Shown here: one piece after another, positions 1 through 64,000 of the stretch | Layout of the letters: every line of letters begins with the position of its first letter | Position numbering within the stretch: position 1 is the first letter of the stretch | Origin: Macrostomum lignano | Lineage: Eukaryota | Direction of reading: 5' to 3' | Assembly (NCBI GenBank): GCA_002269645.1 | Contig: NIVC01003104.1 | Location: forward strand, 116,103-180,102 | DNA: 64,000 nucleotides | Program-made: the position numbers and the translations under genes | Notes under the pieces: generated by a model | What the model was told of the DNA's origin: nothing | The model's input: only the letters and a program-made list of their open reading frames with translations | The model's database searches: none

Positions 1-295
1 TGCTCTTAAATAATTTTTTATCCTAAATCATCTTGAAAAAAAAGTTCTATATCAATAAAACACGATCGATTTTTTATAATGTTGCTTTCTTACTCGGCGC
101 GATTTTAAAACTTTTTAATTTTTCAGTCCGCTTATATAGAGAGCTCTACCTAGAACTTGATCGAGTCTATAGAATAGTGACCTAGCGAGTGTGTATTAGT
201 TTATAGATAGAAAACAAGTTTAAAGCTGTGTCAAGACCTTTTAAAAGCGACTTTTAGTGTTAAAGATTATATATTTTCTTGTAAATCAGTGTCAA

Positions 296-434
296 ATGAA
301 CTCTCTTCTTTCGATTGTCACTCGCGGTCAAGCATCACGCCTGCTTTCAGTTGGAAAGAGCATTAAACTCTCAAATATCTATCATGGCAATTTTCGAGTC
401 TGTTCTTTTTCTCAACAAGCGAATAAAAACCAAG
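296..434 (+). CDS. GCSH: GCSH coding exon 1 (mitochondrial targeting peptide)
   Basis: ATG at 296; Arg/Ser/Leu-rich with no acidic residues; donor G|GTGAAA at 435 matches the phase of exon 2. Confidence 0.8.
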
Positions 435-3400
435 GTGAAAATTAATTATTTGATCTTTGACACTTATAATAACTTATAGTCTGGTGCTTTTCAGCTAGAT
501 GTTGCATTGACTTTTCAGTGCTGTGCACTTTTAAAGTGAGCTATTTTTTGTCAATGAGATAGCTATCCCAACCGGCCAACCTCCACCTGCCTGTCCTTCC
601 TGATCTAGGCCTAGATGTATAAAAGGGATTATATAATTTATATAATTTTGGGTAAATAGCAGGAGTAACTATGACTAAACTACTAAGGCAAAATGCCCCA
701 TCATCTAATTAGTACTGCATCTGTATTTTTTAAGTTTGCATTTTTAAAGTTTACCTTGGCTAGACCTCTTGCCACTTATTGGCCAATTGGCTGGGGTTGG
801 GCATGTATGGCAAGGATATTGTTGACTATAGTAAAGCACTTAGTAGCTAATCAAGTGGCTCATAGTAGCACAACCAGAAATTTTTTGAGGGGAGGGCAGA
901 TTCTAGAGGGTAAAGTTCCGGGAGGGGGGTGGAGGGGTGGCTCTGTTTTTGGCAAAAATTTGCTTGGTCCCTCCTTACTGGTGGCTCATTATATATATAA
1001 GCCATAGCTGGGAAAGTGGCAATTCCGGCACAAATTGGCCCTTTTTTGGCACACACGATGCACATAGGGTACAAGGAAAAATTGAAAATGCTCTGGCGGC
1101 GCACATGGCGCATGGCACTGAAAAAATATATAGTTACACTTTGTTATACTTTGCAAAATATATAGTATCAGGCCTAATTCCATAATTCATAAAATAAAAT
1201 GTTATACTAACATATGAAACATTCGCCGACACTTATTCAGACACTTCTACAGACACTTTAGTTTCTGTCATACAAATCGTAGGAACAAGCATTAAATTTG
1301 TTTATTCCTCACAAACTACCAATAAACTGCTTTATTTTAAGCTTTTTTGCTTTATTTTATTAAATATGAATTAGGAAGTGCCCTGGACAAATTTAACATT
1401 CTTCTTCATGTGAGTGAAGAGAATCTATGCAGAATAACAAATTTCATAATTCATATTTAATAAAATAAAGCAAAAAAAAGCTTAAAATAAAGCAGTTTAC
1501 TGATAGTTTGTTAGTTTGTTACTAATTCTATAATTCGTAAAATAAAATGTTATACTATCAGAGTACTAAAATTATGTAAATCACAATATAAAATACGTAA
1601 ATGAAATTCAAATTTGTCTACCATAAATTCAAATTTGTTTACCAGTGAATTATTAATTACCTTACCTTACCTTATCATGGCACGCTGCGGCGCACAAAAT
1701 ATTTTCTTCATGGCACACGGCGCACAGTGCTCAAAAGCCATCAAAATAGTTCCAGCGCACACTGTGCCACCTTCCCAACTATGGTATATAAGAACATTAA
1801 TACAACTTAGTAACTGCTAATTATGGTTTAATCATAGGGACCAATTATTTCTATTATAACTTGGTGGCAGGAATGAAATTAAAGAAATAGAAAAAATACT
1901 GTGTATATTAAAGAAATATAAAAATTAGGGCCTATACATTAAAGAAATAGCAGAGTTTTAAGGCTTAAGATATAGAACTTAGGTAAAAAATTAATTATTT
2001 GAAAAGTGTTTGTAAAATTAATGAATCAAAATCAGGCTAATGATAAATAGTCTTTGATAAGCATTGTTATATTTCCCAAGTATTTATATTTATTCTAAGT
2101 ATTTCCCAAGTCTTAGATAGAAACATTAGAAATAGGAATTGCTAGCTAATCTAGACCTGTCCACTGCATTTGTAGCATATGAATTGCATACAGCATGGAA
2201 AATCTTTTGCTTAAGTCCTTAACCCCAAGGACTAAAAAGCTCTCTTATATAAGCTTTGAAACAGACATTCATTCATTTTTGCCTGAAGTCCCACTCATAA
2301 AATCAAAGGCTCTAATCATGTTTTAGTTTTAGAGATTGAGTGCAAAATAAAATAGTTATATCCAGAGGAAAGTAAATAAACATTCATTTATAAGCCAAGT
2401 CTCAGTTATTAGGTGGCCAGTATTAATAGATATGGGAAATGTTCCTATAACCATATCCAATGTTTTGTCTAAAACCCCCTATCAATAACTTCCTATAGGC
2501 CTAGTTATATCTATAGCTATGACAGAACTCCAAAAGCTTGCAATTTTGCATGAAATTTTCTAGAATTTTCTAGAAATTCTTATAGTAGAATTTAAGATAA
2601 TATATAGCATGATATGTTTATGTTACATATTATGTGCACTTTTATAATGATGCTAAATATATTATAATTAAATATGGGTGCATTTTGCCTTCAAAATCTC
2701 CTTCAAAAGAGCGGCAGCCACTTTCCTATCCAAGTTGTACCACTGTTAAGATTATTAAAATAAGTTTGTCAAAAATCATTAAAAAAGACTGCATTTATTT
2801 ATGATATTAATTTGATTGCTATTAATAATGTACCTCATTTTGAAATTTTAGATGTTTACTACAGTAAGAAGCACGAGTATGTAATCATGGAGTCCGACTC
2901 TCTGGCTCGGGTTGGCATCTCCAACTATGCTCAGGAGAAGCTCGGCGACGTAGTCTATGTGCAGCTGCCAGAAGTGGATCGCATTATTGAGTTAAATGGT
3001 GAGATTTCTGCATTTTTCTTTCGTCCCTGTTTCTTCTTTCCTTTCATCCCTGTCTCTTCCCCTTTCACCCCTGTCTCTTCCCCTTTCACCCCTGTCTCTT
3101 CTCCTTTCATCCCTGTCTCTTCCCCTTTCACCCCTGTCGGCCTGTCTCTTCCCCTTTCACCCCTGTCTCTTCCCCTTTCACCCCTGTCTCTTCCCCTTTC
3201 ACCCCTGTCTCTTCCCCTTTTCATCCCTGTCTCTTCCCCTTTCACCCCTGTCGGCCTGTCTCTTCCCTTTCACCCCTGTCTCTTCCCCTTTCACCCCTGT
3301 CTCTTCCCCTTTCACCCCTGTCTCTTCCCCTTTCATCCCTGTCTCTTCCCCTTTCACCCCTGTCTCTTCCCCTTTCATCCCTGTCTCTTCCCCTTTCACC

Positions 3401-6232
3401 CCTGTCTCTTCCCCTTTCACCCCTGTCTCTTCCCCTTTCATCCCTGTCTCTTCCCCTTTCACCCCTGTCTCTTCCTCTTTCACCCCTGTCTCTTCTCCTT
3501 TCATCCCTGTCTCTTCCCCTTTCACCCCTGTCGGCCTGTCTCTTCCCCTTTCACCCCTGTCTCTTCCCCTTTCATCCCTGTCTCTTCCCCTTTCACCCCT
3601 GTCTCTTCCCCTTTTCATCCCTGTCTCTTCCCCTTTCACCCCTGTCTCTTCCCATTTCACCCTGTCTCTTCCCCTTTCACCCCTGTCTCTTCCCCTTTCA
3701 CCCCTGTCTCTTCCCCTTTCACCCCTGTCTCTTCCCCTTTCACCCCTGTCTCTTCCCCTTTCACCCCTGTCTATTCTCCTTTCATCCCTGTCTCTTCCCC
3801 TTTCATCCCTGACCCTGTCTCATCTTTCATCCCTGTCTCATCTCCTTTCACCCCTGTCTCTTCTCCTTTCATCCCTGTCTCATCTCCTTTCATCCCTGTC
3901 TCTTCTCCTTTCATCCCTGTCTCATCTCCTTTCATCCCTGTCTCTTCTCCTTTCATCCCTGTCTCATCTCCTTTCATCCCTGTCTCTTCTCCTTTCATCC
4001 CTGTCTCATCTCCTTTCATCCCTGTCTCATCTCCTTTCATCCCTGTCTCTTCTCCTTTCATCCCTGTCTCTTCTCCTTTCATCCCTGTCTCTTCCCCTTT
4101 CATCCCTGTCTCATCTCCTTTCACCCCTGTCTCTTCTCCTTTCATCCCTGTCTCTTCTCCTTTCATCCCTGTCTCATCTCCTTTCATCCCTGTCTCTTCC
4201 CCTTTCATCCTTGTCTGTTTTTTTCACCCTTGTTTCCCCATTTCATCCCTGTCTCTTCTTTTTTCATCCCTGTCTCTTCCCCTTTCATCCCTGTCTCTTC
4301 CCTTTTACCCCTGTCTCTCCCTGATCTTCTGATTATATCGCAGACAATTGCAGCTCAATCCAGCTCGCGTCTCCCGCCCATTTCAGAGGATGTAGCAGCA
4401 GTGGAGTCGGTGAAAGCGGCCAGCGAAGTCTACTCCCCTGTGTCTGGCACCGTCACCGATGTTAACAAATCGCTAGAAACTGACTTCGCCCTCATCAACA
4501 AGTCGCCCCTAGAGAAAGGTCAGTTTTCACTGGTTTAAACAGTGTGGGTAATGGGTATCGGCTGACCCTATATAATATAATACTGGCCGCTAGTTTTCCA
4601 GGTCGCAACAGCGTGCGTCTAAGCTCTTATTGTCTTGTCTGACGCACATTTTCCTTATCAGTTATGCAGACATATAGTTATCTGAATTGGGCGTCAGTAT
4701 TGTACAGTCTTGTACACAGAGATTCGCGCCATTTCTTCACGTGCAGGTGCAAGTCTGTTTAGTAAATTTCCGTCCCAACGGAACACCTGGGGGGAGGGGA
4801 GGAGGCTCGTTAACTATTTTTGACCGCTTGCAGAAAATTCCGCCCCACAACTGCACCACGAATCATAAAGTGTATTCGTTCTCTTGGATTCCAGTGTGCT
4901 AATCTGCTGATTTTGAGTAGTTTTGTGCAGTTTTTTGGGGGAAATCTAGATCTGTCTGGAGGGGGTTATTCTCTGTGTCTCTACTGCAGTTTCTCACATC
5001 AAATGGGGGGTATTCTCTGTGTCTCTACTGCAGTTTGTCATATCAAATGGGGGGTATTCTCTGTGTCTCTACTGCAGTTTGTCACATCAAATGGGGGGTA
5101 TTCTCTGTGTCTCTACTGCAGTTTGTCATATCAAATAGGGGGTATTCTCTGTGTCTCTACTGCAGTTTGTCATATCAAATGGGGGTATTCTCTGTGTCTG
5201 AACTGCAGTTTCTCATATCAAATGGGGTATTCTCTGTGTCTGAACTGCAGTTTCTCATATCAAATGGGGGTATTCTCTGTGTCTGAACTGCAGTTTCTCA
5301 TATCAAATGGGGGTATTCTCTGTGTCTGAACTGCAGTTTCTCATATCAAATGGGGGGTATTCTCTGTGTCTCTACTGCAGTTTGTCATATCAAATGGGGG
5401 GGTATTCTCTGTGTCTGAACTGCAGTTTCTCATATCAAGTGGGGGGGGGGTATTCTCTGTGTCTGAACTGCAGTTTCTCATATCAAATGGGGTATTCTCT
5501 GTGTCTGAACTGCAGTTTCTCATATCAAATGGGGGTATTCTCTGTGTCTGAACTGCAGTTTCTCATATCAAATGGGGTATTCTCTGTGTCTGAACTGCAG
5601 TTTCTCATATCAAATGGGGGTATTCTCTGTGTCTGAACTGCAGTGTGTCATATCAGTCTGGGGGTATTTTCCATACCTGAACTGCAGTGTGTCATATCAG
5701 TCCGGGGTATTTTCTATACCTGAACTGCAGTGTGTCATATCAGTCCGGGGTATTTTCCATACCTGAACTGCAGTGTGTCATATCAGTCCGGGGTATTTTC
5801 CATACCTGAACTGCAGTGTGTCATATCAGTCCGGGGTATTTTCCATACCTGAACTGCAGTGTGTCATATCAGTCCGGGGTATTTTCCATACCTGAACTGC
5901 AGTGTGTCATATCAGTCCGGGGTATTTTCCATACCTGAACTGCAGTGTGTCATATCAGTCCGGGGTATTTTCCATACCTGAACTGCAGTGTGTCATATCA
6001 GTCCGGGGTATTTTCTATACCTGAACTAGTAAACATAATAGTTTTGTTTCACTCAGGCTTGAAAGTTTGGCAAAGAAATTTCCTCTAGAAAAAAGCATGC
6101 TGAAACTGTTTTGCAGGCTGGATTTTCAAGGTCAGCCTGAGCGACAAGGACGAGCTGAAGCTGCTGATGGACCAGGCTGCCTACGACAAATACCTGAAGA
6201 ACGAGGCAGACGAAGAAGACGATCATCACTAG
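296..6232 (+). CDS. GCSH: Glycine cleavage system H protein, mitochondrial precursor; join(296..434,2852..2998,4387..4518,6117..6232), 177 aa
   Basis: Spliced translation gives a targeting-like leader MNSLLSIVTRGQASRLL, then YSKKHEY...RVGISNYAQEKLGDVVYVQLP, the lipoyl motif VESVKAASEVYSPVSG (Lys codon 4413-4415) and GWIFKV...LMDQAAYDKY. All three introns are GT-AG and phase 1; total length 534 nt is divisible by 3. Confidence 0.96.
1002..1784. mobile_element. Non-autonomous hAT-type DNA transposon (MITE), 783 bp, in GCSH intron 1
   Basis: 20-bp TIRs CCATAGCTGGGAAAGTGGCA (1002-1021) and TGCCACCTTCCCAACTATGG (1765-1784) with 2 mismatches. Perfect 8-bp TSD TATATAAG (994-1001, 1785-1792). Subterminal GGCAC/GGCGCAC motifs and an internal inverted repeat (~1315-1373 vs ~1449-1510). 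Confidence 0.85.
2852..2998 (+). CDS. GCSH: GCSH coding exon 2
   Basis: TTTTAG acceptor; encodes VYYSKKHEYV...LPEVDRIIELN; donor GTGAGA. Confidence 0.95.
3023..4320. repeat. 21-bp pyrimidine-rich minisatellite (CCCTGTCTCTTCCCCTTTCAC), ~60 copies, fills GCSH intron 2
   Basis: Direct tandem periodicity (PVSSPFT repeat in translation). Confidence 0.95.
4387..4518 (+). CDS. GCSH: GCSH coding exon 3 (lipoyl-lysine)
   Basis: TTTCAG acceptor; encodes DVAAVESVKAASEVYSPVSG...SPLEK; donor GTCAGT. Confidence 0.96.
4566..6029 (+). mobile_element. Possible non-autonomous Helitron-like element in GCSH intron 3
   Basis: Starts A|CCCTATATAATATAA (similar to Helitron TC(C)TATATAAT starts, but the first base is C). 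Ends with hairpin GGTAT-TTTCT-ATACC (6007-6021) followed by TGAACTAG|T. Confidence 0.45.
4962..6025. repeat. ~41-43-bp minisatellite in two graded subtypes (GGGGTATTCTCTGTGTCTGAACTGCAGTTTCTCATATCAAAT then CCGGGGTATTTTCCATACCTGAACTGCAGTGTGTCATATCAGT)
   Basis: Tandem units; subtype switch near 5640. Confidence 0.93.
6117..6232 (+). CDS. GCSH: GCSH coding exon 4 (terminal)
   Basis: TTGCAG acceptor; encodes GWIFKVSLSDKDELKLLMDQAAYDKYLKNEADEEDDHH; TAG at 6230-6232. Confidence 0.94.
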
Positions 6233-7252
6233 CTGTCCAATGATTATCACCGTGCTGACTGTCTTATTTATCTTTTGATATTCGTTAAATACTACTAATA
6301 TTATCGATAGTAGAAATGGGCAGTAGGTAGGTATATAAATTAATCGAAAAAAATATTTCTGCACTTTTTCTGTGTGTCTCAGTCTCGAATTTCCCCATAT
6401 AGTGACTCCCGTGCGCTCGCTTGCGGCGTCCTTGCCTGAAATCGTTATAAAAATATTCTTACCGTTAAATCTATTTTGGAGTGTCTCATTTTGCTGCTTT
6501 CATATCCGCTGCCTTCAATGTCTCGTTGCTTGAGGAATAATTGCCGAAATGTCTCTCGGCCTTGTTATTCTAGTACGAAAACTATTTTTAGCTCATAACA
6601 AATTTTTTTTATGCACGCGTGTTCCTTATTTACTACTGATAGTAGCTTGAATTCCGATTCGCATAAAAACTATTGCAGATAAAAAGCGAAAAAAGACAAA
6701 ATCAGTTTATCAATAAAAAACAATCATTTTGATTTGTTGAACTAACAGCGCTGACTTATCTGACAGGATTTAGGCACAAAGATTGGTTTGCTTTGAATAA
6801 TAATTTAGTAAGCTGCAGCACATTGCCAATTGCAAGATTTGTGTTGAACAATGTCTCTCCAACTCCGCTGTCAGTCGCCCGCTGTGTGCTATAAATTCCA
6901 TGCACCGATTTGGTCTGTTTTTTCTTTAATAATTCCCAAATTGCCCACAGATTTCATTGGCTTTTACTCGTAAAATTGAAAAATATATATTAATCCATTT
7001 GGTGCACTATATATACTACTGTTAGTCATCTATTGTCCTTTTTCAATATTGATTAAGTAAAATGGATTGAGCTTGCGTGTTAGCCCTTCGCTGGTAAATC
7101 CAGTCCTTGCAAGGCATATCGCTTGCTTGCCAAAATAATCATAATTCATTGCATCTATGAGTTAATTGACATTTTATCGTTTCATTTTTCAACTCTAGTT
7201 TAATCTGGGTGTCTTATGGAATATGGATGCCCTGTCATCCCGATTTGGGCAT

Positions 7253-7622
7253 GACACTTAAATCTCACCTGAGACGCTAAATATGACACTCAAATCTCAC
7301 CTGAGACGCTAAATATGACACTCAAATCTCACCTGAGACGCTAAATATGACACTCAAATCTCACCTGAGACGCTAAATATGACACTCAAATCTCACCTGA
7401 GACGCTAAATATGACACTCAAATCTCACCTGAGACGCTAAATATGACACTCAAATCTCACCTGAGACGCTGAATGTGACACTCAAATCTCACCTGGGACA
7501 CTGAATATGACACTCAATTCTCACCTGAGACACTAAATATGACGCTCAAATCTCACCTGAGACACTGAATTTGACACTCAATTCTCACCTGAGACACTGA
7601 ATATGACACTCAATTCTCACCT
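7253..7622. repeat. 32-bp minisatellite (TGACACTCAAATCTCACCTGAGACGCTAAATA), ~11 copies
   Basis: Direct tandem periodicity. Confidence 0.93.
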
Positions 7623-8520
7623 GCGAACTGCAACACCGGCTTCAAAATGACAATGCATTAACGTATATCATTTCATACCACGTACAGTTCTGAGCTGCAT
7701 CCTATCGCAGTAGGGCGACCTCAAGTTAACTTGCCACTCACTCACCCTTCAGCAGCTTTTTTATCTACTAACCGCGACCAACTCTGCTTAACTTGCAGCA
7801 ATGTTTTTGCCTTGGTGGTGTTCCCTAACCCACTGAACTTAGTAAACTTGCCAAATATAAGCTCGTATAGCTAGCTAGTCTATTATCAGTAGTGTGAATG
7901 AGGCAAAACTATAGATAATGCATAACATATCACCATCAAAGCTTTATTAATGCCTTAATAATTAAATGACATCAGGATTTCACGCCCCCCCCCATGTTGT
8001 GCAAATCTTAAATTATTTGTCATATGTCGGTCTCAGTGATCACATTAGCATTGGCGTTGGCGTAAAGCGTTGCTTAAATTGGTTTGGTGTTTGCATTTAT
8101 ATTTTAACGCTTTTATTATATAGCGATATGTAGCCTGAATAATACGACTATATGATACAGTTTGCCATTGCCCGAGTCTGTGGGAAGATTAATAGGACGG
8201 CGATTCTGTCCGTTCCAGCTGGCTAAACAGCCATACTGTATCGGCATGGTCCCCGTGCTCAGAGGGTTTGGGATTTTTCTGACAACTGATTCTGCTCACA
8301 GTCTGATTTGAAAATCTTTCAGCTGCTACTTAACTATTCCCAATGCCTGTGTTATTACTTCTTTTAGTTTGCATGTCTTCTTGGGTTTCGCCTCTTACCC
8401 TCAAGAATTCAATATAAACTCCCAGTTGACATCGCAGCACTCCGTGTGCTATTAAATTGTAGTTACACTTCTCTCTTTGAGCGGCTCTATTGCGTGTAGC
8501 TATATTTTGCGGATATATAG

Positions 8521-9642
8521 AGAGGGCTATGACGGGAGAGAATGGGCACTAAGAGGGCTATGACGGGAGAGAATGGGCACTGAGAGGGCTATGACGGGAG
8601 AGAGTAGACACTGAGAGGGCTATGGCAGGAGAAAGTAGACACTGATAGGGATATGACGGGAGAGAGTAGACACTGAGGGGGCTATGACGGGAGAGAGTAG
8701 ACACTGAGGGGGCTATGACGGGAGAGAGTAGATACTGAGGGGCTATGACGAGAGTAGACACTGAGGGGGCTATGACGAGAGTAGACACTGAGGGGGCTAT
8801 GACGAGAGTAGATACTGAGGGGGCTATGACGAGAGTAGACACTGAGGGGGCTATGACGTGAGAGAGTAGACACTGAGGGGGCTATGACAGGAGAGAGTAG
8901 ATACTGAGGGGGCTATGACGGGAGAGAGTAGATACTGAGGGGGCTATGACGAGAGTAGACACTGAGGGGGCTATGACGTGAGAGAGTAGACACTGAGGAG
9001 GCTATGACGAGAGTAGACACTGATGGGGCTATGACGAGAGTAGACACTGAGGGGGCTATGACGTGAGAGAGTAGACACTGAGGGGGCTATGACGTGAGAG
9101 AGTAGACACTGAGGGGGCTATGACGTGAGAGAGTAGACACTGAGGGGGCTATGACGTGAGTAGACACTGAGGGGGCTATGACGGGAGAGAGTAGATACTG
9201 AGGGGGCTATGACGGGAGATAGTAGACACTGAGGGGGCTATGACGGGAGAGAGTAGACACTGAGGGGGCTATGACGTGAGAGAGTAGATACTGAGGGGGC
9301 TATGACGTGAGAGAGTAGACACTGAGGGGGCTATGACGGGAGAGAGTAGACACTGAGGGGGCTATGACGGGAGAGAGTAGACACTGAGGGGGCTATGACG
9401 AGAGTAGATACTGAGGGGGCTATGACGGGAGATAGTAGACACTGAGGGGGCTATGACGGGAGAGAGTAGATACTGAGGGGGCTATGACGGGAGAGAGTAG
9501 ACACTGAGGGGGCTATGACGGGAGAGTGTAGACACTGAGGGGACTATGACGGGAGAGTGTAGACACTGAGGGGGCTATGACGGGAGAGAGTAGACACTGA
9601 GGGGGCTATGACGGGAGAGAGTAGACACTGAGGGGGCTGTGA
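8521..9642. repeat. ~27-31-bp minisatellite (GAGGGGGCTATGACGGGAGAGAGTAGACACT), ~36 copies
   Basis: Direct tandem periodicity with short-deletion variants. Confidence 0.95.
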
Positions 9643-10952
9643 CGCTTGCATTTTATATCGACAGGGAAAGAAGAAAGATTGAGAATAAAGGTAAGATATG
9701 ATAATCGAGTAGAGTTATGAATGGGCCCTGCCCGATAGGCCCGGGGGTTCCCCCAGGTGGGGATGAAAAATGGAGAGCCAAAACTATGAGATGAGATGCA
9801 GTGCAGACACAGCTTCGTTCGTATGGCCATTTATTATCGATGGATGGAAGCCGGAACATTAACTGTAACACAAACTATATTGCATATATCAGGAGGTGAC
9901 CTGTCCATCCACTCTCCTAAGCTTGCGGGGCGCAGGATATTGATATGTACTATGATGAGGCATTGAATTTGAATCCAAAGCTCATAAGCAGCGGATGGAG
10001 GTACGCGGAAGGAACTTGAGGCATGATGGAGACGGCGGTCCAGAAAGGAGAATGAAGGCGAATCCCGTGTGAAGCAGTGAACACTGAGTTTGACCGATGT
10101 TGCCGCGCGAGATCTGCACGCAGCTTCCCCCCCCATTATTATCGTGGGGATGGAGGAATGGCAGCAGCTGACCTCCTGGGGATTTAGGCTGGCTGCCAGT
10201 AGGCACAGTTGAGCAGGACTGTGATGGATATATTCGGATTTCTCCATTCTCTCTCTCTTATCCCACCGGGAAGACTGAGTGTACGCAGGCAGAGAAATTC
10301 GGGTGGGCAAAATATAAAATATAACAGGCTGGCGAATCGAGCAGCAGATTTGCATGAAATGGCGCGGGAGCCTGAAGGAAGGGGATTAATGCTGAGTTCG
10401 CCGCCCCCCCGTCAGCCTCCCTCTGATGCTGCCTGCCTCTCCCGCCAAAAGGAGGCCAAATGGAAAATAAAAGTATGCCACAGCTGATGGCGCTTGCTGC
10501 TCCTGTGCTCCTGTATCCCAGACTTGTCTCCCGATCCATACCGATCCGTATTGATTTTTCAATTCTCCCCAACCGTTTCCACTTCTGTTCAATAGCCCCG
10601 CTCTCCGCCTCTCCTTCCAACTGGCTCAGTTCCTCCGCTTTCTCGATGCTCAAATTTTTTATATCCCATCTGTCCTGTTTCCTAAGCTAGGGGCCTCGGC
10701 GCCTAAGGGTGCGCTCTGTGCTCAGGTTAATTAGACTCTGGCGGAAAGCCAAAAGCAGTTGGTCACGCGATTCGATAGCAAATCTTCCCGAGTAGCAGCA
10801 AGAGTAGGACGCAACACCCGGATGAACTTACTGCATGGCTAAGTCTAGATAACAAGTCTTCAGTTTTTTAGCACTGAACTGCACAATATTTCACCTGGAC
10901 TTCGGAATTCCAAATTAAGCAAGCATAGGTATTTTTGCAGCAGGTTTCTTAA

Positions 10953-11238
10953 GAGGACAGGGCACTGAGGACTGTCACAGGAAGGACAGGGCACTGAAGA
11001 CTGTCACAGGAAGGACAGGGAACTGAGGACTGTCACAGGAAGCTCAGGGAACTGAGGACTGTCACAGGAAGCACAGGGAATTGAAGACTGTCACAGGAAG
11101 CACAGGGAATTGAAGACTGTCACAGGAAGCACAGGGAATTGAAGACTGTCACAGGAAGCTCAGGGAACTGAGGACTGTCACAGGAAGCACAGGGCACTGA
11201 GGACTGTCACAGGAAGCACAGGGCACTGAGGACTGTCA
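10953..11238 (+). repeat. 29-bp minisatellite (AGGAAGGACAGGGCACTGAGGACTGTCAC), ~10 copies
   Basis: Unit is the reverse complement of the array at 13186-14058. Confidence 0.93.
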
Positions 11239-11973
11239 GAAATAATCGGCCTTCCTTCTGCTTTATTTGTTCGTGATTATAAATAATCCCACGAATCCCA
11301 ATTAAAGTCTGGTACAGAATTAAATTTCGAAGCCAGCTCGGTCACTAAAGAGTGGAGCCAATCAGCATAGCCGTCCAGGTTTGTCCTAAGTATAACAGTC
11401 TGAGCTTCTGAGCTTTAATATTTCAGAGGCCGGGGTGCTGGCAGAGGGTGGGGTAAAGTGGCATCGGGCGTTAATTTTTTATCTCGTCTCCATTGGAAGC
11501 CGCCCCGGTGCAAAGGCTCTGCTGGAGCTGTTGGAGAGCGTCTACCATGCCGTCATTCCCCCTTGCAGCTTCTCTTCCCCATCCCCAACCGTACTCCCCA
11601 ATCCACCTCGGCGCTTCCCTCTTCCCTTTTCCTGCCTCGCCCGTGATCAGCTGAGGAAGGCGCACAGGGTCTGGGAAAAGCCACTCGGTGTGGATTGGGT
11701 CTCCGGCTGAAGTGGCCGTGGAGACGAACTGAAATAGAAGCGATAGAGCCGGGAGAAAGCGAGTCGGCTCGTTTAGCGGATCGGCAATTTCAGCCCTCCA
11801 ATTTATTTTCGAGTCTCCTTCGCTCTTGAAATTTATCTGCCCGAGGGCCCAGCGAGTCTCGAATCGAATCAACCTCGGAGATCCCCAGCCGCCCCTGGAG
11901 TTTTTATTCATCCATTGGGAAATTGTAAAACATCTCGTACGGCTGTTAGACTGCAGCGCCACCTGTTGCGGCC

Positions 11974-12353
11974 ATGCTCAACTACCTGAAGCGCCGATTC
12001 TCGTCGGGCGATCTGCAAGGCGAAGGAGCTGACAGCCGGGCACAGCAGGAACAGGAGCTCCAGCAGCAGCAGCAGCAGGAGCAGCAAAAAGAGCAAAAAG
12101 AGCAACAGGAGCAAAAGAAAGCGGAAGCTCGGGAATCGCAGGCAGCCACGCCGGTGCAGCCAAGAAAGTCGGTCTACCCAAGCGCGCCAACGTCGCCATC
12201 GAAGACTGCGCAGCCGGCGCCAACTTCGGCCAGCAGCTTCGCTGGGCAGATCGGCAGCAGCATCATCGGCCGCAGCCTGCTGTTCCACGGCCGGTCGGCC
12301 AGCCGGGACCGCTGCAAGGTTCTGCTGGTTGTTGACGAGCCGCACACGGATTG
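11974..12353 (+). CDS. Syn: Synapsin coding exon 1 (domains A, B, start of C)
   Basis: GCCATG start; donor TG|GTGAGC. Confidence 0.95.
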
Positions 12354-14221
12354 GTGAGCCGGCGCAAGGACTACTGAGACTAGATCTGGGCTTTTGGTCT
12401 TTGCACACCTTATAATTTAGGCCGACACGCAGGCACGCGCTCACACAGGGTGTTACAGCGGCCCTGACTTTCTAGTCATCGATCCGTTTATTTGTGGGCA
12501 CTAACCGCGGCGAACTTTGCTTAACTTAGCCTCCCACGGGACCCATTGACTCTGGTGAAGCTTATGTACATAAGGGCTGATGACGTGACGTACAATTACA
12601 TCTTGTCTCGAGAGCATAAAAACAGGAAATCCAGCCGGAAGTCGTATGAATTGAACTGTTTCATTTGGAGTGTTTTTTCTTGAGAAATTCCATCATAAAA
12701 ATATTTCCGTCAATTCGCAAACGATGTACTTTAGGCGGTATTTTCTAGATCAATATTTCCGGATACTTGAGCCGATTGGAAAGCTAAATTTCTCCCAGCG
12801 CGTTCATCCCAAGCCCATGATAATTGAGTCGATCGTGAGTCGAGTCTATGAGACTAATGGAATCAAACCTGATTAGCCATGCCAGCACTCTCAGCCCGGC
12901 CCAACCTTATCGCTATGCAATCGATACGACTTCTCTCCGCAGGTCCAAGTACTTTCGCAGTCGCAAAATCCAGTCCGACTGGGATGTTCGAGTGGAACAG
13001 GTGACTTTCTATACTCTAGTCTATGGCCTTGATTGTTGATGGCTACTGGCACTCATTAAACCTGAGTTCGGTTTTTCTGCAGGCTGCATTTTCGGATATC
13101 CGTCTGACGGCCAGTTCAGCTGGCGGCTGTCAGATCAGCGTGGGCTCCGGCAAGTCTGCCAGGTGAGCTGATGGTTCTGCCGTCTTCCTGTCCTTCCTGT
13201 GACAGTCCTCAGTGCCCTGTCCTTCCTGTGACAGTCCTCAGTGCCCTGTCCTTCCTGTGACAGTCCTCAGTGCCCTGTCCTTCCTGTGACAGTCCTCAGT
13301 GCCCTGTCCTTCCTGAGACAGTCCTCAGTGCCCTGTCCTTCCTGTGACAGTCCTCAGTGCCCTGTCCTTCCTGTGACAGTCCTCAGTGCCCTGTCCTTCC
13401 TGTGACAGTCCTCAGTGCCCTGTCCTTCCTGTGACAGTCCTCAGTGCCCTGTCCTTCCTGTGACAGTCCTCAGTGCCCTGTCCTTCCTGTGACAGTCCTC
13501 AGTGCCCTGTGCTTCCAGTGACAGTCCTCAGTGCCCTGTCCTTCCTGTGACAGTCCTCAGTGCCCTGTCCTTCCTGTGACAGTCCTCAGTGCCCTGTGCT
13601 TCCTGTGACAGTCCTCAGTGCCCTGTCCTTCCTGTGACAGTCCTCAGTGCCCTGTCCTTCCTGTGACAGTCCTCAGTGCCCTGTCCTTCCTGTGACAGTC
13701 CTCAGTGCCCTGTGCTTCCAGTGACAGTCCTCAGTGCCCTGTGCTTCCTGTGATAGTCCTCAGTGCCCTGTCCTTCCTGTGACAGTCCTCAGTGCCCTGT
13801 GCTTCCTGTGACAGTCCTCAGTGCCCTGTCCTTCCTGTGACAGTCCTCAGTGCCCTGTGCTTCCTGTGACAGTCCTCAGTTCCCTGTGCTTCCTGTGACA
13901 GTCCTCAGTTCCCTGTCCTTCCTGTGACAGTCCTCAGTGCCCTGTGCTTCCTGTGACAGTCCTCAGTTCCCTGAGCTTCCTGTGACAGTCCTCAGTGCCC
14001 TGTCCTTCCCGTGACAGTCCTCAGTGCCCTGTGCTTCCTGTGACAGTCCTCAGTGCCCCGCCCTTTCTTCTAAATGCTCATTTAAATTCCTGATAAACGT
14101 CAACCCCCCTCAGAGTCCTTTTCGATGGACTGTAGATCAGAGTCTTGGCGCCAGCCCAGTCTCATCTTCCATCCATACGAGGCTTCATCACTTTAATGTT
14201 TGCTCAGTAAGCACTAAAAGC

Positions 14222-14252
<31 letters not shown>

Positions 14253-17200
14253 TGCGTTTCTTGGCGCTACTCCAAGGTTCAGGAACATTTGGTTTTTTTC
14301 CTGACCCTATCGTCTGTGCCTTCTCTGACTTTCCATTGCAAGCATTCATCTGAGTGGGCCGGGGAATTCAAAATTGGATGTTTTGATACCGTTACCGAGG
14401 ACTAATAATATTTCAGCTTCATGCTGGACTCTCATTTAATACTCATTTTTATGAGTATGAGTATCACAGTCATTGCTCACACAACTTATTACTATTGTTC
14501 ATACAAAGTATGAATAGAATTTCTCATATCTAATCGAAGATTGACGGATTTCAGACATGATTTTACACCAGAGTCGCACAGATAATTAACATTTAGGTTT
14601 CATAAGTACTTAAATATTAATAAAAATTGATTACCTGCCCTAATGGGCAGATGTGCAACCGACAGCTCAGCCGCAGCTATTGCGCGGCGCATCTGAAGGC
14701 TGCGTACGGCTGTTCAGTCCAAGGACTGGGGGGTCGCCACGCACCCCCTCAATTACCCCAGCTAATGCTGGCACCCATTTTACAGCTGGGTGAACTGAAG
14801 CAATGCAGAGTTAAGTGTCTTGCTCAAGGACACAAATCGTTCCGTGGGATCAGGAATCGAACCCCCGACCTTCAAGTCTGAGTCGGACGCTCTAACCACT
14901 AGGCTACAACCCTCAGCCGTAAAACAGTATCTAGGACCATTCGTTAACTGGTTCCTTGACATTAGTTACTAGTGCTAATTACTCCTACTTTTCTGAAGGC
15001 TCATAGTTATGAGATAATTCTATTGATTTTTTGTTGATACTCGTCCTGCAAGCTTGGCTTCCAATGGTCGAACAGTTCCCAAAGCCATCTGCTGGGGGCC
15101 GGGGCAGAGAGCTTGTCCTGTCAGAAACGCAGTGGCCCATCGCCAAGCCCAAGAGCAAATATTTGCCGCCTATTCAAATCGGGAGAACACAGCGACTGCA
15201 CTCTTAGCTGTTGCAGTGGACTGGCATTGTCAGGGATGAGATTTGGAGTGCCGCGATTCCTCAACTGGGTAGCGAGGGGGAGCTCTGGCTTGGACTGCGT
15301 CCAACGGCTTCCTGCATCATAGGTTTAAGGCCTTACAGATTGATGTCAAACTAAGGTTGCGTGTCTAACAGGTTTGATACCTAGCAGTTTTGATCTCTAA
15401 CATGTTTCATGTCTAACCGGTTTCATGTCTAGCCGATTTCGTGTCTAACAGGTTTCATGTCTAACAGGTTTGATGTCTAACCGGTTTCGTGTCTAACAGG
15501 TTTGATACCTAGCAGTTTTGATCTCTAACAGGTTTGATGTCTAGCCGGTTTCATGTCGAACAGTTTTCATGTCTAACAGGTTTGGTGTCTAACAAATTTG
15601 ATGTCTAACAGGTCTCTAGCTCACCGCAGATACTTGCGCTCCACCCGAACCCACCAGGCTCTTCAAGCCGGACTGCGCACTGATTCGTCAGCGAGTTCGC
15701 GACGCTCGCAGCGATTGGCGCGGCCTGCTGGCCGGTTTGACCTACGCCGGGGTGCCGTGCGTCAACCAGGCCGCCACGCTGTACAACTTCGCCGACAGGG
15801 CCTGGCTGGTGAGCGAGGGGCCTCTCACAGAAGAGAATGTGAAGTAAAGATCTTACAGTGTACAGTACATCTAGAACTTCAAACTTGCATGTCCACGGGC
15901 ACGGCAGACTCAAGGTGAAGAACCAGATACTGCTCCTGACCTATCGTCTCTGTCTGTCCTCTCTGCCTGTCCTCTCTGCCTGTCCTCTCTGCCTGTCCTC
16001 TCTGCCTGTCCTCTCTGTCTGTCCTCTCTGCCTGTCCTCTCTGCCTGTCCTCTCTGCCTGTCCTCTCTGTCTGTCCTCTCTGCCTGTCCTCTCTGCCTGT
16101 CCTCTCTGCCTGTCCTCTCTGCCTGTCCTCTCTGCCTGTCCTCTCTGCCTGTCCTCTCTGCCTGTCCTCTCTGCCTGTCCTCTCTGCCTGTCCTCTCTGC
16201 CTGTCCTCTCTGCCTGTCCTCTCTGCCTGTCCTCTCTGCCTGTCCTCTCTGCCTGTCCTCTCTGCCTGTCCTCTCTGTTTGTCCTCTCTCCCTGTCTTCA
16301 CTCCCTGTCCTCTCTCCCTGTCCTCTCTCCCTGTCCTCTCTCCCTGTCCTCTCTCCCTGTCCTCTCTCCCTGTCCTCTCTCCCTGTCCTCTCTCCCTGTC
16401 CTCTCTCCCTGTCCTCTCTCCCTGTCCTCTCTCCCTGTCCTCTCTCCCTGTCCTCTCTCCCTGTCCTCTCTCCCTGTCCTCTCTCCCTGTCCTCTCTCCC
16501 TGTCCTCTCTCCCTATCTCTGTCTCTCTCTACCTGTGTCTCTGGCTGTTTTCCCCTTTCCCTAAATCTACCTCACTCATTATACTCTAAATTTTCCACGA
16601 TGCTACTGTCAGTAGCCAGGATTGTGTATACTCTTTAGCCATGTTCGTGTTATAGGGAGGTGTGCAGTCTAAATTACTTTCTTGAGTACCCGGAGACAAG
16701 TAAACCCCGCTCGCATCAGAATATCCACTTAGCCAGTTGCTACACTGGAAATCCATCGCCCCCCCTTCGCTCCAACAGTTCGCCAACCTGACGCGACTGC
16801 AGGCTCGAACAGGCGCCGAGGCCTTCCCGCTGATTGACCAGACCATCTATCTGGGACACCTGGACCTGGTAAGGCTTGCCGGCTGTTGTTGACAGGATTT
16901 GGCACTATTAGTCTCTTTAGCGGTCCGCGAAATTCAAGCAAAATTTCAGATTCTCACTAGCGATGTATGCTAGGCGGATTTTCAAACAAATAATTCTGTA
17001 AACTGTAACTTTGATAAGGCTAAGCTCAATAGGGCAGTCCCTATCTAGCTAATGCATTTCGCAACGAAGGCACTGCTGTGCAGCTCCTGGCTGCTAACAG
17101 AACCGAAGAAAGATCTGCCGTTTCGCTTTCCGAGCAGCAGAACAAGCAGCCAATGAAGACAATTTTGCCGGAATGATGGGGCCGCTTCGCCTCTCGCTGA

Positions 17201-20200
17201 AAGCCTGTCGTTTCTTGCGCCGAGATAATTATTTTCTGTGCTTCTTTTCCAGCATCCGCGCTCCGTCATTGGGGGGAGGCGGGGGGGCTGGCTGTGGTTA
17301 ATTAGACCCGTGTCCGCGCGCGCTGTGCGTCCCTAGCAACGGGTGGGCACGAGTAAAGTGCAGAGCCTCACCGCTTCACCGTCCCGGGACCGCATTGTGT
17401 CCCAATGAATGATGCCTTCGCAGATTGGCATCGCGTGCAAGCGCCCGCTGGAGCTCACAGCTGAGTCCCAATTGAGCAGAGCTGGTTGGGGGGGGGGCAG
17501 ATTGCTTCTAGTAGCAAAAAATAGTCTGTTCGGAAGCACATCTGTTTCCGTCTCTCCGTCTCTTCTAGCCCGCATGTGTTCCATTCTGAACTTTCTTAAT
17601 CTGGCCGCCCATATAGCCGTACGGAAATCCTGTGCTGTCTAGACTGATCCACTTCTGCCTACACAACTCCAGTGCTCAGTATTGATTTCGCATCGGCTGG
17701 GGATGCACTTTGCCACCCCAGGACTGGGCTCTGATTTTAATGCGATTCTTCACTGCAGAGTGCCGAACTTCAGCGAGCCCTGGGTTGGGCACCGTGCGAG
17801 AGAGAGTTCCAGAGAGTGGCGCGTGTTTTGGGCGGCATTAATCAATATTTTTGGGGATATGCGGAGAGATGGAAACAACTAGGCAGAGTTTATAAAGATC
17901 ATAGAGAGATCATATAGAGATCTTAGAGAGATGGAGACAGATCATAGATGGATCATAGATGGATCATAGAGAGATCATAGATGGATCATAGAGAGATCAT
18001 AGAGAGATCATAGATGGATCATAGAGAGATCATAGAGAGATCATAGAGAGATCATAAAGAGAGATCATAGATGGATCATAGAGAGATCATAGATGGATCA
18101 TAGAGAGATCATAGAGAGATCATAGATGGATCATAGAGAGATCATAGAGAGATCATAGAGAGATCATAAAGAGAGATCATAGAGAGATCATAGAGAGATC
18201 ATAGAGAGATCATAGAGAGATCATAGAGAGATCATAGAGAGATCATAGAGAGATCATAGATAGATCATAGAGAAATCATAGAGAGATCATAGAGAGATCA
18301 TAGAGAGATCATCTATAGAGAGATCATAGAGAGATCATAGAGAGATCATAGAGAGATCATAGAGAGATCATAGAGAGATCATAGAGAGATCATAGAGAGA
18401 TCATAGATAGATCATAGAGAAATCATAGAGAGATCATAGAGAGATCATAGAGAGATCATAGAGAGATCATAGAGAGATCATAGAGAGATCATAGAGAGAT
18501 CATAGATAGATCATAGAGAGATGGAGACAGATCATAGATGGATCATAGATGGATCATAGAGAGATCATAGAGAGATCATAGAGAGATCATAGAGAGATCA
18601 TAGAGAGATCATAGAGAGATCATAGAGAGATCATAGATAGATCATAGAGAAATCATAGAGAGATCATAGAGAGATTAAAGAGAGATCATAGAGAGATCAT
18701 AGAGAGATCATCTATAGAGAGATCATAGAGAGATCATAGAGAGATCATAGAGAGATCAAAGAGAGATCATTGAGAAATCATGCGATTAGGTAGAAATTAA
18801 GGACAGATTAAAGGGAGTGACGAGAGAGATTTGGAGAGAGAAGGCAGAAATTGGGGACAGAGGACAGAGATTAGATAGAGATTAGATAGAGATTAGACAA
18901 AGATTAGACAGAGATTAGCCAGAGATTAGATAGAGATTAGACAAAGATTAGACAGAGATTAGATAGAGATTAGATAGAGATTAGACAGAGATTAGATAGA
19001 GATTAGACAGAGATTGGCCAGAGATTAGACAGAGATTAGACAGAGATGAGACAGAGAATAGACAGAGATTAGACAGAGATTAGACAGAGATTTGACAATG
19101 ACCAGGGAGAGATCATAGATCAAGTTAGCCATTGCAGTTGTTGCCGCAGTTAAACCGGGGAATTTTTAAATCGGTAATTTTTCTATCCTGATTGGTCTGC
19201 CGATCAAGGGAGACGAGGGAGGGGGTCGAGCTGCCCAGACGCGAATTGGTTGGCCGCCTCAGGCTTGAATAGATAGCCAACTCCCTTATGTTTACTGCTG
19301 GCGAGCAAATGCCACTTCTGCCGATGACTTCTAGACTGTTGGGTGCGGAGCTCCGCCCCCTATCTGCTTGCCGCCTCTCCTCCCTTCCCTCATCATATTT
19401 CTTTCCCCAGCAGATGGGGAGAAACTGTGCGCTACAGTGGCGGCACGCCCCCCCCCCAAATCGATTTGGCGCAATTCCCACTCCCCCTCCCCCTGCTGGC
19501 TTGGGAGAAAACCGGCGGATGTTCTTTGAAGGGGCGAATGGGGATCGAATTAGGGAAGCCAGGCCTGCAGTATCCGACTCTCGAGCCATAACTTACATAG
19601 TAGAAGTGCCGAGTGAAGGTGTTCATTTTATTTACTGTGAATTCAATAAGTCACTCTCGATGAAAACAGATCAATACAGCGTGCTCGTTAGATAGCGTCT
19701 TTGGAACTCGTCAGTTTTTGCTCACTTGGTTATGATCGGACTCGTTTTTGCTCTGATTTGAGTCACTCTGCTCTGATTTGAGTCACTCTGCTCTGACTTG
19801 AGTCACTCTGCTCTGACTTGAGTCACTCTGCTCTGACTTGAGTCACTCTGCTCTGACTTGAGTCACTCTGCTCTGACTTGAGTCACTCTGCTCCCATTTG
19901 AGTCACTCTGCTCTCATTTGAGTCACTCTGCACTCATTTGAGACACTTTTGCATTCATTTGAGTCACTCTGCTCCCATTTGAGACACTTTTGCACTCATT
20001 TGAGTCACTCTGCTCCCATTTGAGTCACTCTGCTCCCATTTGAGTCACTCTGCTCTGATTTAAGTCACTCTACACTCATTTGAGTCACTCTGCTCCCATT
20101 TGAGTCACTCTGCACTCATTTGAGACACTTTTGCATTCATTTGAGTCACTCTGCTCCCATTTGAGACACTTTTGCACTCATTTGAGTCACTCTGCTCCCA

Positions 20201-23200
20201 TTTGAGTCACTCTGCTCTGATTTAAGTCACTCTACACTCATTTGAGCCACTCTGCAATCATTTGAGCCACTCTGCAATCATCGGAGTCACTCTGCAATCA
20301 TTAGAGTCACTCTGCAATCATCGGAGTCACTCTGCAATCATTTGAGCCACTCTGCAATCATTGGAGTCACTCTGCAATCATTGGAGTCACTCTGCAATCA
20401 TTGGAGTCACTCTGCAATCATCGGAGTCACTCTGCATTCATTTAGGCCACTCATTTGACTCACAATGTCAGTTTCAATGAAAAAATATGACGGCCATTGA
20501 TTTCCAAATTTATTTAATCAATAAAAGACAAGTTTGAATGCGCAAGATCCCTCATTTTCGAGGCCAACCAATCAGTTCGAAAATTATCATCTTCTGGTGT
20601 AATTTTAGCTCCTATGAATCACGAGGCGACTTGCGAGATCTGCGTGAACATCAATAGAGGTCTGAGACCGGGGCCTCCGAGACTCCGTCTGCACAGTTTA
20701 TCTGTAGATTCCCTCTTCAATAAAAGTAGAATGAATACAGCAAAATAAAGCACACAGAGGCAGAGACTGACATACAAAAATAATGCAAAAAACATCAATC
20801 CGTACGGAGTAAGCGAGGTAAAACTGCTTGCAGAGAGAGAGCTAGTGTGAGGAAACGGCAAATACATCCATAATAATAATAGTAATAATAAATAAATAAA
20901 TAATAACAGTTATAATAATGATAGTAATAGTGTTTATAATAATAGTAATAATTACTAGTGTTATAACAATTATTACTATTATACTTACAATATTACTAAA
21001 GATTACTATAGATTATAATACGCTCGTATTACTCTTATATATAGTAATAATATTATTACAATTAATAACAATATTAACAATAATAAGACAAAACAGCGTG
21101 GCAATGGTTTCGCGGCCAGCCTTAGCGGTACTCATTGAAAAGCGGCAATTGATGGAAAAACTTGAAGGGGACACCACACGGCTCGACAACTACTGGAAGA
21201 GATGAGCGAGCAAGAAATCCACGTTGCAAATGGGGAACTGCGCTAATATTTTTGGTTTCTGATTTGCTTTCACTGCTAATCTTAGCGGAGCCGCAAACCG
21301 GCATAAATGCACTTTAGAACTGACTGAGCCTGATTCAAATCAGCGCGCTGTTTTGTTAAAAACAGTTCAATCCGTGCAGTGATTTCTAAATAAGACGACT
21401 AACTCTTGAGAACTTCAGACTCAAGCTTAACTACGATATTATTATTAAAGAAGTAATTTCATTTTGTCTACTGCGTATGGTGCTTCTGTAGGAGGAAAAC
21501 ACCAACGTAAGAGCTACACACTGCCACATAAACACTGACCCGAATAGAGACAGAGAGAGGAGACAGAGAGAGAGAAAGACTGAGAGTTGAGTCGGCCTAT
21601 CACTCTTATCTTATATTCTTCTCTCATCCTATCCTATTCTGTTCACTGTCATTCTTACATTACCTTTCATGAAATAAACGAAATCTATCAAAGCATTTCT
21701 GGGCTGCTGCCAATAATGGATTTGCCTGTCGGAACAACTAAGAAATTTTCTTTTGCTATTGTTCGAGCTCGAAGGGTGCAGTGGGCGGTTGGATCAACAG
21801 AATAATATTAATCATTCAGAGGAAAATAACACCGATTTGTCGATAAAGTGTAACGTCCGGTTATTAATATTATTTGATTATGTTAGCGTGTAATGCCTCT
21901 GCGCTGGGCTTCAATTTGAAGATTGCCTGTGGCGCATTTCTTGTAGCGCTTGGTGCTGGCAGTGTGCCAGGCGCAGCCTGCGGTCCGCCTGTAGGGGTCC
22001 CTGTAGTAGGCGCAGTAGGAGAAGCTGGTCAGGCACATGAAGTAGTCCCTGCTGGGGTCGAAGCTGCACGAATTCGCCTGTTCTGCCGTGACGTTTTTGA
22101 TTGGTTGAAACAGTCTGTCCTCGATCTGATTGGGTTGCGAAGGAGGGGAGGTGCTGAGGGTATTGAGAGGCCGATCTGCCTAATGTATTTTGTTTATCTG
22201 CCCGATGCATTCATACATGTATATCTGTGGAATGTGTTTGTCGATCTGTGGAATGTGTTTGTCGATCTGTCGAATGTGTTTGTCGATCTGTGGAATGTGT
22301 TTGTCGATCTGTCGAATGTGTTTGCTAGTGTGTTGAATGTGTTTGTCAATGTATCGAATGTGTTTGTCAATGTGTTTAATGTGTTTTTCGATCTGTCGAA
22401 TGTGTTTGTCAATGTGTTTAATGTGTTTGTCAATGTGTTTAATGTGTTTGTCAATGTGTTTAATGTGTTTGTCAATGTATCTAATGTATTTAATGTGTTT
22501 GTCAATGTATCTAATGTGTTTAATGTGTTTGTCAATGTATCTAATGTGTTTAATGTGTTTGTCAATGTATCTAATGTGTTCGTCGATGTATCTAATGTGT
22601 TTAATGTGTTTGTCAATGTATCTAATGTGTTTAATGTGTTTGTCAATGTATCTAATGTGTTTGTCGATGTATCTAATGTGTTTAATGTGTTTGTCGATGT
22701 ATCGAATGCGTTTGTCAATGTGTTGAATGTGTTCATCGATCTGCCACATTTCTTTGTAGATCTTCCTAATGTATGTATAATCTACCTAATAGGCTCGTCT
22801 ATCTGTCTGATGTCCTCGATTTTCTTAATGTATCTGGTGATCCAATGCAAATGCTGGCAATGTTTCCGTCTACATGATGATCTTATAGCGAATAATACTT
22901 CGACAAAAAATTGAATTTGTTCATCCGCCTGCTCTGTATTTAATTATCCAACTAATCCTTAATGGCATTATATTTGTATAAGTCTAGGGCGGATTATCCT
23001 AAACCGCCCTTCGGCCCACTCCGATAAACGCACTTGTTCATTTTGGCAGCGGTCAGAAAAAAGGTTCCAAGCAGCGGAAATCGCACAGCCCCGTCCAGCC
23101 TCAATCTGTGTCGGCTGTATGAAGCGGAGGCTGGGCGCATTTTTCGCGCGCCTAAAAAACACACAAGTCTGAGATCCCGGCCTAGAGATAAGAAGTCCAG

Positions 23201-26200
23201 CGCCCGCCGCAGAAGCCACTCAATCAACCGGCTGATTCCACAACTGCTAGCTGATAACCGCTGCTGACCCCCCATGCCCCGCTGCTAGCCTGCAGATCAA
23301 CTTTGGCTCGCCTTTCGGCTTCGGGTCACCCACTTCGGAGTCCCGCCTTGCTGCACACTTTCTCTGTGCTGCCCAGCCTTCAGTGCTGGCTGCTGAGCTC
23401 CTGCCGGCTTGGCACTCCACTCCGCCCGCTGTTGCTCGGGCTCCGTCTCTCTCTTCTCCCTCTCCCCCCTCACTTCCCTTCTCACTCTCCATTCTCACTC
23501 TCCTCTCTCACCCCCTCTCACTCCTCACTCACCCTCTCTCACCCTCCTCTCTCACCCCCTCTCACTCTCCTCTCTCACCCTCTCTCACTCTCCTCTCTCA
23601 CCCCCTCTCACTCTCCTCTCTCACCCTCTCTCCCTATCATCATTCACTTCTCTCACTCCCCTCCTCTCCCTCTCACTCATACTCTCACTCCCCTCTCACT
23701 CATACTCACACTCCCCTCTCACTCATACTCTTACTCCCCTCTCACTCATACTCTTACTCCCCTCTCACTCATACTCTTACTCCCCTCTCACTCATACTCT
23801 CACTCTCCCCTCACTCATACTTTTACTCCCCTCTCACTCATACTCTCACTCTCCCCTCACTCATACTCTTACTCCCCTCTCACTCATCCTCTCACTCCCC
23901 TCTCACTCATACTCTCACTCCCCTCTCACTCATCCTTTTAGTCATCCTCTCACTCATCCTCTCACTCCCCTCTCACTCATCCTCTCACTCATCCTCTCAC
24001 TCCCCTCTCACTCATCCTCTCACTCCCCTCTCACTCATCCTCTCACTCATCCTCTCACTCATCCTCTCACTCATACTCTCACTCCCCTCTCACTCATCCT
24101 CTCACTCCCCTCTCACTCCCCTCTCACTCATCCTCTTACTCCCCTCTCACCCATACTCTTACTCCCCTCTCACTCATCCTCTCAGTCCCCTCTCACTCCT
24201 CCTTGAAGTTCGGCAGTGAAATGGGCCATATTGAACAAACTACAGATTAAATATATTCATTTCCTGGCGTTATTGACAGAGGATGGAATTTTGGTTTTCC
24301 AACATTAAAATTTCTATCATTTCTAAACTTGATTTGTTCTATTCTGAGGTAGGAAAAAGATTTTTTTTCAAACAAATTTTTTTTCGCATATTTTATTAAA
24401 TTGACTGCGTTGCAAAAAGTTAGGGTCGCTGCAGTGCTTTTCTTCAAAAAATGTTCCACAAACAAGTTTTTATTAAAAAAAAAATTCTGAACACGCAAAA
24501 TTGCAGGCTGAATTCGATTTGTGCAACTTTTTCAACTAGCTATGCAATTATCTTATATACTAAAAATGAGTTGTCTGTATGTGGGTAGGTATGCGATAGA
24601 TTTCGGAAAAAATGGCTCAACCGATTTTCTTTAAACTTGCACCATTTGATCAGAAATTTTCCTGGGACGGTACATGCATCTTGGCTAAGAAATTGCTCAA
24701 TGTTAAAGGGATTAAATATTCGAAAAACATGCTTTTTTGCAAAGGTCAAGCAAAAATTTCGACTTGAAATGCATTGTAAGAATGCTAAGAAAAAACTGAC
24801 TGACTGAATTTCAATTGTGATAAAGATTGCATCACAACAAGGTGAAAACAGTGCCACAGAAACGCACACAAGACTTGATTAAAATTGCGTAACAATATTG
24901 CTAACTTAAATTAAGACTGATACTGGCTGACTGAGAAATTGATTATGTCATAAATTTTTACTCTAACCGACTTGCTGTAAGAATTGAATTATAAGGGCCA
25001 CAATTCATGTGCTCCAATTGAAAAAAGATAGCCTAGATGCGAACAGACTGGACTGCTAATGCAGCGACCTGGGTTCGAATCTTGGTAGCGCAAAATGATT
25101 TTTTTATTAAAACACCTTAAAAACAAAAAACTGCTAAACATAAAAGAAGCGCAATGTCAAACATACAAGAGCCACCATGTCAAACATAAAAGAGCCACCA
25201 TTTCGGACAACAAAAAAGAGTTACCATTAAGAACATTAAAGAGCCACCGTGTCGAACATTAAAGAGCCACCTTATCAAACATTAAAGAGCCACCATGTCG
25301 AACATTAAAGAGCCACCATGTCGAAACATTAAAGAGCCACCATGTAAAACATTAAAGAGCCACCATGTCAAACATAAAAGAGCCACCATTTCGAACAACA
25401 AAAAAGAGTTACCATTAAGAACATTAAAGAGCCACCATGTCGAACATTAAAAAGCCACCATGTCAAACATAAAACAGACACCATTAAGAACATTAAAGAG
25501 CCACCATGTCGAAACATTAAAGAGCCACCATGTCAAACATAAAACAGACACCATTAAGAACATTAAAGAGCCACCATGTCGAACATTAAAAAGCCACCAT
25601 GTCGAACATTAAAGAGCCACCATATCAAACATTAAAGAGCCACCATGTCGAACATAAAAGATCTACCATGTAGAACATAAAAGAGTCACCATGTCAAACA
25701 TTAAAGAGCCACCATGTAAAACATTAAAGAGCCACTATGTCGAACATAAAAGAGGTACCATGTCAAACATTGAAGAGCCACCATGTCGAACATAAAAGGG
25801 CCACCATGTCAAATATTAAAGAGCCACCATGTAAAACATTAAAGAGCCACCATGCCAAACATAAAAGTGCCCCCATGTCAAACATTAAAGAGCCAGCATG
25901 TCAAACACTAAAGAGCCAGCATGTCAAACATAAAAGAGCCACCATGTCGAACATTATTGAGCCACCATGTCAGACATTAAAGAGCCACCATGCCAAACAT
26001 AAAAGAGCCAACATGTCGAACATAAAAGAGCCACCATGTCAAACATAAAAGAGCCACCATGTCGAACATAAAAGAGCCACCATGCCAAACATAAAAGAGC
26101 CAACATGTCAAACATAAAAAAGCCACCATGTCAACCATAAAAGAACCACCATATCAAACATTAAAGAGCCACAATGTCAAACATAAAAGAGCCACCATAT

Positions 26201-29200
26201 CAAACATTAAAGAGCCACAATGTCAAAACTTAAAGAGCCACCATGTCGAAGATTAAAGTGCTCCCATGTCAAACATAGAAGAGCCACCATGTCAAACATT
26301 AAAGAGCCACAATGTCAAACACAAAAGAGCCACCATTTCAAACCTAAAAGAGCCACCATGTCGAACATTAAAGAGCCACCATGTCGAACATAAAAGAGCC
26401 ACCATATCAAACATAAAAGAACTACCATGTCAAACATTAAAGAGCCACCATGTCGAACATTAAAGAGCCACCATGTCAAACATAAAACAGACACCATATC
26501 AAACATAAAAGAACTACCATGTCAAACATTAAAGAGCCACCATGTCGAACATTAAAGAGCCACCATGTCAAACATAAAACAGACACCAATAAAAACATTA
26601 AAGATCCACCATGTCGAACATTAAAGAGCCATCATATCAAACATAAAACAGCCACTATGTCGAACATTAAAGAGCCACCATGTCAAACATAAAACAGAGC
26701 CACCATTTCGAAAAGTAAAGTAAAGAGCCACCATGTCGAACATTAAAGAGCCACCATGTCAAACATAAAAGATCTACCATGAAGAACATAAAAGAGTCAC
26801 CATGTCAAACATTAAAGAGCCACCATGTAAAACATTAAAGAGCCACTATGTCGAACATAAAAGAGGTACCATGTCAAACATTGAAGAGCCACCATGTCGA
26901 ACATAAAAGGGCCACCATGTCAAATATTAAAGAGCCACCATGTCAAACATTAAAGAGCCACCATGCCAAACATTAAAGAGCCACCATGCCAAACATAAAA
27001 GAGCCACCATGTCGAACATAAAAGAGCCACCATGTCAACCATAAAAGAACCACCACGTCAAGCATATACATTACTCCATGTCAAACATAAAAGAGTCACC
27101 ATGTCAAACATTAAAGAGCCACCATGCCAAACATTAAAGAGCCACCATGTCAAACATTAAAGAGCCAGCATGTCAAACATAAAAGAGCCACCATGTCGAA
27201 CATTATTGAGCCACCATGTCAGACATTAAAGAGCCACCATGCCAAACATAAAAGAGCCACCAAATCAAACATAAAAGAACTACCATGTCAAACATCAAAG
27301 AGCCACCATGTCGAACATTATTGAGCCACCATGTCGAACATAAAAGAGCCACCATGCCAAACATAAAAGAGCCGCCATGTCAAACATAAAAAAGCTACCA
27401 TGTCAACCATAAAAGAACCACCACGTCAAGCATATACATTACTCCATGTCAAACATTAAAGATCCACCATGTCAAACATTAAAGAGCAGGCATGTCAAAC
27501 ACTAAAGGGCCAGCATGTCAAACATAAAAGAGCCACCATGTCGAACATTATTGAGCCACCATGTCAGACATTAAAGAGCCACCATGCCAAACATAAAAGA
27601 GCCACCATGTCGAAGATTAAAGTGCTACCATGTCAAACATAGAAGAGACACCATGTCGAACAACTGAGCCACCATGTCAAACATAACAGAGACACCATGT
27701 CAAACATTAAAGAGCCACCATGTCAAACATTAAAGAACCACGATGTCAATCATTAAAGAGCCACTATGTCAAACATATACGTGACTCCATGTCAAACATT
27801 AAAGAGCTACCATGTCAAACATAGAAGAGCCACCATGTCAAACATAGAAGAGACACCATGTGTCCATGTCAAACATAGAAGAGCCATCATGTCAAACATA
27901 AAAAGAAGTGTCATGCCAAACAAAATGGAGCCACTATAAAGCTAAGGAAATTATTGCACTAGCTACTTGATGTCTGGTGGATGCTTGCTATTTAAGGATG
28001 GATACTTGCTATCAGGGGGATGCTTGGTATCTGAGTGATGCTTGCTATTGGGGGGAGGGATGCTTGCTATCGGAAGAATGCTTGCTATCTGGGGTAACTT
28101 GCTATTGGGGGATGCTTGCTCTTGGGGAGTGGAGGGTACTTGCTATCTGAGAGGGGGTTGCTAGCTATCTATAAGGATTCTTTGTATCCAGGGATGCTTG
28201 CTATCTGGGGGATGGTTGCATGCTGTCTGGGGATGCTTGCATGCTGTCTGGGGATGCTTGCATGCTGTCTGGGGATGCTTGCATGCTGTCTGGGGATGCT
28301 TGCATGCTGTCTGGGGATGCTTGCATGCTGTCTGGGGATGCTTGCATGCTGCCTGGGGATGCTTGCTATCTGGGCGATTCTTGCTATCTGGGAGATGCTT
28401 GCTATCTGGGGGATGCTTGCATGCTGTCTGGGGATGCTTGCTATCTGGGGGATTCTTGCTATCTGGGGGATGCTTTCGTGCTGTCTGGGGATGCTTGCTA
28501 TATCTGGGGGATTCGTGCTATCTGGGAGATGCTTGCATGCTGTCTGGGGATGCTTGCTATCTGGGGGATGCTTGCTATCTGGAAGATGCTTGCATGCTGT
28601 CTGGGGATGCTTGCTATCTGGGGGATTCTTGCTATTTGGGGGATGCTTGCTATCTGGGAGATGCTTGCATGCTATCTGGGAGATGCTTGCATGCTGTCTG
28701 GGGATGTTTTCTTTACAGATGGAATGTCTGTTGTCTTTGTGAAAGCTTTATTTCGCTGTCTTTTTGTTACTTTTAGAGAACAGATATTCTATTTAGATGT
28801 CCCCCATCGGGGGGCGAAGATTGCTAGTCCTATATACTAAAAATGAAAATCTTGTTTGTTTGTACGCAATCGATTAGAGAAAAAATGGCTGGACCGATTT
28901 TGTTCGAACTTGCACTGTTCGATCAGAAATTTTCCCGTGACGGTACATGCATCGTGGCTAAGAAATTGCTCGATGCTAAAGGCATTAAATATTCGAAAAA
29001 CATGCTTTTTTGCAAAGGTCAAGCAAACTTTTTGACTTGAAATGCATTGTAAGAATGCTAGAGAAAAAACTGACTGGTTGAATTCTGATTCTGAAATAGA
29101 TTGCATCATAACTGAATTGTAACTCTGACTTGAATTGAAAATGCAGTGTGGAAGCGTAGCACCAGACTTGATTTAAATTGCGTAACCATATTGTTAACTG

Positions 29201-32200
29201 ATACTGACTGACTGAGAAACTGATTATGTCATAACTGCTTCGTGTGATTTACTCTATGCTTGGCTTTTAAAGTGTTGAATTATATAAGTGAAAAATTTGA
29301 TGTTATCAAAACGATGAGAGCTAGCCTAGAGGTGAACAAACTGAAATGCTAAATGCAGTTTGGTTCGAATTGGTTCGAATTTTCATAGAGTATAATTTTT
29401 TTAATTAAAGCTTTTCAACGTCAGGAAAACTAAAAGACTTTTTAAAAAGAAGCGTCATTTAAAAAATCATAGAAGCGTCATGTAAAAAATCATAGAAATG
29501 CCATGTAAAAAATCGTAGAAGCGTCATGTAAAAAATCGTAAAAGCGTCATGTAAAAAATCTTAGAAGCGTCATGTAAACAATCATAGAAGCGTCATGTAA
29601 AAAATCGTAGAAGCGTCATGTAAAAAATCTTAGAAGCGTCATGTAAACAATCATAGAAGCGTCATGTAAACAATCATAGAAGCGTCATGTAAACAATCAT
29701 AGAAGCGTCATGTAAACAATCATAGAAGCATCATGTAAAAAATCGTAGAAGCGTCATTTAAAAAATCATAAAAGCGTCATGTAAAAAATCTTAGAAGCGT
29801 CATGTAAAAAATCGTAGAAGCGTCATGTAAACAATCATAGAAGCGTCATGTAAACAATCATAGAAGCGTCATGTAAAAAATCGTAGAAGCGTCATGTAAA
29901 CAATCATAGAAGCGTCATGTAAAAAATCATAGAAGCGTCATGTAAAAAATCATAGAAGCGTCATGAAAAAATCATAGAAGCCTCATTTAAAAACTAATGA
30001 AAGTGTCATTTAAAATATTAAGAAGCATCATGCTAGAATAAAAGAAGCGTCATGTCAGACATGAAGGGTGTCATGTAAAAATTAAATGAAGCTATAATGC
30101 TGTGCTGGGGAGAATTACTGAGACGTCAAGGCTCTTAGAGAAAAACTGAGATTACGGGGGGGGGGTTTCTGAGATGTCAAAGCAAAAGTCAGAAGCTACT
30201 TCAAAGTTCATGTACTTTACTCCATTTTTTTATTGCATTCTTTGTTGGCTCGTCACGGGGGGGCGCTGATAGAAGAAAAGTCATGTAAAAAATAAAAGTA
30301 CCACTATGTATACATAAAAGAAAAGTCATGTCGAAGTTAAAAGATTCATTTGGGAATTGCTACGATGTCAAAGCTTGGAGGGAATCGTTATAGTGCTGTG
30401 ATTCTTAAAGAAGGAATCACTAAAATGTCAAGGCTTAGGGGAGAAGAATTGCTGAGATTTCAAGGCTTTAGGTTGGGTTAAAGTTAGGTTTAGGTCAGGT
30501 GTGGGTTGAGGGTTATATTTTATCGGGTTTCAAGGTTAACAGGGGATTTTTTAGATTTCAAGGTTTATGGGGGCCATTGCTGACATGTCAAGGCTTACGG
30601 GGGGAATAGCTGAGATGTCAAGGCTCACGGGGGTATAAATGAGATTTCAAGGCTAAAGTCAGAAGCTACATGTAGTTTATTGAAAACTTTTTATTACATT
30701 ATTTGATACCTCCTCAGGGGAGGGATCGCTGATAAAAAAGCGTAATGTAAAAAATAAAAGAAGCTTCATGTCGAAGTTAAGAGATTCATTTGGGAATCCC
30801 AACGATGTCGAGACTTGCAGGGAATCGCTATAATGCTGTAGTAGTGCTATAATGACTCTCAGAGAGAATTACTGAAATTTCAATGCTTTAGGGTTAGGTT
30901 AGGGTTAGGGTTAGGGTTAGGCTAGGGTTAGGGTTAGAAGGTTGACAGATATTTTTAGATTTCCAAGGCTTATTGGGGGCATTGCTGAGATGTCAAGGGG
31001 GGAAGTTGATATGTTAAAGCTTGTGGGGGGGGGGTAACTGACATGTCAAGGCTTACAAGGTTTGACAGGAGATTTTTTAAGATTTCAAGGATGCATGTAG
31101 CTTATTAAAAAAACGTGTATTGCATTTCTTTGGTTCCCCAACGGGGGGCGTAGATTGCTAGTTTTAGCTAAAAAGTACGCTGTGGATATCGTAAAAAATT
31201 GTTCATATTCTGCAAATTCGTTCGAAAAATGCAGCAGAAAATTTAATTTGAAATCGTAATTAAAAGTTTTCTCTTTTCTATTTGTTCGTTTGAAACCTCA
31301 CTCCCATCACTCAAATCTCACTCCAATTGCTCAATTCTCACTCCTATCGCTCAAATCTCACTCCCATCACTCAAATCTCACTCCCATCACTCAAATCTCA
31401 CTCCCATCACTCAAATCTCACTCCCATCAATCAAATCTCACTCCCATCACTCAAACCTCACTCCCATCACTCAAATCTCACTCCTATCGCTCAAATATCA
31501 CTCCCATCACTCAAATCTCACTCCCATCACTCAAATCTCACTCCCATCACTCAAATCTCACTCCCATCACTCAAATCTCACTCCCATCACTCAAATTTCA
31601 CTCCTATCGCTCAAATATCACTCCCATCACTCAAATCTCACTCCCATCACTCAAATCTCACTCCCATCACTCAAATCTCACTCCTATCGCTCAAATCTCT
31701 CTCCCATCACTCAAATTTCACTCCTATTGCTCAAATCTCACTCCCATCACTCAAATCTCACTCCCATCACTCAAATCTCACTCCTATTGCTCAAATATCA
31801 CTACCATCGCTCAAACCTCACTCCCATCACTCAAATCTCACTCCCATCACTCAAATTTCACTCCTATCGCTCAAATTTCACTCCTATCGCTCAAATATCA
31901 CTCCCATCACTCAAATTTCACTCCTATCGCTCAAATATCACTCCCATCACTCAAATCTCACTCCTATCGCTCAAACCTCACTCCCATACTCAAATCTCAC
32001 TCCTATCGCTCAAACCTCACTCCTATCGCTCAAACCTCACTCCCATCACTCAAATCTCACTCCCATCACTCAAATCTCACTCCCATCACTAAAATCTCAC
32101 TCCCATCACTCAAATTTCACTCCTATCGCTCAAATATCACTCCCATCACTCAAATTTCACTCCTATCGCTCAAATATCACTCCCATCACTCAAACCTCAC

Positions 32201-35200
32201 TCCCATCACTCAAATCTCACTCCCATCACTCAAATCTCACTCCTATCGCTCAAATCTCTCTCCCATCACTCAAATTTCACTCCTATTGCTCAAATCTCAC
32301 TCCCATCACTCAAATCTCACTCCCATCACTCAAATCTCACTCCAATTGCTCAATTCTCACTCCTATCGCTCAAATCTCACTCCCATCACTCAAACCTCAC
32401 TCCCATCACTCAAATCTCACTCCCATCACTCAAATCTCACTCCCATCACTCAAATCTCACTCCCATCACTCAAATTTCACTCCTATCGCTCAAATATCAC
32501 TCCCATCACTCAAATTTCACTCCTATTGCTCAAATATCACTCCCATCACTCAAATCTCACTCCTATCGCTCAAACCTCACTCCCATACTCAAATCTCACT
32601 CCTATCGCTCAAACCTCACTCCTATCGCTCAAATATCACTCCCATCACTCAAATTTCACTCCTATCGCTCAAACCTCACTCCCATACTCAAATCTCACTC
32701 CTATCGCTCAAACCTCACTCCTATCGCTTAAATATCACTTCCTTCACTCAAATCTCACTCCCATTACTCAAATCTCACTCCAATTGCTCAATTCTCACTC
32801 CTATCGTTCAAATATCACTTCCTTCACTCAAATTTCACTCCCATTACTCAAATCTCACTCCAATTGCTCAAATCTCACTCCCATTACTCAAATCTCACTC
32901 CAATTGCTCAAATCTCACTCCTCTCACTGTTTTCTTATATCTCATATATTCCTAGATCTGTTCCCCTATATATTTGCCCTGCATCTGGCCTATCCCTCGC
33001 TATCCCTGTTCCAGACAAAAGTGCGTTGAATACTTGTAACTTTGCACTTCTACAGCTCCTTCAAATGCTAGACTGCATGCAAAGCCGGTATTGAGGGTTG
33101 AGAGATTTGGGCGCCCGTAGCAGCGGCCCCCCGTCAAGCGTCATTCGCTGACAGCCGACAGGCGGCCGCTGATTGAACCGTAGCCCTTTGTCTTCCCCCA
33201 GCTGTTGCCGCGTAGGCGGAATGGACGGCGGTTTCTATTGAAGTGCCATTGAAGTTTTGACAATTCGACATGCGCCTTCGCCCATCAGCTATGGGTCTAT
33301 CAAGCTCTTTCCCTTGAAAGTTGAATACCCTAATCATTTCGGCGTCGGTAATGAAAACAAGGTTGACACTTTCTTAGAAAAGAAAGGAAGCAGACTAATG
33401 AGAAGGGAATTAACTTTTGATAATAAAGTTCTAGTACTGTAGATTTGTGATTCGTGTACTGGTTAATTTTTGGTTCCTGTACTGATTAATGTATGGTTCC
33501 TGTACTGGTTGATTAATGATTCCTGTACTGGTTGATTTTTGCTTCCTATACTGGTTGATTTATGATTCTTGTACTGGTTGATTTATGATTCCTGTACTGG
33601 TTGATTAATGATTCCTGTACTGGTTGATTTATGCTTCCTATACTGGTTGCTTTATGGTTCATGTATACTGGTTGATTTACGGTTCCTGTACTGTAGTTTC
33701 CATCACATTTATGCTTTTGACTTAGGGTTATTGTAAGGCTACTTAACCCCTTCCCTACTCCATATGTAGATAGGCTCGGTACAAATCTCATTGAACGCGC
33801 CTACTCACCCGACACTTTGAGCAGCCTCTAGCGTAGGTTCCGTGCCTGAGGTATCTGGCCTGTTGATCCGTCACCACGGGGGAGCCCAGCTCCGAGTTCA
33901 TTATTGCCTTCCGCATCGTCTTATTGGGCCACTGGGCGATCCAGCTGCACACGGACAGCATCGGCTGGCCGTGCTCCAGTTTGCCTGGCAACGGGGGCGT
34001 CAGTAACAGTCCGAGTTTCATTCTGGGAAATACGCCCCATCTCTCTAAGGTGGTCAGCTGTGAACACTCTCATCTCATTGCCTCACTCTCATCTCATTGC
34101 CTCACTCTCATCTCAGTGCCTCACTCTCATCTCATTCCTCTCACTTTCATCTCATTGCCTCACTCTCATCTCATTGTCTCTCACTCTCATCTCATTGCCT
34201 CGCTCTCATCTCATTGCCTCACTCTCATCTCATTGTCTCTCACTCTCATCTCATTGCCTAACCCATCCGCCCCACCCGCTCACCGGTCACCAGGTACAGT
34301 TTTTTCAAATGCACTTCGCGCGAGATAATGCTGTTGGCTTCGCCGTGGTACCTGACCACGATGCCGTGGCCGCAGTTGTCTCTCTCTCCGTAAATCCACA
34401 GGTGCATCCGACGGTTGGGGATGAGGTTTGGAATCTGCGTTCGGAATCCGTTGGTTTTGCGGGCGGGATTGATGAGTTGACAGTTGATCTGCTACTCCCC
34501 AACAGAGCACTTATTATCCAGCAAAGCACTCACCTTGGCCGAGTTGCGGAATACCGCTTTCACGCTGACCCAGTAGCGCTTGAGGTGCATGGTTGAGCTC
34601 AAATATTCACCGGTCATTCGTAGGAACCGAACTTTCAAAGCTGTCAATGCAGTTATGGGGGTAATGCGACAGTTATTGCAAGGTTATACAATAAGATTAT
34701 CGATGCATGCCCATGCGTACGTCAGAAAATGTACATGTGGACAAGTACAGCTGGGCAAGTCGCTGTCCGATTCTCACCGAAGTCGCTGGCGCAGAAGGCC
34801 ACCTGCGGGTGCAGCGGGTGATGCGGCCGGCAGGGGCAGGGCTTGGTGCCGAACCCATTGGGTATGACGGCTGCCACTGGCGGCGGCCCGCCGGCGGCCA
34901 GGGCCCAGCCGCCCACTAGCAGGAGGCTGGCGAGGCTGAACAACCGGGCGGCGGCTGTCGGCGACGAGTTTGCCGGCGTCTGCGTCGGCGGCAGCGGCGG
35001 CGAGTGCAGGTGGGAGGGCTCAAGTGTCGGGCTGCTGCTGCTTGAACGGGCCATGCCGCAGGGCAAGCAGCATCGCCGATTCAGGACTGGCTGGCGGCTG
35101 GGGGATTCGAGCTGGGACCTTGGGCGCGCTGACGCAGAGAAGGGAGCGCAGGCTTGGAGCGGCAGAATTGCGCCAAAAGTTCAACAATAAACGGCAAAAG

Positions 35201-38200
35201 CAGAAGAGGGGACCAGAGAGCGGTGCTTGGGCGAGTCGTCAAAGTCTGCTTTTTCAATAGCCAAGTGCCGATCATAGCTGGGGGGAGTTGAGGTGGCGTC
35301 TCCCCCTCTTAATCCTTTATCCTATCCGGGCGGGCCGCTCCGTCCCCTCCCTGCCACTTGCTATCCCCGGGAGCCGGGAAGACGGGAAGAAAGAGATTAG
35401 GAAGGAAGGAGAGAGACATGGGCTTAGAGACGCTAGAAGACCGGGAGACTCAGTAAGGCCGGCGATTGGGCCCTGCTGTTCCGGTCGGGGATGGAGGGGC
35501 TCTGCGTGCGGGTACACTGGAGTGCGCGAGAGCTCGACAAGGGGACAGGCGGGGACTCGAGGGTTCAGGCAGGATTGCAATCGCCGCTCATTAATCTGGC
35601 TATGAAGCTCTCTGCCGCTAAATTGCTTTCCTAGCCGTGTTCTGTCTCTCTACTAGTATCTACTCGAGCAGAACCCTCCAGATGAAGCTGAGCCATAAGG
35701 CCTATGTGCCGCAGGGCGTACTTGATGAGCCCCTCCCCCGGTAAGGGTGAAACCTGTCTTAATCCCAACGTTGGTTCAAGTCGTCACGATTCTGCCGAAA
35801 TTTCCTTATAGTGTTTAAAAAATTATCCCCCCGTTCAAACAAAAACCAAGTTGTGAGCCCGAAGTCAGGACTCTGGGGAATCGCTATTGGGACAGTGATG
35901 GCCAGAGGTAGAGCATCTGATCTTCTTCAATTGTCAAGAGATTTAATTTTATTGGCCAATAAATACTGACTTGGCAGCAACCTCCCCTATGTCAGGGATG
36001 CTAAACTGTGTCAGGGTTGCTGTCAGGGATGCTAAACTGTGTCAGGGTTGCTGTCAGGGATGCTAAACTGTGTCAGGGATGCTAAACTGTGTCAGGAATG
36101 CTAAACTGTGTCAGGGATGCTAAACTGTGTCAGGGATGCTGTTAGGGATGCTAAACTGTGTCAGGAATGCTAAACTGTGTCAGGAATGCTAAACTGTGTC
36201 AGGGATGCTAAACTGTGTTAGGGATGCTAAACTGTGTCAGGAATGCTAAACTGTGTCAGGAATGCTAAACTGTGTCAGGAATGCTAAACTGTGTCAGGGA
36301 TGCTAAACTGTGTCAGGGATGCTAAACTGTGTCAGGGATGATAAACTGTGCCAGGGATGCTAAACTGTGTCAGGGATGCTAAACTGTGTCAGGGATGCTA
36401 AACTGTGTCAGGAATGCTAAACTGTGTCAGGGATGCTAAACTGTGTCAGGAATGCTAAACTGTGTCAGGAATGCTAAACTGTGTCAGGAATGCTAAACTG
36501 TGTCAGGGATGCTGTCAGGGATGCTAAACTGTGTCAGGGATGCTAAACTGTGTCAGGGATGCTAAACTGTGTCAGGGATGCTAAACTGTGTCAGGGATGC
36601 TAAACTGTGTCAGGGATGCTAAACTGTGTCAGGGATGCTAAACTGTGTCAGGAATGCTAAACTGTGTCAGGGATGCTAAACTGTGTCAGGGATGCTAAAC
36701 TGTGTCAGGGATGCTAAACTGTGTCAGGAATGCTAAACTGTGTCAGGGTTGCTAAACTGTGTCAGGGTTGCTGTCAGGGATGCTAAACTGTGTCAGGGAT
36801 GCTAAACTGTGTCAGGGATGCTAAACCGTCCCTATCCTCGATCTACTCTCAGCCCAGCCCATATGCCCAGCAGAAGCCGCGGTGCATGAAAAACAAATGC
36901 CGACTTTTCTGGGCCCCGACGTCGGCTGGCGGACTGCTCAGATATGAATAATAAATGCGGGCTGAGCTCAGGGCCGCTCGCGTCAGCTTTAATGCGTGAA
37001 TAATACAACAGTATGCTCGCATGCGCGAATACGCAATGCCAAGAAGACCTAAAAGCGGAACCTGGAGTGGCAGCTCTTCCTGAAAAATAGGATTAGGCAA
37101 GGGCTCAAAGCAGCTCAGTGGTGAACGCAGCTGAATCTCGAGCCGCGACCCCTGGTTCGATTCCGTGCGGCATTCATTTGGGGGGTTTGTGTACGAAAAT
37201 TGGCCGGAAGGTTGTCGTGAGATTCATGGCAATGAGGATCAAACCCCAGGCACAGAGACTGTACATGCCTATCGATTAGAAAGTCATGAGTCGAGTATGT
37301 GCTCAGGAGTCAAGCGGAATGGGCAGAATTGCCTCAGTCGAGTATGTGCTCAGGAGTCAAGCGGAATGGGCAGAATTGCCTCAGTCGAGTATGTGCTCAG
37401 GAGTCAAGCGGAATGTGCAGAATTGCCTCAGTCGAGTATGTGCTCAGGAGTCAAGCGGAATGGGCAGAATTGCCTCAGTCGAGTATGTGCTCAGGAGTCA
37501 AGCGGAATGGGCAGAATTGCCTCAGTCGAGTATGTGCTCAGGAGTCAAGCGGAATGTGCAGAATTGCCTCAGTCGAGTATGTGCTCAGGAGTCAAGCGGA
37601 ATGGGCAGAATTGCCTCAGTCGAGTATGTGCTCAGGAGTCAAGCGGAATGGGCAGAATTGCCTCAGTCGAGTATGTGCTCAGGAGTCAAGCGGAATGTGC
37701 AGAATTGCCTCAGTCGAGTATGTGCTCAGGAGTCAAGCGGAATGGGCAGAATTGCCTCAGTCGAGTATGTGCTCAGGAGTCAAGCGGAATGGGCAGAATT
37801 GCCTCAGTGCTGCTTGTGGGATGATGTCGATGAAAGCGTTGCTTGCGGCTATAAATTTTGTACAGCTCGTGGACTTTTTCTCAGAATTCCAAAGATCTTC
37901 AACTGAGAAGTGGAGACTTTATTGTAATTAAAAAAACAGCTCAATCTTACAAAATTTGGGCTTCGCGGAACAGCCGGCCATGCCAAGTGGTCGCCTTGGC
38001 GCTACTGCTGTCTGAAAACACACTGAGCGAGACAACCCCTTGACAGATGGCGCAGAAAACACAGTCTGGTCTGGGCGGTGCCTTTCAATGATCCCGACTT
38101 CTGTTTCTCAATAAGTCGGTGCGTGGCGGGGAGGGGATTATGAATAATTGCTGAGTATTGAGATTGTGAGAATGGAATTATTGCCTAGTTGGGGGGGGGG

Positions 38201-41200
38201 CATTTCGCTGACTGCGGGGTTGGCGTCTGGCGGCGCGATCTGAGCTGAGCACAGACCAAGAAGTAAGACATGGGGAGTAAAAATCTTGTGCCTCCTTCCC
38301 AGCCAACCCCTCATCCGCGGTCGATAGTGGGTGAAGAATTCCCTTCCTAAGCCACTCCCACTCGTCTGCTTTTCGGTTCCTACTAGGCAGATTGACAAAA
38401 AAAATAAAAATGTGGTAATTAATTGTAGCTTTTTAGACTGTCTTTAGGTATCTTTTATTCTAGAGATTAATTCTAATCACTTATTTTAAAGCTTGCCGGT
38501 ATAAAAACTTGCGGAAATAAAAGACTGAGTTAAACTTACAAGGTAACCACTGAAGTAGGCTAAACTACAGGTTAGAAAAGATCGCCGTTCGTAGAAGCTT
38601 TTGCCTCTTCCATGATTTTATTCTTTAAGCATGCTTCGCATTTTAATGCATTCACACAATATTGAATGGAATCAAGACTTAAACCCAAACTGTTCTGCTT
38701 CTGGGCGCTTATCTGCTTCTGGGCGCTTATCTGCTTCTGGGCGCTTATCTACTTCTGGGCGCTTATCTGCTTCTGGGCGCTTATCTGCTTCTGGGCGCTT
38801 ATCTGCTTCTGGGCGCTTATCTACTTCTGGGCGCTTATCTGCTTCTGGGCGCTTATCTGCTTCTGGGCGCTTATCTGCTTCTGGGCGCTTATCTGCTTCT
38901 GGGCACTTATCTGCTTCTGGGCGCTTATCTGCTTCTGGGCGCTTATCTACTTCTGGGCGCTTATCTGCTTCTGGGCGCTTATCTGCTTCTGGGCGCTTAT
39001 CTGCTTCTGGGCGCTTATCTGCTTCTGGGCGCTTATCTGCTTCTGGGCGCTTATCTGCTTCTGGGCGCTTATCTGCTTCTGGGCGCTTATCTGCTTCTGG
39101 GCGCTTATCTGCTTCTGGGCGCTTATCTGTTTCCATTGAGGCTTTCCTGCCTCTGTTGATGGTGACGCAGACAGACAAGATACTCGTAGTTCGTACTGAC
39201 AACTGAATAATGGTAATCCTGTTGCTTAACATTGGGACTAGTCGACTGGAGAAATTCCACCTCCAGTGTGCACTGATAACAGTATTGAGGCTGAGTGAAA
39301 CAGCCCCAGAGTTGGATTGTGATTCCAGCCGTTTCGAAGTCTGACTGCATTAAAAATAACCAAAGAAAATCCTGAGACAACTTGAAAGTGCAAAGAAAGA
39401 ACAATCACAACTTGAAAACAATAAGCTCGTACTTGGCGAGTGCCACTGTTGGGAGAAACCAGAAAGACCAGTAAAATGCTCTGTACCCACTACCCTGTTC
39501 CCCTTCACCTTCACCCACTATCGATGTTTTTGGCAGGACGGAGGGACCATTTTTTCCGCAGCTTTTTGTCAAAAAACACGCCAAGGCAGGGAATGGGGCT
39601 TGCGAAGTCGAGATACTTCTTGGTCTGTGAAACTGAGTAATAAAAAATTGCTTCCGAATTGTTTCCGATCGACGCAAATCTGAGGACTCGAATTGTGCAC
39701 TATTTATGGTTTTTATGATATTAATCTACTTGTATGCATAGCATTTGTGCTTAAGCATATTATGTCAGGGTTGCTAAACTGTGTCAGGAATGCTAAACTG
39801 TGTCAGGAATGCTAAACTGTGTCAGGGATGCTAAACTGTGTCAGGAATGCTAAACTGTGTCAGGGTTGCTAAACTGTGTCAGGGTTGCTAAACTGTGTCA
39901 GAAATGCTAAACTGTGTCAGGAATGCTAAACTGTGTCAGGAATGCTAAACTGTGTCAGGGTTGCTAAACTGTGCCAGGAATGCTAAACTGTGTCAGGGTT
40001 GCTAAACTGTGTCAGGGTTGCTAAACTGTGTCAGGAATGCTAAACTGTGTCAGGGTTGCTAAACTGTGTCAGGGTTGCTAAACTGTGTCAGGGTTGCTAA
40101 ACTGTGTCAGGGTTGCTAAACTGTGTCAGGAATGCTAAACTGTGTCAGGGTTGCTAAACTGTGTCAGGGTTGCTAAACTGTGTCAGGAATGCTAAACTGT
40201 GTCAGGGTTGCTAAACTGTGTCAGGAATGCTAAACTGTGTCAGGGTTGCTAAACTGTGTCAGGGTTGCTAAACTGTGTCAGAGTTGCTAAACTGTGTCAG
40301 GAATGCTAAACTGTGTCAGGGTTGCTAAACTGTGTCAGGAATGCTAAACTGTGTCAGAAATGCTAAACTGTGTCAGGAATGCTAAACTGTGTCAGGGTTG
40401 CTAAACTGTGTCAGGGTTGCTAAACTGTGTCAGGAATGCTAAACTGTGTCAGGGTTGCTAAACTGTGTCAGGAATGCTAAACTGTGTCAGGGTTGCTAAA
40501 CTGTGTCAGGGTTGCTAAACTGTGTCAGGGTTGCTAAACTGTGTCAGGGTTGCTAAACTGTGTCAGGAATGCTAAACTGTGTCAGGGTTGCTAAACTGTG
40601 TCAGGAATGCTAAACTGTGTCAGAAATGCTAAACTGTGTCAGGAATGCTAAACTGTGTCAGAAATGCTAAACTGTGTCAGGAATGCTAAACTGTGTCAGG
40701 GATGCTAAACTCTGTCAGGAATGCTAAACTGTGTCAGGGATGCTAAACTGTGTCAGGGATGCTAAACTGTGTCAGGGATGCTAAACTGTGTCAGGAATGC
40801 TAAACTGTGTCAGGGTTGCTAAACTGTGTCAGGAATGCTAAACTGTGTCAGAAATGCTAAACTGTGTCAGGAATGCTAAACTGTGTCAGGGATGCTAAAC
40901 TGTGTCAGGAATGCTAAACTGTGTCAGGGTTGCTAAACTGTGTCAGGAATGCTAAACTGTGTCAGAAATGCTAAACTGTGTCAGGAATGCTAAACTGTGT
41001 CAGGGATGCTAAACTGTGTCAGGAATGCTAAACTGTGTCAGGGATGCTAAACTGTGTCAGGGATGCTAAACTGTGTCAGGAATGCTAAACTGTGTCAGGG
41101 ATGCTAAACTGTGTCAGGGATGCTAAACTGTGTCAGGGATGCTAAACTGTGTCAGGAATGCTAAACTGTGTCAGGGATGCTAAACTGTGTCAGAAATGCT

Positions 41201-44200
41201 AAACTGTGTCAGGGTTGCTAAACTGTGTCAGGGATGCTAAACTCTGTCAGGAATGCTAAACTGTGTCAGAAATGCTAAACTGTGTCAGGAATGCTAAACT
41301 GTGTCAGGGATGCTAAACTGTGTCAGGAATGCTAAACTGTGTCAGGGTTGCTAAACTGTGTCAGGGATGCTAAACTGTGTCAGGGATGCTAAACTGTGTC
41401 AGGGATGCTAAACTGTGTCAGGGATGCTAAACTGTGTCAGGGATGCTAAACTGTGTCAGGAATGCTAAACTGTGTCAGGGATGCTAAACTGTGTCAGGGA
41501 TGCTAAACTGTGTCAGGGATGCTAAACTGTGTCAGGAATGCTAAACTGTGTCAGGGATGCTAAACTGTGTCAGAAATGCTAAACTGTGTCAGGGTTGCTA
41601 AACTGTGTCAGGGATGCTAAACTCTGTCAGGAATGCTAAACTGTGTCAGAAATGCTAAACTGTGTCAGGAATGCTAAACTGTGTCAGGGATGCTAAACTG
41701 TGTCAGGAATGCTAAACTGTGTCAGGGTTGCTAAACTGTGTCAGGGATGCTAAACTGTGTCAGGGATGCTAAACTGTGTCAGGGATGCTAAACTGTGTCA
41801 GGGATGCTAAACTGTGTCAGGGATGCTAAACTGTGTCAGGAGAGATAAGAACTGTGTTAAGAGAGATAAACTATCTCAGAGGTTGCTAAACTGTATCAGA
41901 CACATGCGCTAGACTGTGTCAGGGACTGCTAAGTATCAGGCTCCAGGCATTGTCAGGGGTCTCAGTACTGTGTCAGCTACGGTAGAAATAAGTTAGATTG
42001 TCTCTAAGATGCCGAAAATCAAAGATTTAACTCAGGCGAGCTTGAAATGCTAAAAATAGAAGCAGCAAGTTGCAGAGCAGCGCGCGAACCCCTTTCTATT
42101 GATATTGCGTCGTCGATTGGGTCTGTCAATAGAAATGGTATCCCAGTCTCAAAATAATCATTTCCAGCTCTTCTATTTCGCCATCCCACGACTGACCGGT
42201 TATTTTCCTCACGCTGAAAAAAATTTTGCTCATAAGTGGAATGGCGATTTCTATTTTGGTTGTGCTTAACGACTAATGCCTTCCTTCTCTCTGTGTCTCT
42301 GGACTCTGTCCCCTGTCCAAGCCCTCCTTCCTGCCTGAAGTTTCATTACGAGTATAAACGGAGGCCGTTTGCACTAACCCTGCCAGCCCGCCCCCTCCCA
42401 CTCCCCCTCAAAATGGATGAAATTTGCCAAAAATATCTCGCTGAAGCTAGGGCGGATCCGCGGCTTCCCCATAGAATAGCCAACTAGGGCAGGGGGTAGC
42501 GTGTTTACACAGCCAGTGCTGGGCTGCGATTTTCAATGGGACAGTGGGCTGAGCCATGGAGGCCCAGCAACCAACTCTTCCCCGAACAGCCCAACAGCTT
42601 TTTAGCTTGCACACAAAACACAAACTACGACTCAGTTGAAGCTTTTCTTTGTAGAATTAAGTCTGATTTTAAAGCTGAATGAATTCTCCGTGATGGAGTA
42701 GAAATCATTGCACAATGAGCAGTAGTCTATGAGCTAGATTCCAGTGTCTGAATCGCGTTACGACCCAGGTCATGCGATTCACAGCCGTGAGAGCCAACCC
42801 CAGTAGTCTATGAGCTAGATTCCAGTGTCTGAATCGGGTTACGACCCCAGGTCATGCGATTCACAGCCGTGAGGGCCAACCCCAGTAGTCTATGAGCTAG
42901 ATTCCAGTGTCTGAATCGCGTTACGACCCCAGGTCATGCGATTCACAGCCGTGAGGGCCAACCCCAGTAGTCTATGAGCTAGATTCCAGTGTCTGAATCG
43001 CGTTACGACCCCAGGTCATGCGATTCACAGCCGTGAGGGCCAACCCCAGTAGTCTATGAGCTAGATTCCAGTGTCTGAATCGGGTTACGACCCCAGGTCA
43101 TGCGATTCACAGCCGTGAGGGCCAACCCCAGTAGTCTATGAGCTAGATTCCAGTGTCTGAATCGGGTTACGACCCCAGGTCATGCGATTCACAGCCGTGA
43201 GGGCCAACCCCAGTAGTCTATGAGCTAGATTCCAGTGTCTGAATCGCGTTACGACCCCAGGTCATGCGATTCACAGCCGTGAGGGCCAACCCCAGTAGTC
43301 TATGAGCTAGATTCCAGTGTCTGAATCGGGTTACGACCCCAGGTCATGCGATTCACAGCCGTGAGGGCCAACCCCAGTAGTCTATGAGCTAGATTCCAGT
43401 GTCTGAATCGGGTTACGACCCCAGGTCATGCGATTCACAGCCGTGAGGGCCAACCCCAGTAGTCTATGAGCTAGATTCTAGTGTCTGAATCGCGTTACGA
43501 CCCCAGGTCATGCGATTCACAGCCGTGAGGGCCAACCCCAGTAGTCTATGAGCTAGATTCCAGTGTCTGAATCGGGTTACGACCCCAGGTCATGCGATTC
43601 ACAGCCGTGAGGGCCAACCCCAGTAGTCTATGAGCTAGATTCCAGTGTCTGAATCGCGTTACGACCCCAGGTCATGCGATTCACAGCCGTGAGGGCCAAC
43701 CCCAGTAGTCTATGAGCTAGATTCTAGTGTCTGAATCGCGTTACGACCCCAGGTCATGCGATTCACAGCCGTGAGGGCCAACCCCAGTAGTCTATGAGCT
43801 AGATTCCAGTGTCTGAATCGGGTTACGACCCCAGGTCATGCGATTCACAGCCGTGAGGGCCAACCCCAGTAGTCTATGAGCTAGATTCCAGTGTCTGAAT
43901 CGCGTTACGACCCCAGGTCATGCGATTCACAGCCGTGAGGGCCAACCCCAGTAGTCTATGAGCTAGATTCTAGTGTCTGAATCGCGTTACGACCCCAGGT
44001 CATGCGATTCACAGCCGTGAGGGCCAACCCCAGTAGTCTATGAGCTAGATTCTAGTGTCTGAATCGCGTTACGACCCCAGGTCATGCGATTCACAGCCGT
44101 GAGAGCCAACCCCCAAGGCACAGACAGTGTACATGCCTGACGATTAGATAGTCAGGGCTGCTGTACACCCTGTGTGAGCGTGTTCATGAGTCGAGCATGT

Positions 44201-47200
44201 GCTCAGGAAAGAGCGATAAATGCGGAATTGCCACTGCACTGGTTGTCGCGGTCACAATTTTCTATATTTTCCTCTTGGTTTTTCACTTAACTTCTGAGAA
44301 TTTATTCAGCTTCAAAATGAGACCAAGTTCGATAAAAAATAGTTTAAACAAAACCGAAGTTATGATAACTTTAGTAAACACAGAAAGAACACAGAGACTG
44401 GGCCTGCCTTTTGTTTCTAAACAGAAAAGCCGCAGTCAATCTGCGGTGGTCTGAAAATCATGTGATGAGTGGCAAATCCAGGTTCTGGTTCTGGGACTCC
44501 ATGGCTGAGCGCTGGGCCGGCACTTCAGTTAGTTACTAATAAATCTCCCGCGCCCAGTGCCTGCCAACGGGCCTTGGTTACACTCACCCAGTCTCTCCTG
44601 TATCTCCCTCCCCCCTCTATCTATCTTCCCCAAGTCTCGAAAACTTCAACTGAGCCCTCGTCCCTTCTCCTACCCCAACTCCGAACTGCCGCCCCCGCAG
44701 CAGGCGGCGGCGCCGTCTGCTGCATCGGCGGTAGCGGGCGCGGACGGCACCGGCGGCGGATTTCCAATCGCGCTGAAGATTGGCCACGCTCACAATGGAA
44801 TTGGCAAGGTGAGTGGGCTTTTAATTGGGATTCCGCATTTTTATGATTTGTTCTAATTAATTGATCCGGCGGGGAGCAATTTCCTAACTGTTTGGCAATC
44901 AAAACGGTGCTTATTAATTTTGAATTAGCAGATACTCAACAAAATTGATTGAGCAATAAAAATTAACAGCAATATAAAAAAAATTGATTTGCGTATCTGG
45001 CAATTTTAAAGCAAAGAGTACCTAGCTAACTTACAGAGCCAATGTAGCTATTATAACTGAAGCCAAAATCCCTAATTTTTGGGCTTCTATGAGTTACTTT
45101 TTAATTGGCATTGTATTTTCAATTAGATCTTGTCCTGCTCCAGCAGTGGAAGCAAAAGCTATGAGCGTTTCCTCAAAATCCTCGGTGTCGTCTTTGACCT
45201 TCCACGAGAATGCCAAAGCCATCAGCGTCAAAGTCCGCTCCAACACAGCTCATCAGCGACTTCAGCTAATCGCTTCTTCAGCGCTTTCAAAATTCCGCTT
45301 TGCGCGTTGTCACCGGGTGCCACAGCTGCTCTGCCGTCGGGCACCCCTGAATGCAGAATGCACCGTGCTTTCGGAAAGAGCTCACTCTGAGCTATTCGCC
45401 TCCCAATACTGGATCTCCTGCACCCTCCCCAGCTGCACATCGCGTGCTTCTTCTCAACTGGCGGCGCCAAAGAACTAACTACCCTGGCTGGCTGCACCTA
45501 CGCGGCCAAACTCGAATCTTCGACCTCTCCGCTCTGACGCCGTTGCTGTAGCTCTGCCCCCCTTTTCCGACCGATCTGACCCCAGCTGCTCTCTGGGCGC
45601 AGCCTCGTTCGGCCATTGCTTTCATCGACGAGCTGTTTCCAGGTCCCGGTGCCATGACAATCACACACATACATGCACAGGAGTGTTTATGACCATGCAA
45701 TTAGACTAAAGCCTAACTTTAGTTGCAGACTTTTGTCTATAGTCGAAAAAGTTCCCGCAAACTGCGTCAATTGTCCCCCTCATTGAGAGCCTCAAACAAC
45801 TTGTCTATGGTAAAAATCTATTTTGTGAAAAATGAACGGCCATAGACATTTCAGCTGCCATTCTATTGTTTTAGCACTGAGCCCTGAGTTTTCTTGCATT
45901 AAATGCTGCCATTCACAGCCACAAGGGCCAAACCCACAGGGCACTGAGGGTGCGTTGTTTGCGCTCGGGGATCAGAAGAGCTGTGGAATTTGGATTTTGA
46001 ACCACAGGCCTCCTGCTAGCTCTATCAGTCATTTTCAAAACTACTGCTTACGCTAAATTCAAGTTCGAGAATTTTTATTCAGACTGATAACGGTGGGTTC
46101 CAGTTTCTTTTTTCCGACTCGTCAAGAAGCCTTGGCCGCGTGAAAGGCGTTAAGAAAATTTGCTGCTGAAAAAAGAAGAAATTTGTGCCTCACCATCTCG
46201 AATCGCTGATGCTGCTAAACTCCGCTTTAATCCGATTTCCTAGCGCAGCCTCCCGGCGCCGCAAGAGGAAAAATTGCTAATCCAATCAGGCCAATCCGAT
46301 TATCTTCCGCAACCGGCTTTCATTTCCTCAATTTTTCCCGCTCTTCTAGAAGAACCATTGCCAGACAAAACAACCAGCGGCAAACCCCAAAAGCCAATAA
46401 AATGCACGCAAAGATCGCACGAAATTGGATGTGACGCACAGTTTTTTTGTTCGAATTCATGCGCTTTCTTTTCCAATCGGGAACGCTACGCCCACGCTCT
46501 GCCCACGGCTTCTTTCGTCGGCGGGCGGGAGCTCGCAGAAGTTAAGAACCAATTGAAGTAATATTATTTTTGAAACCGTTGACGTTGAAACGCATTGTCA
46601 GAGGAGCGAAAGTCTGGTCCCCAAACATGCGCGCATATCCAGTGGGCGCACTCCCAATAGAAGCGCGCAAATAATTTTTACTTCTACACAGATGTTTCAA
46701 GTGTCCGGATTTTTAATTAGCTCTGGAAAGTTGTCTGCATCTTCTACTAGAAGCAGTTTCTTAACTGGTCTCTTACTCTGCCACCCCTTCCAATCCCTTC
46801 TTCCAAGCTTCGCGCTGCCGACCCGGAAGCGCTGCAAGAGGCGGGCAGCCTGCTGGCCCTGCTGCCCGCCGGAGATGCCTACGCAACAGCCGAAAGTCTG
46901 CTGGAGGCCCGCTGCGACATTCTGTTGCAGAAAATCGGCGCCAACTACAAAGCATTTCTGTGAGCGCGGCAGGGTTGCTGCTTGAGTGATGGACATTCAT
47001 GTCATGAGTGATGGACATTCAGGTCATGAGTGATGGACATTTAGGTCATGAGTGATGGACATTCAGGTCATGAGTGATGGACATTCAGGTCATGAGTGAT
47101 GGACATTTAGGTCATGAGTGATGGACATTCGGATTCTGAGTGATGGAAATTCGGATCATGAGAGATGGATATTCAAGTCATAAGTGATGGACATTAAAGT

Positions 47201-49997
47201 CATGAGTGATGGACATTCAAGTCATGAGTGATGGACATTTAGGTCATGAGTGATGGACATTCAGGTCATGAGTGATGGACATTTAGGTCATGAGTGATGG
47301 AAATTCAGGTCATGAGTGATGGACATTCAGGTCATGAGTGATGGACATTTAGGTCATGAGTGATGGAAACTCAGGTCATGAGTGATGGACATTCAGGTCA
47401 TGAGTGATGGACATTTAGGTCATGAGTGATGGTCATTCAGGTTATGAGTGATGGACATTCAGGTCATAAGTGATGGACATCCAGATCATGAGTGATGAAC
47501 ATTCAGGTCATAAGTGATGGACATCCAGATCATGAGTGATGAACATTCAGATCATGAGTGATGGACATTCAGGTCATAAGTGATGGACATCCAGATCATG
47601 AGTGATGGACATTCAGATCATGAGTGATGGACATTTAGGTCATGAGTGATGGACATTCGGATTCTGAGTGATGGAAATTCGGATTCTGAGTGATGGAAAT
47701 TCGGATCATGAGTGATGGACATTTAGGTCATGAGTGATGGACATTCGGATTCTGAGTGATGGAAATTCGGATCATGAGAGATGGATATTCAAGTCATAAG
47801 TGATGGACATTAAAGTCATGAGTGATGGACATTCAAGTCATGAGTGATGGTCATTCAAGTCATGAGTGATGACCATTCAGATCATAAGTGATGGACATTC
47901 TGCAAGCCTATAAACCCGTGGCTTAGTAGTGTTACAACCAGGATGCTAATATGCTTATCCAAATTATTTAAAATCCCCATTTTTCAAACTCCCAAGAAGA
48001 CGCAGCATCTCGGGCAGCTGGAAGGTGAACTCGGGCTCGGCTATGCTTGAGCAGTTGCCAGTGACCGAAGAGTGAGTCCTTCAGCAGAGTGGCACACGTG
48101 CTCACGCATGAACACGCCAGCAAAACTAAGTGAAAATTTCTGCTTTCAGATACCGCCGATGGCTTGACGAGCTATCGGGGTTGTTCAGCGGTGCCGACAT
48201 CTGCGCGCTGGAGGCGGTGCAGCTCAGGAGCGGCGCCGTGCGCATCATCGGGGTGAGGAGGCTGAGCACATTCTAGTTAGTTCTCGGGGGCACAAGTTAG
48301 ACACAAACCATTAGACACAAACCATTAGACACAAACCATTAGACACAAACCATTAGACACCAATCATTAGACACCAATCATTAGATACAAACCATTAGAC
48401 ACAAACCATTAGACACAAACCATTAGACACAAACCATTAGACACCAATCATTAGACACCAATCATTAGACACAAACCATTAGACACAAACCATTAGACAC
48501 AAACCATTAGACACAAACCATTAGACACAAACCATTAGACACAAACCATTAGACACCAATCATTTGACACAAACCATTAGACACAAACCATTAGACACAA
48601 ACCATTGGACACAAACCATTAGACACAAACCATTAGACACAAACCATTAGACACAAACCATTAGACACAAACCATTAGACACAAACCATTAGACACAAAC
48701 CATTAGACACCAATCATTTGACACAAACCATTAGACACAAACCATTAGATACAAACCATTAGAAACAAACCATTAGACACAAACCATTAGATACAAACCA
48801 TTAGACACAAACCATTAGACACAAACCATTAGACACAAACCATTAGACACAAACCATTAGACACAAACCATTAGACACCAATCATTTGACACAAACCATT
48901 AGACACAAACCATTAGATACAAACCATTAGACACCAACCATTAGACACAAACCATTAGACACAAACCATTAGACACAAACCATTAGACACCAATCATTAG
49001 ACACAAACCATTAGACACAAACCATTAGACACAAACCATTAGACACAAACCATTAGACACAAACCATTAGACACCAACCATTAGACACCAACCATTAGAC
49101 ACAAACCATTAGACACCAACCATTAGACACAAACCATTAGACACAAACCATTAGACACCAACCATTAGACACAAACCATTAGACACAAACCATTAGACAC
49201 AAACCATTAGACACCAATCATTAGACACAAACCATTAGACACAAACCATTAGACACAAACCATTAGACACAAACCATTAGACACAAACCATTAGACACAA
49301 ACCATTAGACACCAATCATTAGACACAAACCATTAGACACCAATCATTAGACACAAACCATTAGACACAAACCATTAGACACAAACCATTAGACACAAAC
49401 CATTAGATACAAACCATTAGACACCAACCATTAGACACAAACCATTAGACACAAACCATTAGACACAAACCATTAGACACCAATCATTAGACACAAACCA
49501 TTAGACACAAACCATTAGACACAAACCATTAGACACAAACCATTAGACACAAAATGCCACCCGGATGCCAGGCCTCCGGTTCCGACATGCCACTGCTCGG
49601 AGACTCCCAGGAGGAGGACAGACGGCACATTGCAGATGTGGTGCTGGCCCGCATGACGCAGCACCAGCAGCAGCTGCAGCAGGAGAAGGAGATGGAGAAG
49701 GACCGAGCCGCCGCCTCAGCCACCGCAGCGGCAGCCAACGGTCCTCCGGCTCCGGCTGAGCCGGAAGCTCTGACAACGGCGCCAACAACCGCGGCGCCAA
49801 CAGCAACCTCGACAAGTCCGGGCCCTCCTCCGCAGAGGCCGCCTCCGCCGCCCCGGCAAATGTCGGCCACCGCGTCGCCGTCATCAGGCGGCAGCGGACG
49901 AAGCGGCGGAGCCAGCCGGCCAGGCGAGGACTCCGAGGACACAATGAAAAATTTGCGAAAGACTTTCGCCGGAATCGGAATATTTCGAGACATGTGA
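11974..49997 (+). CDS. Syn: Synapsin; join(11974..12353,12943..13000,13083..13162,15658..15808,16779..16868,44701..44808,46808..46959,47997..48071,48150..48252,49572..49997), 540 aa
   Basis: Domain [15 protein letters not shown] (PKA site). Domain C motifs [93 protein letters not shown]. Protostome-type domain [15 protein letters not shown]. All intron phases are consistent; 1623 nt total. Confidence 0.96.
12943..13000 (+). CDS. Syn: Synapsin coding exon 2
   Basis: Encodes (W)[19 protein letters not shown]; CAG/GTGACT boundaries. Confidence 0.95.
13083..13162 (+). CDS. Syn: Synapsin coding exon 3
   Basis: Encodes [26 protein letters not shown](R); CAG/GTGAGC boundaries. Confidence 0.9.
13186..14058 (-). 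repeat. 29-bp minisatellite (GTGACAGTCCTCAGTGCCCTGTCCTTCCT), ~30 copies, synapsin intron 3
   Basis: Tandem periodicity; inverted relative to 10953-11238. Confidence 0.95.
14627..14908 (-). mobile_element. tRNA-derived CORE-SINE, near full length
   Basis: Minus strand reads TGTAGCCTAGTGGTTAGAGCG (A box) ... GGTTCGATTCC (B box), then the CORE-like TGTGTCCTTGAGCAAGACACTTAACTCTGCATTGCTTCAGTTCACCCAGCTGTAAAATGGG resembling the MIR core. Body is shared with 57911-58108. Confidence 0.85.
15361..15612. repeat. Degenerate 16-bp minisatellite (TGTCTAACAGGTTTGA)
   Basis: Tandem periodicity. Confidence 0.85.
15658..15808 (+). CDS. Syn: Synapsin coding exon 4
   Basis: Encodes [11 protein letters not shown]...[20 protein letters not shown]. 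Confidence 0.95.
15945..16512. repeat. 13-bp minisatellite (CCTGTCCTCTCTG then CCTGTCCTCTCTC), synapsin intron 4
   Basis: Tandem periodicity with a subtype switch near 16290. Confidence 0.95.
16779..16868 (+). CDS. Syn: Synapsin coding exon 5
   Basis: Encodes [30 protein letters not shown]; GTAAGG donor opens the 27,832-nt intron. Confidence 0.95.
17897..19095. repeat. Two adjacent 11-bp arrays: AGAGAGATCAT (~17897-18775) and GATTAGACAGA (~18865-19095)
   Basis: Tandem periodicity. Confidence 0.93.
19748..20450. repeat. 20-bp minisatellite (TTTGAGTCACTCTGCTCTGA), ~35 copies
   Basis: Tandem periodicity; many units contain TGAGTCA. Confidence 0.93.
21883..22125 (-). CDS. Timp: TIMP coding exon 5 (C-terminal domain)
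   Basis: Pyrimidine-rich acceptor; encodes [80 protein letters not shown]. Confidence 0.85.
   Translation of the reverse strand: MEDRLFQPIKNVTAEQANSCSFDPSRDYFMCLTSFSYCAYYRDPYRRTAGCAWHTASTKRYKKCATGNLQIEAQRRGITR
21883..35054 (-). CDS. Timp: Tissue inhibitor of metalloproteinases (TIMP)-family protein nested antisense in synapsin intron 5; complement(join(21883..22125,33809..33984,34284..34488,34534..34640,34778..35054)), 335 aa
   Basis: Hydrophobic segment [19 protein letters not shown] followed by [20 protein letters not shown] (TIMP C-x-C...HPQ..FC.SDF), [37 protein letters not shown], and a C-terminal MCLTSFSYC...GCAWH...RYKKC similar to invertebrate TIMPs. GT-AG phases 1,0,1,0 are consistent; start context GGCATGG. 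Confidence 0.92.
22215..22745. repeat. Degenerate 12/21-bp minisatellite (AATGTGTTTGTCGATCTGTCG)
   Basis: Tandem periodicity. Confidence 0.9.
23448..24203. repeat. C/T-rich degenerate minisatellite (CTCACTCCCCT/CTCACTCATACT units)
   Basis: Low-complexity tandem units. Confidence 0.9.
25025..25092 (+). pseudogene. tRNA-like (SINE-head) segment carried in Helitron 1; decayed copy at ~29320-29385
   Basis: A-box-like TAGCCTAGATG, anticodon-like arm CTGGA-CTGCTAA-TGCAG, B box GGGTTCGAATC; stems are imperfect. Confidence 0.5.
25135..27915. repeat. 23-bp minisatellite (TAAAGAGCCACCATGTCGAACAT), ~120 copies, inside Helitron 1
   Basis: Tandem periodicity. Confidence 0.95.
27975..28705. repeat. 18/21-bp minisatellite (GGGGATGCTTGCATGCTGTCT / GGGGATGCTTGCTATCTG), inside Helitron 1
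   Basis: Tandem periodicity. Confidence 0.92.
29447..30070. repeat. 23-bp minisatellite (AGAAGCGTCATGTAAAAAATCAT), inside Helitron 2
   Basis: Tandem periodicity; same unit length and position as the Helitron 1 array. Confidence 0.93.
30888..30937 (+). repeat. Interstitial (TTAGGG)n-like tract, ~8 units, inside Helitron 2
   Basis: TTAGGG TTAGG TTAGGG TTAGGG TTAGGG TTAGG CTAGGG TTAGGG; degenerate counterpart at ~30466-30515. Confidence 0.85.
31292..32925. repeat. 20-bp minisatellite (CTCACTCCCATCACTCAAAT), ~80 copies
   Basis: Tandem periodicity. Confidence 0.95.
33455..33690. repeat. ~23-bp minisatellite (CCTGTACTGGTTGATTAATGATT)
   Basis: Tandem periodicity. Confidence 0.88.
33809..33984 (-). 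CDS. Timp: TIMP coding exon 4
   Basis: Encodes [18 protein letters not shown]...[19 protein letters not shown]. Confidence 0.9.
34066..34260. repeat. 19-bp minisatellite (CTCATTGCCTCACTCTCAT), TIMP intron 3
   Basis: Tandem periodicity. Confidence 0.9.
34284..34488 (-). CDS. Timp: TIMP coding exon 3
   Basis: Encodes [11 protein letters not shown]...[12 protein letters not shown]...KKLYLVT(G). Confidence 0.88.
34534..34640 (-). CDS. Timp: TIMP coding exon 2
   Basis: Encodes (A)[35 protein letters not shown]; followed by a 45-nt intron. Confidence 0.88.
34778..35054 (-). CDS. Timp: TIMP coding exon 1 (leader + CPC...FCASDF)
   Basis: True ATG at 35052-35054 (the ORF-track start at 35066 is TTG); donor G|GTGAGA. 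Confidence 0.88.
35990..36826. repeat. 19-bp satellite (GTCAGGGATGCTAAACTGT), ~44 copies
   Basis: Same unit and orientation as 39764-41880. Confidence 0.95.
37101..37815 (+). mobile_element. tRNA-derived SINE copy with an internally amplified 47-bp segment
   Basis: Head AGCTCAGTGGTGAACGC...GGTTCGATTCC (37101-37176). Body AAACCCCAGGCACAGAGACTGTACATGCC...CATGAGTCGAG is homologous to 44100-44240. Confidence 0.7.
37290..37808. repeat. 47-bp tandem array (TCGAGTATGTGCTCAGGAGTCAAGCGGAATGGGCAGAATTGCCTCAG), 11 copies, 3-mer higher-order repeat
   Basis: Every third unit has AATGTGCAG instead of AATGGGCAG. Confidence 0.95.
38692..39128. repeat. 18-bp minisatellite (CTGCTTCTGGGCGCTTAT), ~24 copies
   Basis: Tandem periodicity. 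Confidence 0.95.
39764..41880. repeat. 19-bp satellite (GTCAGG(G/A)(A/T)TGCTAAACTGT), ~110 copies
   Basis: Tandem periodicity with variant blocks. Confidence 0.95.
42721..44113. repeat. 82-bp tandem array, ~17 near-identical copies, derived from a SINE body segment
   Basis: Unit AGTAGTCTATGAGCTAGATTCCAGTGTCTGAATCGCGTTACGACCCCAGGTCATGCGATTCACAGCCGTGAGGGCCAACCCC; runs into the SINE body at 44100-44240. Confidence 0.95.
44701..44808 (+). CDS. Syn: Synapsin coding exon 6
   Basis: Encodes [36 protein letters not shown]; CAGCAG tandem acceptor. Confidence 0.92.
46808..46959 (+). CDS. Syn: Synapsin coding exon 7
   Basis: Encodes [50 protein letters not shown](L). Confidence 0.92.
46985..47900. 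repeat. 22-bp minisatellite (GAGTGATGGACATTCAGGTCAT), ~41 copies, synapsin intron 7
   Basis: Tandem periodicity. Confidence 0.95.
47997..48071 (+). CDS. Syn: Synapsin coding exon 8
   Basis: Encodes [24 protein letters not shown]; AAGAAG tandem acceptor. Confidence 0.93.
48150..48252 (+). CDS. Syn: Synapsin coding exon 9
   Basis: Encodes [34 protein letters not shown]. Confidence 0.93.
48297..49552. repeat. 14-bp minisatellite (TTAGACACAAACCA), ~90 copies, synapsin intron 9
   Basis: Tandem periodicity. Confidence 0.95.
49572..49997 (+). CDS. Syn: Synapsin coding exon 10 (end of C, Pro-rich D, E domain)
   Basis: Encodes [28 protein letters not shown]...[20 protein letters not shown]. Confidence 0.93.
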   Translation, partial: ASGSDMPLLGDSQEEDRRHIADVVLARMTQHQQQLQQEKEMEKDRAAASATAAAANGPPAPAEPEALTTAPTTAAPTATSTSPGPPPQRPPPPPRQMSATASPSSGGSGRSGGASRPGEDSEDTMKNLRKTFAGIGIFRDM

Positions 49998-50867
49998 CCG
50001 GCTGGCTGCGGAGTGGGTCAAGGATCAGTTCTCGCGGTTTTGAAAATTTGAATTCGCGCCAAAATTGAAATTATTTAAAAGACGCAACGCCACTGATAAG
50101 GTTCATATTATTCGAAAACATCAATTGAAATAATTGGATTGGCGTTCTGGGTTTGGCGCGAATTAAAAAGCAAAATAAAATTCCGAGTGTTAATTAAAAC
50201 AAAGAGCTTTGAGAAAGTTTTTTTTAATTTAAAAGTAAAACAATTTAAATAATTAATGAATACCAACACTGGATGCAAGTGATACACTTTATGAACAAAT
50301 GATGAAGCACTATATAATGTTATCTTTATGTTCCCGCCGATTCTCTAGTCGGGGTATCATTCTCTGTGGCATCAATGCCCTCCAAAGCAGTTTAACCTTC
50401 CGTTGTACTCTCATTTATTCTGTTTTAACTATTCGCTAAATACTACTTGATTGATATTGATAGTAGACAGTGTGGCATAAATTTCCTTTGATAATACATG
50501 TATATTTTTTCTTTTTAGCAATATCGGCTAGTAGTGTATTTTAAAATATTTTTGCGCTTATTTGTGTTCCATTTTTTGTCATAAATGTATAATGCTATTT
50601 TTAGAATTATTATCCCAATAGGCCTATTGCTGTTGCTATATATAGGAAGTGTTATGATAGCCATTTTTAGACTTTTTGTCGTAAATTAAACGAACATTTT
50701 TAACTGTTATATTCATTAGACACTGTTTAATCAATATTTTTCATTATGCTTATCATAGCAATATACGCGCGAATCAGATTGCAGTAATTATTCGTTTATT
50801 ATTTTCCTGTGTAACCTTCATTTTTCAAAAAAGTTTTGAGTAAAATAGAAGGGTGACACTAAACTTA

Positions 50868-53138
50868 TGGTAATGGAGAGGAGGGTGATGAAGAAGAGGG
50901 TAATGGAGAGGAGGGTGATGAAGAAGAGGGTAATGGAGAGGAGGGTGATGAAGAAGAGGGTAATGGAGAGGAGGGTGATGAAGAAGAGGGTGATGGAGAG
51001 GAGGGTGATGAAGAAGAGGGTAATGGAGAGGAGGGTGATGAAGAAGAGGGTAATGGAGAGGAGGGTGATGAAGAAGAGGGTAATGGAGAGGAGGGTGATG
51101 AAGAAGAGGGTAATGGAGAGGAGGGTGATGAAGAAGAGGGTGATGGAGAGGAGGGTGATGAAGAAGAGGGTGATGGAGAGGAGGGTGATGAAGAAGAGGG
51201 TAATGGAGAGGAGGGTGATGAAGAAGAGGGTAATGGAGAGGAGGGTGATGAAGAAGAGGGTGATGGAGAGGAGGGTGATGAAGAAGAGGGTGATGGAGAG
51301 GAGGGTGATGGAGAGGAGGGTGATAAAGAGGAGGGTGACGGAGAGGAGGGTGATGAAGAGGAGGGTGATGGAGAGGAGGGTGATAAAGAGGAGGGTGACG
51401 GAGAGGAGGGTGATGGAGAGGAGGGTGATAAAGAGGAGGGTGACGGAGAGGAGGGAGATGGAGAGGAGGGTTATGGAGAGGAGGGTGATGAAGAGGAGGG
51501 TGATGGAGAGGAGGGTGATGAAGAGGAGGGTGACGGAGAGGAGGGTGATGGAGAGGAGGGTGATGGAGAGGAGGGTGATGGAGAGGAGGGTGATAAAGAG
51601 GAGGGTGACGGAGAGGAGGGAGATGGAGAGGAGGGTGATGGAGAGGAGGGTGATGAAGAGGAGGGTGATGGAGAGGAGGGTGATAAAGAGGAGAGTGATG
51701 GAGAGGAGGGTGATGGAGAGGAGGGTGATGGAGAGGAGGGTGATGAAGAGAAGGGTGATGGAGAGGAGGGTGACGGAGAGGAGGGTGATGGAGAGGAGGG
51801 TGATAAAGAGAGGGTGACGGAGAGGAGGGAGATGGAGAGGAGGGTGATGGAGAGGAGGGTGATGGAGAGGAGGGTGATGGAGAGGAGGGTGATGGAGAGG
51901 AGGGTGATAAAGAGAGGGTGACGGAGAGGAGGGTGATGGAGAGGAGGGTGATGGAGAGGAGGGTGATGGAGAGGAGGGTGATGAAGAGAAGGGTGATGGA
52001 GAGGAGGGTGACGGAGAGGAGGGTGATGGAGAGGAGGGTGATGAAGAGGAGGGTGACGGAGAGGAGGGTGATGGAGAGGAGGGTGATGGAGAGGAGGGTG
52101 ATGAAGAGAAGGGTGATGGAGAGGAGGGTGACGGAGAGGAGGGTGATGGAGAGGAGGGTGATAAAGAGAGGGTGACGGAGAGGAGGGAGATGGAGAGGAG
52201 GGTGATGGAGAGGAGGGTGATGGAGAGGAGGGTGATGGAGAGGAGGGTGATGGAGAGGAGGGTGATAAAGAGAGGGTGACGGAGAGGAGGGAGATGGAGA
52301 GGAGGGTGATGGAGAGGAGGGTGATGGAGAGGAGGGTGATGGAGAGGAGGGTGATGGAGAGGAGGGTGATAAAGAGAGGGTGACGGAGAGGAGGGTGATG
52401 GAGAGGAGGGTGATGGAGAGGAGGGTGATGGAGAGGAGGGTGATGAAGAGAAGGGTGATGGAGAGGAGGGTGACGGAGAGGAGGGTGATGGAGAGGAGGG
52501 TGATGAAGAGGAGGGTGACGGAGAGGAGGGTGATGGAGAGGAGGGTGATGGAGAGGAGGGTGATGGAGAGGAGGGTGATAAAGAGGAGGGTGACGGAGAG
52601 GAGGGAGATGGAGAGGAGGGTGATGGAGAGGAGGGTGATGAAGAGGAGGGTGATGGAGAGGAGGGTGATAAAGAGGAGAGTGATGGAGAGGAGGGTGATG
52701 GAGAGGAGGGTGATGGAGAGGAGGGTGATGAAGAGAAGGGTGATGGAGAGGAGGGTGACGGAGAGGAGGGTGATGGAGAGGAGGGTGATAAAGAGAGGGT
52801 GACGGAGAGGAGGGTGATGAAGAAGAGGGTGATGGAGAGGAGGGTGATGAAGAAGAGGGTGATGGAGAGGAGGGTGATGAAGAAGAGGGTAATGGAGAGG
52901 AGGGTGATGAAGAAGAGGGTAATGGAGAGGAGGGTGATGAAGAAGAGGGTGATGGAGAGGAGGGTGACGGAGAGGAGGGTGATGGAGAGGAGGGTGACGG
53001 AGAGGAGGGTGATGAAGAGGAGGGTGATGGAGAGGAGGGTGATGAAGAGGAGGGTGATGGAGAGGAGGGTGACGAAGAGGAGGGTGACGGAGAGGAGGGT
53101 GATGAAGAGGAGGGTGATGAAGAGGAGGGTGATGAAGA
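50868..53138. repeat. 15-bp purine-rich minisatellite (GAGAGGAGGGTGATG) with 30-bp higher-order blocks, ~150 copies
   Basis: Tandem periodicity. Confidence 0.95.
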
Positions 53139-53735
53139 GTTAATGCGTCTTAATTGCAAACAACACAGGCCCAAACTGATGCTGCATCCAGCACTTTGAC
53201 TCGTTTACGAGGCAGTAAAATTTTTGGCAAAGAACATGGCCGGTTAGAATCGCAGCGCTTTCCAACAGCCGTTAGCAACTGTGTTTCTGGTCCAATATTA
53301 TTGTCAAACAAGACAGCAGCTGCTGAAGCTTTTGAAAAACGAAAAAAAGAAAGCAATTTTCTCGAACCTTTGCAATTTTTCGGACTGTCGTAGAAGCCAA
53401 AAACAGGTGCTTTGCCTTGTCCAATAAATGGGTAGCACTTTCTGGCTTCTAAGAGAGCATTTTCTTGTTGCATTTTTATCAACTTTTTTAGTTATTGTCC
53501 CGAAGTTGCCGATTTTTACAGCATGTTTTTAGCAGTTTTTGTGGACATCAGTTACATACAGGCAAATACTAAAAGGATTCAATGTGCACGAATGCCAGTA
53601 ACGATTTCTGGCCTCTTAACCGGTAAGAGATTCACAAAAGAACGAACCGTGAGAAAAAGATCTTAATCAATGAATCAAGTAAATAAGCAGCCACACTGTT
53701 GTGATACGTTTGAAACGTGAAAGAACCGCTTCGAG

Positions 53736-56700
53736 TCAAAGCAAATTCTCTCGCTCTGTTGATTCGTCGTCTTGGTGCTGCTGTAGCGGCTGCTGCGGTG
53801 GCGGCGGCGGTGGCGGCGGCGGTGGAACGACCGTGCTAGTCATGCGGAGCCGCTGCAGCAGCTGCTCCGTGGACTGACCGAACTCAGCAAGGTCTGCTTC
53901 GTGTACATCTACCGGGTCGTCAGCTGCTGAAGTCGGTGAAATGCGGATCTGATGCTTTCAAACCATTTTGAAGGGCTCTTTATTAAGCTCTCTCTCTAAC
54001 CCTCCCTGCTCACTATTGGTCCAGCTAACCCCCCGACCCCCTGTCTCTCACGTGCAGCTCTCTCCCTCCCCGCTCACTATTGGTCCAGCTAACCCCCAAC
54101 CCCCTGTCTCTCACGTGCAGCTCTCTCCCTCCCCGCTCACCATTGGCCCAGCTACTCCCTCACCCACCCTACTGTCTCTCACAAGCAGCTCTCTCCCTCC
54201 CCGCTCACTATTGGTCCAGCTAACCCCCACCCCGCTGTCTGTCACATGCAGTTCTCCCTCCCCGCTCACCATTGGCCAGCTAATCCCAGCCCAGTTCACT
54301 GTCTCTCGAATTTTGTGCTTGATTGCCCCCACCCCCACCCGCTATCTCTTTCCTTGTGACAGTTTCTTTGAAAATTTACTAGTGAACGCTAAAGTATGGT
54401 AATAGGCCAAAGAAATGCTACAATATAGGACAGCTTTTCTCCTAAAAATTCTGTTATTGTACATGTACTTTATCTTCTTATTTAGCAGAGGATTTATTCC
54501 ATCCAAATAATTTATGGGTTATGAACAAGATTCTAGTCATCAGATTCTGAACAGGGTCAGAAAAATAAAGCCACTTGGCAAGTCGCTATTTTGCTAGCCT
54601 TAATTTCCTGGTGCCGATTTTGTCCGTGGCATCTAGCTCGTAATTTCCCTCTTCTACCCACCGAAGCGCCCAATAGCGGTGATTGGAGCCCGGATTTGCC
54701 CAGGCGCAGCCGCTGTTCCTTCCGCTTCATCATCGATGTCAGCCTCCTTGGCCGCGCATTCGCTGCAGTAGCTGTCCGAGCATGAGCACCCGGATGAGTC
54801 CGAGTTGCTGTCTCCGTATCCTTGATTTTCGTCTTCTTCGTCATCATCATCAACCGAGCTTTCGGATGAGCTTCGGTCGTCTGAGGTTTCGTGATTGTGC
54901 CCGTTGCCGTTGCTGCTATCTGTGGGGGGGGGGGGCGAAACGATGGATAACTAAGAGGATTTAAAAAGGAACTTAACGTAGGTTTTTAGTGGTCCTTGTA
55001 AGCTCACTAGTGTTTTTCATCTGAGCAGAGTGATGAGCTCACTAGAGTGTGTGTGCTAACCATCTGAGCAGAGTGATGAGCTCACTAGAGTGTGTGTGCT
55101 AACCATCTGGGCAGAGTGATGAGCTCACTAGAGTGTGTGTGCTAACCATCTGAGCAGAGTGATGAGCTCACTAGAGTGTGTGTGCTAACCATCTGAGCAG
55201 AGTGATGAGCTCACTAGAGTGTGTGTGCTAACCATCTGAGCAGAGTGATGAGCTCACTAGAGTGTGTGCTAACCATCTGAGCAGAGTGATGAGCTCACTA
55301 GAGTGTGTGCTCATCTGAGCAGAGTGATGAGCTCACTAGAGTGTGTACGCTAACCATCTGAGCAGAGTGATGAGCTCACTTGAGTGTGTGTGCTCATGTG
55401 AGCAGAGTGATGAGCTCACTAGAGTGTGTGTGCTCATCTGAGCAGAGTGATGAGCTCACTAGAGTGTGTGCTAACCATCTGAGCAGAGTAATGAGCTCAC
55501 TTGAGTGTGTGCTAACCATCTGAGCAGAGTGATGAGCTCACTAGAGTGTGTGTGCTCATCTGAGCAGAGTGATGAGCTCACTAGAGTGTGTGCTAACCAT
55601 CTGAGCAGAGTGATGAGCTCACTAGAGTGTGTGTGCTCATCTGAGCAGAGTGATGAGCTCACTAGAGTGTGTGCTAACCATCTGAGCAGAGTAATGAGCT
55701 CACTTGAGTGTGTGCTAACCATCTGAGCAGAGTGATGAGCTCACTAGAGTGTGTGTGCTCATCTGAGCAGAGTGATGAGCTCACTAGAGTGTGTGCTAAC
55801 CATCTGAGCAGAGTGAAGAGCTCACTAGAGTGTGTGTGCTCATCTGAGCAGAGTGATGAGCTCACTAGAAAATGTGCTCATCTGAGCAGAGTGATGAGCT
55901 CACTAGAGTGTGTACGCTAACCATCTGAGCAGAGTGATGAGCTCACTTGAATGTGTGCTCATCTGAGCAGAGTGATGAGCTCACTAGAAAGTGTGCTCAT
56001 CTGAGCAGAGTGAAGAGCTCACTAGAGTGTGTGCTAACCGTCTAAGCAGAGTGATGAGCTCACTAGAGTGTGTGCTAACCATCTGAGCAGAGTGAAGAGC
56101 TCACTAGAGTGTGTGCTAACCATCTAAGCAGAGTGATGAGCTCACTAGAGTGTGTGCTAACCATCTGAGCAGAGTGAAGAGCTCACTAGAGTGTGTGCTA
56201 ACCATCTAAGCAGAGTGATGAGCTCACTAGAGTGTGTGCTAACCATCTGAGCAGAGTGATGAGCTCACTAGAGTGTGTGCTAACCATCTAAGCAGAGTGA
56301 TGAGCTCACTAGAGTGTGTGCTAACCATCTGAGCAGAGTGATGAGCTCACTAGAGTGTGTGCTAACCATCTGAGCAGAGTGATGACCTCACTAGAGTGTG
56401 TGCTAACCATCTGAGCAGAGTGATGAGCTCACTAGAGTGTGTGCTAACCATCTGAGTAGAGTGATGAGCTCACTAGAGTGTGTGCTAACCATCTGAGCAG
56501 AGTGATGAGCTTACTAGATGTATAATTAAGTACTTACACTATAAAAATAAACCTAAACAGCCGCAGGTGGGGTCAGAATATTCTGCTTTATATAGCATCA
56601 GAAGAAACTGCACAAGCTGGGGGTGAAAAGAATTGAAGTATTAATACAAGTGCAGGCTCTAGCGCAGTCTAAGGTTGCTACCTGCCGGCAGTAATGAGAG

Positions 56701-58281
56701 GGTGGAGAATCTTGTGCAGAGGAACGGCGGGATCAACAGGAAATGAACCGAACGCTACAAGGCGTTAAAGGCTTGCAATTTCTTATCCTAATGCTTTCCT
56801 CCTTCAATCATTTATTTGCTTGCTTCATCCGCCCCGGTCCGCAATCATTTCTTCTGCAAGCTTTCGCACTGCCTGATTACTGGGGGATTTTCTTCTTTTG
56901 AAGAATGAACACCTTAATAATTATAGTATATGCTTCGCCTTACCGGAAGCTTTTAAGAACTCGGCTTGATATTGCAGTGCATAGATATCCTGACAGACTC
57001 GATCTACATACTGACAGACCCGATTTACATACTGACAGACTTGACCTACATACTGACAGACTCGATCTACATACTGACAGACTCGACCTACATGCTGACA
57101 GACTCGATCTACATGCTGACAGACTCGATCTACATACTGACAGACTCGATCTACATGCTGACAGACTTGATCTACATGCTGACAGACTCGATCTACATGC
57201 TGACAGACTCGATCTACATACTGACAGACTCGACCTACATGCTGACAGACTCGACCTACATGCTGACAGACTCGACCTACATGCTGACAGACTCGACCTA
57301 CATGCTGACAGACTCGATCTACATGCTGACAGACTCGATCTACATATTGACAGACTCGATCTAAATGCTGACAGACTCGATCTACATACTGACAGACTCG
57401 ACCTACATGCTGACAGACTCGATCTACATGCTCACAGACTCGATCTACATCCTGAATATACCTGAAGGCCAAACAAACACGACACGCAGGCACATGTCGG
57501 TCCCCAAACCGACCTTCGAACTCCATGGGTCGGCCGAGCGCCTGTCCGAGGCCGCCCGGCAGCAGCCCGGCCGGACAAACCAGCACTCGGATCCGGCGGC
57601 AGTGCCCGGCCCGCTGCAGCTGCCGGCAGATGGCCAGCTGCAGGCTGTTCAGCGCGTACCAGACTCCGCCGAGCTGTACAACTTGCAGTTTCGGGTACTT
57701 CGAGTCGTGGCTAAGCAGGCGGCGAGCATAGTCGGACAGGCTGTCCGAGTTCAGCCGGTGGTCTCCGCCGGAGTCAACGGCGGCCGCGGTCAGCTCCGGC
57801 CAGTTTTTCACTCGGGCGAAGAAGCGAACCTCGGAGGGGTAGAGAAACTTGGCCGGCTTCGATGCCATGCTGGGAAGTTGAGGGATGACGAAGGATTATC
57901 ATAATAAGAATTGATTACACCTGCCCCGATTGGGCCAGATGTGCAACCGACAGCTCAGCGGCAGCTATTGCGCGGCGTATCTGAAGGCTGCGTACGGCTG
58001 TTCAGTCCAAGGGGTCCCCACACGCACCCTCAATTACCCCAGCTAATGCTGGCACCCATTTTACAGCTGGGTGAACTGAAGCAATGCAGAGTTAAGTGTC
58101 TTGCTCAACACATATTGACTGCCTCAGTTCAACCCGAGACAGCATGCTTGTAAAGCTCCAGTCAGGAGTTTGCTGCTCAGCCTTTTCTCACCTTGCCATT
58201 GCTGCTTTGAGGCGCAGACAGTCACCGACCGCTGTTGAGGTCCGCCAAAGCCTGGGGCTGCTGAGGCCCGAGGCGTCTGAC
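53736..58281 (-). CDS. Uncharacterised protein with a divergent ParB/sulfiredoxin-like N-terminal domain, acidic linker and poly-Pro tail; complement(join(53736..53926,54662..54919,57514..57869,58192..58281)); 5' end uncertain (267 aa from the ATG at 57868)
   Basis: LYPSEVRF...YPKLQVVQLGGVWYALNSLQLAICRQLQRAGHCRRIRV resembles invertebrate proteins of pattern PSEI.F...P.I.VV..G.W...DNRRL...L...G.C..I.V (recalled, not searched). Exons join in frame through GT-AG sites; GC-rich codon usage matches the other genes. Confidence 0.7.
53990..54300. repeat. Degenerate ~60-bp tandem repeat (…CCCGCTCACTATTGGTCCAGCTAACCCC…)
   Basis: About 4-5 diverged units in the last intron of the minus-strand gene. 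Confidence 0.75.
55001..56518. repeat. ~39-43-bp minisatellite (CATCTGAGCAGAGTGATGAGCTCACTAGAGTGTGTGCTAAC), ~37 copies
   Basis: Tandem periodicity. Confidence 0.95.
56990..57450. repeat. 21-bp minisatellite (TGACAGACTCGATCTACATGC), ~22 copies
   Basis: Tandem periodicity. Confidence 0.95.
57911..58108 (-). mobile_element. CORE-SINE copy with a missing or degenerate tRNA head
   Basis: Near-identical to 14627-14828. Confidence 0.85.
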
Positions 58282-58896
58282 CTGAATCTTAAGTCTGCTT
58301 CCTCTCCCCTCACTCTCCCCTCATTCCCTAGCCCATCGCAGGGATTGGCCAGACCAAACATCCTCGGCTATGCTTTCTAGTCCAGAGAGTCGAAACGGGG
58401 GTCGCGGGACTTTGTCGTGTCGAATTAAAATCTTCTTTCAAAGCTTCACCCGGGATGCTTCTGTTTGGCCTTTGCTGTGCCGCCACCCGCCAACCCCCCG
58501 TCGTTTCGCTGTGACTCTCCGTGAAGAAATTGTATTTGCTATTGAAAATTTTCTGGCTAACACGCGTGCGACTTCTAGTTCTGCTTCCCTGTCTCTCTTT
58601 CAGTCACTCAATCTTCTGCTTTCATTTCCTCTGACTCCCTCAGCGCTGTGCATCTCTTGAGGACTATATTAGCATGCGATATTTCACTTTAATCAATAGC
58701 TTAATTATTGACGCAGTTCGCGCATAAAAATTGGCATTTTATTAAGCAAAGAACCAACTACATGTAGAAGTGGTTATTTTAAATGCAGTCCTGAGTCCGT
58801 TAATAACGACACTAAAAACATTGGGCAATACAAAAACTAACGCATATACTATGAACAACGTGTTTTAAAAGATAACAATATTGGACGCTCGATAGG

Positions 58897-60052
58897 CTCC
58901 AGGTAGATCAATCCCGAAGTAGCTACTTCTCCAGTAGGTCAATCCCGAACTAGCTACTTCTCCAGTAGGTCAATCCCGAACTAGCTACTTCTCCAGTAGG
59001 TCAATCCCGAACTAGCTACTTCTCCAGGTAGGTCAATCCCGAACTAGCTACTTCTCCAGGTAGGTCAATCCCGAACTAGCTACTTCTCCAGGTAGGTCAA
59101 TCCCGAACTAGCTACTTCTCCAGTAGGTCAATCCCGAACTAGCTACTTCTCTAGTAGGTCAATCCCGAACTAGCTACTTCTCCAGGTAGGTCAATCCCGA
59201 ACTAGCTACTTCTCCAGGTAGGTCCATCCTGAACTAGCTACTTCTCCAGGTAGGTCAATCCCGAACTAGCTACTTCTCCAGGTAGGTCAATCCCGAACTA
59301 GCTACTTCTCCAGGTAGGTCAATCCCGAACTAGCTACTTCTCCAGTAGGTCAATCCCGAACTAGCTACTTCTCTAGTAGGTCAATCCCGAACTAGCTACT
59401 TCTCCAGTAGGTCAATCCCGAACTAGCTACTTCTCCAGTAGGTCAATCCCGAACTAGCTACTTCTCCAGGTAGGTCAATCCCGAACTAGCTACTTCTCCA
59501 GGTAGGTCAATCCCGAACTAGCTACTTCTCCAGGTAGGTCAATCCCGAACTAGCTACTTCTCCAGGTAGGTCAATCCCGAACTAGCTACTTCTCCAGGTA
59601 GGTCAATCCCGAACTAGCTACTTCTCCAGGTAGGTCAATCCCGAACTAGCTACTTCTCCAGGTAGGTCAATCCCGAACTAGCTACTTCTCCAGGTAGGTC
59701 CATCCTGAACTAGCTACTTCTCCAGGTAGGTCCATCCTGAACTAGCTACTTCTCCAGGTAGGTCAATCCCGAACTAGCTACTTCTCCAGGTAGGTCAATC
59801 CCGAACTAGCTACTTCTCCAGTAGGTCAATCCCGAACTAGCTACTTCTCTAGTAGGTCAATCCCGAACTAGCTACTTCTCTAGTAGGTCAATCCCGAACT
59901 AGCTACTTCTCCAGGTAGGTCAATCCCGAACTAGCTACTTCTCCAGGTAGGTCAATCCCGAACTAGCTACTTCTCCAGGTAGGTCAATCCCGAACTAGCT
60001 ACTTCTCCAGAAGGTCAATCCCGAACTAGCTACGCTTTCTCCAGGTAGGTCA
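58897..60052. repeat. 31/32-bp minisatellite (AGGTCAATCCCGAACTAGCTACTTCTCCAGGT), ~36 copies
   Basis: Tandem periodicity. Confidence 0.95.
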
Positions 60053-60789
60053 ATGCATTGCCACATGAAAGCATTGAGACGCTGTGGGGCACAGAAGTTC
60101 TCTTCCGAATACTGCCTTCCTTCTATGTTCCAAACTTGAGCATTCCAGCGGCTCTTAGCCAGCACAAAAATCGGCCAAGTTAACCAACTACATCTCTGCA
60201 TCCTGGCAGCTGTGACTGATGGCCGGGGCGGAGCTTTTACTCCTCCAACACTGCAGAGCCACCACTTGGCCATGGCGGATGGCTGCCAATTAGCTAGCCG
60301 TGCTCAGCCCAGCTCCATCTCAGCTCTGCTATTTGCCTTCTCTCTCCTGCTCCTCTGCAATTTCCTGCTTGTCTCTATCTATCTAACGCGTCTGTTAGCC
60401 GAAGTGGCAGAAGCGAGCTAAAGAAAAGAAAAACAGGATAGGATAAGCTCCTATCGCTGAGATTGGCCGTCCTTGGGATAAAAAACGAGGGGTGGGGATG
60501 GGCGGCGTTTGGGGGCAGACGAGAGACGCGCTGATCGATTGAGATCGGGCTGAGACGAACTTTGCTGTAGAGAAGTTCTTTTGTACCGGACTCAAAATGT
60601 ATTCATCCAGCAGAATACTTTGAGTCTTTAAGTCTCTTCTATTTGTGTTATCGGTTGCTGATGAGTTGATGGGGTGAGGTGAGTTGTAGACTGTAGGATA
60701 TAGATCGCGGTTGATTACATAGATAAGTACATTTAACATAGATTCAGATTGCGTAGATTTAGTTGGATAGTGACGGGAATAGGCGTGGT

Positions 60790-61100
60790 AGTAGAGTGGA
60801 TAGAGTGTATGGAGTACATGTAGATATATATTGTAGAGTGGATAGAGTGTATGGAGTACATGTAGATATATATTGTAGAGTGGATAGAGTGTATGGAGTA
60901 CATGTAGATAGATATTGTAGAGTGGATAGAGTGTATGGAGTACATGTAGATAGATATTGTAGAGTGGATAGAGTGTATGGAGTACATGTAGATAGATATT
61001 GTAGAGTGGATAGAGTGTATGGAGTACATGTAGATATATATTGTAGAGTGGATAGAGCGTATGGAGTACATGTAGATAGATATTCTAGAGTAGATAGAGC
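60790..61100. repeat. 42-bp minisatellite (GTAGAGTGGATAGAGTGTATGGAGTACATGTAGATATATATT), ~7 copies
   Basis: Tandem periodicity. Confidence 0.93.
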
Positions 61101-61920
61101 GTAGACAGACACGTTTTGGTCGGACAGATACTGTAAGAGTTGATAGGATACAGTAAATGGTGCAGAGAGGTAGGTGTAGAGTATTGAGTAGATAGAGGGC
61201 CGATATTGTGTCTGATAACTTCCGTGATGAAAATTACTGTTGATTACAATTAGCCCTTAATCATACGCTTTTGTACGAAACGTTGAAGATTTCTACACTG
61301 TGTTGCGGAGCCCAGACTCCATCAGTTCTCTGCCGGTTTAATTCGCTTATTTTCCCTCTTGAAGAGGAGTTAACGGAAATCAGAGATCCCCAGATTAACA
61401 TCGGGAGCAGTGCCGGAGATCAGCAAGGATCAACCAATGTAGTGATAGGACGTTACGCTTTCAGTTAACGCGTCAACGAGAAAACTGAAAACTGTTATTT
61501 TGATACTGGAAATAAGCAAAAGCACAGTGCGTTCTTTCTTAGAATGCATTCAATTGAGTAGGGTTCTGTCGCACAGGGAAATCCCTTTAGAAAAGAATAG
61601 AGTGAAAAGATGGGGCGGTTTGCCAGAATCCAATCTATGCAATCTCGCTAATGCATTTTAAAACAAAAGTGGAACCTTCAAAAATTATGTTTCACAGTTT
61701 TGAGTTGCCACGTACTCCTACCCTTAGCGGTCCTTAAGGCAGTATCAAGGATACGGTAAACTAAACTATACTTATACATTCGCAGCAAGCACTAACACAG
61801 GGCACGTGTGAGCAAAACTTAATAAACAAACAATTAAAAAAACAGAACAGAAAGTACAGCTACAAAGACCCCAAATCATGACGTCAACATTCCTTGACCA
61901 GCGTCCGCCAAGCCAGCCAA

Positions 61921-63299
61921 TCACAGCAGGTGACCGCCCTTGGAGGTCGGCTTCCATGGCGTGGTGCTCACGCCGCCGCCCTGGCCGCCCGGCCGATCGG
62001 CCAGCCGGTTGGCTGTCGCCATCTGCTGCGTCTCCCGGGCCTGGGCTCGGGCCTGCAGGCCGCGCAGCTTCTCAGCCTGGCGCCTGGCCGCCTCCGCCTT
62101 CTCGTGTCGCTCGTAGGCGTCGTGTGAGTCTTGCCACTCCTTGGCGTAGCCCATAGACAGCAGCTTGTCCATGGCCGGCCGCTCCACCGCCCCGCCCGGC
62201 TGCTCATCGTTCGGATTCTGCATTGTGGATTTGGGTAGGGAGCGGATGGTGGATTTGGGTAGGGAGCGGATGGTGGATTTGGGTAGGGAGCGGATGGTGG
62301 ATTTGGGTAGGGAGCGGATGGTGGATTTGGGTAGGGAGCGGATGGTGGATTTGGGTAGGGAGCGGATGGTGGATTTGAGTATGGAGCGGATGGTGGATTT
62401 GGGTAGGGAGCATATGGTGGATTTGAGTAGGGAGCGGATGGTGGATTTGGGTAGGGAGCGGATGGTGAAATTGGTTGAGCTTACTACCTAGGAGCGGATG
62501 ATGGAGTTTCCTTTTAGAAAAAGGGGTTCAAAGTCCGCCCGAGGGAGCTGGCGGGCGGTTGACCTATTTAAAGGGGCGGCCTGATGGAAAAGGTCAAACT
62601 GAACCTGAAACTTACCTGAAAGCCGCCACCTCGCCGAGCCTTCTGTCTCAGCTCGTTCTCATTGTGCGGCCGCGCCTTCACAGTGAGCTCCTGATTCTCC
62701 AGCTTCTGCTGCTGGCTGGCCTTCTTAGCCGCTTTCTCGTTCCTCACCCCGACGCCCTGCTTCCTGGCCTCCGGCAGGCGGGATCTCTTGTCGAAGCGCA
62801 CCATGTGGTTGGGGATGACGTCTTGCTCAGTGCGCGAACGGCGGCCGGCCCCGCTCGCCTGGTCCGTACTTCGGCACCGCCGCTGCGCGCCCGGTTTGCC
62901 GGCCGCGTTCCACGGCTGGTGCACCATGTAGTCAGGCAGGCGGAACACCCACGGCTCGCGCTGGTTGGCGGCGTCGTCGTCAAGCATGCTGTTGTCCTCC
63001 TGGTAGAACCAGTCGCACCTTGGATAGCCCTTAGCCGGGGCATCGTCGTCGCGTTGATTCTCCCGGATGCACAGCAGGTCCTTCCTGCCGCCATTCTTCG
63101 CCATCACAATGTAGGGCGTGTCCGTGTCCTTGATGAGGCCCTGCCGCGGCTCCTTCTCCGGTGGCAGCATATCGTCCGGCATGTTGCCTAGGCCGGGAAT
63201 CTGCGATGTCGGCGGGACGCGAACCTCGGGCCTGTCCTCGTGCTTAGCCGGGCTGTGGTACATCCAGCCGATGTCTTTCATGTTGGTTTTGACCGCCAT
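61921..63299 (-). CDS. C7orf57: C7orf57/DUF5524-like protein; complement(join(61921..62217,62616..63299)), 326 aa
   Basis: PTSQIPGLGNM, LIKDTDTPYIVMAKNGGRKDLL, LPDYMVH and MDKLLSMGYAKEW match recalled human C7orf57 motifs ([53 protein letters not shown]). Phase-0 GTAAGT...TGCAG intron. Confidence 0.85.
62226..62500. repeat. 24-bp minisatellite (GGTGGATTTGGGTAGGGAGCGGAT), ~11 copies, fills the C7orf57-like intron
   Basis: Tandem periodicity. Confidence 0.93.
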
Positions 63300-64000
63300 G
63301 CTGATTAGCGCTAACCTGCTAGATTGAATGCTACACTGTCAGGGTCTGCGAGACTGCTTTATAGCAAAGAAATTTTCTATGAAAAAGCAGAGAAAGCCGA
63401 GAGAAACGCTCTATGAAAAGGGGTGAGTACTGCTAAGCTAAAGCTGGTTGCCAAGCTGGTTGCTAACGCTGCAGCGCCCCGGCCTCGCTCTGAGCCGGCC
63501 CCCTCTCCCATCTCCGCGCCTCCAACCCTGCGCATACGCGGACTGTCTCGGCTACAAATTCAGCGCCCAATTTTCCGCTATTCAGAGAGAGAGTGTCGCG
63601 CAGAGGACAGGCCTGGAATGAGAGGCGGTGGGGCAAGACAGGTGAGAGAAGGGCTGGCCTGAGAGTTGGTCCACCCAGACCCCCCCCCGGCCCTCTCTGG
63701 GGGCTGAACGTACTGTGTGCCCGTACATTCACTCCAATCATACGGTACGCCAGGAGTATTCGTCGGCTGTATTTCATGCAGCAGTGTAGAGCATACACCT
63801 GTGCGCTCAGTGAGGTACATTTACTAAGGTAAGTAGATCAAATGAGAAGCTCTATCCAATATTGCCTCTTTCACCACTTTGGGCATGACAATGGGTCTCA
63901 GTTCAGTCTAGGTTTGTTGTTGCGCTCACGGGAAATGAAAACACTCGGTAGTAGTTTTGCTCACTATTCAGTAGTGTCTGCTGAGCATTAATACAAATTT

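What the first reader, a model, noticed from the sequence alone, without database searches (positions are those of the whole stretch)
16869..44700. TIMP gene nested antisense in the orthologous synapsin intron, apparently in a flatworm-like lineage
Seen: a complete 5-exon TIMP on the minus strand lies wholly within the 27,832-nt intron between synapsin exons ending [15 protein letters not shown] and starting ...[16 protein letters not shown]. Known: Syn-Timp antisense nesting occurs in vertebrates (SYN1/TIMP1, SYN2/TIMP4, SYN3/TIMP3) and Drosophila; the vertebrate host intron, as I recall it, lies between ...PNHKEM and L..PVVVKxGHAHSGMGK, the same position. Inference: the nesting is retained in this probably spiralian genome despite heavy repeat invasion. 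Most TIMP exons are short and split, so automated annotation could miss or fragment the gene.
Basis: partly seen in the sequence, partly recalled or inferred. Interest (0 to 1): 0.8.

Follow-up and report, generated by a model that had tools for sequence, protein, structure and literature searches.

The report
Flatworm TIMP gene nested inside synapsin

Summary
A 10-exon synapsin gene (540 aa, all GT-AG introns) lies on the + strand at 11974-49997. Its intron 5 is exactly 16869-44700 (27,832 nt). Inside it, on the minus strand, is a 5-coding-exon TIMP gene (35054-21883, 317 aa). It passes the Pfam TIMP threshold and is identical to an annotated Macrostomum lignano protein.

I tested the host intron position directly. 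It is the same phase-0 site, 15 residues after FPL, as in Drosophila grimshawi. It matches within 18 nt in the mollusc Haliotis and the annelid Capitella. For mammals the match rests on published work.

The arrangement is not new. Candiani et al. 2010 showed the synapsin-TIMP nest from sea anemone to human, including an annelid. This makes the finding a new member of a known kind.

The TIMP is annotated, while I found no M. lignano synapsin in the public protein sets.

- **Duplicated unit:** M. lignano has a second, anciently diverged synapsin-TIMP pair nested in the same intron, so the whole unit was duplicated, as in vertebrates.
- **Loss in flukes:** Two trematodes have a short, empty host intron.

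Interest is low to moderate.

The parts
11974..12353 (+). Synapsin-A exon 1 (domain [15 protein letters not shown], to ...VVDEPHTDW); ends in phase 2
   Evidence: GTGAGC donor
12943..13000 (+). Synapsin-A exon 2 ([19 protein letters not shown])
13083..13162 (+). Synapsin-A exon 3 ([26 protein letters not shown])
15658..15808 (+). Synapsin-A exon 4 ([12 protein letters not shown]...FADRAWL)
16779..16868 (+). Synapsin-A exon 5 ([30 protein letters not shown]); GTAAGG donor, phase 0
16869..44700 (+). Synapsin-A intron 5, the host intron (27,832 nt); 53% is minisatellite arrays
44701..44808 (+). Synapsin-A exon 6 (QAAAPS...[19 protein letters not shown])
46808..46959 (+). Synapsin-A exon 7
47997..48071 (+). 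Synapsin-A exon 8
48150..48252 (+). Synapsin-A exon 9
49572..49997 (+). Synapsin-A exon 10 (end of the C domain, Pro/Ala-rich linker, E domain ...[19 protein letters not shown], stop)
37951..37981 (-). Optional upstream TIMP-A coding exon ([10 protein letters not shown]+T). Only GenBank model P0121 uses it, spliced to an acceptor at 35128. Its true 5' end is unknown.
34778..35054 (-). TIMP-A coding exon 1: ATG, hydrophobic signal-like segment, [20 protein letters not shown]; ends in phase 1
34534..34640 (-). TIMP-A exon 2 ([13 protein letters not shown]...VFRNSAK)
34284..34434 (-). TIMP-A exon 3 (IPNLIPN...DNCGHG...KKLYLVTG)
33809..33984 (-). TIMP-A exon 4 ([19 protein letters not shown]...GCSKCR)
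21883..22125 (-). TIMP-A exon 5 (C-terminal domain [12 protein letters not shown]...RRGITR plus stop). It follows an 11.7-kb intron.

Best explanation
This is the Macrostomum lignano copy of the ancient synapsin-TIMP nested gene pair. A TIMP gene with its own start and 5 coding exons sits on the opposite strand, wholly inside intron 5 of a complete synapsin gene. That intron is the same one that hosts TIMP in insects, molluscs, annelids and mammals. The arrangement is therefore inherited from the bilaterian (in fact eumetazoan) ancestor and not newly formed.

The two genes are separate transcription units.

- **Synapsin-A** encodes a neuronal synaptic-vesicle phosphoprotein with the A-domain phosphorylation site, the ATP-grasp C domain and the E domain.
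- **TIMP-A** encodes a 12-cysteine protein that looks secreted. Its N-terminal domain is a TIMP/NTR module and would be expected to inhibit metzincin metalloproteinases.

The gene structures, the identities, the nesting, the orientation and the intron position are shown here. Expression of both genes, secretion and protease inhibition are inferred. No functional coupling between host and guest is shown in any species. The most economical reason for retention is that a gene inside an intron cannot easily leave without damaging the host.

M. lignano carries a second, anciently diverged pair (Syn-B/TIMP-B) with the same architecture, so the whole unit was duplicated together.
For: - **Synapsin model:** 10 GT-AG exons, 540 aa, Pfam Synapsin 1.2e-32 and Synapsin_C 3e-55.
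- **TIMP model:** 5 GT-AG exons. It scores Pfam TIMP 1e-10, above the cutoff, and NTR 5e-5. A profile of the M. lignano TIMPs hits PDB TIMP-1, TIMP-2 and TIMP-3 in its 15 best matches, with E down to 5e-6. The protein has 12 cysteines, 10 of which align with human TIMP cysteines.
- **Source:** 100% identity to M. lignano BOX15_Mlig011161g2, and locus L001 is an exact substring of the window.
- **Same nest on other contigs:** A homeologous contig (L002) carries it with 99.4% CDS identity. A divergent paralogous locus (L009) also carries it.
- **Same host intron elsewhere:** It holds an antisense TIMP in D. grimshawi, Haliotis rufescens and Capitella teleta.
- **Shared TIMP intron:** TIMP intron 1 has the same position and phase in Drosophila and M. 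lignano.
- **Literature:** Candiani 2010, PMC2825198.
Against: - **No expression data:** I could not examine RNA evidence, so expression of either gene is not shown.
- **Divergent C-terminal half:** The Pfam TIMP profile matches only positions 3-118 of 183. The C-terminal domain is recognised only by cysteine pattern and by the M. lignano paralogs.
- **Distance to other TIMPs:** A single-sequence HMMER search of 1.84 billion proteins found only M. lignano relatives, so this TIMP is highly divergent.
- **N-terminal extension:** About 19 residues lie between the hydrophobic signal-like segment and Cys1. If they are not removed, canonical inhibition would be blocked, because it needs a free Cys1 amino group.
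- **Synapsin-A status:** It is the faster-evolving paralog, and it is absent from the public protein sets I searched.
- **Vertebrate comparison:** The vertebrate position rests on the literature plus exon numbering. I had no vertebrate SYN/TIMP locus that I could read.
Confidence: 0.9

Rival explanations
1. TIMP entered this synapsin intron independently in the flatworm lineage (convergence or secondary insertion), and was not retained from the ancestor.
For: The M. lignano TIMPs are so divergent that orthology to other nested TIMPs cannot be shown from sequence alone. Candiani 2010 makes the same point for invertebrate TIMPs.
Against: The intron, the phase and the antisense orientation are the same in Drosophila, Haliotis and Capitella. 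TIMP intron 1 is shared with Drosophila. Both M. lignano pairs use the same intron.
Confidence: 0.04
2. One or both genes at this locus are decaying duplicates. M. lignano has recent genome duplication plus an older Syn-B/TIMP-B pair, so the nest here would be a relic and not a working gene pair.
For: Synapsin-A has the longer branch and lower Pfam scores than Syn-B (187 vs 240 bits for the C domain). No synapsin-A protein is in the public sets. The two TIMP-A homeologs differ at 3 synonymous and 3 non-synonymous sites, which is too few to show constraint.
Against: All 15 coding exons are open and have canonical splice sites. The motifs characteristic of the family are intact: [12 protein letters not shown] and the E domain in synapsin; CxC, HPQ and 12 Cys in TIMP. 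TIMP-A and TIMP-B keep every cysteine and every intron position at only 38-39% identity. Synapsin exons 4 and 5 are identical in the homeolog.
Confidence: 0.08
3. The nest is kept because the two genes are functionally coupled, for example through antisense transcriptional interference or shared chromatin, and not merely trapped.
For: The unit was co-duplicated and both copies stayed nested over a long divergence (Syn-A/B 56% and TIMP-A/B 38-39% identity). This mirrors the three vertebrate pairs.
Against: Reviews report no evidence of coordinated expression or function in mammals (PMC7308558). Trematodes and nematodes kept synapsin after the nest was lost (Candiani 2010). Co-duplication is what segmental or whole-genome duplication would produce anyway.
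Confidence: 0.12

Closest known systems
Drosophila Syn/Timp nested locus (Pohar et al. 1999); read here in D. grimshawi, L004
   Same: A single TIMP lies antisense inside a synapsin intron. The intron position and phase are identical, 15 residues after FPL and before the ...K.GH.H exon. The first TIMP coding exon ends at the same place and phase (C-x-[AS]-D-[FY] + G|GTGAG).
   Different: The fly Timp is compact (1.2 kb, 210 aa), and Cys1 follows directly after the signal peptide. The M. lignano gene spans 13-16 kb with an 11.7-kb last intron. Its protein is 317 aa, with about 19 extra residues before Cys1, two internal insertions and a rearranged C-terminal cysteine pattern.
Vertebrate SYN1/TIMP1, SYN2/TIMP4 and SYN3/TIMP3 pairs
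   Same: The TIMP has five coding exons, is antisense, and lies in synapsin intron 5 (Rahkonen 2002 for Timp4/Syn2; Candiani 2010). There are several paralogous nested pairs in one genome, produced by duplication of the whole unit.
   Different: The M. lignano duplication is independent. Syn-A and Syn-B are sisters in 197 of 200 NJ bootstraps, and the two TIMPs are each other's only detectable relatives. I did not test for an un-nested TIMP like TIMP2. I could not read a vertebrate locus directly.
Capitella teleta and Haliotis rufescens Syn/TIMP nests (other spiralians)
   Same: The host intron and orientation are the same. Candiani 2010 had already reported Capitella.
   Different: As annotated, the exon before the host intron runs 18 nt further (…HKEMVSNLWL). 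Their TIMPs are closer to canonical TIMPs. Each has a single pair.
Trematode synapsin loci (Clonorchis sinensis, Schistosoma haematobium)
   Same: They are flatworm synapsin genes with the same exon boundaries around the host intron.
   Different: The homologous intron is only 1.4-1.5 kb, and I detected no TIMP anywhere in either locus. This agrees with the near absence of TIMPs in trematodes (PMC3679795).

Membership tests
TIMP (Pfam PF00965) | The N-terminal inhibitory domain (NTR/OB fold) scores above the curated profile threshold | tested here: met
   PF00965 gives 42.1 bits against a cutoff of 23.1 (E = 1e-10). NTR PF01759 gives 23.4 bits against 21.9. The 15 best PDB profile hits are all TIMP-1, -2 or -3.
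TIMP (Pfam PF00965) | N-terminal Cys-x-Cys followed by the HPQ..FC..D motif | tested here: met
   [20 protein letters not shown] at 34838-34779.
TIMP (Pfam PF00965) | Twelve cysteines forming six conserved disulfides over two domains | tested here: inconclusive
   There are 12 Cys, and 10 align with human TIMP cysteines. The human C132/C137 pair is absent. Two other Cys (..FMC....KKC..) are conserved in all M. lignano paralogs. The disulfide pairing is unknown because the AF2 model failed (pLDDT 34).
TIMP (Pfam PF00965) | The C-terminal domain is homologous to the TIMP C-domain | tested here: not met
   The Pfam and PDB profile matches stop at the end of the N-domain (profile positions 3-118 of 183). 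Only the cysteine spacing around C..C.W resembles TIMPs.
TIMP (Pfam PF00965) | Cys1 is the first residue of the mature secreted protein, since its free alpha-amino group binds the catalytic zinc | not testable with these tools
   No signal-peptide predictor was available. About 19 residues ([18 protein letters not shown]) lie between the hydrophobic segment and Cys1. TIMP-B also has an extension before Cys1, about 30 residues long. The requirement itself comes from established TIMP-MMP structures.
TIMP (Pfam PF00965) | Inhibits matrix metalloproteinases | not testable with these tools
   This needs a biochemical assay.
Synapsin | Synapsin N-terminal and ATP-grasp C domains score above the Pfam thresholds | tested here: met
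   PF02078 gives 112.6 bits and PF02750 gives 187.4 bits.
Synapsin | The A-domain phosphorylation motif at the N-terminus and the E domain at the C-terminus | tested here: met
   [14 protein letters not shown] at the start and [13 protein letters not shown]...DM at the end are read directly from the model. Both are shared with the trematode and annelid synapsins printed.
Conserved synapsin-TIMP nested pair | The TIMP lies wholly within one synapsin intron, on the opposite strand | tested here: met
   TIMP at 37981/35054-21883 (minus strand) lies inside intron 16869-44700 (+ strand).
Conserved synapsin-TIMP nested pair | The host intron is at the conserved C-domain position (…FPLI[DE]Q-x9 | … K-x-GH-x-H) | tested here: met
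   The position and phase are identical in D. grimshawi. The match is within 18 nt in Haliotis and Capitella. The same intron exists in a mammalian SYN1-like gene as intron 5. That the vertebrate TIMPs occupy it comes from the literature only.

The most novel reading that the evidence does not exclude
In Macrostomum the whole synapsin-TIMP nest was duplicated long ago, and both diverged copies have stayed nested in the same intron, independently repeating what happened in vertebrates. The most novel reading still open is that the nest persists because host and guest are functionally coupled (antisense or chromatin interplay) and is not simply a trapped gene. That would make M. lignano, which can be genetically transformed, a tractable system to test a 25-year-old question.
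Probability: 0.12. Interest if true: 0.6.

Novelty: new member of a known kind. Interest (0 to 1): 0.3.

Why it matters
**Phylogenetic reach.** The finding extends one of the best-known conserved nested gene pairs to Platyhelminthes. Within that phylum, the free-living, early-branching Macrostomum keeps the nest, in two old paralogous copies. The trematodes I sampled have lost it and shrunk the intron to about 1.5 kb.

**Synapsin copy number.** Candiani 2010 stated that synapsin is single-copy outside vertebrates. M. lignano is an exception.

**Annotation.** Both M. lignano synapsin genes appear to be missing from public protein sets, while their nested TIMPs are present only as 'hypothetical protein'. 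Anyone using this model for neurobiology or regeneration would want that fixed.

None of this changes the general picture established in 1999-2010.

Tried and rejected
- **tblastn with human TIMPs:** I had to build the other exons by eye and then confirm them against the annotated protein.
- **Candidate exon 5:** It has no Pfam hit on its own.
- **Single-sequence HMMER:** A search of 1.84 billion representatives returned only M. lignano paralogs, so I could not build a deep alignment.
- **AlphaFold2:** The 5-sequence alignment gave pLDDT 34 and pTM 0.23. The model is unusable, so I ran no fold search.
- **Vole 'synapsin-1-like' loci:** L003 and L005 were fetched to read the mammalian nest directly. 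They are odd TIMP-less copies, and L003 has a tandem array of exon-5-like pieces in intron 5. They were useful only for exon numbering.
- **Dicrocoelium synapsin:** The gene range is too long, so no DNA was returned.
- **Ridgeia (annelid):** The 5-kb homologous intron showed no TIMP by tblastn or motif search. The method is insensitive, so I do not treat this as evidence of absence.
- **Homeolog dN/dS:** There are only 6 differences, which is uninformative.
- **Other features:** There are no Rfam families or tRNAs in the window. I found no further convincing ORF in the host intron.
- **Assembly artefact:** I considered and rejected this, because three separate contigs show the same nest.


Full report
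**What is in the window**

[15 protein letters not shown] lies at 16824-16868 and is followed by [22 protein letters not shown] lies at 44761-44808, in an exon that begins at 44701 after a CAG acceptor.

Using a remembered human SYN1 sequence only as a guide for tblastn, and then reading the splice sites directly, I assembled a complete synapsin gene. It has 10 exons at 11974-12353, 12943-13000, 13083-13162, 15658-15808, 16779-16868, 44701-44808, 46808-46959, 47997-48071, 48150-48252 and 49572-49997. Every intron is GT-AG, and the frame stays open for 540 aa.

The model scores 112.6 bits on Pfam Synapsin and 187.4 bits on Synapsin_C. It begins with the A-domain motif [14 protein letters not shown] and ends with the E-domain motif [13 protein letters not shown]. 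Intron 5 is 16869-44700, which is 27,832 nt and phase 0, exactly as reported.

**The nested gene**

On the minus strand inside that intron I found [20 protein letters not shown] and built four exons by eye: 35054-34778, 34640-34534, 34434-34284 and 33984-33809. All have GT-AG sites. Together they pass the Pfam TIMP gathering threshold.

A protein search returned two Macrostomum lignano entries. BOX15_Mlig011161g2 (352 aa) is 100% identical and BOX15_Mlig022355g1 (317 aa) is 99% identical. Both are named 'hypothetical protein' or 'NTR domain-containing protein'.

These entries supplied the fifth exon, which lies at 22125-21883 after an 11.7-kb intron. I had flagged that stretch only as a cysteine-rich ORF. 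The 352-aa model adds a small upstream exon at 37981-37951.

The product is therefore 317 or 352 aa, not 335. The full protein scores 42.1 bits on Pfam TIMP. A profile of the M. lignano TIMPs hits PDB TIMP-1, TIMP-2 and TIMP-3 in its 15 best matches.

The fetched locus L001 is an exact reverse-complement substring of window 11883-47981. The window is therefore from assembly GCA_002269645.1, contig NIVC01003104.1.

**Is it the orthologous intron?**

I tested this directly where DNA was available.

- **Drosophila grimshawi:** Timp (5423-6653, minus strand) lies in the Syn intron between ...DGFPLIEQTFFPNPRDL and FQFTKFPSVLKAGHCHGG. That is the same residue position and phase as M. lignano ...[17 protein letters not shown] | Q...[13 protein letters not shown].
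- **Haliotis rufescens (abalone):** An annotated TIMP (64582-68741, minus strand) lies between ...YYPNHKEM(VSNLWL) and LITPKFPVVVKIGHAHSGLGK.
- **Capitella teleta (annelid):** Uncalled TIMP-like exons (DACSCSLGHLQTHFCQA and others) lie on the minus strand of the same intron. This reproduces the report by Candiani et al.
- **Mammals:** A vole SYN1-like gene shows this intron as intron 5 (...FPLIDQTFYPTHREM | L). Mouse Timp4 is published as lying in intron 5 of Syn2 (reference in PMC2599898). Candiani et al. state that the location is conserved in all species they analysed.

The vertebrate comparison therefore rests on the literature, not on a locus I could read. TIMP gene structure also agrees: the first coding exon ends at C-x-[AS]-D-[FY] plus one base, followed by GTGAG, in both Drosophila and M. 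lignano.

**What is already known**

The nesting was described for Drosophila and human in 1999 (Pohar et al.). Candiani et al. 2010 (PMC2825198) extended it to amphioxus, Ciona, sea urchin, Capitella and Nematostella, with nematodes as the exception.

A 2023 survey already lists two canonical TIMPs in M. lignano but does not mention synapsin (PMC10755359). In the papers I searched I found no report on the nest in flatworms. The finding is a new member of a known kind.

**What turned up beyond the finding**

1. **A homeologous contig carries the same nest.** L002 has 6 differences in the 954-nt TIMP CDS, a host intron of about 20 kb and a 5.3-kb last TIMP intron.

2. **There is a second, anciently diverged pair.**
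   - The only other proteins detectable with the window's TIMP in 1.84 billion representatives are M. lignano paralogs.
   - One of them, BOX15_Mlig025997 (TIMP-B, 38-39% identity), also sits antisense inside a synapsin gene on a third contig (L009).
   - I built that gene, Syn-B. It has the same ten exons with the same intron phases.
   - TIMP-B (10001-14337) lies in the 10,184-nt intron between ...FPLVEQAFYPKYQDL and NMSHDTYPLVMKIGHAHGGLGK.
   - Syn-B scores even better on Pfam than Syn-A.
   - Syn-A and Syn-B share 55.7% identity in the C domain and are sisters in 197 of 200 NJ bootstraps.
   - TIMP-A and TIMP-B share all four intron positions and phases.
   - The nested unit was thus duplicated as a whole, well before the recent genome duplication that produced the 99%-identical homeologs. 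This parallels the vertebrate SYN/TIMP pairs and is an exception to the statement that synapsin is single-copy outside vertebrates.
   - The caveat is that the tree uses few taxa, a distance method, and two sequences that share a compositional bias.

3. **Two trematodes have lost the nest.** In Clonorchis sinensis and Schistosoma haematobium the homologous intron is only 1.4-1.5 kb, and I detected no TIMP in either locus. This agrees with the near absence of TIMPs in trematodes (PMC3679795).

4. **The synapsin hosts appear to be unannotated.** Neither Syn-A nor Syn-B retrieves any M. lignano protein from 5.8 billion clusters; the best hits are 43% and 56% identical. The gene tables of all three M. 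lignano loci list only the TIMP.

**The protein itself**

The TIMP is very divergent. Ten of its 12 cysteines align with human TIMP cysteines. The short C132-C137 loop is absent, and two other cysteines are conserved among the M. lignano paralogs. There are two insertions of about 15 residues in the N-domain. Profiles do not recognise the C-terminal domain.

About 19 residues separate the hydrophobic signal-like segment from Cys1. TIMP-B also has an extension before Cys1, about 30 residues long. Canonical inhibition needs Cys1 as the free N-terminus, as established from TIMP-MMP structures. So either a further processing step removes the extension, or these are not canonical inhibitors. I could not test this. 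The structure prediction failed (pLDDT 34).

**How it most likely works**

The two genes are independent, convergently arranged transcription units. Nothing here or in the literature shows coupling (PMC7308558). Retention is most simply explained by entrapment, since leaving an intron cleanly is rare.

The co-duplicated and co-retained pairs are what segmental or whole-genome duplication would give anyway. Functional coupling remains possible but unsupported. I give it about 0.12.

**The intron**

Minisatellite arrays with periods of 11-82 nt cover 53% of the intron. The same 19-nt unit forms arrays at 35990-36826 and 39763-41899, on either side of the TIMP 5' exon. I saw no other convincing gene, Rfam family or tRNA.

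**Verdict**

The novelty is modest: a new phylum for a known conserved nest, plus an independent duplication of the unit and an annotation gap.

Noticed in passing
L009 (NIVC01000158.1): TIMP-B at 10001-14337 (+); Syn-B exons at 21623-4430 (-): A second, anciently diverged synapsin-TIMP pair in M. lignano is nested in the same intron. Syn-A/B share 56% identity in the C domain and TIMP-A/B 38-39%. Intron positions and phases are identical in both genes, so the whole nested unit was duplicated.
   Followed up: yes
L002 (NIVC01002217.1): TIMP at 10001-16953; synapsin exons 4-6 at 23050-1437: This is a homeologous copy of the window's locus, with 6 differences in the 954-nt TIMP CDS. The host intron is about 20 kb instead of 27.8 kb, and the last TIMP intron is 5.3 kb instead of 11.7 kb. 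The size differences lie in the repeat-rich introns.
   Followed up: partly
window 11974-49997, and L009: Neither M. lignano synapsin gene has a counterpart among 5.8 billion public protein clusters, and the gene tables of the three loci list only the TIMP. The host genes appear to be unannotated.
   Followed up: partly
L009 reverse complement, about 19750-19790 (last Syn-B exon): There is an apparent 1-nt frameshift at a CCCCCGGGGGG run, between the proline-rich linker and the E domain (…[17 protein letters not shown] is in another frame). It may be a homopolymer error in the assembly.
   Followed up: no
window 34838-34895 (minus strand); P0123 residues 60-88: Both TIMP paralogs have an extension between the hydrophobic signal-like segment and Cys1: about 19 residues in TIMP-A (…GFGTKP-CPC) and about 30 in TIMP-B (…SFGRPG-CPC). 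Canonical TIMPs have Cys1 directly after the signal peptide. The n-region before the hydrophobic segment is also unusually long (37 aa).
   Followed up: no
P0124 (UniRef A0A1I8GN27, 143 aa): This looks like a fragment of a third M. lignano TIMP. It is 40-42% identical to the C-terminal half of TIMP-A, and all cysteines are conserved. UniRef names it 'Transposase'. No contig was available to check whether it is nested.
   Followed up: no
L006 26296-27683 (Clonorchis); L010 10128-11604 (Schistosoma haematobium): In both trematodes the intron homologous to the host intron is only 1.4-1.5 kb, and no TIMP is detectable in the synapsin locus. The nest has been lost in these parasites.
   Followed up: yes
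L007 about 53009-53026 (Haliotis); L011 about 8759-8776 (Capitella): The annotated mollusc and annelid synapsins both extend the exon before the host intron by the same six residues, VSNLWL. The first three codons read like a GTGAGC donor. This could be a conserved alternative donor 18 nt downstream.
   Followed up: no
L003 5538-13175 (Alexandromys fortis 'synapsin-1-like'): Intron 5 of this vole gene is filled with about 50 tandem copies of exon-5-like sequence and holds no TIMP. It is either a rodent-specific duplicate or an assembly oddity.
   Followed up: no
window about 2800-6230 (+): This is a glycine cleavage system H protein gene (Pfam GCV_H, 1.3e-41). It is split by an intron of about 1.3 kb made almost entirely of CT-rich minisatellite, so very long spurious ORFs run through it.
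   Followed up: partly
window 62571-63338 (-): An ORF here matches Pfam DUF5524 (71 bits, E = 1.5e-19). It is probably an exon of a neighbouring gene downstream of synapsin.
   Followed up: no
window 35990-36826 and 39763-41899; also 50800-53200: The same 19-nt minisatellite unit (TGTCAGGGATGCTAAACTG) forms two arrays, on either side of the TIMP 5' exon. A 2.4-kb purine-rich array at 50.8-53.2 kb gives a GC skew of up to +0.7.
   Followed up: no
window 24543-24878 and 28840-29172 (-): These are two copies of a dispersed repeat with similar ORFs (…[50 protein letters not shown]). They bracket the 2.7-kb 23-nt minisatellite and may be the ends of a non-autonomous element.
   Followed up: no

Follow-up and report, generated by a model that had tools for sequence, protein, structure and literature searches.

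Inhibition by canonical TIMPs is regarded as absolutely dependent on a free Cys1 generated by removal of the signal peptide; the alpha-amino group and carbonyl of this residue chelate the catalytic zinc, and residue 2 occupies the S1' pocket. The locus analyzed in this study raises the question of whether a TIMP can follow this mechanism when its Cys1 lies behind a long translated leader. The locus is found in a stretch of 64,000 nucleotides, called the window here, which is identical in sequence to Macrostomum lignano contig NIVC01003104.1. The TIMP gene in it is real and already annotated: six GT-AG exons spliced from the window reproduce NCBI protein PAA53312.1 (P0008, 352 aa) residue for residue, and the gene, BOX15_Mlig011161g2, is M. 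lignano's TIMP orthologue nested in synapsin. Its exons are as follows, with slashes marking splice junctions.

Positions 37951-37981, minus strand: exon 0, the upstream coding exon of the annotated model, coding for 10 residues and the first base of a Ser codon (ATG at 37981, donor T/gtaaga).
Positions 34778-35128, minus strand: exon 1, covering the complete leader and 23 residues at the start of the TIMP domain (acceptor gcgtcag/CG, donor G/gtgaga).
Positions 34534-34640, minus strand: exon 2, 36 residues.
Positions 34284-34434, minus strand: exon 3, IPNLIPNRR...KKLYLVT.
Positions 33809-33984, minus strand: exon 4, ending in GCSKCR.
Positions 21883-22125, minus strand: exon 5, with the C-terminal domain and the stop codon.

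The PAA53312.1 peptide maps to exon 0 and the junctions of this exon reproduce the protein; a second genomic copy (L001) matches exon 0 and its vicinity at 99% identity. The end of exon 1 at 34778, directly before the donor, was placed correctly by the initial annotation. An acceptor for exon 3 near 34489 was rejected, as it adds 18 residues and a 13th cysteine and disagrees with the annotated proteins, whereas the acceptor acgcag/ATT at 34434 gives 12 cysteines and exact agreement with them. Exon 5 is preceded by a minisatellite-rich intron of 11.7 kb and was located through its cysteine pattern, the tblastn matches of human and Drosophila TIMPs being weak. Reading frames are intact and all introns are GT-AG in every gene copy examined. 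The older automatic models P0004 (a clear mis-fusion), P0007 and the cluster member P0005 were set aside as mis-fusions or unrelated sequences. A literature search on three gene identifiers returned no papers.

The encoded protein is a true TIMP. The Pfam TIMP family (PF00965) matches from Cys1 onward with an E value of 1.4e-10 and a score of 41.7 bits (cut-off 23.1), and the best sequence matches in the PDB are TIMP-1. Since the spliced exons also reproduce PAA53312.1, the open reading frame is not a chance one. AlphaFold2, run on an alignment of mostly vertebrate TIMPs, predicted a core with pLDDT around 90 and the two-domain TIMP fold, in which a small C-terminal domain follows an N-terminal OB/NTR barrel. 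In the Foldseek search with this model, full-length TIMP-1 and TIMP-2 take all of the top 12 places (target TM-scores 0.67-0.74, the best of them 0.70-0.74), and other NTR modules match far below them. The two-domain fold, the C-x-C...HPQxAFC signature and a total of 12 cysteines are shared with human TIMP-1 to -4 and Drosophila Timp, and alignment with these proteins shows C-x-C and HPQ-AFC retained. TIMPs have twelve conserved cysteines that pair in six disulfides. All 12 cysteines of the M. lignano protein follow the leader; the six of the N-terminal domain align with human TIMPs, and those of the C-terminal domain align only in part, with a spacing that departs from the canonical one and is nearer to Drosophila Timp. 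The M. lignano protein differs from canonical TIMPs by a 3-residue insertion after Cys3-x-Pro, by two long loop insertions, and by the 72-107 residues that precede Cys1, compared with a median of 26.

The genomic setting is also that of a canonical TIMP, namely a multi-exon gene with similar exon ends, located antisense within the synapsin C-domain intron, here at 16871-44761.

Positions 11974-49655, plus strand: synapsin host gene, from tblastn and from Pfam on the joined pieces.
Positions 11974-12354, 12920-13018, 15656-15817, 16779-16871, 44761-44811, 46805-46960, 47983-48255 and 49578-49655, plus strand: synapsin exons, approximate, from tblastn.

The joined synapsin pieces match Pfam Synapsin_C (E 1.3e-53) and Synapsin (E 3.9e-23). 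Antisense nesting of TIMP in this intron is known from cnidarians to humans (PMC2825198), and is now extended to Platyhelminthes. A second synapsin gene harbours a paralogue, PAA89245.1, with 39% identity to the window protein, and the exons on either side of it are the same; the two synapsin/TIMP pairs of M. lignano were apparently duplicated as units. Profile searches with the Macrostomum alignment (E <= 10) for orthologues in other species matched M. lignano proteins only, as did an exhaustive representative search; both paralogues in the comparisons below come from one species.

The leader was first described as 72 residues counted from the ATG at 35054-35052 on the minus strand. From this ATG the count is right: the translation reads as 37, 19 and 16 residues followed by CPC, Cys1 is residue 73 (codon 34838-34836), and no in-frame ATG occurs in the 72 codons before it. 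The annotated model starts further upstream, joining the exon with the ATG at 37981 to the acceptor at 35128, and therefore places 72 residues before the hydrophobic segment and 107 before Cys1. Two annotated copies of this gene carry different start ATGs. The following in-frame stretch is involved.

Positions 35055-35128, minus strand: 24 residues in frame above the ATG at 35054, including RRCCLP, a block common to the paralogue.

In the paralogue RRCCLP is coded directly upstream of the annotated Met, and its block has three nucleotide differences from that of the window gene, all synonymous in this frame. Both paralogues also have an out-of-frame ATG 19 nucleotides upstream of the annotated ATG (in the window at 35073-35071, upstream of the ATG at 35054). 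The synonymous differences and the paired out-of-frame ATG suggest that the frame upstream of 35054 is likely coding, and the N-terminal region looks functional from the retention of RRCCLP in frame in both paralogues. A blastn search and an ATG...GTRAG scan for a homologue of exon 0 at the paralogue locus gave nothing convincing, and the ATGs at 37981 and 35054 are both candidate start codons of the window TIMP.

Downstream of the ATG at 35054, the leader and the beginning of the TIMP domain are divided into five parts.

Positions 34944-35054, minus strand: Ser/Pro/Thr-rich N-region MARSS...TAAAR, residues 36-72 of PAA53312.1, predicted to be disordered.
Positions 34887-34943, minus strand: hydrophobic segment of 19 residues (73-91 of PAA53312.1), a candidate signal peptide core or signal anchor.
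Positions 34839-34886, minus strand: spacer of 16 residues (92-107 of PAA53312.1) between the hydrophobic segment and Cys1.
Positions 34830-34838, minus strand: Cys1-Pro2-Cys3 of the TIMP domain, where the Pfam TIMP alignment begins.
Positions 34778-34829, minus strand: remainder of the N-terminal ridge, 17 residues, with the 3-residue insertion relative to canonical TIMPs in the alignment.

Depending on the start, the N-region comprises 36-72 residues; it contains cysteines, and an Arg stands directly before the hydrophobic segment. The AlphaFold2 pLDDT is below 50 at residues 8-72 and again at residues 92-105 of PAA53312.1. The spacer is rich in Pro, Gly and Ala, and shares only an FG-basic-P tail with the paralogue. 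In PAA89245.1 the same layout recurs, with an N-region of at least 40 residues, a hydrophobic run of 24 residues and a spacer of 24 residues before CPCRPH.

The canonical baseline was taken from a mixed TIMP profile, whose 120 matches listed are vertebrate TIMP-2 and TIMP-4 only and provide a baseline and alignment depth rather than a survey of invertebrates. Among 118 vertebrate TIMPs the uncharged run has a median length of 12 residues, and that of the window gene has 19. In the window gene 16 residues separate the end of the hydrophobic run from Cys1, and in the paralogue 24; the corresponding number is 5-9 in the 118 vertebrate TIMP-2 and TIMP-4 proteins. The best 19-mer hydrophobicity sum, as computed here, is +1.45 (borderline) in the window gene, against a vertebrate median of +4.0, and -1.55 in the paralogue, where an 18-residue helix is predicted with pLDDT of about 75. 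The hydrophobic core of the window gene is short (10 residues), GG and a textbook A-x-A site come directly after it, and the helix predicted in this segment has just 5 residues; a cleaved signal peptide is thus quite possible in this gene. A plausible signal-peptidase site, ALA/AGG, occurs after residue 88 of PAA53312.1, and an A-x-A site follows the hydrophobic segment in both paralogues. Type II signal-anchor proteins are recognised by a long N-region in the cytosol, a hydrophobic segment of about 18-25 residues that stays uncleaved, and positive charge on its N-side.

A cut at Cys1 itself is a different matter. Cleavage directly before CPC, the outcome which the initial annotation had set against a blocked N-terminus, is argued against by the sequence: the bond violates the -3/-1 rule in both paralogues, the window gene having Pro at -1 and the paralogue Arg at -3, while human TIMP-2 conforms to the rule at ADA/C in the same heuristic test. 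The cleavage argument rests on this rule together with the hydrophobicity sums. Cys1-Pro2-Cys3 aligns with C-(T or S)-C of human TIMP-1 to -4 and Drosophila Timp, and residue 2 is Ser in 119/120 and Thr in 1/120 of the vertebrate TIMP-2 and TIMP-4 matches listed. The window gene and its second copy both have the Pro at position 2 that had first been stressed as non-canonical, but it loses weight in the paralogue, whose copies have Pro or Leu, with CLC in place of CPC in two of three.

Based upon these features, the mature protein probably does not start with Cys1 and would be either tethered or extended, with canonical inhibition blocked. The initial annotation had proposed a latent pro-TIMP, a type II membrane anchor or a non-inhibitory NTR-fold protein, and this interpretation is supported in part. 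We infer the following route from the sequence. The product would enter the ER through the internal hydrophobic segment (residues 73-91) after the long disordered N-region, and the disordered 16-residue linker would keep this segment apart from Cys1. Two forms are conceivable. The slightly favoured one, proposed tentatively, is that the hydrophobic segment is not cleaved and serves as a type II signal anchor; in the other, somewhat less likely, signal peptidase would cut at ALA/AGG and leave an extension of 18-19 residues before Cys1. Either way Cys1 would be internal, and the canonical mechanism, which needs its free alpha-amino group, would be blocked. The TIMP domain would then be displayed in a tethered or extended state, and may act once a second cut has been made in the linker, or non-canonically through the conserved ridge.

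The predicted loss of canonical inhibition with an internal Cys1 follows from published extension mutants. TIMP-2 with one Ala added at its N-terminus is inactive (PMC5410052). Addition of 3 to 8 alanines to N-TIMP-3 caused a progressive loss of all inhibition of MMPs, ADAM17 and ADAMTS-4/-5, and [-8A]N-TIMP-3 at 1 uM inhibited none of them (PMC3003256). The earlier statement that N-terminal extensions abolish inhibition holds strictly for MMPs or for longer extensions only: N-TIMP-3 extended by 1-2 residues retains its inhibition of ADAM17/ADAMTS (PMC3003256). The M. lignano protein resembles these engineered forms (Ala+TIMP-2, and [-1A] to [-8A]N-TIMP-3) in having residues before Cys1, whose alpha-amino group would likewise not be free. 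Unlike them, its extension is natural and longer, amounting to a membrane tether or to 16-19 residues at the least, and belongs to a conserved architecture.

Two groups of natural proteins are partly comparable. AvTIMP of Anemonia viridis, NvTIMPa of Nematostella and AmTIMPf of Acropora have a Pro-rich or other spacer between the predicted signal peptide and their NTR domain, mentioned in passing by the authors; they are without Cys-X-Cys and were set aside as non-canonical, whereas Macrostomum keeps C-x-C and the conserved ridge (PMC4860685). The NTR modules of PCOLCE, netrin and sFRP and the C345C modules of C3/C4/C5 are similar in their OB-like NTR fold with residues before the first Cys, but they are not nested in synapsin genes and possess neither the TIMP C-terminal domain nor HPQxAFC. 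These modules function without a free N-terminal Cys.

The best surviving alternative, which we consider unlikely, is a canonical secreted TIMP after all, whose leader is removed constitutively by an atypical signal-peptidase cut, a second protease or an exopeptidase, with 1:1 inhibition and with Pro2 or Leu2 tolerated in S1'. It agrees with the retention of C-x-C, HPQ-AFC and 12 cysteines and with a published survey that groups these genes with TIMPs. It agrees further with the ridge, which is the best conserved part of the TIMP protein between the paralogues: from Cys1 to +23 the identity is 83%, compared with 33-34% for the rest of the protein. If the canonical inhibitory edge is in use, C-x-C and the ridge are expected to be this strongly conserved, which hints that Cys1 may be exposed at some point. 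The Leu at position 2 in the paralogue copies would also fit, as Leu suits the S1' pocket according to MMP substrate preferences, and a role as processing signal is conceivable for the F-G-(x)-basic-Pro tail, which both paralogues have 1-5 residues before Cys1. Against this explanation, the violated -3/-1 rule applies at a bond 16-24 residues past the hydrophobic run in both paralogues, and the leader contains no dibasic or furin-type site. The residues directly before Cys1 differ (KP and PG), so that a single precise cut is not obviously encoded, and metzincins disfavour Pro at P1'.

A related and more doubtful reading takes the same tail, F-G-x-(K/R)-P, as the neighbourhood of a regulated second cut, by which a masked precursor, membrane-tethered or with a propeptide, would be unmasked as a natural 'pro-TIMP'. 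To our knowledge, no proteolytic activation step has been described for any TIMP.

It is improbable that the long leader is untranslated or mis-assigned and that another first exon or a spliced-leader acceptor puts a short ordinary signal peptide before Cys1. This explanation draws on the trans-splicing of about 30% of M. lignano genes to a leader ending in ATG (PMC8629364), on the different start ATGs of the two annotated copies, on the clear mis-fusion of P0004 and on the out-of-frame ATG upstream of 35054. However, leader and Cys1 lie in one unbroken exon with the same exon ends in both paralogues, and comparison of the paralogue sequences revealed no conserved AG acceptor just before Cys1. 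The initial annotation had also named an alternative first exon with a normal signal peptide as an outcome against it, and the extra 5' exon that does exist in the annotated model lengthens the leader instead of shortening it. Moreover, the hydrophobic segment, the sole candidate ER-targeting signal, is in this exon, and skipping it would need a replacement. A spliced-leader ATG joined at the acceptor of exon 1 was out of frame when derived by hand.

Least probable is a decaying or functionless duplicate whose odd N-terminus reflects relaxed constraint: hidden polyploidy, with numerous redundant copies, is described for M. lignano (PMC10468722), divergence of the family is such that the whole-library search matches M. 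lignano only, and position 2 varies between Pro and Leu, but the intact frames and GT-AG introns of all copies examined, the 12 cysteines and ridge kept despite 33-34% identity elsewhere, which require long-term purifying selection, and an architecture common to both old paralogues, which thus predates the recent polyploidy, all speak against it. A constraint test on the two near-identical genomic copies was uninformative, as they are ~99% identical around the gene.

The synapsin-position TIMP of M. lignano keeps the reactive ridge under strong selection, yet its Cys1 is preceded by 16-24 extra residues and perhaps also by a membrane anchor. Should the masking of Cys1 be true, a tethered or latent inhibitor can be the product of the ancestral bilaterian TIMP locus, or the ridge has a conserved role independent of a free N-terminus, or there is a processing step not described so far. 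M. lignano is a tractable model of regeneration, a process in which matrix remodelling matters, with RNAi and transgenesis available, and the question of a masked TIMP is therefore directly testable in this animal.

The minus-strand gene in the window, BOX15_Mlig011161g2 (protein PAA53312.1), is a real TIMP. Its Pfam TIMP match runs from Cys1, the first cysteine of the domain and of its C-P-C start, onward (E 1.4e-10), and TIMP-1 is the best match by sequence among solved structures. The mature part contains 12 cysteines, and the N-domain cysteines align with those of human TIMP-1 to -4 and Drosophila Timp. AlphaFold2 predicted a confident core, with pLDDT <50 in the leader (1-72), the spacer (92-105) and one inserted loop, and Foldseek ranked full-length TIMP-2 and TIMP-1 first, with complement and PCOLCE NTR domains behind; this result is not fully independent, since the alignment used for prediction consisted mostly of vertebrate TIMPs. 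When 1.8 billion representative proteins were searched exhaustively, just three matched, all from Macrostomum lignano; a profile search added PAA53312.1. The gene itself is already known, since PAA53312.1 and PAA59871.1 appear in a published survey as "branch TIMPs" of a Macrostomum-only orthogroup (PMC10755359 supplement); no discussion of its N-terminal architecture was found in the literature.

The window agrees base for base with contig NIVC01003104.1 (assembly GCA_002269645.1), and six exons spliced from it, with all introns GT-AG, reproduce the 352 aa of PAA53312.1 exactly. The features are as follows (slashes mark splice junctions).

37981, minus strand: ATG of the upstream coding exon (exon 0), 10 residues, donor T/gtaaga, spliced to an acceptor at 35128 in the annotated PAA53312.1 model
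35054-35052, minus strand: ATG of the MARSS start, opening a frame of Ser/Pro/Thr-rich part, hydrophobic run, spacer and TIMP start
34838-34836, minus strand: codon of Cys1, residue 73 from the MARSS start
34778, minus strand: end of exon 1, donor G/gtgaga
34640-34534, 34434-34284 and 33984-33809, minus strand: downstream exons found in the window
22125-21883, minus strand: last exon, beyond an 11.7-kb intron filled with minisatellites

Translation from the MARSS start gives a Ser/Pro/Thr-rich stretch of 36 residues, the hydrophobic run of 19, a 16-residue spacer and then the TIMP domain. The initial annotation, which proposed a TIMP with a blocked N-terminus, described this leader correctly, including the lack of any in-frame ATG between 35054-35052 and Cys1. 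The start codon is uncertain: 107 residues precede Cys1 under the annotated model, and a second genomic copy, ~99% identical around the gene, has the same upstream exon, yet its annotated start is MARSS. Directly upstream of exon 0, tgttttcag/ACAGCAG (~38014-38019, minus strand) conforms to [T/C]TNCAG, the trans-splice acceptor motif published for M. lignano; the terminal ATG of a spliced leader joined there would be in frame with the exon 0 ATG, 10 codons upstream, with no intervening stop.

The TIMP gene lies antisense within a 28-kb intron of a synapsin gene (11974-49655, plus strand), whose exons are recognisable by tblastn (Pfam Synapsin_C, E 1.3e-53). This is the known SYN-TIMP nesting, reported from Nematostella to humans in a survey outside which flatworms fall (PMC2825198). 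The gene for the paralogue PAA89245.1 (Mlig025997g1), which is 39% identical to the window protein, occupies the same intron, again antisense, of another synapsin gene (locus L002, 4909-21137, strand opposite to the TIMP), with the same exon ends. Both M. lignano synapsin paralogues hold a TIMP in the same C-domain intron, and therefore the pair seems to have been duplicated together in this lineage of flatworms, much as in the vertebrate pairs SYN1/TIMP1, SYN2/TIMP4 and SYN3/TIMP3.

Much of the intronic and intergenic DNA is taken up by some 30 long minisatellite arrays (periods 11-131 bp, up to ~150 copies), and many of the long "ORFs" that a six-frame translation yields are translated arrays. 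One 19-bp unit, TGTCAGGGATGCTAAACTG, builds the arrays at both 35990-36826 and 39763-41899.

3018-4318, 25136-27861, 31293-32921, 39763-41899 and 50869-53139: examples of minisatellite arrays
62568-63299, minus strand: 243-aa ORF (Pfam DUF5524, E 1.5e-19) located downstream of synapsin, probably representing an exon or a gene for a conserved, uncharacterised protein
56921-57868, minus strand: 315-aa ORF, putatively coding, with a non-repetitive N-terminal half (MASKPAKFLYPSEVRFF...), then a 21-bp minisatellite read as VCQHVDR repeats; Pfam matches sub-threshold only, of coiled-coil type

The paralogue has a leader of at least 40 residues, an uncharged hydrophobic run of 24 (LLFSCICCCLALFSAAALSTATAM) and a 24-residue spacer ending in FGRPG, followed by CPCRPHNPHHPQQAFC. 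In both paralogues the main frame reads RRCCLP directly ahead of the annotated Met (window 35055-35075, minus strand; L002 9974-9994), and the three nucleotide differences in this block are all synonymous. A further ATG, out of frame, lies 19 nt ahead of this Met in both, and short overlapping ORFs start from these ATGs, one reading MLLATSDGAAAAAASAFV up to its stop. This pattern suggests that translation starts further upstream in both paralogues and that constraint acts on the N-region; the alternative to such an upstream start is a conserved upstream ORF with a regulatory role in translation.

As a baseline for the exposure of Cys1, we used 118 vertebrate TIMP-2/-4 representatives, in which the hydrophobic run has a median of 12 residues and ends 5-9 residues ahead of Cys1, and residue 2 is always Ser or Thr. 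The runs of the window gene and the paralogue are 19 and 24 residues long and end 16 and 24 residues before Cys1, respectively. The bond before Cys1 breaks the -3/-1 rule in both: the window gene has Pro at -1, the paralogue Arg at -3. Human TIMP-2 obeys the rule. Cleavage directly before CPC, the case against blocking named in the initial annotation, is thus disfavoured by this heuristic in both paralogues. Good A-x-A sites lie right behind the runs (ALA/AGG in the window gene, ATA/MPQ in the paralogue). Best-19-mer hydrophobicity sums are +1.45 for the window gene and -1.55 for the paralogue, against a vertebrate median of +4.0 and minimum of 0.5, and AlphaFold2 gave this segment a helix of 18 residues in the paralogue versus only 5 in the window gene. 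By these heuristics, the segment would either stay uncleaved as a type II anchor or act as a long signal peptide that is cut ~18-19 residues before Cys1, and under both readings Cys1 would not be the N-terminus.

An extension of at least 16 residues, or a membrane tether, should block the canonical mechanism, because extended constructs lose inhibition. TIMP-2 is inactivated by a single extra Ala (PMC5410052). N-TIMP-3 with one or two Ala loses MMP inhibition while keeping that of ADAM17 and ADAMTS-4/-5, is ~100-fold or more weaker with three to five, and shows no inhibition at 1 uM with eight (PMC3003256 Table 2).

The ridge, the N-terminal edge from Cys1 to +23, is 83% identical between the paralogues, the rest of the protein 33-34% and the spacer 25%; the spacers have in common only an F-G-x-basic-Pro tail shortly ahead of Cys1. 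Compared with all canonical TIMPs (CTCV---PPHPQ), the ridge carries a 3-residue insertion (34800-34829, minus strand), giving three His in eight residues in both paralogues (PHHPLHPQ and PHNPHHPQ), which may represent an altered metal-contacting edge. Residue 2 sets protease specificity in canonical TIMPs. The three copies of the paralogue (L002, L003 and L004) differ at only two sites over 511 nt that cover exon 1 and the flank upstream of it. One is synonymous; the other, the sole amino-acid difference, puts Leu (CTG) in place of Pro (CCG) at TIMP residue 2 (L002 ~10268-10270). This may be chance, because it is a CpG transition.

Cnidarian TIMP homologues with a spacer between signal peptide and NTR domain (PMC4860685) lack C-x-C, unlike the Macrostomum proteins. 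Judged from sequence in a single species, M. lignano, the present case unites a conserved synapsin-nested position, a retained and highly conserved C-x-C ridge and a putatively masked Cys1, and it recurs in two old paralogues. That the ridge is so strongly conserved implies that this edge is still in use, perhaps after a second cut or perhaps through another binding mode.
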